Assembly: GCA_963667785.2 (NCBI GenBank)
Contig: CAXXMU010000006.1
Coordinates: 736,001-800,000 of the forward strand
Length of the DNA: 64,000 bases
Source: Alphaproteobacteria bacterium
GTDB lineage: Bacteria; Pseudomonadota; Alphaproteobacteria; UBA828
Reading direction: 5' to 3'
Shown here: piece by piece, positions 1-64,000 of the stretch
Position numbering within the stretch: the stretch's first letter is position 1
How the letters are laid out: every line of letters starts with the position of its first letter
Made by a program: the position numbers and the translations under genes
The notes under the pieces: model-generated
The model's database searches: none
Seen by the model: the letters and a program-made list of their open reading frames with translations, nothing else
Told to the model about the DNA's origin: nothing

Positions 1-62
1 AGGCCCAGGCACTGGTTCTCGGTACCGGCGATGCCCGAGGTCAGCACCCAGCAGCGCCCCAT
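1..62 (-). CDS. N-terminus of ELM1/GtrOC1-family (mitochondrial fission ELM1-like) protein, runs off the window
   Basis: Reverse strand from ATG at 62 reads MGRCWVLTSGIAGTENQCLG, matching the WVLTxGxAGxENQCLGL start typical of this family. It lies just downstream of the EamA gene. Confidence 0.6.
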   Translation of the reverse strand, partial: MGRCWVLTSGIAGTENQCLG

Positions 63-70
63 CGCGCCCC

Positions 71-997
71 TCACCCGCCGCGCGCGAAGCTCTCGGGCCG
101 CGTCACCACCGGCACCGCGAGCGCCGCGACGACCAGGCCAAGAGCCGTGAACTCGGTCCAGCCGAGCGGCTCGCTCAGGATCAGCGCCCCGCTGAACAGG
201 CCGATCATGGGAATGCCGAGCGTGCCGATGGTCGCCACGCCGGTCGGGAACAGCCGCACGATCTCATAGTACAGGTAGTAGCAGATCACGAACGGGGCGA
301 GGATGTTGTAGATCACCGAGACGAGCGGCCAGAGCGACGGGAACTGCAGCGAGTCCGCGTCCACCACGGCGGCGGCGATGAAGATCGGCACGCCGCAGAC
401 CAGGCATTGCCAGCCCACCAGCACCCACATGGAGACCTGCCAGTCGACGCGCTTGAGCGCGACCGTGCCGCAGGCCCAGCCGACCGCGCCGGTCAGAACG
501 AGGAGCGGCCCGAGGGGCGCGGCGCCGAGGGTATGGGCATCGCTCGCGATCAGCACGCCGAGACCGGCGGTGCCGAGCGCCAGCGCGCTGAGCCGCCGCC
601 AGCCGGGACGGTCGCCGAGGACGACATAGCCGATCGGCACGGTCCAGAGCGGCATGGTGTAGGCGATGATCGCGCCCCGGCCCGAGGTCGTGTAGAGGAG
701 CCCGAACCCGGTCGCCAGATGCCAGAGAGTGATGTTGAAGAAGCCCGAGACCAGCAGCGGGCGCCATTGCCGGCGCGGCACGCGGAGCGAGCGGCCCAGT
801 GCCCGATGGAGGGCGAGGATGATCAGACCCGCGCAGAGGAGGCAGAGCCCGCGGAAGGTCAGCACCGGCAGCTCGCTGAGCGCGAGCTTGAGCATCGGCC
901 AGTTGACGCCCCAGAGCAGCGTCAGCGCCGCGAGCAGGAGGAAGCCCCGGCGCGGCAGCGGCTCGCCGCTGCCGGGCGGAGAGGCCGCGCCGGTCAC
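71..997 (-). CDS. DMT/EamA family transporter
   Basis: About 10 hydrophobic segments; LLWGVNWP and two EamA-like halves. Confidence 0.88.
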   Translation of the reverse strand: MTGAASPPGSGEPLPRRGFLLLAALTLLWGVNWPMLKLALSELPVLTFRGLCLLCAGLIILALHRALGRSLRVPRRQWRPLLVSGFFNITLWHLATGFGLLYTTSGRGAIIAYTMPLWTVPIGYVVLGDRPGWRRLSALALGTAGLGVLIASDAHTLGAAPLGPLLVLTGAVGWACGTVALKRVDWQVSMWVLVGWQCLVCGVPIFIAAAVVDADSLQFPSLWPLVSVIYNILAPFVICYYLYYEIVRLFPTGVATIGTLGIPMIGLFSGALILSEPLGWTEFTALGLVVAALAVPVVTRPESFARGG

Positions 998-1498
998 CTG
1001 CGGGGCCGTGCGGGCGGCGGGCCGGGCCGGCCTCGCAGTGCCTCGTCCCGCGGGCTTCCACGTCGGGCCGGGCGGGGGCTCCCGATCCGGCCGGCCGCCG
1101 CTTCCGCTGACTTCGTCACGACCGCCCCCGCCCCGCTCTTCCCGGCCCCGAGCGGCCGCGAATCTTCCCGTCGTCGCGCCGCACTCATCATCCCGCCCCG
1201 GCCGGCCGGCCTCAAGGGCGGCCGATCGGCGGCAGTTAGGCGGCAGCTAGGCGACAGTCACGAGTGTCGCGCCACCGGGGATTTGCATTTCTAATCGGGC
1301 GGTTGCGGCATGTCTAAATGATGCAATCGGCATGGTGTTTAACCGATCTGACACTTGCTTCGCCGCGGCTGCGGTGCCTAGACTGACCTCCTCACGTGCG
1401 CCGAGGTGGCCGGGCGGCGAGCTCCAGTCCTCCCGGGCGCCGACAAGCCGTTGATGGCTGGCGTGCGTAACATCTGCATCTGACACTGGAGGACGGGG

Positions 1499-2527
1499 AT
1501 GAACTTCAAGAAAATTGCAAGCGCCGTCGCGGTGGCCGGCGCGCTGGTGGCAGCGGGCGCGATCCCGGGCCAGGCAGCAACACTCGACGACGTGAAGGCC
1601 GCCGGCACCCTCAAGTGCGGCATCAACACCGGCCTGCCGGGCTTTGCCTACACCGATGACGCGGGCAACTGGACCGGCTTCGACGTGGCGTACTGTCGGG
1701 CGATGGCGGCCGCCGTTCTCGGCGACGCCAGCGCGATTTCCTTCGTCAACCTGACCGGCAAGACGCGCTTCCCGGCGCTGGCGTCCGGCGAGATCGACGT
1801 GCTCTCGCGCAACACCACCTGGACCTTCTCGCGCGATGTCGACCTCGGCTTCACCTTCATCGGCGTCAGCTACTATGACGGCCAGGGCTTCATCGGCCGC
1901 ACGGCGCTCGGCATCGGCAGCGCCACCGAGCTCGACGGCGCCTCGGTCTGCATCCAGACCGGCACCACCACCGAGCTCAACCTGGCGGACTTCTTCCGCG
2001 TCAACGGCATCACCTACGAGCCGGTGCCGATCGAGACCAACGCCGAGGCCCGCGCGGCCTACGAGGCGGAGCGGTGCGACGTCTACACGACCGATGCATC
2101 GGGCCTCGCGGCGACGCGGACCACCTTCGAGAACCCCGGCGATCACATGGTGTTCCCCGAGATCGTCTCGAAGGAGCCGCTCGGGCCGCTGGTGCGCCAG
2201 GGCGACGACCAGTGGGCGGACATCGCGCGCTGGACGCTGAACGCGCTGATCACGGCCGAGGAGCTTGGCGTGACCCAGGCGAACGTGGCGGAGATGGCGA
2301 ACGGGACGGATCATCCGGAGATCAACCGGATGCTCGGCTCGGAAGGCTCTCTGGGCGAGATGCTGGGGCTTGACGCGCAGTGGGCGGTCCGTGCGATCGC
2401 GGCGGAAGGCAACTACGCCGAGATCTTCGACCGCTACATCGGCGCCGACAGTCCGCTGGCCCTGGGCCGCGGTCTGAACGCACTCTACACCGACGGCGGC
2501 ATCCTCTATTCGCCTCCGTTCCGTTAA
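1499..2527 (+). CDS. aapJ: General L-amino acid ABC transporter substrate-binding protein
   Basis: Signal peptide, GFDVAYCRAMAAAV, LSRNTTWT, C-terminal GGILYSPPFR; SD GGAGG upstream. Confidence 0.92.
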   Translation: MNFKKIASAVAVAGALVAAGAIPGQAATLDDVKAAGTLKCGINTGLPGFAYTDDAGNWTGFDVAYCRAMAAAVLGDASAISFVNLTGKTRFPALASGEIDVLSRNTTWTFSRDVDLGFTFIGVSYYDGQGFIGRTALGIGSATELDGASVCIQTGTTTELNLADFFRVNGITYEPVPIETNAEARAAYEAERCDVYTTDASGLAATRTTFENPGDHMVFPEIVSKEPLGPLVRQGDDQWADIARWTLNALITAEELGVTQANVAEMANGTDHPEINRMLGSEGSLGEMLGLDAQWAVRAIAAEGNYAEIFDRYIGADSPLALGRGLNALYTDGGILYSPPFR

Positions 2528-2538
2528 GTTCGACGATG

Positions 2539-2577
2539 CACCGTCCCGCCCACACGGTCGGGCGGGACGGTGTTTTT
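2539..2577 (+). terminator. Intrinsic terminator / stabilising hairpin after aapJ
   Basis: 13-bp perfect stem CACCGTCCCGCCC / GGGCGGGACGGTG followed by TTTTT. Confidence 0.8.
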
Positions 2578-2640
2578 CCCGGCGAGGGCTCCTCAGCGAC
2601 AGAGATGTCGCTCAGTTAACGCGAGGAGGGCGGCGCCACC

Positions 2641-3828
2641 GTGACCGATAAAGCGCCCTCAGGTGGCGGCGGCTTCGACATAAGTCGCGCCTGGACCGAC
2701 GAGCGCGCCCGCGGCGTCATCTTCCAGATCATCATCGTGCTCGGGCTGGCGGGGCTCGCCGCCTTCATCGTCTCGAACACGATCACGAACCTCAGGGAAG
2801 CCGGCCTCTCGTCCGGCTACGGCTTCCTCTTCGATACCGCCAACTTCGACATCAACCAGCGCCTGCTCGACTACGCCTCCACCTCGACCTACGGGCAGGC
2901 GTTCGTCGTCGGTGCGCTCAACACCATCCTCGTCGCCGTGATGGGCATCGCCATGGCCACGGTCATCGGCTTCGTCACGGGCGTGCTCAGGCTCTCCAAC
3001 AACTTCCTGATCAGCCGCATCGTGGGGGTCTGGGTCGAGTTCACCCGCAACGTCCCGGTACTGCTGCAGATCATCTTCTGGTGGCTGATCATGCTGGCGC
3101 TGCCCCGGGTGCGCGACAGCATTTCGATCGGCGACGCCGCCTTTCTCAACAATCGCGGCATTTTCCTGCCTTCGCCCATCTTCGAGGACGGCTCGGCGAT
3201 CGTGCTGGCGATGATCGCGGTGGGCATCGCAGCCACCGTCCTGGTCAGGCGCTGGGCGAGGAAGCGCCAGGACGCGACCGGCCGCACCTTCCCGGTCGGC
3301 TGGATCGGGCTCGGGCTGATCGTGGGCATCCCCGTGATCGTCTACTTCGCCGTCGGCCAGCCGCTCGACTTCGACCTTCCGGAGAAGAAGAAGTTCAACC
3401 TGAAGGGCGGCTTCAACATCACGCCTGAGCTGATAGCGCTGTGGCTGGCACTCTCCACCTATACCGGCGCCTTCATCTCCGAGATCGTGCGCGGCGGGAT
3501 TCTCTCGGTCTCCAAGGGGCAGACCGAGGCGTCCGGCGCGCTCGGACTCCGGCGCGGGCTAACCATGCGCAAGATCATCCTGCCGCAGGCGCTCCGGGTG
3601 ATCATTCCGCCGATGACGAGCCAGTACCTCAACCTGACCAAGAACTCCTCGCTCGCCGTCGCCATCGGCTATCAGGACATCGTCTCGATCGGCGACACCA
3701 TCCTCAACCAGAGCGGCCAGGCGCTCGAGGTGATCTCGCTCTACATGGCGTTCTACCTGGTGCTGAGCCTGCTCACGTCGGCCTTCATGAACTGGTACAA
3801 CAAGCGCATCGCGCTCGTGGAACGATGA
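2641..3828 (+). CDS. aapQ: Amino acid ABC transporter permease
   Basis: EIVRGGILSVSKGQTEA EAA loop, NLTKNSSLA, ends [13 protein letters not shown]. Confidence 0.9.
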   Translation: MTDKAPSGGGGFDISRAWTDERARGVIFQIIIVLGLAGLAAFIVSNTITNLREAGLSSGYGFLFDTANFDINQRLLDYASTSTYGQAFVVGALNTILVAVMGIAMATVIGFVTGVLRLSNNFLISRIVGVWVEFTRNVPVLLQIIFWWLIMLALPRVRDSISIGDAAFLNNRGIFLPSPIFEDGSAIVLAMIAVGIAATVLVRRWARKRQDATGRTFPVGWIGLGLIVGIPVIVYFAVGQPLDFDLPEKKKFNLKGGFNITPELIALWLALSTYTGAFISEIVRGGILSVSKGQTEASGALGLRRGLTMRKIILPQALRVIIPPMTSQYLNLTKNSSLAVAIGYQDIVSIGDTILNQSGQALEVISLYMAFYLVLSLLTSAFMNWYNKRIALVER

Positions 3829-4937
3829 GCAAGCACGCCTTCCATCGCAGCCGGGCGGAGATGCTGCCGGAGCGGCCGGCGCCGCTCACCAGCAGGGGCA
3901 TCATCGGCTGGATGCGGGCGAACCTCTTCTCGAGCTGGCTGAGCACGTCGCTCACGCTGGCCTCGATCGCGGTGCTCGCGCTGATCGTGCCCGGCCTGAT
4001 CGAGTGGGCCTTCATCGATGCGACGCTGACCGGCGAGATCGGCAAGGACTGCCCCAGCGAGGGGGCGTGCTGGGCCTGGCTCGACCAGCGCATCACCCAG
4101 TTCTTCTACGGCTTCTATCCCGTCGAGGCCTACTGGCGGGTGAACGTCTGCATCGCCCTGCTGGTGCCGGCGCTCGCCTACATGCTGTTCGACAGGCTGC
4201 CCTATTCCCGCTACGGGCGCTGGTTCTCGCTCGCCTATCCCGTGATCGCGGCCTTCCTGCTGGTCGGCGGCCTCGGCCTCGATGTCGTCCGCACCGACCA
4301 GTTCGGCGGCTTCATGCTCAACCTGATCGCCGGCCTCGTCGGCATCGTGCTCTCGCTGCCCATCGGCATCGTGCTGGCGCTCGGCCGCCGCTCGCGCATG
4401 CCGATCGTGCGCTGGTTCTCGGTCGCGTTCATCGAGTTCATCCGCGGGGTGCCGCTGATCACGCTGCTCTTCGTCGCGATCATCCTGCTGCCGCTCTTCC
4501 TGCCGCCGGAGGTCACCCTCGACCAGCTCATCCGCGTAATGATCATCATCACGGTGTTCGCGTCCGCCTACATGGCGGAGGTGATCCGCGGCGGGCTGCA
4601 GGCGATCCCGCAGGGGCAGTACGAGGCCGGCCAGGCGATGGGGCTCGGCTACTGGCAGTCGATGCGCCTCATCATCCTGCCGCAGGCGCTGAAGATCTCG
4701 ATCCCCGGCATCGTCAACACCTTCATCGGGCTCTTCAAGGACACCACGCTGGTCATCATCATCGGCCTGTTCGACATCCTCGGCCAGGCGCGCCTGCTCC
4801 AGACCAACCCGGACTGGCTGGGCAAGGTCGACTACGAGACCTTCCTGCTGGCGGCGCTGTTCTTCTTCGTGATCTGCTTCAGCATGTCGCGCTACTCGCT
4901 CAATCTCGAGAAGCGCCTCGACACCACGCGACGCTAG
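3825..4937 (+). CDS. aapM: Amino acid ABC transporter permease
   Basis: Starts at an ATGA overlap with the aapQ stop (MSKHAF...); [28 protein letters not shown]. Confidence 0.9.
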
Positions 4938-4947
4938 GGGGGAAACC

Positions 4948-5709
<762 letters not shown>

Positions 5710-5712
<3 letters not shown>

Positions 5713-5882
5713 AGCGTATTCGTCCTCGACGGATACGCGACAGGCCGCGACTGCGGCCCGCCGCTTATGCGGCGCCATCGCGCGCCCGCGCGCGTGGACG
5801 CACGACGCGGAGGCGCCGGCCGTCGCGCCGGTAGGCGCGCGGAATCGCTGGACGGCCGGCTGCCGTGAGCGAAAAGAGTCTG
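5710..5882 (+). repeat. Family B palindromic repeat (TAGAGC-type), begins on the aapP stop codon
   Basis: TAGAGCGTATTCGTCCTCGACGGATACGCGACAGGCCGCGACTGCGGCCCGCCGCTTATGCGGCGC...GGCCGGCTGCCGTGAGCGAAAAGAG closely matches the reverse complement of 42326-42440. Confidence 0.8.
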
Positions 5883-5890
5883 CGGCCGGC

Positions 5891-7327
5891 TCAGCCTCCG
5901 TCCGCACCCTTTGCGACCGCATCGAAGCGCGCGGGCGCCGGGCTGACCACGGCGACCCTGCCGCCGCGGCCGACCTCGAAGACGGCGAGGCCCCGTTCCG
6001 CTATCCCGTCCTCGTCGAAGCGGAAGAGGCCGTCGGCGCCGAGGAAGCCGCCGCGCCCACCGATCGCCTGCGGGCCGAAGGAGACGCCGTTGCGCGCCAG
6101 AGCGGCGGCCAGCGCGGTCGCATCGTAGGCGAGGCTCGCGATCGCGCCCGGCGGCGTGCCGAAGGCCCGCCGGTAGCGTTCCTCGAAGTCCCGCCGCGCC
6201 GCCGGGTCAGGGCCGGCGAACCAGCCGCCCGCCAGCGCCGGCTCGCCGAGCGAGGCCGGGTCCTCCCAGAGCCCCGTTCCCAGGAGGCGCGTCGCGGCGG
6301 GGTCGATGTCGTAGTAGGGCAGCAGCGGCGCGACCTGCCTGAGCCGGGCGCCGCCGTCGGCCAGCAGCAGCGCATCGAAGGGCAGCGCGCCCAGCGTATC
6401 GAGCGTCGAGAGCCGCTCCAGCCGGCGGCGCGCGGCGGCATCGTTCTGGCGGGCGAGCGCCTGGCGCTCGTCCTTCAGCGCCTGGACGCGCCGGTCGTAC
6501 TCGGCAAGCTCCCGCACCACGTCGGCGGCATCGGACGCATCCGCGGCGTAGGTGCGGACCCGCGTCAGCGTGAGACCGGAGAGCGCCGCCGCCGTCTGAG
6601 CCTCGTCCGCCACCGCCGCGCCGTAGCGCGTCTCCGGCGCGAGCACCGCGATCCGACGCAGGCCGTCCGCCGCGGCATGGGCGAAGACCCGCCTGATCTG
6701 CGCGCGCGGCGTGTGGCCGAGCAGATAGACGCCCTCGCTTGCCGCCTCCCGGTCGGTGGAGAAGGCCACCACGCCGACGCCCTGCGCCCGCGCATGGGCG
6801 GCGACGGCCTTCACCCCGTCCGCGAACAGGGGGCCGAGGAGCAGGTCGACGCCGGCGCCGAGGAGCGCCAGCGCGGCCCTCTCCGCGCCCGGTCCCGTGC
6901 CGCCCGTATCGCGCGGCAGCAGCGTGAAGCGCTCGTCGGCGGTATCGAAGAGGGCGAGCTGCGCCGCGCGCAGCAGGGTCTCCCCCTCCGGCGCGTAGCG
7001 GCCCGAGAGAGGCAGGAGCAGGCCGATCCGGGCGGAGGGCGGCGCGTCCTCGGCAATCGCCGTTTCGCTTTCGCCGTCAGCCGGCGGCACCTCTTTCGCC
7101 TCCGCGACGGGCTTTGCCGGCGGAGGCAATGGCGGCTCCTCCGGCTCCGCCGCACTCTCTGCGGGCGCCTCGATCTCCTGGGGTGGCGACGGCTGGTCCT
7201 CCGCCGGCGGCGGCGCTACGCTCGGCGCGGAGCAGGCGCCCGCGAGCAGGACCAGCATAGCGAAGGCGCCTGCCGGCCCGGTGCGCCGGCTCCAACCGGC
7301 CGGGGAGAGGGTGCGAGGTCGATCCAT
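5891..7327 (-). CDS. Penicillin-binding protein activator (LpoA/LppC-like) lipoprotein
   Basis: Lipoprotein-like signal (LLAGAC), Pro/Glu linker, IGLLLPLSG, GPLFA, YDATALA, GADGLFRF; divergent from rsmI as in the yraM-yraL arrangement. Start could alternatively be 7258. Confidence 0.8.
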   Translation of the reverse strand: MDRPRTLSPAGWSRRTGPAGAFAMLVLLAGACSAPSVAPPPAEDQPSPPQEIEAPAESAAEPEEPPLPPPAKPVAEAKEVPPADGESETAIAEDAPPSARIGLLLPLSGRYAPEGETLLRAAQLALFDTADERFTLLPRDTGGTGPGAERAALALLGAGVDLLLGPLFADGVKAVAAHARAQGVGVVAFSTDREAASEGVYLLGHTPRAQIRRVFAHAAADGLRRIAVLAPETRYGAAVADEAQTAAALSGLTLTRVRTYAADASDAADVVRELAEYDRRVQALKDERQALARQNDAAARRRLERLSTLDTLGALPFDALLLADGGARLRQVAPLLPYYDIDPAATRLLGTGLWEDPASLGEPALAGGWFAGPDPAARRDFEERYRRAFGTPPGAIASLAYDATALAAALARNGVSFGPQAIGGRGGFLGADGLFRFDEDGIAERGLAVFEVGRGGRVAVVSPAPARFDAVAKGADGG

Positions 7328-8255
7328 GCCCGAAAAAACTCCCGCGACGGCCGCGGGCGGCGACCACACTAAGGACCGCGCGGATGCGAGTAAACCGCGC
7401 GCGGGCGCGGAGCCGGGGCTCTGGCTGGTGGCGACGCCGATCGGCAACCTGGACGACGTCTCGGGCCGGGCGCTGGCGGTGCTCGCGTCGGTCGATCGCA
7501 TCGCCTGCGAGGACACCCGCCACACCGGGCGCCTCCTCGCCCGGCACGGCATCGCCGGTAGCCTCGTCCCTTACCACGAGCACAATGCGGCACGCGTCCG
7601 CCCGGGCTTGCTCCGCACGCTCGCGGGCGGCGGCTCGGTGGCGCTCGTCGCGGATGCGGGCACGCCGCTCATCTCCGATCCCGGCTACAAGCTGGTCCGC
7701 GCGGCGCTGGACGCCGGGTTGCGCGTCACCGGCTGCCCGGGGCCGAGCGCGCCGTTGCTGGCGCTCATCCTCTCCGGCCTGCCGACCGACCGCTTCTACG
7801 TCGGCGGGTTCCTGCCGCCCCGGCAGGGGCCGCGCCGCCGGGCGCTCGCCGCGCTCAGGCTCCTCGACGCAACCCTCGTCTTCCTCGAATCGCCGCGCCG
7901 GCTGGCAGGCGCGCTCGCGGACATGGCGGCGACGCTCGGCCCGCGCCCGGCGGCGGTGGCACGGGAGCTTACCAAGCGGCACGAGGAGCTGCGGCGCGGA
8001 ACGCTCGACCGGCTCGCCAGCCACTACGACGCCGCGGGCGCGCCCAGGGGCGAGGTCGTGGTCGTCGTCGACGGCGCGCGCAGCGGCGACGCGCAGCCCA
8101 CATACTCGGATGCCGAGATCGACGCCCGTCTCGACACCCTGCTCGCGGCCGGCTCCGTGCGCGACGCCGCGGCGGCGCTCAGCGCCGAGACCGGCCTGCC
8201 CCGCCGCGAGATCTATGCCCGGGCGCTCGCCCGGGCGCGAGCCGGAGACGCATGA
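7326..8255 (+). CDS. rsmI: 16S rRNA (cytidine1402-2'-O)-methyltransferase
   Basis: [46 protein letters not shown]. Confidence 0.93.
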
Positions 8256-8644
8256 GCGGACGCTCGCGCGCGGCACGACGCGCCGCCCACCGGAGGGGTC
8301 TCGCCGCCGAGCGGCTGTGCGCGCTTCGCCTCAGGCTCTGCGGCTGGCGCATCCTCGCCCGGCGCTACGCGACCGCCGCCGGCGAGCTCGACATCGTCGC
8401 CAGGCGCGGCCGGCTGATCGCCTTCATCGAGGTGAAGCACCGCGGGGAGCGGAGCGGCGCCCTCGAGACGATCACCGCGCGCCAGAGGCAGCGCATCGAG
8501 AACGCCGCCAGCATTTTCTTGTCGCGTCATCCGAATTGGCGCAAGCTCTCGCTCAGATTCGATGTGATGGTCGTGATCCCATGGCGATGGCCGAGCCACC
8601 TGCCGGACGCATGGCGCCCGGATCGGACGCAGGCGATCCCGTGA
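8252..8644 (+). CDS. YraN family (UPF0102) putative endonuclease
   Basis: GLAAE, GELDIVA, FIEVK, RFDV motifs; follows rsmI. Confidence 0.88.
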
Positions 8645-9303
8645 CGGCGCGGGCCGCACGCGCCGTTCACGCGGGTGGCGAGCGCCGGCACCTGCGCCGG
8701 CGGGCCGGACCGGCCGCCGCCCTGGCGCTGCTGCTGGCCGGCCCGTTCGCCCTCTCCGGCTGTGCGGAGGCTCTCCTCGGCGCGGCTGCGACGACCGGCC
8801 TCATCGTCGCCGAGGAGCGCTCGCTGGGCGACGTGGTCGACGACCTGACCATCCGGGGCGAGCTCAACCATCTGTTCTTCCAGGAGAACGTCGACCTCTA
8901 TCAGAACGTGTCGTTCAGCGTCATCGAGGGCCGCGTCCTGCTGAAGGGCAGCGTGTCGACGCCGGAGGACCGCATCAACGCGCTCCGCGTCGCTTGGCAG
9001 GCGAACGGCGTTCGCGAGGTGATCAACGAGGTGCAGGTGACCGACCAGAGCGGGATCCTGGACTATGCGCGGGACACGTGGATCTCGGCACAGCTCAAGG
9101 GCGCGCTCCTGCTGGACACCGATGTGCTCTCGATCAACTACAGCATCGAGACCGTGAACGGCACGGTCTACCTCTTGGGAATCGCGCAGGACCAGGCCGA
9201 GCTCGAGCGCGTGCTGGCACATGCCCGCGGCATCGACGATGTGCAGCGCGTGGTGAACCACGTGATCGCGAAGGACGACCCGCGCCGCCAGGCAACACCT
9301 TGA
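8641..9303 (+). CDS. BON-domain lipoprotein (DolP/YraP-like)
   Basis: GTG start overlapping the yraN stop; lipobox LSGC; two BON domains ([21 protein letters not shown]). Confidence 0.85.
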
Positions 9304-10130
9304 TGGCGGACGCCGCGATCGAGCGCGGGCTCCGCGCGGTGGGCGCCCTCGCGGACGACGCGATCGACCTTGCGGACGCGGCGCTGCTGCTCGGCGCGCT
9401 CGACCTGCCGGAGGCGCCGCTCGCCCGCTACCGCTCCCACGTCGACCAGCTCCGCGCCGACGTGGCGGCGCTCGCAGGCGCCGACGACACGCTGGAGCGC
9501 CGCCGCCGCCACCTCAATGCCGTGCTCTTCGACGGCCACGGCTATGCCGGCGACATCGAGAGCTACGATGCGCCGGAGAACGCCAACCTCCTGCAGGTCA
9601 TCGACCGCCGCGCGGGCCTGCCGGTCAGCCTCGGCATCCTCTATATCCACACCGCCCGCACCCAGGGCTGGGCGGTGGACGGGCTGGCCTTCCCCGGCCA
9701 CTTCCTCGTGCGCATGGACGAGGGCGACCGCCGCGTGATCGTCGATCCGTTCCACCGGGGCCAGGCGTTGGAGGCCGGCCACCTGCGCGGCCTGCTGAAG
9801 CAGTTCGAGGGCGCCGATGCGGAGCTCGCGCCGGCCCACTACGCGCCGGTCGGCAACCGCTCGATCCTGCTCAGGCTGCAGAACAACATCAAGAGCCGCG
9901 CGCTCCAGGCAGGCGACGGCGCGCGCGCCGTGGCGATCCTCGAGCGCATGCTGCTGATCGCGCCGGATGCGGGCGGCCTCTGGTACGAGCTCGGCGTCCT
10001 GCGCGGCAGGCTCGGCACCGTCAAGGGCGCGGTCGCGGCGCTGGAGCGGAGCCTGGACTGCACGCTCCCGGAAGGCACCCGGTCGCGCGTCGAGGCCACG
10101 CTCGAGCAACTCGCCACCAGCCTGCACTGA
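9303..10130 (+). CDS. SirB1/transglutaminase-like protein with C-terminal TPR
   Basis: YDAPENANLLQVIDRRAGLPVSLGILY, FPGHFLVR, DPF, LRLQNNIK. Confidence 0.85.
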   Translation: MADAAIERGLRAVGALADDAIDLADAALLLGALDLPEAPLARYRSHVDQLRADVAALAGADDTLERRRRHLNAVLFDGHGYAGDIESYDAPENANLLQVIDRRAGLPVSLGILYIHTARTQGWAVDGLAFPGHFLVRMDEGDRRVIVDPFHRGQALEAGHLRGLLKQFEGADAELAPAHYAPVGNRSILLRLQNNIKSRALQAGDGARAVAILERMLLIAPDAGGLWYELGVLRGRLGTVKGAVAALERSLDCTLPEGTRSRVEATLEQLATSLH

Positions 10131-10160
10131 AGCGCGCCGCACCGCCGAGGGGGCCATGAC

Positions 10161-11108
10161 ATGAGTCTCGCCGTGGCCATCCAGATGGACCCGATGGAGG
10201 CCATCGACATCGAGGCGGACAGCACGTTCGCGCTCGCGCTCGAAGCCCAGGCCCGGGGCCATCGGCTGCATCACTACCTGCCCCGGCAGCTTTCGCTGAC
10301 GGCGCGGGGCGCGGTGGCGACCGCGCGCACCCTCGAGGTGCGCGACCGGGCCGGCGACCACTTCACCCTCGGCCCGCCCGAGGCGGTCGATCTTGGGGCG
10401 ATGGACGTCGTCCTGATGCGCCAGGACCCGCCGTTCGACATGGCCTACATCACCGCCACCCACATCCTGGAGCACGTCCAGCCCGAAACGCTGGTGGTGA
10501 ACGATCCGGCCCATGTGCGGAACGCGCCCGAAAAGCTCTTCGTCACCCGCTTTCCGGAGCTGATGCCGCCGACGCTGATCACCGCCGAGCGCGACCTGAT
10601 CGTCGACTTCCGCGCGCGCCACGGCGACATCATCCTGAAGCCCCTCTTCGGCAACGGCGGCGCAGGCGTCTTTCACCTGCGGCCGGAGGACGAGAACCTG
10701 AACGCGCTCATCGAGATGTTCGGCACCTTCTTTCGCGAGCCGATCATCGCGCAGGCCTACCTGCCGGCGGTCCGCGACGGCGACAAGCGCATCATCCTGG
10801 TGGACGGCGAGGCGGTCGGCGCGGTCAACCGGGTGCCGGCGGCGGGCGAGGCGCGCGCGAACATGCATGTCGGCGCCCGCCCCACGAAGACGGCGCTGAC
10901 CGCGCGCGATCGCGAGATCTGCGCGGCCATCGGGCCGGCGCTCAGGGAGCGCGGCCTGATCTTCACCGGCATCGACGTGATCGGCGGCTATCTCACCGAG
11001 ATCAACGTCACCTCGCCCACCGGAATCCGCGAGATCGACCGCCTCGACGGCGTCCGCCTCGAGGCGCTGGTGTGGGACGCGATCGAGGCCCGGCTCGCGC
11101 GATCCTGA
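10161..11108 (+). CDS. gshB: Glutathione synthase
   Basis: [37 protein letters not shown]. Confidence 0.95.
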
Positions 11109-11138
11109 GCCCGCGCCCCGGCCGGTGCCCCTCCCCGC

Positions 11139-11531
11139 TCACGGCATGCGCGGCACGGGCCCGCTGTCGTCGATGCGCCAGCGCGCGCCGTCCACCGCGA
11201 TCACCCGCTCACCGGTCACGCTGCCGGGATCGAGGCAGAGCACGTTGACGCTGTAGCAATCGGGCGCAGAGCGCGGCACGTAGAACGACTTCACGCCGCA
11301 GACCACGCAGAAGAGATGTTCCGCCACGCCGCTGCCGAAGCGATAGCGGCTCAACGATTCCGCGCCGCTGAGCAGGGTGAAGCGCGCCTTCGGCACCACC
11401 AGATGGCGGTACCCGCTCATCCGGCAGATCGAGCAGTTGCACTCGTGGACCTCGATCTCTGCCGGGGCCTCGCAGGCGAAGCGCACCGCGCCGCAATGGC
11501 AGCCGCCACGATGGGTGACGAGCGCGCTCAC
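11139..11531 (-). CDS. GFA (CENP-V/glutathione-dependent formaldehyde-activating) family protein
   Basis: GGCHCGAVRF, CNCSIC, HLFCVVCG zinc motifs; GTG start at 11531. Confidence 0.85.
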   Translation of the reverse strand: MSALVTHRGGCHCGAVRFACEAPAEIEVHECNCSICRMSGYRHLVVPKARFTLLSGAESLSRYRFGSGVAEHLFCVVCGVKSFYVPRSAPDCYSVNVLCLDPGSVTGERVIAVDGARWRIDDSGPVPRMP

Positions 11532-11620
11532 GGGTGCCGGGCGGACGGCCGGGACTGAGGTTCGAGGGATGGCGCGGGCATCTTGGCGATCTCCCCGGCC
11601 TGTTGCGGCGGGCCGGGCAC

Positions 11621-11695
11621 TGGAGCGGGCGATGGGATTCGAACCCACGACCCCAACCTTGGCAAGGTTGTGCTCTACCCCTGAGCTACGCCCGC
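11621..11695 (-). tRNA. tRNA-Gly (GCC)
   Basis: Reverse complement GCGGGCGTAGCTCAGGGGTAGAGCACAACCTTGCCAAGGTTGGGGTCGTGGGTTCGAATCCCATCGCCCGCTCCA: cloverleaf, anticodon GCC, TTCGAA T-loop, encoded CCA. Confidence 0.97.
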
Positions 11696-11825
11696 CTGCA
11701 CCGTGCCCCCGCGCGCGGCGATAGTACGCGATCGGCACGCCCGCACAAGGCGCAATCCCGCTGACATCTGCCCGACCCGAAACGGACCCGCAACACGCGC
11801 ATACCTCCCCCGCCGCAGATGGCGA

Positions 11826-11854
11826 TTGACGCTGGCCTGCGGCAAGGGTAGGAG
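11826..11854 (+). promoter_or_regulatory. Putative sigma70 promoter for the helicase leader
   Basis: TTGACG-N17-TAGGAG. Confidence 0.35.
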
Positions 11855-12094
11855 GGGCGCGGACGAAGGACGTGACGCGACATGCGCGACCGCCTTCGGG
11901 TCCGAAGGCGGGACCTTCCGTGAGCCTCCCCGTGGCCATCCCGCCTGTGAAGGAGCACAACCCTGCGTCATCTTTCGTGCTCGTGACGGTCGGCTGCCCG
12001 CATGGCGCGGCGCGGCGGAGCCTTCGTGCATCCGCTGGCCGGCCGCACGCACCTGCGCAGGGTGCATCCCCGATACCCCAATGGAGTGAACGTA

Positions 12095-13636
<1,542 letters not shown>

Positions 13637-13639
<3 letters not shown>

Positions 13640-13670
13640 CCCGCATTTTTCACCATGGGCACGGCCTGCA
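13637..13670 (+). repeat. Solo family A terminal repeat on the helicase stop codon
   Basis: TAGCCCGCATTTTTCACCATGGGCACGGCCTGC versus family A end TAGCCCGCATTTCTCACCATGGTCACGACCTGC; its TAG is the helicase stop. Confidence 0.8.
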
Positions 13671-13694
13671 TGACCGGGCCTGCGGACGCGGCCG

Positions 13695-14924
13695 TCACAG
13701 CCGGTTCTTGTGGAAGCGGCCTTCCTTCATGATGACGGGGATGTGGCGCCCCTGCTCCTGCAGCAGGCCGAGATCGGCGAGGGGATCGCCGTCCACCACC
13801 AGGACGTCCGCCACGGCGCCCGGCGCGATGGTGCCGAGCTCGCCCGAGCGCTTGATGAGCTGGGCGTTGATCGAGGTCGCTGACCGCAGCACGTCGACCG
13901 GCGGCAGCACCTGGCCGCGAATCAGGAACTCCTGGCTCTGCCGGTCCTGCAGCGGCCCGAGCAGGTCGGTGCCGAAGCCCATGGGCACGCCGGCGGCCCG
14001 GCAGATGTCGAGCGAGCGCAGCCCCTCCTCGCCGAGTCCCTGGAGCTTGTCGGCGAACATCTTGGGCAGCCCGAACTCGGCGCCGGCCTCGATCATGGCG
14101 AAGATCGTCACCAGCGTCGGCACCACGAAGGCGCCGGCGCCTGCCGCGGCCGCCGCCGCGTCGGCGTCGATCAGGGTGCCGTGCTCGATCGAGCGCACGC
14201 CGAGGGCGGCGCAGCGGCGCACCGCGCTCGCGGTGTGCGCGTGCGCCATCACGTAGGTGCGCCGGGTTTCGGCCTCCTCCACGCCGGCCCGGATCTCCTC
14301 GTCGGAATACTGGTCCATCCAGATGGGGTCGGCCGGCGAGAGCACGCCGCCCGAGACCATCATCTTGATCTGGTGGGCGCCCTTGCGGAGCTCCTCCCGC
14401 GCCGCCTGGCGTACCGCGTCCGTGCCGTCGGCGACGCGGGTGATCGGGCCGTGGTAGCCGGAGCAGCCGCAGGGCTCGAAGCGGGTCTGACTGCGCATGT
14501 CGCCGTGCCCGCCGGTCTGGCTCAGCCCGCGGCCCGCGAACAGCACCCTGGGGCCCGCGATCAGGCCGCGCTCGACGGCCAGCGCCAGGCCGAGATCGGC
14601 GCCGCCGGCGTCGCGCACCGTGGTGAAGCCCCGCCCGAGCGCGCCCTCGAGATTGTGCCGCGCGTGCTGGTAGAGGAGCGACGCCGGCATGTCGTCGAGG
14701 GAGGGCACGTTGAGGTCGACGAGGAGGGCGTGGAAGTGGGCGTCGATCAGGCCCGGCATCAGCGTGCGGCCGCCGCAGGCGATGCGCACGGCATCCGCAG
14801 GTGCGGAGACGGCGCCGTCGGCGACCTCGACGATGCGGCCCTCCTCCACCACCACCGTCACGTTCTCGCGCGGCTCGGCCGAGACGCCGTCGAACAGCCT
14901 GCATCCCTCGAAGAGGATCGTCAT
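13695..14924 (-). CDS. Metal-dependent amidohydrolase (Xaa-Pro dipeptidase-like)
   Basis: PGLIDAHFH, GFTTVRDAGG, IKMMVSGG, AHAH, SIEHG, GTD. Confidence 0.88.
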   Translation of the reverse strand: MTILFEGCRLFDGVSAEPRENVTVVVEEGRIVEVADGAVSAPADAVRIACGGRTLMPGLIDAHFHALLVDLNVPSLDDMPASLLYQHARHNLEGALGRGFTTVRDAGGADLGLALAVERGLIAGPRVLFAGRGLSQTGGHGDMRSQTRFEPCGCSGYHGPITRVADGTDAVRQAAREELRKGAHQIKMMVSGGVLSPADPIWMDQYSDEEIRAGVEEAETRRTYVMAHAHTASAVRRCAALGVRSIEHGTLIDADAAAAAAGAGAFVVPTLVTIFAMIEAGAEFGLPKMFADKLQGLGEEGLRSLDICRAAGVPMGFGTDLLGPLQDRQSQEFLIRGQVLPPVDVLRSATSINAQLIKRSGELGTIAPGAVADVLVVDGDPLADLGLLQEQGRHIPVIMKEGRFHKNRL

Positions 14925-14953
14925 CGCGCCCGTCCTCCGGCTCCGCCCGCCGC

Positions 14954-16714
14954 CTACCAGCCGAGCGCGTAGGCCGGCCGGCGCGGGTCGGCGCCGGCGG
15001 ACAGCACGCCGCGGGCGACATCCTGGACGAGCACGCACATGGCGCCGGCGGGCCAGGCCCACTCGGGCCACCACTCGACCCCGTGCCCCCAGGCCGCCAG
15101 CGTCTCGCCGGTGGCCTCGGGTATCCGCGCCTCCAGCATCAGCCGTCCCGGATGGTACTCGTGCGGCTCGAAGGAGTTGGGGAAGCTCATGGTGGCGAAG
15201 CGCGGCGCCTCGACCGCGGCCTGCGGGTTCATGCCGTGGACCGTGATGTTGACGAAGGCCTGGAGCATGGCCTGGATCTGAACGTCCCCGCCCGGCGTGC
15301 CCAAGGGCATGACGAACGCGCCCTCGCGAATGGCGAGCGCGGGGCTGGGCGTGAGCCGGGGGCGCTTGCCGGGTGCCACGGACGATGCGTGCGCGGGGTC
15401 CGCCCAGGACTGCGCGCCGCGCGAAGAGGCGCAGAGCCCGGTGCCGGGGATCACCGGGGAATCGAAGGAGATGTCGCTCGGCGTCGCCGAGAAGACGTTG
15501 CCCTCCGCATCGATGGTGCAGACGTAGGAGGTATCGTGCGCGGCCTCGGGCGTGCCCGAAGCGGCCTCGGCCAGGCTCTCCCCTTCCGCCGCGAGGCCCC
15601 GGCGCGGATCGCCCGCCGGCGGCATGCCGGGCCAGGCCTCGCCCGGCCTGATGAGGGCGCGGCGCCGCGCGCTGTAGTCGTCGGAGAGGAGGGCCTCGAG
15701 AGGCACGTCGACGAAGCGCGGGTCGCCGTACCAGCGCTCGCGGTCCGCGAAGGCGAGCTTCAGCGCCTCCGCCATCATGTGGAGCGCATCCGCGCTGTTG
15801 TGGCCGTGCGCGGCCAGCGCATCCGCGTCGAGCAGGCGGAGCGCCTGCAGCAGCGCCGGCCCCTGGCACCAGGCCCCGCAGGCGTAGACGTCCGTGCCGG
15901 CGAAGGACACCCGCTCCGGCGGCTCGACGGCGACGCGGAAGGAGGCGAGGTCGTCTTCCGTGAGCAGGCCGCCGTTCTCCCGGTGGAAGCGGGCGATGGC
16001 GGCGGCGATATCGCCCCGGTAGAAGGCGGCGCGGGCGGCGGCAAGCCCGGCGGCGCGGTCGCCCCCTGCGGCGCGCTCCTCGTCGGCCATGTACTGGAGC
16101 GAGCGCCCGAGGTCGGCCTGCACGAAGAGATCGCCCACCGCGGGCGGGCGACCGCCCGGCAGGTAGATCGCCGCGTTCGACGGCCAGCGGCTGTAGGCGT
16201 CGGCCTTGTTCGCGATCACGCGCGCCATCAGCGGGTACATGACGAAGCCGTCGCGCGCGAGAGCGATCGCCGCCTGCGCCGCCTCGCCGAAGCTCATGGT
16301 GCCGTGGCGCTCCAGCGCGGTGATCCAGGCATCCGGCGCGCTCGGCACGACGGTGCGCAGCAGGCCCGGCGGGATGTGCCCCTCATGCTCCCGCTGGAAG
16401 AGATCGGGGGTGACCGCGGCCGGCCAGGTGCCGAGGCCGCTGATGGTCTCCACCCGGCCCGTATTCGCGCTGTAGAGGATGATGGGCGCGACGCCCGCGA
16501 CGTTCACCAGGTCGCTGTGCACGACGCCGAGCGCGATGCCGGCGGCGACGCCCGCGTCGATGGCGTTGCCGCCCGCCTCGAGGATGGCGAAGCCGGCCTG
16601 CGCCGCCAGATAGTGGCCGGCGACGATGGCGTGCCGGCGTGCGCGGACGACCGGGCGCAGGGCGTCGATCGCCTCCGGGTCGAAGCGCGCGTACTCCCCT
16701 TCCGGCTTCGTCAT
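14954..16714 (-). CDS. Gamma-glutamyltransferase family protein
   Basis: GGNAIDAGVAA, AFADRERWYGDP, nucleophile DTSYVCTID, PGKRPRLT, GTPGGDVQ, GADPRR. Confidence 0.9.
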   Translation of the reverse strand: MTKPEGEYARFDPEAIDALRPVVRARRHAIVAGHYLAAQAGFAILEAGGNAIDAGVAAGIALGVVHSDLVNVAGVAPIILYSANTGRVETISGLGTWPAAVTPDLFQREHEGHIPPGLLRTVVPSAPDAWITALERHGTMSFGEAAQAAIALARDGFVMYPLMARVIANKADAYSRWPSNAAIYLPGGRPPAVGDLFVQADLGRSLQYMADEERAAGGDRAAGLAAARAAFYRGDIAAAIARFHRENGGLLTEDDLASFRVAVEPPERVSFAGTDVYACGAWCQGPALLQALRLLDADALAAHGHNSADALHMMAEALKLAFADRERWYGDPRFVDVPLEALLSDDYSARRRALIRPGEAWPGMPPAGDPRRGLAAEGESLAEAASGTPEAAHDTSYVCTIDAEGNVFSATPSDISFDSPVIPGTGLCASSRGAQSWADPAHASSVAPGKRPRLTPSPALAIREGAFVMPLGTPGGDVQIQAMLQAFVNITVHGMNPQAAVEAPRFATMSFPNSFEPHEYHPGRLMLEARIPEATGETLAAWGHGVEWWPEWAWPAGAMCVLVQDVARGVLSAGADPRRPAYALGW

Positions 16715-17979
16715 GGCCGCTCCTGATTGGCGAGGTCGACGAGGCAGGCGGCCAGGGTGCCTGCGCCGGCGGCGAGGTCGGCGGGCGTGGCGTTCTCCGC
16801 CTCGTTGTGGCTGACGCCCCGCTCGCAGGGCACGAAGATCATGCCGGTGGGGCAGAGATGATTGATGTGGCCCGCGTCGTGGCCGGCACCGGACGGCATC
16901 CGCACGACCGGGTGGCCGAGGGTCTCGGCGTAGCCCTCCACCATGGCGATCACGTCCGCATCGAAGGTGAGCGGCGCATGCGCCATGAGGGGGCGGACCG
17001 TGACCCCGCAGCCCCGCGCGTGCGCCTCGCAGGTGGGCGCGATGCGCGAGCGGATGCGCTCGATCACCGCCGTGTCGGGATGGCGGAAGTCGACGGTGAA
17101 GAACGCGCGGCCCGGCACCGTGGCGGGCGAGCCGGGGTGGCACTCGAAGCGCCCCACGGTGAAGCGCACCGTGTCGCTCTCGTCCGCCATCAGCTCCTCG
17201 AGAGCGCTCACCATGGCGACCGCCGCCTTGAGCGCGTCCCTCCGCGTCCGGAGCGGCGTGGTGCCGGCATGCGCCTCCGCGCCCGTCACCTCCACGGCGT
17301 ACCAGTAGAGGCCCTGGATCCCGGTCACGGCGCCGATGGTCAGCCCCTCGTTCTCAAGCCGCGGCCCCTGCTCGATATGCGCCTCGACATAGGCCGCGAA
17401 GGGATGGCCGAAGGGGCGCTGCGGCAGCCCCGGCGTGGAGGCGAGCGTCTCCGTCAGCGCATCCGCGAGCGTCACCCCGTCCGTGTCCGCGAGCCCGAGC
17501 TGGTCTTCGAGGCTGAGCACGCCGGCGAAGACGGCCGAGCCCATGGCGCCGGGCTGGAAGCGCCCGCCCTCCTCGTTGGTCCAGGCGACCACGTCGATGG
17601 GCCGCTCGGTCTCGACGCCGGCACGCTGGATGGCCTCCAGCGCCTCGAAGCCGCCGACGACGCCGTAGGCGCCGTCGAACTTGCCGCCGCGCGGCTGGCT
17701 GTCGAGATGGCTGCCGGTCACCACGGGTGCGGCGTCCGCCCGCCGGCCGGGGCGGCGGATGTAGAGGTTGGCGATGGCGTCGGTCTCGACCTCGAAGCCC
17801 AGCGCGCCGGCCCACTCCAGCATCAGCGCACGCGCGCGCCGGTCCTCGTCCGAGAGCGCGGCGCGGTTGACGCCGCCCGCCTCGGTCGCGCCGATCTCGG
17901 CCATCGCCATCTGGCGCGACCAGAGCCGCGCCTCGTCCACCGCGGCCGCCGCCGCGAGCGCCTCGGCCCTAGCCCGCAT
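16711..17979 (-). CDS. Zn-dependent M20 hydrolase (allantoate/N-carbamoyl-amino acid amidohydrolase family)
   Basis: GSHLDSQPRGGKFDG, WTNEEG, EAHIEQGP, HAGTTP, SGAGHDA, SHNEAE. Confidence 0.9.
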   Translation of the reverse strand: MRARAEALAAAAAVDEARLWSRQMAMAEIGATEAGGVNRAALSDEDRRARALMLEWAGALGFEVETDAIANLYIRRPGRRADAAPVVTGSHLDSQPRGGKFDGAYGVVGGFEALEAIQRAGVETERPIDVVAWTNEEGGRFQPGAMGSAVFAGVLSLEDQLGLADTDGVTLADALTETLASTPGLPQRPFGHPFAAYVEAHIEQGPRLENEGLTIGAVTGIQGLYWYAVEVTGAEAHAGTTPLRTRRDALKAAVAMVSALEELMADESDTVRFTVGRFECHPGSPATVPGRAFFTVDFRHPDTAVIERIRSRIAPTCEAHARGCGVTVRPLMAHAPLTFDADVIAMVEGYAETLGHPVVRMPSGAGHDAGHINHLCPTGMIFVPCERGVSHNEAENATPADLAAGAGTLAACLVDLANQERP

Positions 17980-18266
17980 TTCTCACCATGGTCATGGTCT
18001 GCGCGGCGCTGTCCGGCCGACAGGGTAGGAGAGGCGCGCAGCGCGTCGCGCGGGTACGCGCGCCTTCGGCGCGACGCGGGACATCGGGCAAGCGGCTTGA
18101 CGCACTCTGTCGGCCGGACGGCGCCGCCCTTCGGGTCGCGCCCAGGCGCCCGCCCGCGGCGTCGCGGGTCTCAACCGTATTCCCCGATACGCTTCTCGAC
18201 CCGCTCCTGGCGGATCGAACACCTGGGCGCGACGCAGGCCGCGACCATGGTGAGAAATGTGGGCCA
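17970..18266. mobile_element. Family A MITE-like structured element, full copy 1 (297 bp)
   Basis: About 34-bp imperfect terminal inverted repeats (TAGCCCGCATTTCTCACCATGGTC...) and nested internal hairpins; near-identical to 58435-58704 apart from a 27-bp extra hairpin. Confidence 0.85.
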
Positions 18267-18347
18267 ACGTCCATCGCATCCCTCCCGGCCCGCACCGTAG
18301 AGCACGCAAGGACGCAAGCAAAGCTGGCGCCCGAGGGATAAGAATAC

Positions 18348-19013
18348 TCAACCCCGCTTGCGGCAGATGGTGAGCCCGTCGCCCAGCGGCAACATGGCGA
18401 TCGTCACTCGCTCGTCGTCCCGGATCTTCCTGTTGAGCGCATCGACGACGGGCGCGTTCTCGCCCCAGCGCTCGGGCTCGGCGATCTGGCCCATGTGGAA
18501 GGTGTTGTCGATGAGGATCAGCCCGCCGGGGCGCACCAGGGCGAGGCAGTGCTCGTAGTAGATGTCGTAGCCCGACTTGTCGGCGTCGATGAAGGCGATG
18601 TCGTAGGCGCCCTCCCGGCCTTCCGCGCGGAGCGCAGCCAGGCTCTCGCGCGCATCGCCGAGGCGAAGCTCGATCCGCTCGGCGAGGCCCGCCTCGGCCC
18701 AGTAGCGGCGGGCCGTCTCGGTGTAGTCGGCATTGATGTCGAGCGCGGTGAGCCGGCCGTCCGCGCCCATCGCCTGGGCGACGGCGAGCGCGCTGTAGCC
18801 GGTGAAGACGCCGACCTCCAGCGCGCGGCGGGCCCCGATCAGCTCCGCGAGAAGCGCCATAAGGGTGCCCTGCTCCGGCGAGATCTGCATCATCGCCCAC
18901 TCGTGGCCGGCGGTCTCCTCGCGCAGCCGGCGCTGCACGTCGGTCTCGCGCACGCCGTGGGCCTGGAGGTAGTCGTGCAGCGCGTCGGTCAGCGCGGTCG
19001 GACGGGCGGACAT
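18348..19013 (-). CDS. Class I SAM-dependent O-methyltransferase (caffeoyl-CoA OMT family)
   Basis: MQISPEQG, LEVGVFTGYS, FIDADK, GGLILIDN, GDGLT. Confidence 0.9.
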   Translation of the reverse strand: MSARPTALTDALHDYLQAHGVRETDVQRRLREETAGHEWAMMQISPEQGTLMALLAELIGARRALEVGVFTGYSALAVAQAMGADGRLTALDINADYTETARRYWAEAGLAERIELRLGDARESLAALRAEGREGAYDIAFIDADKSGYDIYYEHCLALVRPGGLILIDNTFHMGQIAEPERWGENAPVVDALNRKIRDDERVTIAMLPLGDGLTICRKRG

Positions 19014-19050
19014 GGCCTCTCCTGCGGGGCGGACTCTCGGCCGGGAACGA

Positions 19051-20061
19051 TCAGCGTGCGGCGCGCCAGACGATGCCCAGCGCCTCGATCACGTCGAGGG
19101 TGCGCGCCACGTAGTGATCGCGCACGGTGAAGCGGCTCTCGCCCCGGCCGGTCAACTCGGCCTCGAGGCAGTCGAACAGGCGCCTGAGGCGCCGCTGGTG
19201 CAGGCCGAGCCGGCGCTGGATCGGATCGGTGACGACGCCCGAGAACGCGCCGACCACGGCGCCCGCGGCCAGCAGGCCGCCGGTGAGGCCGATGCTGAGC
19301 GCCGCCGGCGCCGCCGCCGGAAAGGCGCCGTACCAGAGCGCGCCGACGCCGGTGCCGAGGGGGAAGCCCGCGATCGCCGCATGCTGCACCATCATCTGCG
19401 CCGCCGCCGGCCCCAGCGACATCATGCCCGGCGTCAGCTTCTTGAAGGCCACCGCGCCGACGCCGGCGCTCACCGCTGCGGTCGTGAGATCGGCCGCCGA
19501 GACCCGGGTTCCCTCGTAGGTGCCGGCCGCGCCGGCAAGCCAGGCGCGGAAGGCCTCTTCCTGCGCCGGCGAGGGCGGCACGCCCGCGCCGGCCTCCCCG
19601 ATGCGCCCATCCCGCAGGATTTCCTCGGCGAGCGCATCGCGCGTCGAGACCCGCTCGCCCTGGCGGAACGGGAGCTCCAGGAGCTCGGTGTAGAGACGCC
19701 ACTCGAGCTCGCGGGCCACGCCCGTCTGCAGGAAGTAGCGCCGGCGATCGAGCCAGTCGGCCGCAGGCGCGAGGCCCGTGCGCCGTGCGAGGCCGGCGCT
19801 TACCCGCGCGGCCAGATGGGGCGCCGACAGCGCGAGATTGGCCGGCGAGCGCAGCAGGTCCCAGCCGAGCGCCCGCCGGTGGAGCCGGAGAGTGCCGGGC
19901 AGCGAGAAGGTGCGATCGACGAAGGCGTCGATCATCGCCCGCCGCGCCTCGCAGTAGCGCCGCGCGGCGTCCTCCACGATGAGGCGCGCCTCCGCCTCGT
20001 CGCTCGCCTCCGCGCGTACCACAGGAGCCGTCGGGGCCGCGGCAGGCGTCCGGGCGGACAT
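19051..20061 (-). CDS. Conserved membrane-associated hypothetical protein (DUF6635-like)
   Basis: LHRRALGWDLLRSPAN, TDPIQRRLGLHQRRL; host-like codon use. Confidence 0.65.
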   Translation of the reverse strand: MSARTPAAAPTAPVVRAEASDEAEARLIVEDAARRYCEARRAMIDAFVDRTFSLPGTLRLHRRALGWDLLRSPANLALSAPHLAARVSAGLARRTGLAPAADWLDRRRYFLQTGVARELEWRLYTELLELPFRQGERVSTRDALAEEILRDGRIGEAGAGVPPSPAQEEAFRAWLAGAAGTYEGTRVSAADLTTAAVSAGVGAVAFKKLTPGMMSLGPAAAQMMVQHAAIAGFPLGTGVGALWYGAFPAAAPAALSIGLTGGLLAAGAVVGAFSGVVTDPIQRRLGLHQRRLRRLFDCLEAELTGRGESRFTVRDHYVARTLDVIEALGIVWRAAR

Positions 20062-20076
20062 CTCGGTCGTGGTGGG

Positions 20077-21468
20077 CTATGTGGCGCCCGCCCCGTCTTC
20101 TTCAAGACAGGGCGCGCGGCGCAGGTGCCATTCCGTCGCCTGCTGGTAGGCGTGGCCGACCCGGAGCAGCAGCGGCTCCGCCCCCCAGGCGCCCTCCAGC
20201 ATCATGCCGATGGGGAGCCCGTCGGAGGAGAAGCCGCAGGGCACCGAGAGGCCCGGGATCGAGGCGAGCGCCCCGCCGTAGGTGAAGCGCGTCGCATCCT
20301 GGGTGGCGCGGTGGAGGCTGCGGTCGTCGGCAATCGGCGGCGCCGGCCGGGGCGTGGTCGGCGCCAGCAGCACGTCCACGCTCTCGAAGACGCCCGCCAG
20401 CGCACGGCGCCAGGCCTCGCGGCCGCGCATGGCCTCGGCATAGTCCACCGCGCTGAACGTGCGGCCCATGATCATGCGCTCGTAGACCGCCTCCGACAGC
20501 GCGCCGGGGCCGGCGTCGAGCCGCTCCCTGTGATAGGCGCAGGCATCAGCGTAGGCCATGATCGTGGTCCAGCGCTGGGCAGTCTCGGCACCTGCGAGCG
20601 TGACGTCGACCAGGCGTGCGCCCAGCGATTCCAGCACGCCGGCAGCAGCGCGTACCGCGCCCTCGACCTCGCCCGCCACGTCCTCGAAGAAGAAGTTGCG
20701 GGCGAGCCCAATGCGCACGCCCTCGATGCCGTCCTCCAGCCGGGGCAGGAAGTTCTCGAGCGGCAGATCGCGGGAGACCGGGTCGAGCGGGTCGTAGGCG
20801 GCGAGCGCGGCGAAGAGGCGGGCCACGTCCGCCACGCTCCGCGCCATGGGGCCGACGGTATCGTGCGCGACGCTCACCGGCGTGATGCCGCGGATCGAGA
20901 TGCGCCCGTGGGTGGGGCGCAGGCCGGCGGTGCCGGTCATCGAGGCCGGAATGCGCACCGAGCCGCCGGTATCGGTACCGAGCGTGGCCTGCGCCATCCC
21001 GGCCGCGACCGCCGCGCCGGAACCGCCGCTGGAGCCTCCCGGAATGTGCTCCGGATTCCACGGGTTCCGGCACTGGCCGAACACCGGGTTGGTGGAGACC
21101 ACGCCCCAGGCTAGCTCCTGCATGTTGGCCTTGCCGATCAGCACCGCGCCCTGCGCCTTGAGGCGGCCGACCACCGGCGCATCGCTGTTGGGGATGTGAT
21201 CGGCGAGGTAGGCGGCGCCGCTGGTGGTGCGCACGCCCGCGGTCTCGATATTGTCCTTGAGCGCGACGGGCATCCCGTGCAGGAGGCCGAGCCAGCGCCC
21301 CTCCGCGGCCGCCCGGTCGCAGGCATCCGCCTGTTGGCGCGCCGCCTCCGCCGTGGTCGTCGCCATGGCCTTGAGCGAGGGATCGAGCCGCTCGATCTGC
21401 GCGAGGCAGCGCTCGACCGCCGCCCGGGCGGCACCTGGCTCCGGCCTGCCGGCGTCGGGCTCGCTCAT
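20077..21468 (-). CDS. Amidase-signature family amidase
   Basis: ALKDNI, GGSSGGSGAAV, GTDTGGSVRIPA. Confidence 0.92.
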   Translation of the reverse strand: MSEPDAGRPEPGAARAAVERCLAQIERLDPSLKAMATTTAEAARQQADACDRAAAEGRWLGLLHGMPVALKDNIETAGVRTTSGAAYLADHIPNSDAPVVGRLKAQGAVLIGKANMQELAWGVVSTNPVFGQCRNPWNPEHIPGGSSGGSGAAVAAGMAQATLGTDTGGSVRIPASMTGTAGLRPTHGRISIRGITPVSVAHDTVGPMARSVADVARLFAALAAYDPLDPVSRDLPLENFLPRLEDGIEGVRIGLARNFFFEDVAGEVEGAVRAAAGVLESLGARLVDVTLAGAETAQRWTTIMAYADACAYHRERLDAGPGALSEAVYERMIMGRTFSAVDYAEAMRGREAWRRALAGVFESVDVLLAPTTPRPAPPIADDRSLHRATQDATRFTYGGALASIPGLSVPCGFSSDGLPIGMMLEGAWGAEPLLLRVGHAYQQATEWHLRRAPCLEEDGAGAT

Positions 21469-21507
21469 GCGCCGGCGCCGAGGGCAGCCCGCCTCGGCCG
21501 TGCCCTG

Positions 21508-22539
21508 CTACTCGTCGCCATAGACCGCGATGCTGCGGATGGCGTAGTCGCCGCCGCCGTTGACCAGGGACACGCCGTCGAAGGGATCGTCCAGGGCGCT
21601 GCTCTTCACCCGGACGAGCGGGGTTCCGTCGACAGACGCCGTCATGGTCCCGTCGCTCTCGCGCGAGAGCGCGATCATATGGCTCGCGCCGTCCTCGAGA
21701 CCCAGCCTGCCGCCGTGCTCGCCGATCACCGTCACGCCGCGACGGTTGAAGCGCGACAGCACGAGCGCGGGCCTGGCGCCCGGCAGGTAGGAGAGGCGGT
21801 ACCCTGCAGAGCCGCCCCTGCCCTGGAACAGGTCGATCTCGAGCTGGGCGCCCTCGCCGGCGATGCGCGAGGTCATCTCCATCTCGAGGAGAAAGGCATT
21901 GGGGATGGCCGCCTCCAGGGTTATCTCGGCGGGCTCCGGCCCGTCCGCGCCGGTATCCTCGGTCACGACCTCCTCTTCGTCGCTCTCGAAGAGATCGCCG
22001 AGCTTGGTCTCGCCGCTCAGGAGATCGTCGATCGCCTCCTTGCCGCTCTCCAGAAGCTCGTCGCTGCTCTCGAGGAGCTCGTCGCCAGATTCGAGCAGCG
22101 CGTCGCCGGTCTCGATGATGGTGTCGATGGCGTCCTCCGTCAGCGACCAGCCCGCCTCGGGCAGCGCGACCATGGTACGCAGGCCGAGAACGGGATCGAC
22201 CGAGAAGTCGCCGCTCCCCACAGTCCAGCGCGGATCGTCTGTGTAGTCGCCGTCGGTGAAATCGTCGCGGATGAGGGCCTCACGCGGCCGGGCGTCGGCC
22301 ACGTGGGCCGCGATCCTGTCGCGCAGGTCCTGGAGAAAGCGGGGATCCGCCGCCCGCGCGCGATCGGCCTCGTCGATCAGCGCCTCGAGCTCACGCGCGA
22401 GCGCCTCGAGCGCCGCCGTACCGGAGGCCCCGGCATCGTCCGGGCGCCATTCGGAATAACGCGAGCCGTCATCGGCCGCAGCGGCCGGGGCAGCCAACGC
22501 ACCGGCGAGAAGGAGAGTGGCGAGTTGCCTGCGCAGCAT
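21508..22539 (-). CDS. Secreted hypothetical protein with acidic heptad repeats and a probable beta-sandwich C-terminal domain
   Basis: Signal peptide MLRRQLATLLLAGALAAPAAA; ESGDELL-type repeats; beta-strand-like C-terminus. Confidence 0.65.
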   Translation of the reverse strand: MLRRQLATLLLAGALAAPAAAADDGSRYSEWRPDDAGASGTAALEALARELEALIDEADRARAADPRFLQDLRDRIAAHVADARPREALIRDDFTDGDYTDDPRWTVGSGDFSVDPVLGLRTMVALPEAGWSLTEDAIDTIIETGDALLESGDELLESSDELLESGKEAIDDLLSGETKLGDLFESDEEEVVTEDTGADGPEPAEITLEAAIPNAFLLEMEMTSRIAGEGAQLEIDLFQGRGGSAGYRLSYLPGARPALVLSRFNRRGVTVIGEHGGRLGLEDGASHMIALSRESDGTMTASVDGTPLVRVKSSALDDPFDGVSLVNGGGDYAIRSIAVYGDE

Positions 22540-22734
22540 GGAACGCCTCCGGTCTGGTCGCGTCGCCTCGGTCGTCCGTGGTCTAGCCCGGAATCGACGA
22601 GATTGTCGAGCGACAGTCCGGATGCGGCGCGGCGGGTGCCGCACGTTTCCGATCGACGCTGCTTTGGCGCTATGCTGGAAGGGAGTATGGTAGGGTCATA
22701 AATTGCAGCCCCTCGATGGAACAGGAGGCGTGAA

Positions 22735-23664
22735 ATGAAGCTTTTCGGGCGATTCAAGCTGCCTTCGACCGGTCTCCGCCTCGTGGCCATCGTGGGACTG
22801 GCGGCATCGCTCGGCGCCTGCGGCGGTGTCGCGATCGAAGACGTCCGGGACCTCGAGCCCCGGGGTTCGGAATTCCACGCCGAGCTCTACGCCGTTTATC
22901 TCCATCGGTCGGCGATGGAGCTTGCCGAACACGATTACTGGGATTCCGACACGTTCGCGCTGAAGGCCGGCGCGGCCGCGGCGGGCAACAACGTGCCGCC
23001 GAGCTCGTTCCAGGATCGCGAGATCGCCGAGGACAAGCAGGAGGAGCTCGGAAAGGCGCGCGCAAGGCTCATCGCCATGCTGGACGGGAGCGGCAGGGAC
23101 AAGGCGCCCGTGAGCGCCGCCCTCGCCCAGATCAGCTTCGATTGCTGGATGGAGGAGCAGGAAGAGGGCCACGAGCCGCACGACATCGCCGAGTGCCGCA
23201 ACGCGTTCTACGGCGCGGTAGTGGCCGCCGAAGTGGCGATGCGGCCCGAGCCCGAACCGGTCGTCGAGCCCGAGCCTGAGCCTGAGCCGGTCGTCGAGCC
23301 CGAGCCGGAGCCCGAGCCGAGCTTCGTCACCTACCACGTGGTGTTCTTCGAGTTCGACAGCTCTGAGCTCACGGACGCCGCGCGGGTGACGCTGGACGAG
23401 GTTACGGCCACAGCGCTCGAGATGCGGCCCTACAAGATCGCGATCCGGGGCCACACCGACCGTGCCGGTCCGGAGCGGTACAATGCCGGTCTCTCGGAGC
23501 GTCGCGCGCTCTCGGTGGCGGGCTACCTGATCGAGCAGGGCGCCGGTCGCTTCGTGATCGACGTCGACGGCCTCGGCGAATCGCAGCCGATCGCGAAGAC
23601 CGCCGACAACGTGCGCGACGGCCGCAACCGGCGGGCCGAGATCTCGCTGATCGAATCCGAGTAG
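22735..23664 (+). CDS. OmpA-family lipoprotein
   Basis: Lipobox LGAC, FDCWMEEQEE, PE linker, FFEFDSSEL, GHTDRAG, YNAGLSERRA, NRRAEI; SD AGGAGG. Confidence 0.9.
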   Translation: MKLFGRFKLPSTGLRLVAIVGLAASLGACGGVAIEDVRDLEPRGSEFHAELYAVYLHRSAMELAEHDYWDSDTFALKAGAAAAGNNVPPSSFQDREIAEDKQEELGKARARLIAMLDGSGRDKAPVSAALAQISFDCWMEEQEEGHEPHDIAECRNAFYGAVVAAEVAMRPEPEPVVEPEPEPEPVVEPEPEPEPSFVTYHVVFFEFDSSELTDAARVTLDEVTATALEMRPYKIAIRGHTDRAGPERYNAGLSERRALSVAGYLIEQGAGRFVIDVDGLGESQPIAKTADNVRDGRNRRAEISLIESE

Positions 23665-23685
23665 GAGTGAGGGGGCGGAGGCTCC

Positions 23686-24708
23686 CTACTCGTCGTAGTG
23701 GTAGGTGCGGGCGACCATTCTCTCCGAGTGGTCGCCCGCCTTGATTCTCTCGTAGCGCCAGGGGTTGTCCGGCCCGACGCAGCCGGGGATCGCCTCGACC
23801 TCCACCTCGTAGTCGACGCCGAAGAACTGCACGAGCGAGTAGCGCCGGGCCCCCGAGGTGTTGATGACCCGGTGCATGGTCGAAACGAACAGGTCGTTGG
23901 TCCACTGCTGCATGAGATCGCCGAGATTGACGGCGAAGCTGCCGTCCACCGGCGGCAGGATGAGCCACTCGCCGTCCCGGCTCAGCATCTGCAAACCCTC
24001 CCGGTCCTGCCAGACGGTAGTGAAGCACTCGTAGTCCGTGTGCGCGCCCAGCCCGATATGGGCGATGTCGAGGGGCTCGGGCTGGGGCTCGTAGTAGCAG
24101 ACGCGGAGCCGGGCGAGCGGCTTGCTGTACTTCGAGGTGAAGTACCCTTCCTCCAGGTCGAGCGCGTATTCGAAGGCGCGGAAGATCTGGCGGCCGAGCT
24201 CGAGCTGGCAGTCGAAATAGGTGCCGAGTGCCCAGCGGAAGTCGGCAGGCTCCGCGGGCCAGTTGTTGGGGCCGTAGAAGCGGATGCCCCGCACATGGTC
24301 GGGATCGTCCGCCGGCAGGTCGTGCGCCATCTCGATGGCCTCCGACATGTCGGAGGAACCTTCGAGGCTGTGGTCGGCGGTAATGCCGCCCGCCGGCACG
24401 TAGCCCCGGTGGTTGGGCCAGTCGAGGTAGTGGTTGCGCATCTTCTCCTCGACGGGCAGCGCGAAGAAGCGCTGCATCGCGGCCCGGGCCCGCGCAATCA
24501 CAGCCTGCGGGAACTGGTGGTTGACGATGTAGAAGAAGCCGGGGCCGGCGCACGCCGTGCGGATCGCGCGAGCGAGCGCCCTGCGCTCGGCCAGGCTCGG
24601 CGAATAGAGCGCGCCGAAATCGACGATGGGCACGTCTTCGCGCGAGGCCCGGCGCACCGCCGGCGCGTGCATGCCTTCTCTCACTTGAAACGGTGTTGCT
24701 TTGGCCAT
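23686..24708 (-). CDS. 2OG-Fe(II) dioxygenase, isopenicillin-N-synthase-like family
   Basis: PIVDF, GFFYIVNH, HTD, NLGDLM..WTND, HRV, RYS. Confidence 0.9.
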   Translation of the reverse strand: MAKATPFQVREGMHAPAVRRASREDVPIVDFGALYSPSLAERRALARAIRTACAGPGFFYIVNHQFPQAVIARARAAMQRFFALPVEEKMRNHYLDWPNHRGYVPAGGITADHSLEGSSDMSEAIEMAHDLPADDPDHVRGIRFYGPNNWPAEPADFRWALGTYFDCQLELGRQIFRAFEYALDLEEGYFTSKYSKPLARLRVCYYEPQPEPLDIAHIGLGAHTDYECFTTVWQDREGLQMLSRDGEWLILPPVDGSFAVNLGDLMQQWTNDLFVSTMHRVINTSGARRYSLVQFFGVDYEVEVEAIPGCVGPDNPWRYERIKAGDHSERMVARTYHYDE

Positions 24709-24833
24709 TGCGGGTCCCCCGTCGCCCCTCATCTTTGGCATGATAGCGCCAACCGTTTACACATGACGGCGAGCCTATAGCGCATTTCGCCTGGCCATAC
24801 CCCATCCGCAATCAGCATCGCAGGGAGACGAAT

Positions 24834-25655
24834 ATGGAGACATCTCTTCACGGCCGCCGCGCCCTGGTTACCGGAGCGGGAAGCGGCATCGGCGCCGCCA
24901 TCGCCGAGGCGTTCGCGCGCGAGGGCGCGCATGTGGCGGTGCACGCGCGGAGCGCCGAGCGCGCTCGTCCCGTCGTCGATGCCATCGAGGCGGCGGGCGG
25001 CCGGGCCTTCGCCGCGCCTGCAGACCTGCGCGACCGCGCCGCCATCGCGCCGATGTGCCGGGCTGCCGTCGAGCGGCTGGGCGGCCTCAACATCCTGGTC
25101 AACAATGCCGGCGTCTTCATCCGCAAGGGCGTGGCGGAGATGGACCTCGAGAGCTGGGACGCCATGGTCGAGACCAACCTCACCGCCTCCTACCTCGCGA
25201 CCCAGGCGGCGCTGCCGGCGATCCGCGCGTCCGGTGCCGGCGCATCGGTGATCTTCGTCTCCTCCATCGCCGCCGGCGCCTATTCCGCCGGCTGGGGCAC
25301 TTACGCCATGACCAAGAACGGCCTCAACGCCTTCATGCACTGCCTCGCGGACGAGCTCGGCGGCGCCGGCGTGCGGGTCAACTCGATCTGCCCTGGCTGG
25401 GTCGAGACGAGGATGGCGCAGGAGGCCCACCGAGGGCTCGCGGCGGAGATCGGCCTCGACTACGAGACCCACTACGCGAACAACATGCGCGCCAACATGC
25501 TGGGCGCGCTGGTGACCACGGACAGCATCGCCGACATGGCGGTCTTCCTCGCGAGCGAGCGCGGCCGCCACATCACGGCGCAGGAGCTCACCGTCTGCGG
25601 CGGCTGCCTGCCCGGCGCCAGCGCAGAGCCGCAGGACGCAGAAGCGGCGGAGTAG
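24834..25655 (+). CDS. Short-chain dehydrogenase/reductase
   Basis: TGAGSGIG, NNAG, YAMTK, NSICPGWVET. Confidence 0.9.
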   Translation: METSLHGRRALVTGAGSGIGAAIAEAFAREGAHVAVHARSAERARPVVDAIEAAGGRAFAAPADLRDRAAIAPMCRAAVERLGGLNILVNNAGVFIRKGVAEMDLESWDAMVETNLTASYLATQAALPAIRASGAGASVIFVSSIAAGAYSAGWGTYAMTKNGLNAFMHCLADELGGAGVRVNSICPGWVETRMAQEAHRGLAAEIGLDYETHYANNMRANMLGALVTTDSIADMAVFLASERGRHITAQELTVCGGCLPGASAEPQDAEAAE

Positions 25656-25755
25656 GCGCGGCCGGCGCCAGCGACTATTCCTTTCCCTCAGTCGGCGGGC
25701 GGTCGCATCGCGCGCCCCTGCGCGCATCGTCCGCGCGCGGCATACTGAGAAGCGC

Positions 25756-25908
25756 ACCGTCGTGCTGGTCGAGCAGAACGCCCGCCTCGCCCTCGCGCTT
25801 GCTCAGAGGGGCTTCGTGATGGAAACAGGACGGATCGTTCTCGAGGGCCCGGCGTCCGATCTGCGCGAGAACGACAAGGTGCAGCACACTTATCTCGGCG
25901 TCGCCTGA
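25756..25908 (+). pseudogene. 3' remnant of a LivF-type ABC ATPase
   Basis: Reads TVVLVEQNARLALALAQRGFVMETGRIVLEGPASDLRENDKVQHTYLGVA-stop, with no Walker A/B region upstream. Confidence 0.75.
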
Positions 25909-25949
25909 GACACGCCGGCGGCGATGCCGACAGCGCTGGGGAGAGAGCC

Positions 25950-26735
25950 ATGAGAGTCGGTCTGGAAGGCAAGCGAACACTGGTAACGGGAGCCGCGAGC
26001 GGCATCGGCCGCGCGATCGCGGAGGCCTACGCGCGAGAAGGAGCGACGGTCGCGGTCCACGCGCGTAGCGAGGAACGGGCGGCGGAGACACTCGAATCTA
26101 TCGCCAACGCCGGCGGCACGGCCTTCGCCGCACCGGCCGATCTGACCGAGCCCGCGGCCATCGAGGCGATGTGCAAGGCCGCCATCGAGAGACTCGGCGG
26201 CATCGACGTGGTCGTGAACAACGCCGGGGTCGCCGACTACGCGAAGGTCGTCGACATGGACGAGGCCATGTGGGACTGGATCATGGCCGTCAACCTGAAG
26301 GCGCCGTACCTGGTCTCCAAGCACACGCTGCCGGCGATGATCGAGCAGGGCGCCGGCGGGGTGCAGCTCTTCAATGCGTCCACCAACGCCAAGACCGCCG
26401 ACGCGGAGTGGACCGCCTACAACACCACCAAGCACGGGCTGGTGGGCTTCGTGCGCTGCCTCGCCGCCGAGGTGGGCGAGCACAACATCCGGGTCAACGC
26501 CATCTGTCCCGGCTGGATCGAGACCAAGATGGCGGTGGAGCTGCACGAGAGCATGGCGCAGGACCTGGGCGAGCCCTACGAGAAGGTCTACGACGAGAGC
26601 ATGCGCACCAACATGCTGAGCGCCCTGATCCCGCCGACCGCGATCGCCGGGATGGCCGTCTACCTCGCCGGCGATCCCGGGCGCTACGTGACCGGCCAGG
26701 CGATCAACGTCTGCGCCGGCCTGGCGGTCTACTGA
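25950..26735 (+). CDS. Short-chain dehydrogenase/reductase (paralog of 24834)
   Basis: TGAASGIG, NNAG, YNTTK, NAICPGWIET; shares VAVHARS and MRxNML with the upstream SDR. Confidence 0.9.
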   Translation: MRVGLEGKRTLVTGAASGIGRAIAEAYAREGATVAVHARSEERAAETLESIANAGGTAFAAPADLTEPAAIEAMCKAAIERLGGIDVVVNNAGVADYAKVVDMDEAMWDWIMAVNLKAPYLVSKHTLPAMIEQGAGGVQLFNASTNAKTADAEWTAYNTTKHGLVGFVRCLAAEVGEHNIRVNAICPGWIETKMAVELHESMAQDLGEPYEKVYDESMRTNMLSALIPPTAIAGMAVYLAGDPGRYVTGQAINVCAGLAVY

Positions 26736-26748
26736 GGGACGACGCGAG

Positions 26749-27636
26749 TCAGCCCGGCTGTCGATCGAGGAAGCCACGCAGCGCCGCGAAATAGGCGTCC
26801 GGCTCCTCGAAGAAGGGCGTGTGCGAGCTGTTGGGAAAGACCACGCTCTCCGCATTCGGCAGCACGTCCTGCATGAGCATGGCGCCTTCGGGCGTGAGCT
26901 CGTCGTGGAGGCCGCTCACGATCAGGCAGGGCACGGCGATGCGCCCCATCTCGGAGAGCCGGTCCCAGTCCTTGAGCGTGCCGACGCAGCAGAACTCGTT
27001 GGGGCCCCACATCGTGCCGTAGACATCCATGTTGATGCCGTCGAGCGAGCGTTGCAGCGGCGCGGGCCACGTGTCGAGCCGGCACAGGTGCCTGTGGTAG
27101 AGGATCGTGATGGCGGCCTCGTAGGTGGGGTGGTCGGTGGTTCCCTGGGCCTCGTGACGCTGCATCATGGCCACCGTCTCGGACCCCAGGGCGGCGCGAA
27201 GGCGCTTCATCTCAGCGACCGTGTGCGGCACGCAGCCCGAGCCGTTCGCGATCACGTAGGACGCGACGTTCTCCTGGTACTTCAGGCAGTAATCGGTTCC
27301 CAGCCAGGTTCCCCAGGATTGCCCGAGCAGGTGGACGCGGCCGAGCCCGAGCGCGGTCCGCACCGCTTCGACCTCGTCGACATAGCGGGGCACGTTGAAG
27401 AGCGAGGTGTCGTCGGGCTTGTCGGATTCGCCGCAGCCGAGCTGGTCGTAGGCCACCACCCGCCAGCCGTCATCCGCCATCACGGAGTGGCTGTCCCGCA
27501 CGTAGTCGCAGGGCAGGCCGGGGCCGCCATGAAGGACGAGCAGGACCCGTTCGCCCTCACCGAAGCTGTAGACCGCCACCTCGCCGCCGTCGACGGCGAC
27601 GCGGCAGGTCTCGTCAGGCTGTCTTTCTTCGCTCAT
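26749..27636 (-). CDS. Proline iminopeptidase-family alpha/beta hydrolase
   Basis: HGGPG, YDQLGCG, GQSWG nucleophile, SSHTPF. Confidence 0.88.
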   Translation of the reverse strand: MSEERQPDETCRVAVDGGEVAVYSFGEGERVLLVLHGGPGLPCDYVRDSHSVMADDGWRVVAYDQLGCGESDKPDDTSLFNVPRYVDEVEAVRTALGLGRVHLLGQSWGTWLGTDYCLKYQENVASYVIANGSGCVPHTVAEMKRLRAALGSETVAMMQRHEAQGTTDHPTYEAAITILYHRHLCRLDTWPAPLQRSLDGINMDVYGTMWGPNEFCCVGTLKDWDRLSEMGRIAVPCLIVSGLHDELTPEGAMLMQDVLPNAESVVFPNSSHTPFFEEPDAYFAALRGFLDRQPG

Positions 27637-27649
27637 CGATCGTTCCCCG

Positions 27650-28627
27650 TTACCTGGAAGCGCCGTAGGTGCCGCGATACTCGGCATACATGCGCTCGTA
27701 GCGCTCCGCATTCATCGTGGAGTAGACGCGAAAGTCGAAGTCGATGGGCTTGTCCATCACCTCGGAGACGAAGCTCCAGGTCGTCTCGCGGATGGCGGCG
27801 ACGACCGTCGCGGCCGCGAAGCGGTGGCGCAGCTCGTCGGTGGCCGGCGTCTCGAAGTAGGTCTCGAGGTAGGGGTCTATCTCGTCCGGCCTGATCTCGA
27901 TGTTCATGGCCAGCACCCCGAGGTCGAACAGGTCCACCGTGAACCCGCCGAACTCCCAGTCGACGAACCAGACCCGCTCACCGTCGTCCATGATGTTCTG
28001 CGGGTTGAGGTCGTTGTGACCGAAGACGATGGTCGCCGGCCCCATCGCGCGCTCCAGCGCCTCGTTCGCGGCGGCGAGCCCCGGCAGCATCGCACGCCAG
28101 CGCTCGTAGAGTCGGTCCGAGCGCTCCTGCAGCAGCCGGATGTACGAGCGGTGATGCTGGAACGGCCAGAACATGAAGCCCGTCGAGTCCAGGTGCTTGT
28201 GGGCCTCGCGATGCAGCCGGCGGAAGAGGCGGGCAACCTTGGCAAGCCGCTCGGGCTCGTGCACGTCGGCCGGCAGCAGCGAGCGGCCTTCGATGAAGCG
28301 GATCACCATCAGGCCGGGCTCGGCGTAGACCACCTCCGGCGAGACGCCCGCCGCGTGGGCCGCGCGAAAGGCCTGGAGCTCGTGCTCGCGGGAGACGCCG
28401 AAGAAGGGCTCGTCCTCGCCGACGCGGATCACGTAGCGCTGGCCGGCGTCGTCGGCGGTGAGGTTGATGTTGCTCAGGCCCCCGCTCAGCACGGCGGGCT
28501 CGACCGCGCCGCTCCAGATCGGCAAGGCGCGGGCGCGCTCGATCGCCGCTCCGCTGCGGGCCTCCATGCCGCGGGCGCCGCCGATCAGATCGTAGACCTC
28601 GTCGTCCGAGGTGGGAGTCTTCGTCAT
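27650..28627 (-). CDS. Choline/ethanolamine kinase-like phosphotransferase
   Basis: LSGGLSN, Brenner motif GHNDLNPQN, DWEFGG; ATGA-coupled to the upstream gene. Confidence 0.85.
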   Translation of the reverse strand: MTKTPTSDDEVYDLIGGARGMEARSGAAIERARALPIWSGAVEPAVLSGGLSNINLTADDAGQRYVIRVGEDEPFFGVSREHELQAFRAAHAAGVSPEVVYAEPGLMVIRFIEGRSLLPADVHEPERLAKVARLFRRLHREAHKHLDSTGFMFWPFQHHRSYIRLLQERSDRLYERWRAMLPGLAAANEALERAMGPATIVFGHNDLNPQNIMDDGERVWFVDWEFGGFTVDLFDLGVLAMNIEIRPDEIDPYLETYFETPATDELRHRFAAATVVAAIRETTWSFVSEVMDKPIDFDFRVYSTMNAERYERMYAEYRGTYGASR

Positions 28628-31071
28628 GCCCTGACCCGGTCGTTGCCGGCGTCGTAGAGCGGCCGCAGGTGGAGCTCGGCCGGCACCTCCCGCGTCGCGA
28701 CTTCCAGCGAGTAAGTGCCGGAGTCGAGGTAGTCGTCGCTGACGCCCGCCGGGTTCCGCACGTAACCCATGCCGATGCTCCGGCCGACGGTGTGGCCGAA
28801 GCCGCCGGAGGCGAGCCAGCCGACGCGCTCGCCGTTTCGCAAGATCGTCTCGCGGCCCCAGAGCTGCACCGCCGGGTCGTCCGCGATGGTGAACGTGACC
28901 AGGCGGCGGGTCAGCGGCTGCTCCCGCTGCTTCCGCACGGCGTCCTGGCCGATGAAGGGGGTGGGCTTGTCGAACGCGACCGCGAAGCCGAGGCCCGCCT
29001 CCAGGGGGTTGAAGTCGGGGCCGATATCCGCCGCCCAGACGCGATAGCCCTTCTCCAGCCGCAGGCTGTCGATCGCCCGGTAGCCCGCGTCGCGCAGGCC
29101 GCAGGCGGCGCCCGCCGCCTTCAGCGCGTCGTAGACCGTGAGCATGTACTCGGTGGCGACGTGGAGCTCCCAGCCGAGCTCGCCCACGAAGGTGATGCGC
29201 ATGGCGCGCACCGGCGCGCCCGCCACATGGATTTCCCGCACCGCGCCGAAGGGGAAGGCCTCCGCGCCCAGCTCGCCTTCCGTCACGGACGCGAGGATCT
29301 CCCGGGCGCGCGGTCCCATCAGCGCGAGCACGCCGTAGGCCGAGGTGACGTCGATCAGCGCGGCGTGGGCGTCCGCGTCGATGTTCCGGCCGATATGGTC
29401 GAAGTCGTGGGTCGCGAAGCCCGTGCCGGTGACGATGTAGAAGGAGTCCTCGGCGATCCGCGCCACGGTCAGGTCGCATTCGATCCCGCCGTGACGGTTG
29501 AGCATCTGGGTGTAGGTGACCCGCCCCGGCGGCTTGCCCACGTCGGCGGCGCAGATGCGCTGCAGGCACGCTTCCGCATCGCGCCCGACCAGCGCGAACT
29601 TGGCGAAGGAGGACTGGTCGAAGAGGGCGGCCGCGTCACGGCAGGCCGCGTGCTCGACGGCGACGTGCGCGTGCCAGTTGGGGCGCGTGAAGCTCTCGAT
29701 CTCCACCGGCTCGACGCCGTCGGGCGCGAACCAGTTGGGCCGTTCCCAGCCGAACTTGGCGCCGAAGCAGGCGCGATTGTCCCGGAGGCGGTCATAGATC
29801 GCGCTGCGCCGGAGCGGCCGGCCCGCCTTCATCTCCTCGCGGGGCCAGACGATGGTGTAGTGGTGGCCCTGCCCCTCCAGCGAGCGAGCCAGGACTTGGC
29901 TGTCGGCGCGGTGGTAGCCGCCGAAGCGGCGGATATCGAAGCTCCAGATGTCGTAGGGCGGCTCGCCGTTCAGAATCCACTCGCCGAGCGCCATGCCGGC
30001 GCCGCCGCAGCCGGTCAGCCCGTAGGCATTGAAGCCCGCGCTCACGAAGATGCCCCGTACCTCGGGCGCCTCGCCCATCACCGGGTTCTGATCCTCGGTG
30101 AAGGATTCCAGGCCATTGAACCAGCTCTTGATGCCGGCGGTCTTGAGCACGGGAATCCAGTCGAGCAATCCCTCGAGCCGCGGCATGAAGTGGTCGAGGT
30201 TCTCGGGCATGAGCTTGAATTCGTGATCCTTGGGGATCGGCTCGGTGAACGGGATCGGATCGGGGTCGTACTGGCCGACGAGCAGCCCGCCCACCTCCTC
30301 GCGGATGTAGTGCCAGAGGTCCGGGTCCCGCGTCGTCGGCAGATCGCGGGTCACGCCCTCGATCGGCTCGGTGATGAAGTAGCAGTGATGCGAGGGCTGG
30401 ATCGGGACGTTCACGCCCGCGAGCCGCCCGATCTCGCGCGACCAGATGCCGCAGCAGATCACCGCGATCTCGCAGCGGATCGTGCCCCGCTCCGTCTCGA
30501 CGGCGGCGACACGGCCCCTCTCGATCTCGAAGCCGGTGACCGCCGTGTCCTCGAAGAGCCGGGCGCCGTACTGGCGCGCCCCCTTGGCGAGCGCCATGCA
30601 CGTGTCCGATGGGCTCAAGGCGCCGTCGGTGGGGATGTAGAGCGCGCAATCCACGTGATCGATGGTCATGAAGGGGAAGAGCGCCTGCGCCTCCTTCGCC
30701 GATATCAGCTCCATCTCGACGCCGAAGGAGCGCGCCGTCGTGATCGCCCGCTCGTACTCGCGCCGGCGGTCGGGATTGGAGGCGACCCGCATGCCGCCCG
30801 TCCGGTGCCAGCCGGTGGCCTGGCCGGTCTCCTCCTCCAGCGAGGCGTAGAGGTCCGCGCCGTAGGCCATGAGCCGGCCTGCGTTGGGGTCGGTGCGGAA
30901 CTGCGCGAAGGCGCCGGCGGCGTGCCAAGTCGAGCCCGACGTGAGCTTGGCCTTCTCCACCAGGACGACATCCTCGCGGCCGTGCTTGGCCAGATGGTAC
31001 GCGGTGGCACAGCCGATCGCCCCGCCGCCGATGATCACGACGCGCGCCTGGTCGGGAAACCCCTGGGTCAT
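28624..31071 (-). CDS. GcvT-family FAD-dependent amine dehydrogenase (dimethylglycine/sarcosine/methylaminobutyrate oxidase-like)
   Basis: IIGGGAIG, TSGSTWHAAG (flavinylated His), GWERPNWF, ITFVGELGWEL, SLRLEKGY folate-binding domain. Confidence 0.9.
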   Translation of the reverse strand: MTQGFPDQARVVIIGGGAIGCATAYHLAKHGREDVVLVEKAKLTSGSTWHAAGAFAQFRTDPNAGRLMAYGADLYASLEEETGQATGWHRTGGMRVASNPDRRREYERAITTARSFGVEMELISAKEAQALFPFMTIDHVDCALYIPTDGALSPSDTCMALAKGARQYGARLFEDTAVTGFEIERGRVAAVETERGTIRCEIAVICCGIWSREIGRLAGVNVPIQPSHHCYFITEPIEGVTRDLPTTRDPDLWHYIREEVGGLLVGQYDPDPIPFTEPIPKDHEFKLMPENLDHFMPRLEGLLDWIPVLKTAGIKSWFNGLESFTEDQNPVMGEAPEVRGIFVSAGFNAYGLTGCGGAGMALGEWILNGEPPYDIWSFDIRRFGGYHRADSQVLARSLEGQGHHYTIVWPREEMKAGRPLRRSAIYDRLRDNRACFGAKFGWERPNWFAPDGVEPVEIESFTRPNWHAHVAVEHAACRDAAALFDQSSFAKFALVGRDAEACLQRICAADVGKPPGRVTYTQMLNRHGGIECDLTVARIAEDSFYIVTGTGFATHDFDHIGRNIDADAHAALIDVTSAYGVLALMGPRAREILASVTEGELGAEAFPFGAVREIHVAGAPVRAMRITFVGELGWELHVATEYMLTVYDALKAAGAACGLRDAGYRAIDSLRLEKGYRVWAADIGPDFNPLEAGLGFAVAFDKPTPFIGQDAVRKQREQPLTRRLVTFTIADDPAVQLWGRETILRNGERVGWLASGGFGHTVGRSIGMGYVRNPAGVSDDYLDSGTYSLEVATREVPAELHLRPLYDAGNDRVRA

Positions 31072-31185
31072 CGGCTGCCGGACCTCCGCCTCTGCGCCTG
31101 GCGGGCGCGAGTGTACCAGCGACGCGCCTGGATCACGAAGCGGGGCGGGGGTTTCGAGCGCGTTCGTATCGACGGACGCGCGACG

Positions 31186-31313
31186 GCGCCGCCGACGAAG
31201 GGCCGGCGCTCGCAAAGCAGCACCCTGCGCCCGGCCCGCGCGAGATAGAAGGCGGCGACGAGCCCGTTGTGGCCCGCGTCGACGATGATCGCGTCGTATG
31301 CTGCGTTCGCCAT
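31186..31313 (-). pseudogene. 5' stub of a phytoene-dehydrogenase-like FAD oxidoreductase
   Basis: MANAAYDAIIVDAGHNGLVAAFYLARAGRRVLLCERRPFVGGA with SD GAAGGAAGG; GxGxxG decayed to DAGHNG; similarity ends after FVGGA. Confidence 0.7.
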
Positions 31314-31465
31314 CGCCCGCCCTTCCTTCCACCGGTGTCTCGTGCTCAGCTTGCAACCGGCAGATGCGCCGGGGCACGTGCTCCACCTCCGGCCGCGTCT
31401 GACAAAGTGGACCGCACGACGGTGTCGAAATGAGCGGTCGACAGTTGCCCTGCCGGAGACGAATC

Positions 31466-31493
31466 TTGCACTGAAGCCTCTGTGGTCTATACT
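31466..31493 (+). promoter_or_regulatory. Putative sigma70 promoter for the dehydrogenase operon
   Basis: TTGCAC-N16-TATACT within an AT-rich intergenic region. Confidence 0.5.
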
Positions 31494-31556
31494 CAAATAT
31501 GTGACATTGGGACGTCGTACTTTGGGTGCGTTTGTGCAGACAGGGGGAACTAAACA

Positions 31557-33734
31557 ATGGCGCGAAACCCGGAACACGACATTCTGTTTGAGTCGGTCAA
31601 GGTCGGCCCAAAGACAACGAAGAACCGGTTCTGGCAGACGCCCCATTGCAACAGCGCAGGCTCGGACCGTCCCGGCACCCAGGCCGCCTTTCGCGGCATG
31701 AAGGCCGAAGGCGGTTGGGGCACCGTCTTCATCGAGTACACCGCGATCCACCCGGAATCGGACGATTCACCGCACTGGTCCGCGCGTCTCTGGGACGAGG
31801 GCGACGTCATCAGCCTGCGGCACGTCACCGACAGCATCCACGCGCACGGCGCGCTCGCCGGCGTCGAGCTCTATTACGCCGGCCTGCACTCTCAGAGCGG
31901 CGAGTCCCGCGCGATCAGCCGCGCACCGAGCCAGATGCCGTCGGAGGCGATTCCCCTGGCGAGCACCAGCGAGATGGACGAGGACGACATCCGGGCCGTC
32001 ATCCGGATGCACGTCGACGCCGCGATCCGGGCACGCGATGCGGGCTTCGACATCATCGAGAACCTGGTTTCGGATTCGATGATCGTGAATCAGTTCCTCC
32101 AGCCCTACTACAACAAGAGGACGGACAAGTACGGCGGCTCGCTCGAAAACCGCGCGCGTTTTGCACTGGAAATCGCGGAAGCGACCAAGAAGGCCGTCGG
32201 CGACGACTGCGCGGTGGGCTATCGCTACTCGGTCGACACCATGGACGGGGCGGACGGCCTCGAGGTCTGGGAAGACGGCATCGGCTTCATCGAGCTGCAC
32301 GAGAGGGAGGGCCTGTGCGACGTCTGGGACATGAAGGTCGGCCGCTACTCGGAGCTCGCGCTGGAAATCGCGGCCTCGCGCTCCACGGCCTCCAACTACA
32401 TGGCGCCGTGGATCAGGGAAGCCAAGAAGGCATGCAGCGTGCCCGTGGTCAGCGCCGGCCGCGTCACCAGCCCCGACGAGATGGTGCAGATCGTCAAGTC
32501 CGGGCAGGCCGACCTCATCGGCGCGGCGCGGCCCTCCATCGCCGACCCCTTCCTGCCCAACAAGATCGACGAAGGGCGGACCGACGACATCCGCGAGTGC
32601 ATCGGCTGCAACGTCTGCCTCTCCAAGTGGTGGCAGACGACGCCCCTCATCTGCACGCAGAACGCCACGTCGATGGAGGAGTACCGGCGCGGCTGGCACC
32701 CGGAGAAGTTCGAGCAGGCGAAGGACCCCTGCTCGGTCCTCGTGGTCGGCGCCGGGCCTGCCGGCATGGAGTGCGCGCGCGTGCTGGGGGAGCGGGGCTA
32801 CGACGTCCACCTGCGCGAGGCGACGGACGAGATCGGCGGCTGCATGCGCGACATCATGCGCTACCCCCATCTGGCCGAATGGGGCCGCGTCATCAGCTAC
32901 AGGCAGGGCCAGCTGGACAAGCTCAGGAACGTCGAGGTGCACACGGGCGTCGGCGAGATGAGCGCCGACGGCGTTCTGGAATACGGCGCCGACAAGGTGG
33001 TCTTCGCCACCGGCGCGCGGTGGTCGACGAACGGCCTCGGCGGCGTGACCATGGCCCCGCTCGACGGTGCCGACGCGGCGCTGCCGGAGATCAGCACGCC
33101 CGAGCAGATCATGGCCGGCAAGGAGACCGGCGAGCGGGTCGTCGTGCTCGACTACGAGGGCTATTACACCGGGGTGAGCATGGCGGAGCTGCTCGCCGAT
33201 CAAGGCAAGGACGTCACCATCGTGACCAGCTTCGACAATGTCGCGTCACACTGCATCTATACCGAGGAGATTCACGATATTCGCCGCATGTTGCACGAGA
33301 AGAACATCAAGCAACATACGCTGCACTGGGCGGACAAACTTGAGATCGGCAATGCAGTTAAGCTTACGATCTTCTACCTTTATCGGGACGGCTACGTTCG
33401 TACGTTGACGCCGAAGAAGGGCGAGTATTCGCGCCGGGCCGGCACCGAGACAACCGAGCTCGAGTGCGACAGTGTCGTCCTGTGCACGGCACGGCTCAGC
33501 AACGACGGGGTGTTCCGCGAGGTCAAGGCGCGCAGCGCGGAATGGGCCGGGCAGAGCATCCAGGCGGTCTACCGGGTCGGCGACTGCCACGCCCCGCGCA
33601 TCGTCGCCAACGCCATCTTCGACGGCCACCGGCTTGCCCGCGAGTTCGAATCGGCGGACCCGCAGCAGCCGCTGCCGTGGATCCGCGAGCGCCAGGTCTG
33701 GGGGCACGAGACGTTTCCCAAGCGGGTCGCCTGA
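31557..33734 (+). CDS. Trimethylamine-dehydrogenase-family iron-sulfur flavoprotein with atypical active site
   Basis: PHC (FMN-attachment Cys), KAEGGWG, RTDKYGGSLENRARF, CIGCNVC...C 4Fe-4S, VVGAGPAG. Confidence 0.9.
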   Translation: MARNPEHDILFESVKVGPKTTKNRFWQTPHCNSAGSDRPGTQAAFRGMKAEGGWGTVFIEYTAIHPESDDSPHWSARLWDEGDVISLRHVTDSIHAHGALAGVELYYAGLHSQSGESRAISRAPSQMPSEAIPLASTSEMDEDDIRAVIRMHVDAAIRARDAGFDIIENLVSDSMIVNQFLQPYYNKRTDKYGGSLENRARFALEIAEATKKAVGDDCAVGYRYSVDTMDGADGLEVWEDGIGFIELHEREGLCDVWDMKVGRYSELALEIAASRSTASNYMAPWIREAKKACSVPVVSAGRVTSPDEMVQIVKSGQADLIGAARPSIADPFLPNKIDEGRTDDIRECIGCNVCLSKWWQTTPLICTQNATSMEEYRRGWHPEKFEQAKDPCSVLVVGAGPAGMECARVLGERGYDVHLREATDEIGGCMRDIMRYPHLAEWGRVISYRQGQLDKLRNVEVHTGVGEMSADGVLEYGADKVVFATGARWSTNGLGGVTMAPLDGADAALPEISTPEQIMAGKETGERVVVLDYEGYYTGVSMAELLADQGKDVTIVTSFDNVASHCIYTEEIHDIRRMLHEKNIKQHTLHWADKLEIGNAVKLTIFYLYRDGYVRTLTPKKGEYSRRAGTETTELECDSVVLCTARLSNDGVFREVKARSAEWAGQSIQAVYRVGDCHAPRIVANAIFDGHRLAREFESADPQQPLPWIRERQVWGHETFPKRVA

Positions 33735-33827
33735 GCGCCCGGGAATGTCCTAGTATCGCGCAGACACGTCTTCCGCGATGCCGACGATGGCTCGGCTTAC
33801 GGGCCGACGAAGGAGAGGAGAGAGAGC

Positions 33828-34208
33828 ATGCTCGATTATGTGACGTTGAAGGACGAGGGCGGCCTGGAGCCGTGGCCGCCGCTGGAGGAGCTGCCGTTCG
33901 TGAACGTGCTCGACGGCAACCCGGTGCACGAGGGGCGTTTCGATCTCGGCGGCTTCGGCATGCGCACGATGGCAGGCGTGTGGCAGTGCACGCCGGGCAA
34001 GTTCGAGTACACCTATCCGGGTGACGAGATCTGCACCCTGCTTCAGGGCAAGATCCACGTGACCGAGCAGGACGGCACCACCCACACCTACACCGCCGGC
34101 GACATCTTCTACACGAACAAGGGCGAGACGGTGACCTGGGTGATCGAGGAGACCGTCCGCAAGGTGTTCTTCATTCACGATCCCGACGCCGAGCAGCTCG
34201 CCGCCTAG
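33828..34208 (+). CDS. Cupin (DUF861/EutQ-like)
   Basis: GVWQCTPGKF, DEICTLLQG, TVRKVF. Confidence 0.85.
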   Translation: MLDYVTLKDEGGLEPWPPLEELPFVNVLDGNPVHEGRFDLGGFGMRTMAGVWQCTPGKFEYTYPGDEICTLLQGKIHVTEQDGTTHTYTAGDIFYTNKGETVTWVIEETVRKVFFIHDPDAEQLAA

Positions 34209-34351
34209 GCGGCGGCTCCAAACCCATGTGGCGCCGCGCCGTGCGTTCACGCGCATGGCGCGCCTGCCGACGCACGGTCATTCGGTGGATGCAACGGGGC
34301 GCGCCTCCGCGGCGCTGCCCGCATTAGGTCATTAGGTGCAGGGAGGCAACG

Positions 34352-36430
34352 ATGGCCCGCGATCCCCGTTACGATACCCTGTTCACGCCGATCAAGATCG
34401 GCCCGAAGATCGCCAAGAATCGCTTCTATCAGGTGCCCCACTGCAACGCGATGGGCTACGGCGAGCACCACGGCGACGTCGCGCATCGGCGCATGAAGGC
34501 CGAAGGCGGCTGGGCCGTCATCTGCACCGAGCAATGCAGCATCCACCCGAGCTCCTGCGCGGCGCCCTACGGCGAGCGCCGGCTGTGGAACGACGAATAC
34601 GCGGAGCAGCTACGCGGCTGGGTGGACACCATGCACGAATACGGTGCCCTCGCGGCCGTCGAGCTGGTGCACAACGGGCTCGGTTTCTCCAACCGCAAGA
34701 CGAAGGAGTTTCCGCTCGGACCTTCGCCCAACATGGTGCACTACAACTGGGACCCGATCATGGGCCGCGAGATGGACAAGGCCGACATCCGCGAGTTCCG
34801 GCGCTGGCAGGTCGAGGCGGCGAAGCGCGCGGTCAACGTGGGCTACGACATCGTCTACGTCTATGCCGCCCACGACATCGCCCTGCCGCAGCACTTCCTC
34901 TCCCCCCACACCAATCATCGCACCGACGAGTATGGCGGCAGCGTCGAGAACCGCGCCCGCCTGATCGGCGAGCTCCTGGAGGACACCAAGGAGGCGGTCG
35001 GCGACCGCGCGGCGGTGGCGCTCAGGCTCGCGGTCGACGAGAACCGGGGCGAGCACGGCATCACCTGGCAGGAAGAAGGCCAGGCGGTGGTCGAGATGTT
35101 CTCCGACCTGCCCGACCTCTGGGACGTGAACATCAGCGACTGGGCCTACGATTCCGCCACGTCGCGATTCACCGACGAAGCCTTCCAGGAGCCCTACGTC
35201 GCCTTCGTCAAGCAGAAGACCGACAGGCCGGTCGTGACGGTGGGGCGCTACACCTCGCCGGACACCATGATCTCCCAGATCGATCGCGGCATCACCGACT
35301 TCATCGGCGCGGCGCGGCCCTCGATCGCCGATCCCTTCCTGCCCAGGAAGATCGAAGAGGGACGGAACGACGACATCCGCGAGTGCATCGGCTGCAACAT
35401 GTGCGTGGCCTCGGAGAACACGGTGAGCCTGTTCCGCTGCACGCAGAACCCGACCGCGGGCGAGGAGTGGCGGCGCGGCTGGCACCCGGAGACGATCGAG
35501 GCGAAGGGATCGGAGAGCGGCGTGCTCGTCGTCGGCGCCGGCCCGGCGGGCCTGGAGTGCGCGCGGGCGCTCGGGCAGCGGGGCTACACGGTTCACCTCG
35601 TCGAGGCGGAGGCCGACGTGGGCGGCCGCGTGATACGCGAGAGCGCGCTGCCCGGCCTCGCCGCATGGGGGCGCGTGCGCGACTACCGCGTCGGCCAGCT
35701 TGCGAAGATGAAGAACGTCGAGATGCACACGGGCGCGCGCCTCTCGGCGCAGGACGTGCTCGACTACGGCGCCGAGACCGTGGTCATCGCGACGGGCTCG
35801 CGCTGGCGCGGCGACGGCGTCGCCTACACCAACGCCCACGCCATTCCCGGGAGCGACGGCAAGAAGGTCTTCACCCCCGACGACGTGATGGACGGGAAGG
35901 GGCTCGAAGGCCCGGTCGTCGTGTTCGACGACGATCACTATTACATGGGCGGCGTCATCGCCGAGAAGCTCCGGGCCACGGGTCACGAGGTGACCATCGT
36001 CACGCCGCTGATGGAGCTCTCGCGCTGGTCGGAATACACCCTCGAGATGGAGAAGATCATGAGCCAGGTCCTCTCCATGGGGATCGAGCTGATCACTGAT
36101 CACAACATCGCTAACGTCGGCGACAACAGCATCGAAATCTACAACGTCTATCACGAAGAGAGACGGCAGCATCTCGGCTATCAGTCGCTCGTGCTCGCCA
36201 CCTCGCGCCTTCCGAACGACTCGCTCTACCGGGAGCTTGCGGCGGAGCCGGAGAAGCTGGAGAAGGCCGGCATCGCGACGCTCGCGCGCGTCGGCGACTG
36301 CGTGGCTGCCGGCACGATCCAGCATGCGGTCTACGAGGGCCATCGCTTCGCCCGCGAGCTCGACGCAGGCGCCGTCGCCGACGTGCCCTACAAGGTGGAG
36401 TACGTGCAACTGGAACGCGCCATCGCCTGA
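34352..36430 (+). CDS. Histamine-dehydrogenase-like member of the TMADH family
   Basis: NRFYQVPHCNAMGY, CTEQ, YVYAAH, DLWD..SDW..DSATSRF, CIGCNMC, FDDDHYYMGGV. Confidence 0.88.
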   Translation: MARDPRYDTLFTPIKIGPKIAKNRFYQVPHCNAMGYGEHHGDVAHRRMKAEGGWAVICTEQCSIHPSSCAAPYGERRLWNDEYAEQLRGWVDTMHEYGALAAVELVHNGLGFSNRKTKEFPLGPSPNMVHYNWDPIMGREMDKADIREFRRWQVEAAKRAVNVGYDIVYVYAAHDIALPQHFLSPHTNHRTDEYGGSVENRARLIGELLEDTKEAVGDRAAVALRLAVDENRGEHGITWQEEGQAVVEMFSDLPDLWDVNISDWAYDSATSRFTDEAFQEPYVAFVKQKTDRPVVTVGRYTSPDTMISQIDRGITDFIGAARPSIADPFLPRKIEEGRNDDIRECIGCNMCVASENTVSLFRCTQNPTAGEEWRRGWHPETIEAKGSESGVLVVGAGPAGLECARALGQRGYTVHLVEAEADVGGRVIRESALPGLAAWGRVRDYRVGQLAKMKNVEMHTGARLSAQDVLDYGAETVVIATGSRWRGDGVAYTNAHAIPGSDGKKVFTPDDVMDGKGLEGPVVVFDDDHYYMGGVIAEKLRATGHEVTIVTPLMELSRWSEYTLEMEKIMSQVLSMGIELITDHNIANVGDNSIEIYNVYHEERRQHLGYQSLVLATSRLPNDSLYRELAAEPEKLEKAGIATLARVGDCVAAGTIQHAVYEGHRFARELDAGAVADVPYKVEYVQLERAIA

Positions 36431-36496
36431 TCGCCGGCCGTGACCGCAGCGAAGCATCCGGGGTACTGTCGCGCGTCCGGAGAGCGGGAGGAACAC

Positions 36497-37399
36497 ATGG
36501 ACACGGTGCGTTCAATCGACCGGCATGCATCCGCCGACGAGGCGATGGCGATCCTCGAGGAGGACGGCGCCGTCATCTACCGCCAGGTCGTCGATGACGA
36601 GGTGGTCGACCGGGTCAACGCGGAGCTCGAGCCCTTCATGTCGCGCGCCTACTTCGGCGAGGGGGAGTTCTGGGGGAACAAGACGAAGCGGGTCAGTTCC
36701 CTGGTGGCGAAGTCGAGGACCTACGGCGAGGAGCTCGCCGCGTGCCCGCAGATCCTCGGCGTGATGGATCGCCTGCTGCTGCCGCGCTGCGAGCGCTACC
36801 ACCTTCACGTCACCCAGGCGGTGCGGATCGGCCCCGGCCAGGGACTGCAGATCATCCATCGGGACGACGCGCTGATGCCCTTCCGCCACCCCGGACCGCA
36901 GTGCCTCTGCAACACGATGTGGGCGCTCACCGACTTCACCTACGAGAACGGCGCCACCAACGTGGTTCTCGGCAGCCACGTCTGGGACGACGACACCTAC
37001 CCCGACGACGACACCCCGAGGGCCTACGCCGTCATGCCGCGCGGCTCGTGCCTGATCTACCTGGGCTCGGTCTATCACGGCGGGGGCCGGAACAATACCG
37101 AGGACGAGTGGCGCACCGGCGCGATCACCGGCTACAGCCTGGGATGGCTGCGCCAGGAGGAGAACCAGTACCTCGCGGTCCCGCCGGCCGTCGCGAAGAC
37201 CCTGCGCGAGGACGTGCAGCACCTGATCGGCTATCACCTGCACGACTTCTTCCTGGGCTGGGTCGAGGGGCACAGTCCTCATATCGTGCTGGAGGATCGC
37301 TACAGCGATGTCATGCCGGCGGCGTCCGAAGGCGGCGAGTATGTCGACGATACCTACGTCTTCAAGACGGCGACGCTCGGCGAGCCGAGCAAGCACTGA
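36497..37399 (+). CDS. PhyH-family 2OG-Fe(II) dioxygenase
   Basis: HRDD, WALTDFTYENGAT, YHGGGRN, GWLRQEENQYL. Confidence 0.88.
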   Translation: MDTVRSIDRHASADEAMAILEEDGAVIYRQVVDDEVVDRVNAELEPFMSRAYFGEGEFWGNKTKRVSSLVAKSRTYGEELAACPQILGVMDRLLLPRCERYHLHVTQAVRIGPGQGLQIIHRDDALMPFRHPGPQCLCNTMWALTDFTYENGATNVVLGSHVWDDDTYPDDDTPRAYAVMPRGSCLIYLGSVYHGGGRNNTEDEWRTGAITGYSLGWLRQEENQYLAVPPAVAKTLREDVQHLIGYHLHDFFLGWVEGHSPHIVLEDRYSDVMPAASEGGEYVDDTYVFKTATLGEPSKH

Positions 37400-37530
37400 C
37401 GCAAGCATGCATCCGGGCGCAAGGGACGGCGGAGTCTTGCCGCTGAGTCCGGCGCCGGCGTAAGCTGATCGCGGCGAGTGACGGCGCGCCCCTGCTTCCG
37501 TGCGTGGGCCGATTACGGGAAGGCGAGACA

Positions 37531-37914
37531 ATGTCGACAACGCTCGAATCACAACGGCGCATGGTCAACCTCGACACGGCGGAGTTCGTTCCGTACGGAT
37601 TGCAAGGCTCAGAGCAGTCCGACCTGACCTGGTGCAATGTCAGCTACGACGAGGCGGAGGGCGGCGGCTGCTTCCTGATTCGCTTCAAGCCCGGCGGCAC
37701 CTCGATCCCTCACGAGCATGTCGGCTACGAGGAGTTCCTGGTTCTCGATGGCGAGATCGAGGACTGCGACGGCGCGATTTACAAGAAGAACGACCTCGTG
37801 TCCCTCAAGCCCGGCTCCAAGCACTTCTCGGTCTCGCACACCGGCTGCACGGTCGCGGTCTTCATCCGCGGCGGCTTCCGCACGCTGGAACAGGACGAGC
37901 CGGTCGATGGCTGA
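37531..37914 (+). CDS. ChrR-like cupin
   Basis: PHEHVGYEEFLVLDG, PGSKH. Confidence 0.85.
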   Translation: MSTTLESQRRMVNLDTAEFVPYGLQGSEQSDLTWCNVSYDEAEGGGCFLIRFKPGGTSIPHEHVGYEEFLVLDGEIEDCDGAIYKKNDLVSLKPGSKHFSVSHTGCTVAVFIRGGFRTLEQDEPVDG

Positions 37915-37923
37915 GCGCTAGCC

Positions 37924-38352
37924 GTGCAGGAGACGGCCCGGAGGGACGCGTCGCTTGCGTCCTATCGCACGATCGTGAACGTCGAGACCGCGGCCTTCGG
38001 GGCCGAGCCGCCCCATCGCATGAAACGCGCGGCGGACGCGGCGCGGCCGGTCTGCCCCACCGCCACCTACTGCAACATCAGCTACGACGCGGACGCGGGC
38101 GAAGGCTGTTACCTGGTCCGCTTCGCGCCCGGGGCCCGCTCGACGCCTCACGAGCACATCGGCCACGAGGAGTTCCTGGTGCTCCACGGGTCGCTGACCG
38201 ATTGCGACGGCACGGTCTACCGGCGCGACGACTTCGTCTCGCTGAAGCCCGGCTCGAAGCACGTCTCCGTCTCGGAAGACGGTGCCACGCTCCTGGTGTT
38301 CATCCGCGGCGGCTTTCGCGCGCTCGGCGAGAGCGAGGACGTTCACCGGTAG
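37924..38352 (+). CDS. ChrR-like cupin (tandem paralog)
   Basis: PHEHIGHEEFLVLHG, SLKPGSKH, FIRGGFR shared with the upstream cupin; start uncertain. Confidence 0.75.
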   Translation: MQETARRDASLASYRTIVNVETAAFGAEPPHRMKRAADAARPVCPTATYCNISYDADAGEGCYLVRFAPGARSTPHEHIGHEEFLVLHGSLTDCDGTVYRRDDFVSLKPGSKHVSVSEDGATLLVFIRGGFRALGESEDVHR

Positions 38353-38576
38353 AGCACTTTTCGTTTAGACACGATCGCAGCGCGTTGCTGCGGGTGCCGA
38401 TCCCGGTGCGGTGCGGGCCGAATCACCCCCACCTCACCCCGGCCCTCTCCGCCCCCAGGGGCGGAGAGGGAGAACGGGTGGCGCCGCCTGCGTTCCCCCT
38501 CCGCCTTTGGGGGAGGGGGACAGGGGGAGGTGGGAGTCAAGCCGTGGTGACCTCGTATGGTCGGATAATGCTCTAG
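38350..38576. mobile_element. TAGAGC-bounded MITE-like element beginning on the cupin stop codon
   Basis: Ends TAGAGCACTTTTCG and CGGATAATGCTCTAG are imperfect inverted repeats. Confidence 0.65.
38426..38534. repeat. boxC-like inverted pair nested inside the element
   Basis: CCCCACCTCACCCCGGCCCTCTCCGCCCCCAGGGGCGGAGAGGG ... CCCCCTCCGCCTTTGGGGGAGGGGGACAGGGGGAGGTGGG. Confidence 0.7.
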
Positions 38577-38600
38577 CGGTCGGCAGGGCGTCCCACCCCG

Positions 38601-40004
38601 CTATTCGGCTGCGTCGGCTTCGGCAAGCTCGGCGCTGAGCCTCTCGATCAGGGCGCGCTTGGCGTCGTCGTCGAGCTTCTTCAGCTCGTTGTTCATGGCG
38701 CGCTCGTTGACCGACTGGTTCCAGTAGTCCAGCGCCTCGAAGCCGAGCAGCGCCCACTTGCCGACGAACTGGCGCAGCACCTCGTTGGTCGGCCCCATGA
38801 TCCAACCGGCCTTGGCGTCCCGGACCACGCGCTCGATGACGAGGCTCTTCTTGTAGCCGGTGCCGCCGCAGGCGTTCAGCATGCGATCGGCGACCGTGTA
38901 GACGCACTTGCTCGCGATGTACTTGGCCTTCCAGCTCCAGGTCAGGAACTCCGAGCGGGGCAGCAGGTCCAGGTCGTCCTCGTGGATCGTCCAGTCGCAG
39001 TTGTTGGTGACCGCGTCCATCTGCTGGGCGACGGCGAAAGCGTAGACGCGCGACGCCTGGGTATCCATGATGGCATCGCCGAAATAGTCCTGAATGCTCG
39101 GATAGTCGCAGACGCGCATGCCGACATCCGCGTGGGTCTTGCGGGTCGCCTGCCGCTTGGCGAGGTCGATCGCGGCCATGCCGAGGCCGTTGTACGACGC
39201 GGCGAGCATCAGCAGGCCGATGGGGTCCAGGCCCTCGTCGTTGGAGCGGGCGCCGTCGCCGGGCGGGCCCACCATGCGATCGGTCGGCACCACCACGTCC
39301 GTGATCTCGATCGGCCCGGACTGATTGCCGCGCATGCCCATCGCGTCCCAGCTCGCCGGGTGCGCGACGATCTCGTCCGCGTAGATCAGGAACACGGAGA
39401 GGTCGGAGAAATCACCGTCGAAGTCCGGGCTGGTGGTCTGCGCCACGTAGAAGTCCGCGAACCCGCCCGACGTGGTCCACGAGGACTTCTTGTTGACCCG
39501 CCAGCCGCCGTCGACCCTCTCGGCCTTCGACGCCATCGGATACCAGAAGTGCGAGCCAGTCTCGGGGTCCGAGTAGGACGCGGTGCCGACGAAGACGTCG
39601 CGGTTCAGGCGCCGCAGGGTCTTCTGGATCTCGGGATTGCCGCCGGCGCGGAGCAGCAGCGCGCTGACCGCGAGCAGGTGCATGGTATAGACCAGCGCGG
39701 TGCTGGCGCAGCCGTAGCGGGCGATGGTCTCCAGCACCATGGTCACGCAGACGTGGTTCTGCCCCATGCCGCCGTATTTCTTCGGCACGTGAAGGGCGAG
39801 CAGATCCTGCGAGGCGAGCGCCTCCATGCTCTTGCGCGGAAAGATGCTGTCGCGGTCGCACTCGATGGCGTGCGGCGCGATCGTCGAGTGGCAGAGCTCG
39901 ATCAGGCGGGCCTGTATCTCCCGTTGCTCGTCGGTCAGATACCACTGCGGATCAAACTCATAGGACAGGCCGAAATAGGGCTCATCGCCCCACATCTTCG
40001 TCAC
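38601..40004 (-). CDS. Acyl-CoA dehydrogenase-fold flavoprotein (non-canonical)
   Basis: VPKKYGGMG, SYSDPETGS, KSSWTTSG, GMRGNQS, GGTGY..ERVVRDAK; GTG start with GGAG. Confidence 0.85.
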   Translation of the reverse strand: MTKMWGDEPYFGLSYEFDPQWYLTDEQREIQARLIELCHSTIAPHAIECDRDSIFPRKSMEALASQDLLALHVPKKYGGMGQNHVCVTMVLETIARYGCASTALVYTMHLLAVSALLLRAGGNPEIQKTLRRLNRDVFVGTASYSDPETGSHFWYPMASKAERVDGGWRVNKKSSWTTSGGFADFYVAQTTSPDFDGDFSDLSVFLIYADEIVAHPASWDAMGMRGNQSGPIEITDVVVPTDRMVGPPGDGARSNDEGLDPIGLLMLAASYNGLGMAAIDLAKRQATRKTHADVGMRVCDYPSIQDYFGDAIMDTQASRVYAFAVAQQMDAVTNNCDWTIHEDDLDLLPRSEFLTWSWKAKYIASKCVYTVADRMLNACGGTGYKKSLVIERVVRDAKAGWIMGPTNEVLRQFVGKWALLGFEALDYWNQSVNERAMNNELKKLDDDAKRALIERLSAELAEADAAE

Positions 40005-40187
40005 GGCGGATTCTCCATTCGTGGTCAAGCGCGATGCGACAGCGGCGCAGCATTCTAGCGAAAGTTTCAGTCGGCGCGATTCGGCACGTGGCGATGCCCC
40101 GCCTCGAATGAAGGTGGTATGCTGCGGTGCGGACCGAAGCCGACGCGAGGCGTTGCCCGCGCCGGTCGAGCCACGCCGGAGACGAAA

Positions 40188-40859
40188 GTGCCGCGCCGGT
40201 TCGACATTGCCCAGCTCAACATCAGCGGCGTCGCGGTGCTGACGCTGCTGGCCGGGCTGGTCGCCGCCGCCATCCTCGACCCGCCCTCCGAGAACCGCGT
40301 TCCGGAGATCACCGACGAAGACCGGCGGATCACCGCCTATCACGAGGCCGGTCATGCCTTGCTCGCCGCCCATCTCCCGGCCGGCGGAGACATCCTGCAC
40401 GTGACCATCGTCTCCCGCTGGGGCGTGCTCGGCAGCATGACCCGCGCTGCGGCGGACGGCGATATGGGCGACGATGCGTTGCGCGCGCGCAAGGAAGCGG
40501 AGCTCGTCATCGCGCTGGGCGGCCTGATCGCCGAGGCGATCGCCCGCGGCGACGGAGAGATGACGGACGCGATGACCTCCGACATCAAGGCGGCGGAGAG
40601 GATCGCCTTCGAGCTGCTGGGCGGCCCCGCCGCCGGCCTCACGGTCGCGAAAGCCGACGCCGGCGTGCGCCGTTCGATGGACGAGGCAGAACGCCGCGCC
40701 CGCGCCATTCTCGAGAGCCGCGAGGGGCAGCTTCACCGCCTCGCCGACGCTCTCCTGGAGCACGGCACGCTGGAGGCGGTCGACATTGCCCGCATTCTCG
40801 AGGGCGGCACGCCAAACCGGGAGTCGAGCGCGCGCCCCATCCCGTTCACCACTAGCTGA
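40188..40859 (+). CDS. Stand-alone peptidase M41 (FtsH protease domain) with N-terminal hydrophobic anchor
   Basis: GGAG-N6-GTG start; one hydrophobic segment; ITAYHEAGHA, VTIVSR, LGGLIAE, TSDI, LADALLEHGTL; no AAA+ domain. Confidence 0.75.
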   Translation: MPRRFDIAQLNISGVAVLTLLAGLVAAAILDPPSENRVPEITDEDRRITAYHEAGHALLAAHLPAGGDILHVTIVSRWGVLGSMTRAAADGDMGDDALRARKEAELVIALGGLIAEAIARGDGEMTDAMTSDIKAAERIAFELLGGPAAGLTVAKADAGVRRSMDEAERRARAILESREGQLHRLADALLEHGTLEAVDIARILEGGTPNRESSARPIPFTTS

Positions 40860-40877
40860 AGAAAGCGAACGCCGATC

Positions 40878-40939
40878 CGCGTCGCCGCACCGGTCTGCGG
40901 CGACGCGCAGACCATGACCGTGGTGAGAAATGCGGGCTA
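40878..40939 (-). repeat. Truncated family A element (terminal repeat plus hairpin)
   Basis: Reverse complement TAGCCCGCATTTCTCACCACGGTCATGGTCTGCGCG is identical to the start of the copy at 58435, then GCGTCGCCGCA/TGCGGCGACGC hairpin. Confidence 0.85.
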
Positions 40940-40979
40940 AGATCGCCGGCGGTTCCTGCGACGACAGAGGGGCGCGGCG

Positions 40980-42263
40980 ATGGACGCGAAGACCATAGTG
41001 TTCTTTCCGGAGGCGGCCTTCGGGCCCTCCATGAATTGCGTCGGCATCGCTCAGAGGCTGCGCGAACGCGGCCACAATGCGGTCTTCGTCGTAGACGCCT
41101 CGTTCAAGGGTGTTTTCGATCGCTTCGGATTTCCCGAGCGCCTGGTCGCCATGTCGGAGCCGATGGACGAGGCCGCCGCCAGCCAGTACTGGCTCGACTT
41201 CATCGCGTCCCACCTGCCCAACTTCCGGCTGTCGCCGATAGAGCAGATTCCCAACTACGTCCTCGAATGCTGGAGCGCCATCGTCGACACGGCGGTCTAC
41301 GTGGAGGACGAACTGGCGCTCGCGCTGGGCGAGATCGAGCCCGACCTCGTCTGCCTCGACAACGTGATCCTCTTTCCCGCGATCAAGCGGGCGGGCCGCC
41401 CGTGGGTTCGCATCGTCTCCTGCTCCGAGAATGAGATTGTCGATCCGGACATCCCGCCCCATCTCTCAGGCTGCGGCGAGAACGACAAGGCATGCTTCGA
41501 GGCGTTCCGGACGCGGTTCTCGGAGGCCATCAAGCCGGTGCACGACCGCTTCAACGCCTTTCTCGAATCGTGCGGCGAGGCGCCCTATCCGCTCGGCCAG
41601 TTTCTCGAGACCTCGCCGACCATGAACTTCCTGCTGTACCCCAGGCAGCTCCAGTTCAAGCGCCGCACTCCCCTCGATCCCGCCCGGTTTCAGTATCTCG
41701 AGGGCTGCGTGCGCGAGGACGAGCCCTTCACGCTGCCGACGTTCTCGAAGAACGCCGACAAGCCGCTCATCTACATCGGCTCCGGCAGCCTGAACGAAGC
41801 CGATGTCGCGCTGAACAAGCGCCTGATCGAGGTGATCGGCACGCTGCCCTATCGGGCGCTCCTCAGCGTCGGCGAGCGAGTGGCCGCGTACGCGGATCTG
41901 CCGGGCAACGTGCAGGTCGCGCCCTGGTTCCCCCAGCCGTCGGTGATTCCGCAGGTCGATCTCGTCATTCACCACGGCGGCAACAACTCCTTCAACGAAG
42001 GCCTCTATTTCGGCAAACCCGCGATCATCATGCCCTTCGTCTGGGACGGCCATGACAACGCCCAGCGGATCGAGGACACCGGCTACGGAGCGCAACTGCA
42101 TCGCTACGACTGGAGCGACGAGGCGTTCGCCGGCACCGTCGCGCGGCTGTTGAGCGACGAGGCCATGCAGCGGCGCCTGGCGACGCTTAGCGCCCATATG
42201 CAACGGCAGGATGGCCGCGCGAAGGCGGCCGACATCCTGATCGACCTCGCGACTCGCGCTTAG
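40980..42263 (+). CDS. GT1/MGT-fold glycosyltransferase-like protein
   Basis: C-terminal nucleotide-sugar box WFPQ..HHGGNNSFNE..GKP..MPFVWD. Confidence 0.85.
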   Translation: MDAKTIVFFPEAAFGPSMNCVGIAQRLRERGHNAVFVVDASFKGVFDRFGFPERLVAMSEPMDEAAASQYWLDFIASHLPNFRLSPIEQIPNYVLECWSAIVDTAVYVEDELALALGEIEPDLVCLDNVILFPAIKRAGRPWVRIVSCSENEIVDPDIPPHLSGCGENDKACFEAFRTRFSEAIKPVHDRFNAFLESCGEAPYPLGQFLETSPTMNFLLYPRQLQFKRRTPLDPARFQYLEGCVREDEPFTLPTFSKNADKPLIYIGSGSLNEADVALNKRLIEVIGTLPYRALLSVGERVAAYADLPGNVQVAPWFPQPSVIPQVDLVIHHGGNNSFNEGLYFGKPAIIMPFVWDGHDNAQRIEDTGYGAQLHRYDWSDEAFAGTVARLLSDEAMQRRLATLSAHMQRQDGRAKAADILIDLATRA

Positions 42264-42290
42264 CCGCCCCGCCCCGTCGAGGAGCGGGCG

Positions 42291-42441
42291 CTAGAGCGTG
42301 TCCGTTTCATACGGAAACGCTCTAGCCTCTTTGTCGCTCACGGCAGCCGGCCTGCGGCCGGCGCCTGCGCGGGCGCGCCGCATGAGCGGCGGGCCGCGGT
42401 CGCGGCCTGTCGCGTATCCGTCAAAGACGGATACGCGCTAG
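42291..42441 (-). repeat. Family B palindromic repeat, full copy
   Basis: Terminal hairpins CTAGAGCGTGTCCGTTTCATACGGAAACGCTCTAG and CGCGTATCCGTCAAAGACGGATACGCG; begins on the cupin TAG stop; homologous to 5710-5882. Confidence 0.85.
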
Positions 42442-42791
42442 CGCACCATGTAGACCTTGCGCACGGTCTCGACGACCTCGCACGCGCCCTTCCAGCCGGC
42501 GGGGAAGGCGCAGGTCATGCCGGCGGCGATCTCCGTCACCGTGCCGTCGTCTTCCGTGTAGACCGCGCGCCCGGCGAGCACGTGGAAGAACTCGTCGCTC
42601 TCGACCTCGCAGCGCCACCGCCCGGGCGTGCATTGCCAGAGCCCCATCTCCGACGACCGGTCCTCGTTCCGGAACAGGAGCAGGCCGCTCGTTCGCGAGA
42701 CCGGCTCGCCGATCGGCGCGGCGACCTCTCCCCAGTCGGTGAAGGTCGCGGGATCGAGCGTCGCGGCGTTTTCCAGAGCGAGTGCGGGCAT
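42438..42791 (-). CDS. Cupin (DUF861/EutQ-like)
   Basis: GLWQCTPGRW, DEFFHVLAG, TVRKVY. Confidence 0.85.
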   Translation of the reverse strand: MPALALENAATLDPATFTDWGEVAAPIGEPVSRTSGLLLFRNEDRSSEMGLWQCTPGRWRCEVESDEFFHVLAGRAVYTEDDGTVTEIAAGMTCAFPAGWKGACEVVETVRKVYMVR

Positions 42792-42793
42792 CG

Positions 42794-44083
42794 CTAGAGG
42801 CGCTCCAGCAGTTCGTTGATGGCGTTGGCGGCGCGCATGCGGCCGTTTTGCGCCTGCATGTGCTTGCTCGTCGCCGCGACGTTGGCGCGCATCTCCCGGT
42901 CGGTCAGGGTCCTCTCGATGTTCGTGAGAAGCTCCGCGTCGGTCCAGTCGTAGCGGTGCATCCCGATGCCGTGCTTCGTGTCGTTGACCCGCCGGGCATT
43001 GTCGTGACCGTCCCAGACGAAGGGCATCACGATGGGCGGAATGCCGAAATAGAGGCTCTCGTTGAAGCTGTTGTTTCCGCCGTGCTGGATGAAGACGTCG
43101 ACATGGGGCAGCACCGCCGTCTGCCGGTACCAGGACGCGATCTGCACGTTGTCCGGCGGCGTCTCGTACTGCGCCAGATAGTCCCCGACATTGACCAGCA
43201 CCCGATAGGGCGCGTCGGCGAGCACGCCGACGATGCGCTTGATGAGATCGACATCGGCGACGCCGAGGCTGCCGTAGCTGAAATAGATCAGGGGCTTGTC
43301 GTCGTTCGCCTTGAAGGTCGGCACCTCGTACGCCTCGCTCTCCTTGCGCACGCAGCCGTCGAGATAGACGAACTTATGGGGATCGAGAGGGTTCCGCCGC
43401 TCGAAGCGCAGCGGCTCGGGATAGAGCAGCAGGTTGAGATAGGGCGAGGGCAGCACGAACTCCGGGAACGGCAGACGGTCGCATCCCTGGGCTTCGAGAA
43501 AGTCGTTGAACCCGTCGTGGACGGGCTTCAGCTCCTTCTCGAACTCCGCCCGGTAGGCCGCGAAACACGCCGTGTCGTCCTCGCCGCAACCCGACAGATG
43601 GGGCGGGATGTCGGGATCGATGATCTCGTTCTCCGAGCAGGAGATCATGCGTGCCCAGGGGCAGCCCGCCTGCTGCGTGGCGGGGTAGAGCGCGACATTG
43701 TCGTTGACGATCAGGTCGGGCTCGATCTCGGCGAAAACCCTGTCGAGCCCGTTCTTCACCGACCATTCGGAGGTGTAGATGATCGCCTCCCAGCAGCCCT
43801 TCACGTAGGTGGCGATCTGGTCGTAGGCCGAGGTCCTGAAGGTCGGCATGTACCGGATCATGAAGTCGTCCCAGTAGGTCGCCTGCTCCTCGGGACTCAT
43901 CGGCTCCATGCAGGACACGTAGCGCTCCTCGAAGCCATAGCTCTCGACGCTGCCCTTGAGACCGGGCTCGAGCACGAAGACAGGCTCGTGACCCATGTCG
44001 CGCAGGCCCTGGCAGATGCCGACCAGGTTCATCACCGGGCCGATCGCGCCGGGCTCGGGGAACACCGCGATCTTCTTTCCCAT
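42794..44083 (-). CDS. GT1/MGT-fold glycosyltransferase-like protein (paralog of 40980)
   Basis: MGKKIAVFPEPGAIGPVMN, SCSENEI.DPDIPPHLSGC, HGGNNSFNE, MPFVWDGHDNA. Confidence 0.85.
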   Translation of the reverse strand: MGKKIAVFPEPGAIGPVMNLVGICQGLRDMGHEPVFVLEPGLKGSVESYGFEERYVSCMEPMSPEEQATYWDDFMIRYMPTFRTSAYDQIATYVKGCWEAIIYTSEWSVKNGLDRVFAEIEPDLIVNDNVALYPATQQAGCPWARMISCSENEIIDPDIPPHLSGCGEDDTACFAAYRAEFEKELKPVHDGFNDFLEAQGCDRLPFPEFVLPSPYLNLLLYPEPLRFERRNPLDPHKFVYLDGCVRKESEAYEVPTFKANDDKPLIYFSYGSLGVADVDLIKRIVGVLADAPYRVLVNVGDYLAQYETPPDNVQIASWYRQTAVLPHVDVFIQHGGNNSFNESLYFGIPPIVMPFVWDGHDNARRVNDTKHGIGMHRYDWTDAELLTNIERTLTDREMRANVAATSKHMQAQNGRMRAANAINELLERL

Positions 44084-44346
44084 CTTGTCGTCTCTCTGTT
44101 GCCGGTGGCCGCGTCGGGCCCCTCGACATGGTGGGCGCGCGCCGGCCGTGCGGACGCGGTTACGACCCTCATCTGCGTGTGGCCGACGACGAGACCGGCG
44201 GTCGGATGATTGTGTTCGAGACCGCACGTTACTATACAGGGTGAGCGTTGACGAACACGTGGCTGACCGGCGTAGAGACCACCCGACATCAAGATCCAGC
44301 GAGGCTCCTCGGTGCACGACACGCGCTCCACGCTAGGCCAATTCCG

Positions 44347-45120
44347 ATGAGCGATCAGGCGTTTTTCAGGGTCGAGAACCTGCAAAAGAGGTTCGGCGGC
44401 CTGGCCGCCATCGACGGGCTCAGCTTCGAGCTGAAGGAAGGAGCCATCCACGGCCTCATCGGCCCGAACGGGGCGGGAAAGACCACCGTCTTCAACGTGA
44501 TCACCGGCTTCTACAAGCCGACCGCGGGGAAGGTCTTCTATCGGGGCGAATCCATCGGCGGCCTGCAGCCGCATCAGGTGGCCGCCAAGGGACTGGTCCG
44601 CACCTTCCAGGAGACGACGCTCTTCCGGGAGTTCACCACCTTCGAGAACGCCCTGATGGGGTGCTATCTCCACACCCGGAGCAACATGGTCTCGGCGCTG
44701 TTCGGCACCCAGCGCGCGAGCGAGCGGGCCAGCGATGCGAAGACCCTCGAGGTGCTGGAATTTCTTGGCCTGGCCGAACGCAAGGACGAGCTCGCCTCCA
44801 ACCTGCCGCATGGCCTGCAGCGTGCGCTCGGCATCGCCGTGGCTCTGACGACGGAGCCCAAGCTGCTGCTGCTGGACGAGCCCTTCGCCGGAATGAACCC
44901 GGAAGAGACACGCAACATGATGGCGCTGATCCAGAAGGTGCGCGAGAGCGGCATCACCATCCTGCTGGTCGAGCACGACATGCAGGCGGTGATGGGCCTC
45001 TGCGAACGAATCACCGTGGTCAACTTCGGTCAGCTGCTGATGGAAGGCGCGCCGGACGAGATCAAGGACAACAAGGACGTCATCGAAGCCTATCTGGGAA
45101 CCGGCCTCAATGCTGCTTGA
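44347..45120 (+). CDS. Branched-chain-type ABC transporter ATP-binding protein (LivG-like)
   Basis: GLIGPNGAGKTT, RTFQ, LLLDEPFAGMN, VEHDM. Confidence 0.9.
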   Translation: MSDQAFFRVENLQKRFGGLAAIDGLSFELKEGAIHGLIGPNGAGKTTVFNVITGFYKPTAGKVFYRGESIGGLQPHQVAAKGLVRTFQETTLFREFTTFENALMGCYLHTRSNMVSALFGTQRASERASDAKTLEVLEFLGLAERKDELASNLPHGLQRALGIAVALTTEPKLLLLDEPFAGMNPEETRNMMALIQKVRESGITILLVEHDMQAVMGLCERITVVNFGQLLMEGAPDEIKDNKDVIEAYLGTGLNAA

Positions 45121-45816
45121 GGTGAAGGACGTCACCGTCCACTACGGGAGCGTCCAGGCGGTCTCGGACATCTCGATCGCGATCGACGAGGCCAGATCAT
45201 CACCCTTATCGGCGCCAACGGCGCCGGCAAGAGCACCACCCTCCGCACGATATCCGGGCTGAAACGCGCGACGACGGGCAGCGTCTGGTTCGACGGCCAG
45301 CGCATCGACCGCCTCGCGCCGGAAAAGATCGTCCGCATGGGCATCGCCCACGTGCCGGAGGGGCGGCAGGTATTCCCCGACCTGAGCGTCAATCAGAACC
45401 TTCACACCGGCGCCTATTTGCGCAAGGACAGACAAGGCATTGCGCGCGACCTCGAAGACGTCCACGAGCGCTTTCCGGTGCTCAAGGAGCGGCGCAATCA
45501 GCGAGCCAAGACGCTCAGCGGCGGCGAGCAGCAGATGGTCGCGATCGGCCGCGCGCTCATGTCCGGCCCGCGTCTGATCCTGATGGACGAGCCGTCGCTC
45601 GGGCTCTCGCCGGTGATGGTGCAGGAGGTCGCGCGAATCATCCGCGACATCAACGCGCGGGGCGTTCCGGTGATCCTGGTCGAGCAGAATGCCGAGCTGG
45701 CGCTCACTCTCGCGAGCTACGGCTACGTGCTGGAAACCGGCCGCATCGCGCTCGAAGGTGAAGCGAACGATCTGCACGAGAACGATCACGTTCGCCATGC
45801 CTATCTCGGGGCCTGA
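45110..45816 (+). pseudogene. LivF-like ABC ATPase with a one-base frameshift near 45190
   Basis: MLLEVKDVTVHYGSVQAV...IDE, then QIITLIGANGAGKST continues in another frame (GAG-GC-CAG where GAG-GGC-CAG is expected); span 707 nt = 3n-1. May be a sequencing error. Confidence 0.8.
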
Positions 45817-45850
45817 GCGTCCGCGCCGACTCTAGACAGGCCTCGACGCC

Positions 45851-46579
45851 ATGCGGCCCTGTTTGCTCGTCGATTTCCTGTGGGAGCAATTCGCCGAGGC
45901 GGCCGCCGATCGCTCGGGGACCGACGGCGAGGTCGCGGCACTGTGGCGAACCGGCGCCACGCTCACCCAGGCGTTCGACGAGCCGGACCCGCGCCGCGCG
46001 GCGAGCCTTCATTGCCTGGCCGCGATCGCCCGAGAGACGGGCGACATGGCGGACGCCGAGGCGCGCTATCGCGACGCCATCGCCGCCTGGGAGCGGGTGC
46101 CCGAATGGATCGCGCAGATGGCCGTCGAGTTCACCGCCCGCAGCGCCTCGATGCACATCCGCCTGGAGATGAAGCGGACGGAGGAGCTGCGCAGGCTCAA
46201 GCGCAGCATCAACGCCACCCTCGCCGAAGGCGGCCTCGCGGCCACGCTGGGCAACCTCGCCGAGCTCCTGCACACGACGGAACGAGGCGACGAGGCGGAA
46301 CCACTTTACCGCCGTGCGCGCGACATGCGGGAGAAGTCCCTCAGCCACCGTGAGGCCGGGGTGGCGATCATCTGCGACAATCTGGCGGACCTTCTGGAAG
46401 ACGCCGGGCGGCAGGGCGAGGCGAAGGAGCCGCGGGCCCGGGCACGCGAGATCGACGCCGAGCCGTTCCACGCCGGAATCGACTACTTCCGCAAGCAGCC
46501 CTGGAAGAAAATGACCGATACCCGAAAGCTGACGGCGGCGGTCTACCTCGCGCCGCCCTGCCGCCGGGTCGCAACTTAG
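45851..46579 (+). CDS. Tetratricopeptide-repeat protein
   Basis: TLGNLAELL...EAEPLYRRA, DNLADLL TPR helices. Confidence 0.7.
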   Translation: MRPCLLVDFLWEQFAEAAADRSGTDGEVAALWRTGATLTQAFDEPDPRRAASLHCLAAIARETGDMADAEARYRDAIAAWERVPEWIAQMAVEFTARSASMHIRLEMKRTEELRRLKRSINATLAEGGLAATLGNLAELLHTTERGDEAEPLYRRARDMREKSLSHREAGVAIICDNLADLLEDAGRQGEAKEPRARAREIDAEPFHAGIDYFRKQPWKKMTDTRKLTAAVYLAPPCRRVAT

Positions 46580-46585
46580 AGGCCC

Positions 46586-47578
46586 CTACTCCCGCTTGAC
46601 GAGACCGCCGCCTCCGCGATTCCACAGCCAGGTTGCCCACTGCATGATCTTCTTGGGCAGGCTCACGAGGCCCTCGGGCAGGAACAGCACGGTCGCGATC
46701 AGCACCAGGCCGTAGAAGCCGGGCCGCAGCTCGTCCAGGCCGCGCAGGGATTCGTCGATGATCGACAGCACCGCGACGCCGATGATCGGCCCCGCGAAGT
46801 GGCCCATGCCGCCCACGAGCACCCAGACCAGGACGAAGAGCATCTGCTTCAGGCCGAACAGGCCCGGGTTAATCGCGGTGACGTAGTGCGCGACCATGGC
46901 GCCGGCGATGCCCGCGAAGAATCCGCCGGTGACGAAGGCGACGGTGCGGAAGCGGCGCACGTCGACGCCCACCGATTGCGCCAGCGTGTCCTTGTGGTGC
47001 ACCGCGTGGAAGACGAAGCCGTAGCGGGAATGCTCGATCCGGTACATGACGAAGAGGCAGATCAGCCCCACGATCATCGCGAAGAAGTAGTAGGGCACCG
47101 GAGCGCCGAGATCGATGTAGAGGAACTCACCCAGATCGATTTCCAGCACCGGGATGCGCCGCAGGCCGCGAAAGCCGCCGAACGGATCGATGAACTGAAC
47201 CCAGCAGAGCCGGATCGCCTCGGCGGCGGCGAAGGAGCCGATGAGGAAGTAGAACCCCTTCATGCGGAACAGCGGGAAGCTCAGGATGTAGGCGATGGCG
47301 GCCGCCGCCAGGCCGCCGAGCGGCATGGATATCCACGGCGAGATGGGAAGCGCCGCGAGCAGCGCGCTCGCATAGGCGCCCACGCCCATGATCACGGCAT
47401 GAGCCAGCGAGAACTCGCCGGTGATGGCGATGAATCGATAGCTCACCACCAGGATGATGTTGATGAACATGAATATGAGGAAATCGAGCTGATAGGGCCG
47501 CAGGACGAGCGGCAGGACGCAGACGACCGCCAGGACGACGGCGATCCCCGCGATATTGCGGTGCGTCCGGCTAAACAC
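46586..47578 (-). CDS. Branched-chain-type ABC permease (LivM-like)
   Basis: GEFSLAHA..GVGAY, LVGGMG..GPIIG, FLPEGL. Confidence 0.88.
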   Translation of the reverse strand: MFSRTHRNIAGIAVVLAVVCVLPLVLRPYQLDFLIFMFINIILVVSYRFIAITGEFSLAHAVIMGVGAYASALLAALPISPWISMPLGGLAAAAIAYILSFPLFRMKGFYFLIGSFAAAEAIRLCWVQFIDPFGGFRGLRRIPVLEIDLGEFLYIDLGAPVPYYFFAMIVGLICLFVMYRIEHSRYGFVFHAVHHKDTLAQSVGVDVRRFRTVAFVTGGFFAGIAGAMVAHYVTAINPGLFGLKQMLFVLVWVLVGGMGHFAGPIIGVAVLSIIDESLRGLDELRPGFYGLVLIATVLFLPEGLVSLPKKIMQWATWLWNRGGGGLVKRE

Positions 47579-48455
47579 TCTCGCGCGCTCCCATGATCCC
47601 GGTCGGCTTGACGATCAGCACCAGCAGCATCAACGCCAGACCCAGGATGGTCGCGATCTCGCCGCCGATGTAGGTGGTGACGAAGGTGTGGAAGAAGCTG
47701 TAGACGACGGCGGCGATCAGGGCGCCTTCGATGCTGCCCATGCCGCCGACGATCATGACGATGAAGGCGGTGACGAGCACCGGATGGCCCATCTGCGGCG
47801 TGATGCGCACGAGCGGCGACATGACCGCGCCGCCCATGCCGGCCATCGCGGCGCTGATCACCATCGCCAGCATGGAAATCTTGCCGATGCCGATGCCCTG
47901 CAGCGCCGCCGCTTCCGGATTCTGGGCGCAGGCGCGCATGGCCCAGCCGATCCTGGTGCGGCTCATGAAGAGCCAGAAGGCAACCAGCATGAATGCCGCG
48001 ATCGCGAAGACGAACAGCCGCGAGTGGGAGATCGTGACGCTCTCGATCCCGAAGGCGTGCCACGATTCCCTGAAATAGGGCGTCATGTTCTTCATGAGCC
48101 CCTGGCCGAACAGATAGACGACGAGAACCTCGAGGACGAACATCATGCCGACGGAGACGATGAGGCCGCCGAACAGGTTGCCGCGCATCGGGCGAAACAG
48201 CGCGCGCTCCATCAGGAGGCCGATCGCCACCGTCAGGAGCGTCGCGATCACGATCGAGGCGAAGAAGGGGATGCCGAGTTCGGCGTAGAGGTACCAGGTC
48301 GCGTAGGCGCCCACCATGTAGAGGGCGCCGTGGGCGAAGTTGACGATCTGCATGATGCCGAAGATCAGCACCAGGCCGACCGCGAAGATCGCGGTGAAGC
48401 TGCTGGCGATCAGCGAGTTCATGATGGTCTGAAGAATGAGTTCCAGATCCGTCAT
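47571..48455 (-). CDS. Branched-chain-type ABC permease (LivH-like)
   Basis: VNFAHGALYMVGAY, AMRACAQNPEAA.LQGI, GGMGSIEG, KPTGIMG. Confidence 0.9.
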   Translation of the reverse strand: MTDLELILQTIMNSLIASSFTAIFAVGLVLIFGIMQIVNFAHGALYMVGAYATWYLYAELGIPFFASIVIATLLTVAIGLLMERALFRPMRGNLFGGLIVSVGMMFVLEVLVVYLFGQGLMKNMTPYFRESWHAFGIESVTISHSRLFVFAIAAFMLVAFWLFMSRTRIGWAMRACAQNPEAAALQGIGIGKISMLAMVISAAMAGMGGAVMSPLVRITPQMGHPVLVTAFIVMIVGGMGSIEGALIAAVVYSFFHTFVTTYIGGEIATILGLALMLLVLIVKPTGIMGARESV

Positions 48456-48546
48456 GTCTCGCTAGGGCCCGTTCCGGCCGATCGTCAGTGCAAGTGAGAG
48501 GAAGGGATGTGCCCCGCCGGAGCGGGGCACACCGCCTGAGGTTCGC

Positions 48547-49827
48547 CTAGCCGGCGAGCGGAACGCCAAGCTCGATGAAGTGCTTCTTCAGAACGTCCAG
48601 ATGCTGGTCGCACCAGGCCCTGACATCGCCCATCTCGACGATGACGGCCTTGCCGTTCTGCATCTGCACGACGGGCCACTTGCCGAGCGCCGCGCTGTTC
48701 ACGCCGAAGAAGTCCTCGCCCCACCATTCGGCGTCGCCGAACGCGTGCGGCACCGGGCTCAGCGCGCGGAGCGCGTCCGCGACCGCCGGCGGATCGAAGG
48801 TGCCGGCATTGGCCGCGGCTGCGCGCCACATCTCGAGCGCTGCGGCATATTCCCACGAGACCGCCGTCCAGGCGCCGGGATAGCGCTCGGCGTAGGTCTT
48901 GTAGAACGCGGCCGCGTTGTCGAAGTGGGTGCCGCCGCCCTGCATGATCGGGTCGTCGAGATCCGGGAACTGCCAGAGGAATCCCTCCAGGAACTCCTTG
49001 CTGGTCTTGCTCAGGATGTGCTCGTACTGGTCGAGCGTGCAGTTCACGAACTGACCCTTGTAGCCCTGCAGGTAGGCCTGCTCGGTCAGGAGGTTGACGT
49101 AATCGGGATAGGCCGTGTCCCAGGTGATCACGTCGGGATTGGCGGCGATCAGTTTCGACACCACCGGCGCGAAGTCCGTCACCTCGAAGCCGAACAGGTT
49201 CTCTTCGACGATCTCGATGCCGGCGACCTCGAACGCGGCCCGGTAGGTCGCGAGCGAGCTCAGGCCCAGCTCGTCGTTCTGCGTCGCGATGGCCGCAGTC
49301 TTGATGTGCGGCATGTTGCGCGCGATGTAGTCCACGGCGGTCACGTTGTAGAAGGGATGGACCTCGACGGGCGCGAAGAGATAGGGCGCGTCCTCGCTGA
49401 TGTCGGTCGGCACCAGCGTCGTGGTCAGCATCTTGTTGCGGGTCATGAAGTCCTTCACCGCCTGCACCGGCGTGATGCCGAGCATCAGGACGATCGAGAC
49501 CTCGTCCTCGAAGAGCAGCTTCTTGGCGCCGACCGTCGCCTTGACGGCGTCGAACTCGTCGTCATAGGAGATGATCTCGACCATGTACTTCTCGCCGCCC
49601 ATGTCGAGGCCGCCGGCGGCGTTGATCTGCTCCGCCCAGATCTCGACCCCGTAGAGTCCGGGAAGACCCCAGCCCGCGGCATCGCCGGTGAGCGCCGCAA
49701 GGAAGCCGATCTTGACGGTCTTCTCTCCGGCGAAGACCCTGGACGGCGTCGCGCCGAAGGCGGTCAGCCCTGCGGCAACGCCCCCCGTTGCCGCCATAAA
49801 CTTACGCCGTGTGATGTTCGCTTTCAT
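48547..49827 (-). CDS. Tat-exported ABC substrate-binding protein (Liv/PBP type I)
   Basis: Twin-arginine TRRKFM, KIGFLAALTG, INAAGGL, TDFAPVV. Confidence 0.88.
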   Translation of the reverse strand: MKANITRRKFMAATGGVAAGLTAFGATPSRVFAGEKTVKIGFLAALTGDAAGWGLPGLYGVEIWAEQINAAGGLDMGGEKYMVEIISYDDEFDAVKATVGAKKLLFEDEVSIVLMLGITPVQAVKDFMTRNKMLTTTLVPTDISEDAPYLFAPVEVHPFYNVTAVDYIARNMPHIKTAAIATQNDELGLSSLATYRAAFEVAGIEIVEENLFGFEVTDFAPVVSKLIAANPDVITWDTAYPDYVNLLTEQAYLQGYKGQFVNCTLDQYEHILSKTSKEFLEGFLWQFPDLDDPIMQGGGTHFDNAAAFYKTYAERYPGAWTAVSWEYAAALEMWRAAAANAGTFDPPAVADALRALSPVPHAFGDAEWWGEDFFGVNSAALGKWPVVQMQNGKAVIVEMGDVRAWCDQHLDVLKKHFIELGVPLAG

Positions 49828-50032
49828 GGAGCTAGGCCTCCTGTGATTGCTGGTGTTTGCCACGGTGCACAGCGATGCGGGCCGCTCGCGCGGCCGCAGA
49901 GTACCCCGCACGTCGCGCTCGGGGTCGTAGCCGGCCGGGCGGCGCCCGGCCCCTGACCTTCATGGCCGCCGAGGTGCGTGGCGTTCGAGGGCATGTGCGC
50001 GGATCGACCCTGTCTCGAAACACCGACCCCGG

Positions 50033-52207
50033 CTAGTTCGCGGTCATGGACGCGTTCTCCCGTCCCCAGATCATGCGCTCGCGGAGGAAGGGCTGCGGCC
50101 GCCGCGGATTCTCCGATTCGAACTCCCGGGCGAGGCGGTGCGCGTCGAAGATGGCGTCGCCGGTCAGCCGCGGCGCGTAGCAGTCGCCGGCCTGGTAGAT
50201 GCCCGCGATCCCTTCGTCCTCCCACCTGTCGCGACGCTCCCAGAGCGACTTGTAGAGCTCGCTGTTCGCGAGCCGCGCCGTGACCAGGATCACGGTGTCG
50301 GCGTCGATGGTCTGGGTCTCCTCGCCCATCTTGCGCACGTGCTCGCCGGGCCGGGGCTCGACGGTGCGCCTGTAGCCGTCGCGTGAGAGGCTGAAGAGCT
50401 TCACCTTCACCACGTTGCCCGGATCGCACTCCTCCACCCACGTGCCGCCGTACTGGGCGATGCCCTTCTCGTGCAGCATGCGATGCAGGTTGGGCGCCTC
50501 CAGGGTGTACTCCATCAGCGGCGCGGCCTCGGAGAACTGGGTGACGATCGACACCTGCTTGCCCCGGTCGGCCAGCATCTCCGCCATGCTGACGCCGGTG
50601 AAGTACCCGTCGGCATCGAGGATGACGACGCGCTCGCCGACGTCCTTGCCCGCCATGACCTGTTCGGGCGTCGCGAAGTGGGGTGCCGTCGCATCGATCC
50701 CCGGAACCGGCGCCATCGTGATGTGGCTGAAGCCGTCCGCCGCCCAGCGGGAGCCCGTGCAGAGCACCACCTTGTCGGCGCCGTAGGTCAGCACGTCGTC
50801 CGATCCGAGGCGGGCGTTCGTGTGCACCTCGACGTTCCTGAGCTTGTCGAGCTGCGCCTGCCGGTAGCTGGTGATGCGGCCCCATTCCGCCATGCCCGGA
50901 TAGCGCATGACGTCGCGGACGTGCCCGCCGATCTCGGAGCCCGCCTCGCAGACATGCACGTCGTAGCCCCGGCCTCCCAGGACACGGGCGCACTCGGTCC
51001 CGGCAGGGCCCGCGCCGACGACGAGAACCGATCCCGCGTCCTCGACGTGATCGAACTTCTCCGGGTGCCAGCCGCGGCGATACTCCTCGTTGGCCACCGG
51101 GTTCTGCGTGCAGACCAGCGCCGTGCCCCGCTCCCATCGCGAGATGCAGATGTTGCAGCCGATGCACTCGCGGATGTCCTCGAGCCGTCCTTCCTCGATC
51201 TTCTGGGGCAGGAAGGGATCGGCGATCGAGGGGCGGGCGCCGCCGATGATGTCTGCCTGACCGGAGCTGATCACCTGCACCATGTCGTCCGGACTGGTGA
51301 AGCGCCCCACGTTGATCACCGGCACCTTGGCGACGCTCTTCACGTGCCTGGTGAACGGCGCCTGGTGGTTGACCTTGTAGAAGCGCGACGGGCCGGCGTC
51401 TTCGCCCCATTCGCTGAAGGTGGAGACGTTCACGTCCCAGAGATCCACCAGGCCGCGCCGGGTGGCGAGATCGATGAAGCCGATGCCGTCGTCTTCCGCC
51501 TGCACGCCGTCCGGCCCCATGATCTGGTCGATCGAGATGCGCACGGCGATCGCGCACTCGTGGCCGACGGCTCCCTTCACCTTCTCGATGGTCTCCAGCC
51601 AGAAGCGCGCGCGGTTCTCGAAGGACCCGCCGTACTTGTCGGTCCGCTTGTTGTAGAAGCGCGAGAGGAACTGCACCGGCAGGACGCCGTGCGAGCCGTA
51701 GACGTACACGATGTCGAAGCCGGCCTGCACGGCCCGCTTCGCGGATTCGACGTACATGTCCTGAAGCTCGACGATCTCGTCCTCGTCGGGCTCGTGCGAG
51801 TAGGTGCCGATCGACCAGTCCGAGGTCGATTGCGTGGGCGACGACGGCGCGGCCCGGGTCTCCAGGTTCGCCGACGCGGACCCCATGTGCCAGAGCTCGA
51901 CGCCGGCGAGCGCGTCCCACTTGTGCAGGCTGTCGCACATGTGCCGCAGATTGATGATGTCGCCGTCGTCCCAGAGACAGGCCAGCACGCCCGGCGAGGT
52001 GTCGGCCTCATGGTCGATCGAGCACGCCTCCGTGCAGACGCCGCCCCAGCCGCCCTCGGCCTTCATGCCCCGAAACGCGGCTTGCGTACCCGGCCGCTCC
52101 GAACCCGCGCCGTTGCAGTGCGGCACCTGGTAGAAGCGGTTCTTCATCGTCTTCGGGCCGAACCGGATGGGCTCGAAGAGGATGTCGTACTTGGGGTCTC
52201 GCGCCAT
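50033..52207 (-). CDS. Trimethylamine/dimethylamine dehydrogenase-like iron-sulfur flavoprotein
   Basis: MARDPKYDILFEPI, NRFYQVPHC, YVYGSH, EWGEDAGPSRFY, CIGCNICISRWE. Confidence 0.9.
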   Translation of the reverse strand: MARDPKYDILFEPIRFGPKTMKNRFYQVPHCNGAGSERPGTQAAFRGMKAEGGWGGVCTEACSIDHEADTSPGVLACLWDDGDIINLRHMCDSLHKWDALAGVELWHMGSASANLETRAAPSSPTQSTSDWSIGTYSHEPDEDEIVELQDMYVESAKRAVQAGFDIVYVYGSHGVLPVQFLSRFYNKRTDKYGGSFENRARFWLETIEKVKGAVGHECAIAVRISIDQIMGPDGVQAEDDGIGFIDLATRRGLVDLWDVNVSTFSEWGEDAGPSRFYKVNHQAPFTRHVKSVAKVPVINVGRFTSPDDMVQVISSGQADIIGGARPSIADPFLPQKIEEGRLEDIRECIGCNICISRWERGTALVCTQNPVANEEYRRGWHPEKFDHVEDAGSVLVVGAGPAGTECARVLGGRGYDVHVCEAGSEIGGHVRDVMRYPGMAEWGRITSYRQAQLDKLRNVEVHTNARLGSDDVLTYGADKVVLCTGSRWAADGFSHITMAPVPGIDATAPHFATPEQVMAGKDVGERVVILDADGYFTGVSMAEMLADRGKQVSIVTQFSEAAPLMEYTLEAPNLHRMLHEKGIAQYGGTWVEECDPGNVVKVKLFSLSRDGYRRTVEPRPGEHVRKMGEETQTIDADTVILVTARLANSELYKSLWERRDRWEDEGIAGIYQAGDCYAPRLTGDAIFDAHRLAREFESENPRRPQPFLRERMIWGRENASMTAN

Positions 52208-52366
52208 GCGTGCACTCCCTCACTGACCGGACCAAGGCATGCGTCCTGCTCGGCAACTCAGCAGCTTAGGTGGCTTCGAATCGGCAGGCAAGCACGTGCT
52301 AGCTCAGCCCCGCGCGACGCCAGGTTCGCGCTCCGCCGCCGCACGCGGCGCAGGGGCCGCCGTCCG

Positions 52367-52672
52367 TCAGAAGTAGAAAAGCTGCTCCTGCGTGACGCCC
52401 TCTTCCCCGAAACTGATCAAGCCGGCGCCGACGACGTCTCCGACCTGCCACTTGCACCATGCGGTGCCGCCCTCGACCACCACATCGGTGATGTCCATCC
52501 TGTCGCCGATCTTTCTCAACTCGGCGATATAGCCCGGCAGGTCGTTCTTTCCGTAGACGGCGCCGTCCTTGTCCAGAAGCCTGTAGTCGTCAGTCACGTT
52601 TGCGGCGATTTCTGCAGCGTCCAGGCCGCTGAAGCCGCCGGCATATCCACCCAACTTGTCCGCTGCCGACAT
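52367..52672 (-). CDS. Small SnoaL/NTF2-like protein
   Basis: DVVVEGGTAWCKW pattern; SD GGAG; lies in line between the PhyH and dehydrogenase genes. Confidence 0.6.
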   Translation of the reverse strand: MSAADKLGGYAGGFSGLDAAEIAANVTDDYRLLDKDGAVYGKNDLPGYIAELRKIGDRMDITDVVVEGGTAWCKWQVGDVVGAGLISFGEEGVTQEQLFYF

Positions 52673-52790
52673 GTCACTCTTCTCCAGCACGTGTTGTGGT
52701 CATGCGAGATAACCGGTCCCTTCTGTTGTCGCGCAACGGCCGTTGCCGCACAAGCGCGGCCTCTCCGGGTTCCCGGCCGTAAATCGTCGT

Positions 52791-53660
52791 TCAGGCGTGC
52801 GCGCCATTCAGGAACGTGTCGATATCGGGGGTGCGATAACCGTCGCGGGTCCACAGCACCGGAAAGTAGTTCTCGTCGATGGTGTTGTCGCCGAGGCGCT
52901 TGTAGCGGCTGTAGATCGAGCCGACACCCTGACCCAGGCGGTCGGGAACGTAGCGCGTGTCGCTTCGCATGGCGTGCAGCACGAGAGAGCGACGGGGGAC
53001 CGCCGCGGTGTTGTCGCCCGAGCCGTGCCAGGTCCATCCGTGGTGGAAGGAGCCCCCGCCCCTAGGAACCTCCACGTGGACGATTTCCGGCTCGACCCCC
53101 TCCCTGGCCGCGGCCAGCTCCATGTACTTGCGGTAGTCCTTGGGGCCGTGGAACTCGCCTTCGGGGAGCGAGTGGCGCCAGCGGTGCGAGCCGCGCACGA
53201 ATTCGAGCGTGCCTGCATCGGCCCTGGTGTCGTCGAGCGCCATCCAGCAGCTCAGCAGCTCGGTCGGCTGGAACCAGTGCAGGTAGGCGTTGTCCTGGTG
53301 GAGCGCCAGCGGCCGTGTGCCGGGCGGCTTCCACAGCACGTTGTCCACCATCAGTCGCGCGCCCGGCCAGCCGCCGAGCGTGGCGATCGCCCTGCCCAGG
53401 TCGGCTCGCATGACCACCGACGCGATCGTCCGATCGGCCTTCCATGCGTTGCAGATCTGCCGGGTGAGCGATGGATCGCTCTCGCCTTCCTGCCAGTTGA
53501 CCTCGTCCGGCAGGACTCCGGTTTCGAATTCGCCGCGAAAGAGCCTCTCGTAGCGCGCGCTCACCGCCTCGACCGTCTCGTCATCGATCAGCCTGTCGAC
53601 GACCAGAAAGCCGTCTTCGTTGAACCGGTCGATCTGTGCGGGCGTGAGCTCGAATGCCAT
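52791..53660 (-). CDS. PhyH-family 2OG-Fe(II) dioxygenase
   Basis: FNEDGFL, LHQD, WMALDD..GTLEFVRGSH, WHGSGDN..RRS. Confidence 0.88.
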   Translation of the reverse strand: MAFELTPAQIDRFNEDGFLVVDRLIDDETVEAVSARYERLFRGEFETGVLPDEVNWQEGESDPSLTRQICNAWKADRTIASVVMRADLGRAIATLGGWPGARLMVDNVLWKPPGTRPLALHQDNAYLHWFQPTELLSCWMALDDTRADAGTLEFVRGSHRWRHSLPEGEFHGPKDYRKYMELAAAREGVEPEIVHVEVPRGGGSFHHGWTWHGSGDNTAAVPRRSLVLHAMRSDTRYVPDRLGQGVGSIYSRYKRLGDNTIDENYFPVLWTRDGYRTPDIDTFLNGAHA

Positions 53661-53681
53661 CTGCGCGCCTCCTGCGCCCCG

Positions 53682-55148
53682 TCAGGGCAGGCAGTCCAGG
53701 TACATGTTCACATCCCAGTCGGAGACTTGCCAGATGAACTTGTTCCACTCGTCGCGCTTGTAGACGTCGTAGACCCGGTAGAGGTCGCCGGGGAGGGCGG
53801 ACCTGATCACCGCGTCGTCGGCCAGCGCGTCGAGCGCGTCGCGCAGGGTGGTGGGAATCCGCTCGATGGCTTCGCCTGCGTTGAGCAGGTCGACGAAGTT
53901 GCGGTCCTCGGGCTCCCCCGGATCGATTCGGTTCCTGATGCCGTCGTCGATGGCCTTCAGCAGCGCCGCCTGCATCAGGTAGGGATTGACCATGCTGTCC
54001 ACGCAGCGGAACTCCAGCCGGTCCGGGCTCGAGACGCGAATGGCGCAGGACCTGTTCTGCAGTCCCCAGCCTGCGCCGACCGGCGCCCACAGGCCCGTGT
54101 CGTTCAGCCGCCGGTAGGAGTTCACCGTGGACGAGCCGATGGCCACCAGCGCGTTGATGTGCGCGAGCATGCCGCCCAGCGCGTGGCGGCCGAGCTCCGA
54201 CGGCATCCAGGCGTGGTCCGGGTTGTCGATCTCGTTGGTGCCGCCTCTGCGGTAGGTGAAGACCTCGTCCATCGCCGGCTGGCCGTGGCGGCCGATCGCC
54301 TCGACCGCATCCTCGCCGCCCCGCCATAGCGAGAGGTTGTGGTGGCAGCCGTTGCCCGACAGGCTCATGTAGGGCTTGGACATGAACACCGCGATCAGCC
54401 CGCACTCGCGCGCCACCTGCGCGCAGAGCTGGCGGTAGCTGGTCAGGCGGTCGCTGGTGCGAAGCGCGTCGTCGTACTGAAAATTCATCTCGACCATGCC
54501 GGGGGCGTCCTCGTGATCCGCCTGGATCATGTCGAGGCCCATCGCCGTCCCGTACTCGTAGAGCTTCAGCCAGACCTCCTGGAGCTGCTCGAACTGATCG
54601 ATGTGGTAGGCGTAGGGCTTGGTCGTCTCGAGATAGGGCTTCTCGCCGTCGCCCGGCTTCAGCCACAGCATCTCGGGCTCGCAGCCGACACGCATGTGCA
54701 GGCCGTCATGATCCTGCCGGAACGCGTCGTGGACGCGCCGCAGGTTTCCCCGTGAATCCGAGTCGAGATACTCCTCGGGACGCTCCGGATCCTCCCGGCT
54801 GAAAAACACCGTGCAGAAGACCCTGGCGACGCGCTTGTTCCAGGGAAGCTGGCAGAAGGTCTCGGGGTCCGGGAGGGCGAGAAGCTCGGACGCGTTGGCG
54901 GGAAACCCGATCAGCTCGCCGTCCCTGTCGGCGACGACGTTGGTGATGCCGCCGATCCAGGTCTGCATCCCCTCCCGGGCCGCACGCTCCCAGTGCTTGG
55001 CCGGGATCATCTTGCCCATGATGCGGCCGGTGATCGAAATATACTGGTAGTAGATGGCGTCGATCTTGAGCGCGTCGATCTTCTTGCGAACCTCCGCAAC
55101 CAGCACGTCGCGGGCCGGATCGTTCAAGTAGTCCTGCAGGTCGCTCAT
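53682..55148 (-). CDS. Glutamine-synthetase-like gamma-glutamyl-amine ligase
   Basis: GCEPE, HEDAPGMVE, FMSKP..GNGCHHNLS, NSYRRL, NRSCAIR, EFRCVDSMVNPYL. Confidence 0.88.
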   Translation of the reverse strand: MSDLQDYLNDPARDVLVAEVRKKIDALKIDAIYYQYISITGRIMGKMIPAKHWERAAREGMQTWIGGITNVVADRDGELIGFPANASELLALPDPETFCQLPWNKRVARVFCTVFFSREDPERPEEYLDSDSRGNLRRVHDAFRQDHDGLHMRVGCEPEMLWLKPGDGEKPYLETTKPYAYHIDQFEQLQEVWLKLYEYGTAMGLDMIQADHEDAPGMVEMNFQYDDALRTSDRLTSYRQLCAQVARECGLIAVFMSKPYMSLSGNGCHHNLSLWRGGEDAVEAIGRHGQPAMDEVFTYRRGGTNEIDNPDHAWMPSELGRHALGGMLAHINALVAIGSSTVNSYRRLNDTGLWAPVGAGWGLQNRSCAIRVSSPDRLEFRCVDSMVNPYLMQAALLKAIDDGIRNRIDPGEPEDRNFVDLLNAGEAIERIPTTLRDALDALADDAVIRSALPGDLYRVYDVYKRDEWNKFIWQVSDWDVNMYLDCLP

Positions 55149-55162
55149 CGTCGTTGCGAGCC

Positions 55163-56524
55163 CTAGACGACTTCGAGGTATCTGGCGCGCTCGGCGGCGC
55201 TGGTCTCGCGGCGCAGCGCGGCCTCCTCCTGGCGGCACGCTTCGACGAGATGCTGCACGAACGTCTCTCCCCAGATTTCGCCCGCGCGATCGGAGCGGGC
55301 GAGTCGGTCCGTGGCTTCGAAGAGGTCGTGGGGCAGCGCCGCGCCCCCAGCGACCGTAAGACCCGGCCCCCCGCCGGTCAATTCGGGTGGGAGCTCGGCG
55401 TCCGACTCGAGGCCCCAGAGCCCCGCGCCCAGCACGAACGCAAGGGCCATGAAGGGATTGATGTCGGAGCCGGGCAACCGGTACTCGAGCCGGCATCGCT
55501 CCGCCGGCTCGGGCACCACGCGGACCGCGGCGGCATAGTTCTGCACGGCCCAGGACGCCGTCTTCGGCGCCCAGTTCTGCGGCGCGTGGCGGCGGTAGGC
55601 GTTGGCGGTGTGGTGGGTCAGCGGCATCGCTTCGGGCGCGAGCGCGACCAGCCCCGCCACGAAGGAGCGGAAGGTGCGGCTCATGCCTTTCTCGTCGGCC
55701 GGATCGGGGAACAGGTCTTCGCCCGTTTCACGCTCGGTCAGCGACAGGTGGATGTGGCCCGACAAGCCCGGAGACTCGCCGCCGAGCTGCGCCATGAACG
55801 ACGCCGTCTTGCCCTGCCGCCGGCAATACGCCTTCGTCAGGAGCTTGAAGAACGCTGCGCTGTCGGCGGCGCGCAGCGGGTCGCCGTGACCGAGAGTGGC
55901 TTCGAAGCATCCCGGTCCGAGCTCGAGGCCGAGCGCCAGCACGTCGATGTCGCCCTCGACGAGAACCCGCTCCAGGCTCGCCACGAAATCCGCGTACGTC
56001 GCCGCGCTCTCCCCGGCCCAGCAGCGGTTGTCCTTGGCGAACATGTCGAGGGCCTGAAATCCCGAGTCTCTCAGGGTGTCGGCATCGTCGTCGAGCACCA
56101 GGAACTCGAACTCGAAGGCGGCCCGCACTCCCAGGCCCCGGTCGCGGGCCTTCGCCACCAATCGTTGCAGCAGCCGCCTCGGCGAGATTTCGGCGGAGGG
56201 GCCGATGTAGTCGGCGACGAGGGCGCAGGCGTTGGGCTCGAAGGGATACGGGCGGAGCGACGCAGGATCGATCGCGATCGGCTCGCCGACGAACGGGCCG
56301 GCACCGAAGACCCGCTCCCCGGTGTCCCATTCGTACACGACGTTGACGAATGTTCCGCCCGGTCCGAACAGCTCCGCGAGGTCGGCGACCCCGACGCGGC
56401 GCTCGCGGAAGGTGGCATTCAAGTCGAATATGCCGACGTGGGCGACGTCGCAGGAGTCGTCCCCCAACTTCCTTACCAGAGCGGTCAAGTCTTGAACTTC
56501 GAGGCCGGCAGCCTCACGCGCCAT
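55163..56524 (-). CDS. Glutamine-synthetase-like protein (divergent)
   Basis: FEFEF, ELGPGCFE, SGHIHLSL, NAYRR, LEYRLPGSDINPF. Confidence 0.85.
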   Translation of the reverse strand: MAREAAGLEVQDLTALVRKLGDDSCDVAHVGIFDLNATFRERRVGVADLAELFGPGGTFVNVVYEWDTGERVFGAGPFVGEPIAIDPASLRPYPFEPNACALVADYIGPSAEISPRRLLQRLVAKARDRGLGVRAAFEFEFLVLDDDADTLRDSGFQALDMFAKDNRCWAGESAATYADFVASLERVLVEGDIDVLALGLELGPGCFEATLGHGDPLRAADSAAFFKLLTKAYCRRQGKTASFMAQLGGESPGLSGHIHLSLTERETGEDLFPDPADEKGMSRTFRSFVAGLVALAPEAMPLTHHTANAYRRHAPQNWAPKTASWAVQNYAAAVRVVPEPAERCRLEYRLPGSDINPFMALAFVLGAGLWGLESDAELPPELTGGGPGLTVAGGAALPHDLFEATDRLARSDRAGEIWGETFVQHLVEACRQEEAALRRETSAAERARYLEVV

Positions 56525-56769
56525 GGTCGTTTTCTCCTCCTACCGGTCGCCAATCGGGTCACACATGCTCTTATCGCGCGGTGCTTGCGTTCTCAGGCTG
56601 CAGCGCACGGACGATATCGAGTCCGACCGGCTCTCGCGGGGCCGGCCTCTGCGAATGTTAGTTGAGCGCCGCCGGCAAGGCCATTTCGGAAGTCACCGTT
56701 CGAGCGCGCGCGGATACGCGCGAGCGCGCGATGCGAGCGCCCGGCGCCTGAGGGATACGCAGGCCTCGG

Positions 56770-58260
56770 CTACTTGTCGATGTCGCCCATGCACATGTAC
56801 TTGACCTCGAGGAACTCCTCGAGGCCGTAGTGCGAGCCCTCGCGGCCGATGCCGGATTCCTTCATGCCGCCGAAGGGCGCCACCTCGGTGGAGATGATTC
56901 CGGTGTTGATGCCGACGATGCCGTATTCGAGCTGCTCCGCCACCCGCCAGATGCGCCCGATGTCGCGGCTGTAGAAGTAGGCCGCGAGGCCGAACTCGGT
57001 GTCGTTGGCGAGCTGCACCGCCTCCTCGTCGGTCTCGAAGCGGAAGATCGGCGCGAGCGGGCCGAAGGTCTCCTCGCGGGCGACCTTCATCTGGGTGTTC
57101 ACGTTGGCGATCACGGTCGGCTCGAAGAAGTTGCCGCCGAGCGGGTGGCGCTTGCCGCCCTGGATCACCTCGGCCCCCTTGTCGACGGCGTCCTGGATAT
57201 GCTCCTCGACCTTGGCGACGGCGTCCGCGTCGATCAGCGGCCCCTGCTGGGTCTCGCCCTCGAGGCCGGGGCCGACGACCAGCTTCGACGAGGCCTCGGC
57301 CAGCCTCTCGGCGAAGGTGTCGTAGACGCCGCCCTGCACCAGGAAGCGGTTGGCGCAGACGCAGGTCTGGCCGGTGTTGCGGTACTTCGACTGGATCGCA
57401 CCGCTGATGGCGGAGTCCATGTCGGCATCGTCGAAGACGATGAAGGGCGCGTTGCCGCCGAGCTCCATCGAGACCTTCTTGACCGTGTGCGCGCACTGCT
57501 CGAGCAGCACCTTGCCGACCTCGGTCGAGCCGGTGAAGGAGAGCTTGCGCACGATGGGGTTGGCGGTCATCTCGCCGCCGACGTCGCCGGAGGGCCCCGT
57601 GATCACGTTGAAGACGCCGGCCGGGATGCCCGCCCGCTCGCCGAGCTCGCAGAGCGCGAGCGCGGAGAAGGGCGTCGCCGTCGCCGGCCGCGCGATCACG
57701 GTGCAGCCGGCGGCGAGCGCAGGCCCCGCCTTGCGCGTGATCATGGCATTGGGAAAGTTCCACGGCGTGATCATGCCGACGACGCCCACCGGCTCCTTCG
57801 TCACCACGATGCGGCGGTCGCTGAGATGCTGCGGGATCACGTCGCCATAGGCGCGCTTGCCCTCCTCGGCGAACCACTCGATGAAGGAGCCGCCATAGCC
57901 GATCTCGCCCCGCGATTCCGCCATCGGCTTGCCCTGCTCGGCGGTCATGATGATGGCGAGGTCCTCCTGGTTCGCCATCATCAGGTCGTACCACTTGCGG
58001 AGGATGGCCGCGCGCTCCTTGGCGGTCTTCGCGCGCCAGGCGGGGAAGGCCCGGTTCGCCGCCTCGATGGCGGCGCGGGTCTCGGCGGCGGAGAACGCCG
58101 GCACCGTGCCGATCACCTGGCCGTCCGCCGGGTTGACCACGTCCGTGGTGCGGCCCGACTTCGCATCGAGCCAGCGGCCGTCGACATAGCATTGCTGGCG
58201 GAAGAGCGACGGATCCTGGAGGAAGACGCCCTTCACGATCTCGGCGGCAGCGGTGGACAT
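56770..58260 (-). CDS. gabD: NAD(P)-dependent succinate-semialdehyde dehydrogenase
   Basis: ITPWNFPNAMITRK, FTGSTEVG, MELGGNAPF, RNTGQTCVC, EETFGP, PFGGMKESGIGREGS. Confidence 0.9.
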   Translation of the reverse strand: MSTAAAEIVKGVFLQDPSLFRQQCYVDGRWLDAKSGRTTDVVNPADGQVIGTVPAFSAAETRAAIEAANRAFPAWRAKTAKERAAILRKWYDLMMANQEDLAIIMTAEQGKPMAESRGEIGYGGSFIEWFAEEGKRAYGDVIPQHLSDRRIVVTKEPVGVVGMITPWNFPNAMITRKAGPALAAGCTVIARPATATPFSALALCELGERAGIPAGVFNVITGPSGDVGGEMTANPIVRKLSFTGSTEVGKVLLEQCAHTVKKVSMELGGNAPFIVFDDADMDSAISGAIQSKYRNTGQTCVCANRFLVQGGVYDTFAERLAEASSKLVVGPGLEGETQQGPLIDADAVAKVEEHIQDAVDKGAEVIQGGKRHPLGGNFFEPTVIANVNTQMKVAREETFGPLAPIFRFETDEEAVQLANDTEFGLAAYFYSRDIGRIWRVAEQLEYGIVGINTGIISTEVAPFGGMKESGIGREGSHYGLEEFLEVKYMCMGDIDK

Positions 58261-58410
58261 GGTGCGGTCTCCCATCGTGTGCGGATGTGCGCGGATATGC
58301 GTGCGGCGCGCGCCGGGCCAACTCGCCCGCCGGCCCAAGGCAGTATCGCCGATGGGGCGCCGGGCCCGCAAGGCGTGCCCCGCCGGGAGCCCGGCGCCGG
58401 CCCCGCCGCC

Positions 58411-58437
58411 GTGACCCCGGCACGCATTCCGGGCTAG
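58411..58437. repeat. Diverged family A' terminal repeat abutting the full element at a shared CTAG
   Basis: GTGACCCCGGCACGCATTCCGGGCTAG resembles the reverse complement of 60334-60360 (GTGACCCCGGCGAGACATCCGGGCTAA). Confidence 0.55.
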
Positions 58438-58704
58438 CCCGCATTTCTCACCACGGTCATGGTCTGCGCGGCGCCGTCCGGCCGACAGGGTAGGAGAAGC
58501 GCGCAGCGCGATGCGGGGACATCGGGCAAGCGCTTCGACGCACACTGTCGGCCGGAGAGCGTCGCCCTTCGGGTCGCGCCCAGGCGCCCGCACGCGTCGT
58601 CGCGGGCCTCAACCGTATTCCCCGATACGCTTTTCGCCCCGCTCCTGGCGGATCGAACGCCTGGACGCGACGCAGGTCGTGACCATGGTGAGAAATGCGG
58701 GCTA
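58435..58704. mobile_element. Family A MITE-like structured element, full copy 2 (270 bp)
   Basis: TA at both ends, 34-bp inverted termini, colinear with 17970-18266. Confidence 0.87.
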
Positions 58705-58713
58705 AGGTGCGGC

Positions 58714-59427
58714 ATGGACGAACGGGGAGCGGCGCGGTGCGGGTGCCCGGACCGCCGGGCCTTCTGCACGGCCGGCGCGGCGGCAATTCTCGGCCTCGCC
58801 GCAGGCCCAGCCGCGGCCGCAACCTATCGGGAGGACAAGAGCCGGCGCGTACCGATCCGCGACCTGTGGTCGGGGGAGAGCCGCGACCTGGTCTACTGGC
58901 GCGACGGCGCCTACGACCGGCACGCGCTCGAGGCCTACAGCTACCTGCTGCGCGACCGGCGGAATGGCGAAGTCGCGCCGGTCTTCTACGGCCTGCTCGA
59001 CCAGCTCTTCTTCCTCTGGAAGGCGCTGGAGCGGCCCAGCCGCATCGACCTCGTCTCCGGCTACCGCTCGAGCCGCACCAACGCCTACCTCCGCGCCACC
59101 ACGGAAGGCGTCGCGCGCAACTCGCTGCACACCATCGGCATGGCGGCGGACATCAGGGTGCCCGGCATCGCGTCGGAGGCCGTCTGGCGCCGGGCGGTCG
59201 CGCTGAGAATGGGCGGCGCCGGCCTCTATCGCGCTTCCGACTTCGTCCACCTCGACGTGGGACCGGTGCGGAGCTGGGTCTTCGGCGAGCGCGCACCGGT
59301 CCGCTCGCAGGCCTCGGGCGACGTGGCGCTGCCGCCCCGGCGTCCCGACCGGCCCGGCGCGGCGGCCTCAGGAGAGGTGCTGCTCCCGCCGGAGCGTCCC
59401 GATCATCTCCGCCGTCATGGCGGCTAG
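58714..59427 (+). CDS. YcbK/DUF882 (peptidase M15-like, MepK-like) Tat-exported protein
   Basis: RRAF signal, LLRDRR, SGYRS..TN, SLH..GMAADI, GGAGLY..SDFVHLDVGPVRSW. Confidence 0.85.
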   Translation: MDERGAARCGCPDRRAFCTAGAAAILGLAAGPAAAATYREDKSRRVPIRDLWSGESRDLVYWRDGAYDRHALEAYSYLLRDRRNGEVAPVFYGLLDQLFFLWKALERPSRIDLVSGYRSSRTNAYLRATTEGVARNSLHTIGMAADIRVPGIASEAVWRRAVALRMGGAGLYRASDFVHLDVGPVRSWVFGERAPVRSQASGDVALPPRRPDRPGAAASGEVLLPPERPDHLRRHGG

Positions 59428-60324
59428 GTCGTAGCGCGGCTGCCAGCCCCACTCGTCGCGGGCGGCGCTGTCGTCCATCGAATCCGGCCACGAGTCCGCG
59501 ATCGCCTGACGCAGCGGATCGACCTCGTAGTCGATCTCGAAGCCGGGCACGTGGCGGCGGATCTCGGCGGCAAGCTCGTCCGGCGTGAAGCTCATGGCCG
59601 TCACGTTGAAGGCGTTGCGGTGGCGGAGCCGCGCCGGATCGGCCGCCATCAGGTCGAGGATCGCGGCGACGGCATCCGGCATGTACATCATGTCGAGCCG
59701 CGAATCCGGGCGCAGGAAGCAGGTGTAGCGGCCCGCCTTCAGCGCCTCGTAGAAGATGTGGACCGCGTAGTCGGTGGTGCCGCCGCCGGGCAGCGCCACG
59801 TGCGAGATCAGGCCCGGCAGCCTGAGCCCCCGGGTGTCGAGCCCGAAGCGCGCGTGGTAGTAGTCGCCGAGCAGCTCGCCCGCGACCTTGGAGACACCGT
59901 AGATGGTGTTCGGCCGCTGGATCGTGTCCTGCGGCGTGTGCTGGAGCGGCGTGCCCGGCCCGAAGGCGCCGATGGAGCTCGGGAAGAACACCGCGCAGCC
60001 GTGGCGCCGCGCCACCTCCAGCGCGTTGGCGTAGCCGCCGAGATTGAGCGCCCAGGCGGCCTCCGGCTTCTCCTCGCCGAGCACCGAGAGAAACGCCGGC
60101 ATGTGGTAGATGGTACCGATCCCGTACCTGGCGACGACAGCCTCGATATCGCCTTCTTTGGTGCAGTCGACGATCTCGAAGGGGCCGCCGTCCATGACCG
60201 CCGGCACATCCCGCTGCCGCCAGCCGGAGGCGATGACGTTGTCGGCGCCGTGGCGCTCACGCAGCGCCGGCACCAGCTCGGCGCCGATCTGGCCGAGCGC
60301 GCCGGTGACGAGGATCTTGGCCAT
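59368..60324 (-). CDS. L-threonine 3-dehydrogenase-like extended SDR
   Basis: TGALGQIG, PSSIGAFG, RPNTIYGVSK, PGGGTTDYAV, RQAIADSWP. Confidence 0.87.
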   Translation of the reverse strand: MAKILVTGALGQIGAELVPALRERHGADNVIASGWRQRDVPAVMDGGPFEIVDCTKEGDIEAVVARYGIGTIYHMPAFLSVLGEEKPEAAWALNLGGYANALEVARRHGCAVFFPSSIGAFGPGTPLQHTPQDTIQRPNTIYGVSKVAGELLGDYYHARFGLDTRGLRLPGLISHVALPGGGTTDYAVHIFYEALKAGRYTCFLRPDSRLDMMYMPDAVAAILDLMAADPARLRHRNAFNVTAMSFTPDELAAEIRRHVPGFEIDYEVDPLRQAIADSWPDSMDDSAARDEWGWQPRYDLAAMTAEMIGTLRREQHLS

Positions 60325-60333
60325 GGCCCGAGG

Positions 60334-60362
60334 TTAGCCCGGATGTCTCGCCGGGGTCACGG
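60334..60362. repeat. Diverged solo family A' terminal repeat
   Basis: TTAGCCCGGATGTCTCGCCGGGGTCAC has 5 mismatches in 27 nt versus the family A end. Confidence 0.6.
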
Positions 60363-60386
60363 ACCGCGCGAAAGCGGGCGCGGAAC

Positions 60387-61385
60387 TCAGTAGAAGCGGT
60401 CGAAGAAGATGCGGCCGGGGGCGACCTTGCCGCTCCGCATGACGGGCCTGAGCACGGCGTCGATCAGCCCCGGCGGCCCGGCCATGTAGAAATCGCACTC
60501 GGCGACCTCCTCCAGCGCCGCGAGCGCCACGTCGCCGACCAGCCCGGTGGCGGCGCCGGGCGCGCCGTCGCGGACCGCGAGCGTGAGCGAGAGCCGGTCG
60601 TGCGCTGCCGCGAGCGCCTCCATCTCGTCCGCCATGAAGAGCTCGTCGGCGCCGTTCACGCCGAAGAAGAGCCGGATGGCCGGCGCGTCGGGCCGCGCCA
60701 GCGCCCCGCGCACGACCGAGAGGATGGGCGCGAGCCCGGAGCCGCCGGCGAGGCACACCATCTCGCGCTCGGGCGGCGTGCGCAGATAGGCCCGGCCATA
60801 GGGCCCCTCCAGGCTCAGCCCGTCGCCCGGGGCGAGCGCGTCGAACAGGTAGCGCGAGGCGTGGCCGCCCGGCTTCTCCTTGACGATGAAGTCCAGCGTC
60901 CCGGCGTCCGTGTTCGCCATCGAGTAGGCGCGCCGCTGGCCGCCCGGCACCTGGAGCAGCACGAACTGGCCGGGCAGGAAGGGCACCGGCCGCTCGGGCC
61001 GGCAGCGGATGAAGATGACGCCCGGCACCAGCCGCTCCAGCGCCTCGACGCCGGCGGCGAAGGGTGCCGGCACGGGCTCATCCCGCGCCCCCTCCACGTG
61101 GGCCGGGCGCACCTGGACCGTGCAGTCGCTCACCGGCCGCGCCTGGCAGCAGAGGATACGGTCGCCCTTGCGCCGGTCGCGCTCGTTGAGCCCCGTCGCC
61201 TCGGGCCAGAGCGGGTCCACCGCGCCGTTCAGGAGCGTGCCCTTGCAGGAGCTGCAGCTCCCGCTCGCGCACTCGTAGGGCATGGCGATGCCGGCGGCCA
61301 GCCCTGCGCGCAGGATGGTCTCGCCGGGGCCGCAGACGAAGCTCTCGCCCGACGGCTCGATCGTGATGGTGGCGGCCCCGGTCAC
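60387..61385 (-). CDS. 2Fe-2S ferredoxin:NAD(P)H reductase (multicomponent monooxygenase reductase type)
   Basis: PYECASGSCSSC...CCQ, RAYSMAN, EGPYG, AGGSGLAP, AGPPG, FDRFY. Confidence 0.87.
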   Translation of the reverse strand: MTGAATITIEPSGESFVCGPGETILRAGLAAGIAMPYECASGSCSSCKGTLLNGAVDPLWPEATGLNERDRRKGDRILCCQARPVSDCTVQVRPAHVEGARDEPVPAPFAAGVEALERLVPGVIFIRCRPERPVPFLPGQFVLLQVPGGQRRAYSMANTDAGTLDFIVKEKPGGHASRYLFDALAPGDGLSLEGPYGRAYLRTPPEREMVCLAGGSGLAPILSVVRGALARPDAPAIRLFFGVNGADELFMADEMEALAAAHDRLSLTLAVRDGAPGAATGLVGDVALAALEEVAECDFYMAGPPGLIDAVLRPVMRSGKVAPGRIFFDRFY

Positions 61386-61389
61386 GGCG

Positions 61390-62286
61390 CTACGGCGCCC
61401 GCGCCGGCAAATGCGCCCGGTACCAGTCCAGCGTCGCCGCCATGACCTCGCCGAAGGCAGGCTCGGCATAGACGTCGTAATGGCCGTAGCCCTTGAGCAC
61501 GACGAGCTTCTTCGGCTCGCCGGCATGGGCGTAGAGAGACCGCGATTCCTCCGGCGGCACCAGGCGGTCGTCCACGGTGGTGACGAGGAGCAGGGGACGC
61601 GGGGCGATCCTGCCCACCACCCAGTCCGCGTGGAAGGAGAGGGTCTCGTCGATGAAGGAGAGCGGCACCGTCGAGATCGCGTCGGGGTTCGCGGCCCGCG
61701 CCGCCGCCGAGAGCGCCGCCGAGGCCCGGTCCTGCAGCAGGATCTCGTCGCGCTCGGCGAGCGCGGACTCGCCGCCCGCCACCGCCCGCTCCCGATCCTC
61801 GCGGGCGCGCTCCAGCAGGTCGTGCCATTCGTCCGGCCGGCGCACGCTCCGCATCCAGCGCCGCCCGTCGCCGACGCCCACGACGCTGACCACGCAGCGC
61901 ACCCTCGTATCGAGCGCCGCCGCCCAGATCGCCGTCGCCCCGCCGTAGCTCGTGCCGTAGAGGCCGAGGCGGGCGCGATCGACCCCCGGCCGGGTCTCGA
62001 GGAAGGTGAGCGCCGCCCGCGTATCGGCGACACGGCCGAAGGGCGCGAGGCGCGCCGGGGGGCCCTCGCTCTGCCCCCAGCCCTTGTAGTCGAAGGCTAG
62101 CACCACGTAGCCGGCGTCGGTCAGCACCCGGGCGTTGTCCGGCAGATAGAGGCTCTTCACTCCGGTATAGCCGTGGCAGAGCAGGATGCCGGCCCGCGCC
62201 TCGCCCGCGCCCGCGTCGTCGGGCCGGTAGAGGTCGCCCGCGAGGCGGGTGCCCTCGCTGTAGAAGCTCACGCTCTCGCACTGCAT
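61390..62286 (-). CDS. Alpha/beta hydrolase
   Basis: CHGYTG, FDYKGWGQSEG, GTSYGG nucleophile, GHYDVY. Confidence 0.87.
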   Translation of the reverse strand: MQCESVSFYSEGTRLAGDLYRPDDAGAGEARAGILLCHGYTGVKSLYLPDNARVLTDAGYVVLAFDYKGWGQSEGPPARLAPFGRVADTRAALTFLETRPGVDRARLGLYGTSYGGATAIWAAALDTRVRCVVSVVGVGDGRRWMRSVRRPDEWHDLLERAREDRERAVAGGESALAERDEILLQDRASAALSAAARAANPDAISTVPLSFIDETLSFHADWVVGRIAPRPLLLVTTVDDRLVPPEESRSLYAHAGEPKKLVVLKGYGHYDVYAEPAFGEVMAATLDWYRAHLPARAP

Positions 62287-62354
62287 CGCGCCCGCCTGAT
62301 CTCACGGCACCGCGCGGTTGTCCACGAAAACCTGTGGATACAGTTTCATGTCCC

Positions 62355-62993
62355 TCATGCTGCCGGGGAAAAGTCCCCGGTAGCCGGGTCCATGGTCCAG
62401 AGCACGCCGTCCGCGATGTCGAACCAGGCGCCGTGCAGGAAGAGCCGGCCGCTCTCCACCAGGGTCGAGACGTACCGGAAGGTCCGCAGGTTCGCGACCG
62501 AGTGGCGGACCGACGCGCGTTCGAGCGCGGTCTGCCGGTCGCCGCCGGGAGAGCCGCCGGCCTGTTCGACCTCGTCGATGGCGGGCCCGAGCAGCGTCAT
62601 CCATTTGCCGACGAAATCGTCGGGCGAGAGCGGCTCCGCCGGTGGCTCCAGGGCCGCCCGGATGCCGCCGCAGCGGCCGTGGCCGAGCACCACGATGTGC
62701 TCGACCCCGAGACCCTGCACGGCGAACTCGAGCGCGGCCCAGATGCCGTGAAAACCTCCCTCCGGCTCGTAGGGCGGCACCAGGTTGGCGACATTGCGGA
62801 CCACGAAGAGCTCCCCCGGCGGGGCGCTGAAGATGGTCTCCGGCGCCACCCGGGAATCGCTGCAGCCGATGACCATGACCCGAGGCCGCTGCCCACGCGC
62901 GGCGAGTGCGCGGTAGCGCTCGCGCTCGCGGGCGTAGCGGCCGTCCCTGAACGAGCGGTAGCCGTCGAGGAGCGAGACGGGGAAATCGGTCAT
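62355..62993 (-). CDS. Beta-class carbonic anhydrase
   Basis: CSDSRV, PGELFVVRNVAN, GHGRCGG. Confidence 0.92.
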   Translation of the reverse strand: MTDFPVSLLDGYRSFRDGRYARERERYRALAARGQRPRVMVIGCSDSRVAPETIFSAPPGELFVVRNVANLVPPYEPEGGFHGIWAALEFAVQGLGVEHIVVLGHGRCGGIRAALEPPAEPLSPDDFVGKWMTLLGPAIDEVEQAGGSPGGDRQTALERASVRHSVANLRTFRYVSTLVESGRLFLHGAWFDIADGVLWTMDPATGDFSPAA

Positions 62994-63096
62994 CGGTCTC
63001 CAGCCATGCCTGCCGGCGCGCCGTCTGCAGCCCAGGGGCGCGCGTCGCCACAGGGCATATAAGCGATCTCGGCCGGGAGTTCGAGCCGTGCCGCCG

Positions 63097-63105
63097 TGCT
63101 ACAAT
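63097..63105 (+). promoter_or_regulatory. Extended -10 box upstream of uvrD
   Basis: TGCTACAAT (TGn + TACAAT) 26 nt before the ATG. Confidence 0.45.
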
Positions 63106-63131
63106 GAGCGACTCGTCCGGCGCCCCGGTCC

Positions 63132-64000
63132 ATGAACGATTCCGTCGATCCCCCGCTCAGCCCGCTTGCCGAGCTCGAGAGCCCGCCCCCGCCGGTGCCG
63201 CCGGCAGAAGCGCACGCCTATCTCGACGGCCTGAACCCGGAGCAGCGCCAGGCGGTGGAGGCCCTCGACGGCCCGCTGCTGGTGCTCGCCGGCGCCGGCA
63301 CCGGCAAGACCCGCGTGCTCACCACGCGCCTCGCCCACATCCTCGCCACCGGCCGCGCCCGGCCGGGGCAGGTGCTGGCGGTGACCTTCACCAACAAGGC
63401 GGCGCGCGAGATGATCGGGCGGGTGGAGCGGCTGATCGGGCGCTCCGCCGCCGGCCTCTGGCTCGGCACCTTCCACGCCGTCGCCGCCCGCATCCTGCGC
63501 CGCCATGCCGAGCTCGCGGGCCTCAAGCCGGACTTCACCATCCTCGATACCGACGACCAGGTGCGCCTGCTGAAGCAGCTCGTGCGGGCGGCCGACATCG
63601 ACGAGAAGCGCTGGCCGGCACGCACGCTCTCCATCATCATCCAGCGCTGGAAGGATCGCGGCCTGGCCGCGGACAAGGTGGCGGGCGCCGACGGCGCGGA
63701 CTTCGCGAACGGCCGCGCGCCCGCCCTCTATGCGGCCTATCAGGCGCGGCTCGGCGCCGTGAACGCCGTCGACTTCGGCGACCTGCTGCTGCACAACCTG
63801 ACCCTCTTCACCCGCCATCAGGACGTGCTGGCCGACTACCAGCGGCGCTTCCGCTACCTGCTGGTGGACGAGTATCAGGATACCAACGTCGCGCAGTATC
63901 TCTGGCTCAGGCTGCTGGCCCAGGCCCATCACGGCATCTGCTGCGTCGGCGACGACGACCAGTCGATCTACGGCTGGCGCGGCGCCGAGGTCGGCAACAT
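63132..64000 (+). CDS. uvrD: UvrD/PcrA superfamily 1 DNA helicase (5' part, runs off the window)
   Basis: [50 protein letters not shown]. Absent from the ORF track because it has no stop within the window. Confidence 0.9.

Follow-up and report, generated by a model that had tools for sequence, protein, structure and literature searches.

The 35-kb stretch at positions 23686–58260 of the window (the whole piece of DNA analysed, 64,000 nucleotides long) is a patchwork, most of its parts familiar, rather than a single new pathway: several separate gene sets for the import and breakdown of small methylated amines are gathered there by a sponge-associated bacterium. On balance we favour reading it as a lineage-specific super-cluster, in which six or more catabolic modules directed at small methylated and biogenic amines, each conserved on its own, were brought together between native genes, probably through recombination at dispersed repeats. 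Every module is distributed more widely in its own right: a TMADH with a Liv-type ABC importer, a DMGDH with a choline-kinase-like gene, a histamine-dehydrogenase-like enzyme, the GS2-GS1-PhyH2 triad, a His-less GT1 with Cupin_3, and an ACAD-like gene with Cupin_7. Amine genes are enriched across the whole genome, which has about seven TMADH/HADH-clade, five DMGDH-like and nine GS-like genes; these counts bear out the diverged paralogs noted in a preliminary description, and its view of the region as catabolic and amine-directed is supported. The public runs containing the stretch are mainly sponge metagenomes, which fits its suggestion of a toolkit for a series of related N-alkyl amines, possibly host-derived.

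GC at third codon positions (GC3) and frame plots served to pick thirty-three candidate open reading frames (ORFs), which were then scanned with Pfam and NCBIfam; gene density and third-position GC mark these as real genes, not chance ORFs. All enzyme families previously listed were found where they had been placed, among them two SDRs, a Choline_kinase-fold kinase, an ACAD-fold protein, two GT1 proteins, two Cupin_3 and two Cupin_7 proteins. Missing from the earlier list were four ORFs, encoding a proline-iminopeptidase-family hydrolase, an FtsH-M41-like protein, a TPR protein and a SnoaL-like protein. Each of the three 2OG oxygenases (23686–24741, 36440–37399 and 52791–53660) has an HxD motif. 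As described before, no HTH or other regulator domain and no ETF domain was detected by Pfam or NCBIfam among the region's ORFs; ETF genes lie at three other sites in the genome. The Pfam scan found no gamma-glutamyl-amide hydrolase of the PuuD or IpuF type in the region.

Flanking the block are native genes assigned by Pfam and NCBIfam. On the left, outside the inserted block, are a DIOX_N/2OG-FeII_Oxy dioxygenase (DIOX, 23686–24741, minus strand) and the short-chain dehydrogenase SDR1 (24834–25655, plus strand), and on the right is a GabD-type SSADH (56770–58260, minus strand; NF008415, 828.4 bits with a cut-off of 828). At the ‘empty site’ of the related genome G002, DIOX (91% identical) adjoins OmpA and SDR1 (89%) without the block, and SSADH (97%) adjoins MepK without GS2; the OmpA-DIOX-SDR1 and SSADH-MepK groups are 7 kb apart there, separated by four unrelated genes. 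Because G002 has these genes by the same OmpA and MepK flanks without the rest, 25.9–56.6 kb of the window looks like an insertion or assembly, and SSADH, earlier taken for a pathway member, proves to be a native flank gene instead.

Proposed import and oxidation of methylated amines

The Liv-type ABC importer is encoded in two runs recognized by Pfam: livG, livF and a TPR protein gene on the plus strand (44347–46579, the TPR gene at 45851–46579), and livM, livH and the gene of a Tat-signal binding protein on the minus strand (46586–49827). The binding protein begins with MKANITRRKFMAATG, which contains a twin-arginine motif. Accompanying the importer at L002, L004, L082–L084 and L232, and at the paralogous locus L197, is the TPR gene. 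Orthologs of livM, livH and the binding protein (47–73% identity) adjoin canonical TMADH genes at L217 and L225–L233, and among 13 loci with a canonical-signature TMADH, 11 carry the binding-protein ortholog and 7 the whole Liv set. Judged by this company, the Tat-exported binding protein and LivHMGF would import a trimethylamine-like amine, the first step of the scheme we propose. Relative to relatives, livF has a 1-nt deletion near 45189 that produces a frameshift, and the gene is intact in all 17 related loci checked; the frameshift, if real, could disable the importer.

Three two-domain enzymes (Oxidored_FMN plus Pyr_redox_2), TMADH1, TMADH2 and TMADH3, score 757, 577 and 826 bits, respectively, against trimethylamine dehydrogenase of Methylophilus W3A1 (1djn), sharing its FMN/4Fe-4S/ADP two-domain architecture, Cys30 and the four cluster cysteines. 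TMADH1 (31557–33734, plus strand; signature CYSYLDLE) has a remodelled active site, in which C30, Y60, S74, W355 and the four cysteines are kept, and Y169L, H172D, W264L and D267E are changed. In TMADH3 (50033–52207, minus strand; signature CALWYHWD) the pocket is enlarged; Y60A and S74L are changed and the remaining sites retained. Both occur in a region that also encodes a SnoaL-like small protein (52367–52690, minus strand; Pfam 26.5 bits, slightly below the cut-off), conserved at 85–89% in close relatives.

TMADH2 (34352–36430, plus strand; signature CQEVYHWD) matches the histamine dehydrogenases of Nocardioides simplex (3k30; 725 bits, its best score) and Rhizobium (6de6; 701 bits) over the full length. 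In TMADH2, Gln and Glu occupy TMADH positions 60 and 74, and the W355 position is acidic (Glu); these are residues that mark histamine dehydrogenase. The histamine type is predicted from sequence, and unlike the known enzymes TMADH2 is paired with a Cupin_3 protein and a PhyH oxygenase: the EutQ-like Cupin_3a (33828–34208, plus strand) and PhyH1 (36440–37399, plus strand; HRD motif), both assigned by Pfam. The Cupin_3a–HADH pair also occurs at L202, L216 and L218. The genome has a second HADH-like gene elsewhere, and that one adjoins a pyruvoyl histidine decarboxylase.

In the second step of the scheme, the TMADH-family enzymes would oxidatively N-dealkylate tertiary or secondary amines (TMADH3 with its widened pocket, TMADH1 with its rebuilt active site and TMADH2 as the histamine type), passing electrons to the ETF encoded elsewhere. 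As TMADH1 and TMADH3 each depart from the Methylophilus enzyme at some of its TMA-binding and catalytic residues, this step may not involve TMA itself. The canonical route leads from TMA through DMA and MMA to GmaS (10.1101/2020.12.31.424895). This route, which includes the TMADH of Methylophilus W3A1, runs through dmd-tmd, then GmaS and the N-methylglutamate pathway. Shared with that route are the ETF in the genome, an importer orthologous to those beside canonical TMADH and a GmaS-like ligase; however, the full substrate and catalytic signature is found in none of the three paralogs, mgs and mgd genes are absent from the region, and a 2OG oxygenase comes after the ligases.

The left module opens with SDR2 (25950–26735, plus strand; Pfam), followed on the minus strand by a proline-iminopeptidase-family alpha/beta hydrolase (PIP, 26749–27711; TIGR01250, 288 bits, above the cut-off of 167.65), a choline-kinase-fold kinase (27650–28627; Pfam Choline_kinase, 65 bits) and a dimethylglycine-dehydrogenase-type flavoenzyme (DMGDH, 28624–31071; Pfam DAO–FAO_M–GCV_T–GCV_T_C; 517 bits against human DMGDH). 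The kinase start and the DMGDH stop overlap by 4 bp. SDR2 keeps company with PIP, kinase and DMGDH at L155–L161. Of 401 Alphaproteobacteria, 44 have a homolog of the kinase, and in 17 of 18 distant loci its neighbour is a DMGDH-like gene; elsewhere these pairs sit within choline and glycine-betaine gene sets, the orthologous ones beside OpuAC importers, BetA/BetB/BetI, a GbdR-like AraC regulator and ETF. Given this context, the DMGDH-type enzyme and, more tentatively, its choline-kinase-like partner would form the third step, demethylating dimethylglycine-like products of choline or glycine betaine onto tetrahydrofolate. The domain architecture is that of the DMGDH of choline, glycine betaine and dimethylglycine catabolism, but the pair here adjoins TMADH-family genes and the proline-iminopeptidase-type hydrolase, with no bet genes. 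To our knowledge, no role has been described in that catabolism for a conserved choline-kinase-like partner.

Predicted gamma-glutamylation and accessory modules

The GS2-GS1-PhyH2 triad (52791–56524, minus strand), recognized by Pfam, NCBIfam and the oxygenase motif, consists of two GS-like ligase genes (53682–55148 and 55163–56524) and the 2OG oxygenase PhyH2 (52791–53660). Among distant loci, 48 of 54 have GS2 upstream and 43 of 60 have PhyH2 downstream. Elsewhere, PAS, a sigma54 activator and an ABC importer of the PotD type come after the triad; at L116 and L121 a P450 takes the place of the oxygenase. The solved structures nearest GS1 include GmaS (7cql, 9qur), and the two ligases score 218 and 142 bits against the NCBIfam gamma-glutamylputrescine synthetase, below its cut-off.

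In the isopropylamine (Ipu) pathway of Pseudomonas sp. KIE171 and Arthrobacter aurescens TC1, the amine is first converted to a gamma-glutamyl amide by a GS-like ligase, after which the alkyl group is hydroxylated by an oxygenase (PMC6776027). A similar ligase-then-oxygenase logic is proposed for the fourth step, to which the P450-bearing triads lend a parallel: GS1 and GS2 may gamma-glutamylate a primary amine, and PhyH2 may then hydroxylate the gamma-glutamyl-alkylamide, a 2OG oxygenase standing in for the P450. The module departs from Ipu on three counts: it has a pair of ligases where Ipu has a single one, a PhyH-type 2OG oxygenase stands where Ipu has P450, ferredoxin and reductase, and an IpuF-type hydrolase is absent. 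GS-like ligases are also common to the gamma-glutamyl polyamine pathways (Puu of E. coli, Pau of Pseudomonas, GlnA2/3/4 of Streptomyces), and the triad elsewhere adjoins PotD/PotF/YdcS-like importers and sometimes an SSADH-like ALDH; in contrast to those pathways, there is neither a PuuB-type FAD oxidase nor a PuuD-type hydrolase here, and an oxygenase occupies the oxidation step.

Two further gene pairs identified by Pfam, and an orphan protein, complete the block. The ChrR-like cupins Cupin_7a and Cupin_7b (37504–38352, plus strand; 49% mutual identity) precede an ACAD-fold flavoprotein (38601–39995, minus strand), a pairing also seen at L257. Homologs of the ACAD-fold protein occur in 10 of 401 genomes, all ten kinase-positive (nine of nine when our own genome is set aside), and 13 of 22 PhyH2-positive genomes are also kinase-positive. 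The ACAD-like gene adjoins the same Liv ABC subfamily at L255, L256 and L259 and the kinase at L254, L255 and L256, with kinase alone at L254 and importer alone at L259; a Tdm gene is near it at L254 and L255. The orphan (40119–40859, plus strand; Pfam) is an FtsH-M41-like peptidase domain protein with a HEAGH motif and no AAA domain, 73–79% conserved in relatives.

GT1a (40980–42263, plus strand; 188 bits against UGT203A2) is a GT1-fold protein without the catalytic His: a Pro aligns with the His of FGH, this Pro is invariant in alignment A1, and all 90 family members read have FGP or FGA at this site. GT1b and Cupin_3b form an operon with a 2-nt gap between the genes (42438–44083, minus strand; Pfam). 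The GT1-Cupin_3 pair is kept in 59 of 69 distant loci; PotD-type importers and ALDH genes are among its neighbours elsewhere. Human UGT1A4 and UGT2B10 carry Pro or Leu where the catalytic His is expected. The proteins here share their GT1 fold, with the nucleotide-sugar motif intact and the catalytic His replaced; they differ in being bacterial, soluble and translationally coupled to Cupin_3. Both human enzymes N-glucuronidate tertiary amines (PMC5075577). As a fifth component, ACAD-Cupin_7 and the His-less GT1-Cupin_3 pair may serve as accessory amine-handling modules.

Arrangement in relatives and competing readings

Dispersed repeats occupy the module joints. Repeat A (38380–38580) lies at the Cupin_7b/ACAD joint, with 61 matches in its own genome and dozens of copies in G001 and G002; repeat B (42285–42445) lies at the GT1a/Cupin_3b joint, with 64 matches; and repeat C (58435–58705) lies between SSADH and MepK, with 21 matches, a further copy at 17969–18270 and a fragment at 40898–40939. 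The intergenic segment 25656–25949 has five other copies in the genome. In the relatives G002 and G003, as much as 2 Mb lies between modules. G002 has the left module at 1.389–1.401 Mb, GS2 to Cupin_3b at 3.515–3.527 Mb and Cupin_7-ACAD-M41-GT1a at 3.5466–3.5512 Mb; G003 shows yet another order. Collinear with the window, from SDR2 to GS2, is G001:C1 alone, in whose copies TMADH1 is interrupted and the kinase truncated.

The repeats at the joints, the different arrangement in each of four related genomes, the broken copies in G001:C1 and the livF frameshift here would also suit functionally uncoupled neighbours with a broad theme only, whose juxtaposition arose neutrally as repeats drove the rearrangement of a symbiont genome. 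We think this unlikely: all modules are amine-related, which is not expected of random neighbours, and in each of the four related genomes GS2-GS1-PhyH2 is continuous, on one strand, with TMADH3 and the importer.

The preliminary description had presented the 35 kb as one system, with an alkaloid or nicotine direction. A pathway of several steps devoted to one complex N-alkyl amine or alkaloid, with every gene acting on one substrate series, would account for the dense packing, the long same-strand runs, the gene order in common with G001:C1, the recurrence of ACAD, kinase and importer together in other families, and the joint presence of ACAD-, kinase- and PhyH2-like genes at genome level (9/9 and 7/9). 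We nevertheless judge it quite improbable, given the distances between modules in G002 and G003, the native origin of DIOX, SDR1 and SSADH, and the differing arrangements even among close relatives, which leave the single system unsupported. At neighbourhood level outside close relatives the genes do not co-occur, an outcome that the preliminary description had itself named as refuting its reading: none of 65 GS1 loci has TMADH3, GT1 or the kinase, and none of 76 GT1a loci has GS1, GS2, PhyH2, ACAD or the kinase. Co-occurrence elsewhere holds for some modules, ACAD sharing genomes and loci with kinase and importer, but not for the whole set as one neighbourhood.

Nothing favours the alkaloid direction, Pfam and NCBIfam returning no alkaloid-specific enzyme family. 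The hybrid nicotine pathway (Pno, methylaminobutyrate oxidase, SSADH) has three superfamilies in common with the stretch, the TMADH family, the DMGDH family and SSADH; here, however, SSADH belongs to the flank, gene context places the DMGDH-type enzyme with betaine catabolism, and no molybdenum hydroxylase or other nicotine-ring enzyme was found in the same scans. Also at odds with a single system is that some of the parts correspond to routes already known: the TMADH and its importer, the DMGDH of choline and glycine-betaine loci, and the histamine-dehydrogenase type.

A cluster for the biosynthesis of an amine natural product bearing sugar and phosphate groups, built with the GT1 proteins, GntI-like kinase, 2OG oxygenases and ACAD-fold oxidase, is most improbable. 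In NCBIfam the kinase best matches GntI, the N-oxide kinase of guanitoxin (123 bits, below the cut-off of 357), the GT1 proteins match the macrolide-GT type in NCBIfam, and the weak PDB relatives of PhyH2 are tailoring enzymes such as SnoK, MysH and EvdO2. Yet core enzymes of PKS, NRPS, terpene or amidinotransferase type were absent from the Pfam and NCBIfam scans, the region encodes an importer and not an exporter, the kinase orthologs lie in choline and betaine catabolic loci, and GT1-Cupin_3 adjoins PotD-type importers and ALDH genes. An assembly chimera formed at the dispersed repeats, although the joints coincide with repeats of 21–64 copies, can be given very little credence, as the independently assembled chromosome G001:C1 is collinear, the window lies within a 1.2-Mb contig and the repeats are just 155–270 bp long.

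Counting against the favoured super-cluster is the small overlap of the TMADH clade with the other modules in the class sample: with only two candidates scored per genome, its matches coincide with the kinase in two of six cases and with ACAD or PhyH2 in one of six. The lack of a gamma-glutamyl-amide hydrolase and of a regulator in the region, and the livF frameshift, also weigh against it. Some recurring cross-module links suggest that the modules may be more integrated than ‘patchwork’ implies. Three of the conserved modules are uncharacterised, and being widespread and unstudied they are real leads.

Gene content of the region and its host genome

Third-position GC and frame plots, followed by Pfam and NCBIfam scans of 33 candidate ORFs, confirm the enzyme inventory of the preliminary description for positions 23686–58260. 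Encoded there are three TMADH-family flavoenzymes, one DMGDH-type enzyme, two GS-like ligases, one SSADH (56770–58260), two SDRs (24834–25655 and 25950–26735), a kinase of the Choline_kinase fold, an ACAD-fold protein, two GT1 proteins, two Cupin_3 proteins and two Cupin_7 proteins. SSADH scores narrowly above the GabD model (828.4 bits, cut-off 828), the HxD motifs are intact in all three 2OG oxygenases, and the Liv-type ABC importer (44347–49827) carries a twin-arginine motif at the start of its binding protein. Neither a regulator nor an ETF domain is present among the ORFs of the region, as had also been claimed; ETF genes are located at three other loci of the genome. Missing from the earlier list are a proline-iminopeptidase-family hydrolase, an orphan FtsH-M41-like protein, a TPR protein and a SnoaL-like ORF. 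The flanks of the region contain genes for an OmpA/Pal-like protein, a MepK-like protein and glutathione synthetase, which mark the host as Gram-negative.

The closest public loci belong to alphaproteobacterial MAGs. Public runs containing the stretch are mostly labelled sponge metagenome, with at least half of the sampled words present in four runs from two studies; no RNA run is among the public runs listed as containing it. The 4.09-Mb genome is abundant in amine genes, with 13 two-domain OYE/TMADH-type matches (seven of them at least 40% identical to TMADH1), five DMGDH-like and nine GS-like genes, and a Tdm-like frame of 821 aa. One paralogous cluster brings ankyrin, Rieske, GcvT, TMADH, SBP-LivHM and TPR genes together at a single locus, and another includes a GBBH-like TauD gene with an ETF-CCG fusion. 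At the former locus (L197, G000:C6:~539–540 kb), a 376-aa ankyrin-repeat protein (locus positions 4098–5228) adjoins the Rieske oxygenase, the GcvT-like gene and the TMADH paralog; its eukaryote-like repeats are compatible with a host-associated lifestyle. A further locus (L199, G000:C2:168000–184000) has a histidine decarboxylase of the pyruvoyl type (PF02329) together with a PotA-type ABC importer and an HADH-like gene of the TMADH family, an arrangement by which histamine would be both made and consumed at one place.

Arrangement of the modules in related chromosomes

The ~35-kb region had been read as one large uncharacterised system for amine or alkaloid catabolism. Amine catabolism is supported by the present analysis; the alkaloid pathway is not. 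For a nicotine (Pno/MABO/SSADH) pathway, pyridine-ring hydroxylases and oxidases would be expected together with Pno; the Pfam scan of the region's ORFs shows neither a molybdopterin domain nor one of the ring-hydroxylase kind. Synteny with three related chromosomes (G001, G002 and G003) argues against a single system, the modules being rearranged in G002 and G003 and native genes occupying the edges.

In G002, the left module (SDR2 to TMADH2) is at 1.389–1.401 Mb, the segment from GS2 to Cupin_3b at 3.515–3.527 Mb and Cupin_7-ACAD-M41-GT1a at 3.5466–3.5512 Mb. The same chromosome has OmpA-DIOX-SDR1 (67, 91 and 89% amino acid identity) 7 kb from SSADH-MepK-epimerase (SSADH, 97%), and between them lie HyuA, HyuB, an aminotransferase and a Glu-dehydrogenase-like gene. 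Because these two groups are near neighbours in G002, separated by four unrelated genes, DIOX (23686–24741), SDR1 and SSADH are native genes, and 25.9–56.6 kb of the window appears from gene order to stand in place of the four. G003 shows a third order, TMADH1-PhyH1-Cupin_7-ACAD-M41-Cupin_3b-GT1b-Liv, with DMGDH-kinase-SDR2 and Cupin_3a-TMADH2 located 1.2 Mb away. Of the three, G001:C1 alone is collinear with the window; it is without GT1a, its TMADH1 is interrupted and its kinase truncated. The left module of the relatives has its own second Liv-type importer, at the position of SDR1 in the window. A drop in GC content (0.65–0.69 over 22–58 kb, against 0.71–0.74 in the flanks) is unusable as an island marker, because the native DIOX, SDR1 and SSADH fall inside the low-GC span.

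Located exactly in the inter-module spacers are dispersed repeats of three short families, which have dozens of copies in the related chromosomes and no Rfam match. Repeat A (38380–38580, ~200 bp) has 61 BLAST matches in its own genome, repeat B (42285–42445, ~155 bp) 64 and repeat C (58435–58705, ~270 bp) 21. Further repeat sites in the window are 17969–18270 and 40898–40939, and the spacers SDR1–SDR2 and GS2–SSADH also have other copies. Rfam returned no match at E ≤ 1 over 20000–61000, and the sole tRNA of the window (11621–11695) is far from the borders of the region. Relative to its relatives, livF (45100–45816) has a 1-nt deletion at ~45189 (GACGAAGG to GACGAGG), which breaks the LivF ATPase ahead of the Walker A motif; the gene is intact in all 17 related loci checked, and the deletion may reflect a true pseudogene or a sequencing error. 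Both the joints and the frameshift are read from the assembly and its collinearity with G001:C1.

Enzymes and conserved modules

All three TMADH-family proteins (TMADH1, 31557–33734; TMADH2, 34352–36430; TMADH3, 50033–52207) comprise the Pfam domains Oxidored_FMN, OYE-like_second_a-b and Pyr_redox_2. Residue positions in the TMADH, HADH and UGT readings derive from alignments made here; residue roles follow the literature on these enzymes. In full-length alignment to 1djn, C345, C348, C351 and C364 are kept in all three, as is a cysteine at the position of Cys30, the residue for 6-S-cysteinyl FMN. The FMN TIM barrel, 4Fe-4S cysteine motif and ADP-binding domain are common to the three and to trimethylamine dehydrogenase (EC 1.5.8.2), but none keeps the full signature of that enzyme, made up of the substrate ‘aromatic bowl’ (Y60, W264 and W355) and the triad (Y169-H172-D267). 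TMADH3 carries Y60A and S74L and keeps Y169, H172, W264, D267 and W355, which implies a putatively widened pocket. TMADH1 keeps Y60, S74 and W355 and carries Y169L, H172D, W264L and D267E, a signature found only in near relatives and, varied, in loci L219–L221. TMADH2 has Q60, E74 and E355, the residues to be expected of a histamine-dehydrogenase type, which it is predicted to be; outside the close lineage the pair of Cupin_3a and HADH-type genes occurs in L202, L216 and L218. Two alphaproteobacterial MAG contigs (L219 and L221) carry four to five paralogs of the TMADH family in tandem within 20 kb, with the active-site signatures CALWYHWD, CALMYHWD, CALVYHWD, CALWSDWE and CYCFIDLE; local expansion of the family is even stronger there than in the window.

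The canonical signature, CYSWYHWD, is present in the TMADH of 13 other loci, 11 of which have an ortholog of the binding protein and seven the whole Liv set (47–73% identity). A TPR gene (45851–46579) is kept also in L232 and in the paralogous L197. In close relatives it is wedged between livF and livM, and it occupies the same place in a MAG of the Rhodospirillaceae (32%) and in the genome's own paralogous TMADH-SBP-LivHM cluster (34%; L197 from 13673), which suggests a conserved accessory function alongside importers of this subfamily.

The DMGDH-type enzyme (28624–31071) has the architecture DAO-FAO_M-GCV_T-GCV_T_C and scores 517 bits to 5l46 and 376 bits to the DMGO 1pj5. Adjacent to it is the kinase (27650–28627), which has homologs in 44 of 401 sampled Alphaproteobacteria and is adjoined by a DMGDH-type gene in 17 of 18 distant loci. 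Elsewhere the surroundings of this pair are those of choline and glycine-betaine catabolism: OpuAC importers, BetA/BetB/BetI, a GbdR-like AraC regulator, inositol-monophosphatase-family genes and ETF. DMGDH orthologs 48–59% identical in other genomes sit with choline/betaine genes; in the window no bet or opu gene is adjacent.

The GS2-GS1-PhyH2 triad occupies 52791–56524. GS1 has canonical motifs for ATP and metal binding (KPYMSLSGNGCHHNLS, NPY and EPE); GS2, only 28.5% identical, has the divergent motifs GLSGHIHLS, NPF and EFE. Their Gln-synt_C scores are 259 and 226 bits, respectively, and the closest solved relatives of GS1 include GmaS (7cql and 9qur). Against curated models, GS1 falls below the cut-offs (285 against 469.6 for TIGR03105, 218 against 650 for NF045547), as does GS2 (158 and 142). 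Among distant loci (<85% identity), 48 of 54 have GS2 immediately upstream, and PhyH2 comes immediately downstream in 43 of 60, the full triad being present in 38 of 54 loci with sufficient flank; TMADH3, GT1 and the kinase are found in none of 65 such loci. The triad is followed elsewhere by a PAS protein, a sigma54 activator and a PotD/YdcS-like ABC importer, and in L116 and L121 a P450 takes the place of PhyH2. SAR11-like PhyH2 matches (G033, G392 and G356; 45–51% identity) were rejected; such low-identity matches are probably paralogs, because three of four loci inspected are without GS neighbours.

Compared with Ipu-type tagging, the region has the ligase and the oxygenase but not a glutamine-amidotransferase-type hydrolase: the Pfam scan of its ORFs shows neither a GATase nor a Peptidase_C26 domain. 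From the Puu/Pau routes it has only ligase-like genes and an SSADH-type ALDH, with no PuuB- or PuuD-type domain in the Pfam and NCBIfam scans. Just upstream (14954–21468) are genes for a gamma-glutamyltranspeptidase (GGT), an M20 peptidase, an O-methyltransferase, a DUF6635 protein and an amidase. The GGT, M20 peptidase and amidase lie 2–9 kb from the region, and the GGT or the amidase could be a candidate for the gamma-glutamyl-amide hydrolysis missing from the GS-PhyH module.

Both GT1a (40980–42263) and GT1b (encoded with Cupin_3b, 42438–44083) keep the HHGGNN...E block and have Pro opposite the catalytic His of the UGT203A2 ‘FGH’ motif. The nucleotide-sugar block HHGGNNSFNE...DGHDNA (H334, G335, G336, N337, N338 and E342) is invariant over 50 sequences. 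The catalytic His is absent from all 90 family members read, which have FGP or FGA, and P16 is invariant in alignment A1. In these respects the proteins recall human UGT1A4 and UGT2B10, in which the His is replaced by Pro/Leu. Those two enzymes N-glucuronidate tertiary amines, according to PMC5075577. Of 69 distant loci, 59 have a Cupin_3 gene directly after GT1a, and the stop codon of the one often overlaps the start codon of the other. The contexts are varied, many with GntR, a PotD-like importer and an aminoaldehyde-type ALDH and one with an agmatinase-family gene; GS1, GS2, PhyH2, ACAD and the kinase occur in none of 76 distant GT1a loci. A protein-atlas search with GT1a returned generic ‘glycosyltransferase’ clusters only.

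The ACAD-like protein (38601–39995), encoded beside the two Cupin_7 genes (37504–38352), has homologs in 10 of 401 genomes, and the nine genomes other than this one are all kinase-positive. Its gene adjoins the same importer subfamily in L255, L256 and L259 and the kinase in L254, L255 and L256, and in L257 it directly precedes a Cupin_7 gene. A gene for a TMAO demethylase of the Tdm type (DUF1989 and GCV_T) is near ACAD in L254 and L255 (G036 and G213), and a Liv-type importer is also near the Tdm, ACAD-like and choline-kinase-like genes of L255. With Tdm so near to ACAD and kinase, the ACAD-like protein is a candidate for a role as an enzyme in methylamine metabolism, and the company of ACAD, kinase and importer in other families favours more integration than a patchwork. 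Among 22 other genomes with a PhyH2-like match, 13 are kinase-positive, against 43 of 400 overall, and seven of the nine ACAD-positive genomes have a PhyH2-like match; because the genomes are related to each other, these counts exaggerate the association. TMADH-clade matches, with two candidates scored per genome, occur in six other genomes and overlap little with the other modules.

Next to ACAD, 40119–40859 encodes an FtsH-type M41 peptidase domain (HEAGH) with a predicted N-terminal hydrophobic helix and without an AAA ATPase domain; relatives keep it at 73–79%, between ACAD and GT1a or Cupin_3b. A GGT gene is also near the ACAD-Cupin_7 pair in L257.

A proposed super-cluster for methylated and biogenic amines

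The region is best read as a super-cluster that is specific to its lineage and directed at methylated and biogenic amines. Families, cofactor residues, gene contexts and synteny are observed directly; the substrates, the step order and any flux between modules are inferred. An amine would be imported by the Tat/Liv system, then undergo ETF-linked oxidative N-dealkylation by the TMADH-family enzymes and folate-linked demethylation by the DMGDH-type enzyme. Primary amines would be gamma-glutamylated by GS1 and GS2 and hydroxylated by PhyH2, a tagging-then-hydroxylation step modelled on the Ipu pathway as outlined in PMC6776027. This step would stand in for the NMG steps, which normally come after GmaS (10.1101/2020.12.31.424895).

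That the three widespread uncharacterised modules here represent new amine chemistry is a tentative and rather improbable proposition. GS2-GS1-PhyH2 may couple a gamma-glutamyl tag to 2-oxoglutarate-dependent hydroxylation, dealkylating or deaminating small alkylamines; if so, the triad would give marine Alphaproteobacteria an alternative to the N-methylglutamate and Puu routes that relies on an oxygenase. The His-less GT1, translationally coupled to Cupin_3, may perform amine-directed N-glycosyl transfer, or the reverse cleavage, in amine catabolism. The ACAD-fold/Cupin_7 module, a neighbour of Tdm and of importers of the TMA type, may supply a missing enzyme for methylamine oxidation. Our searches of the open-access literature found neither the cluster nor any of the three modules described.

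Between marine animals and their microbes, methylated amines (TMA, TMAO, choline and betaines) serve as major currencies of nitrogen and carbon. In this sponge-associated alphaproteobacterium, import, flavin-dependent N-dealkylation, folate-linked demethylation and gamma-glutamyl tagging are stacked side by side, and each close relative has put the stack together in its own way. The most valuable leads are the three conserved modules, each small enough to be expressed and assayed; each could supply steps that are missing from the turnover of methylamines and polyamines in the sea.
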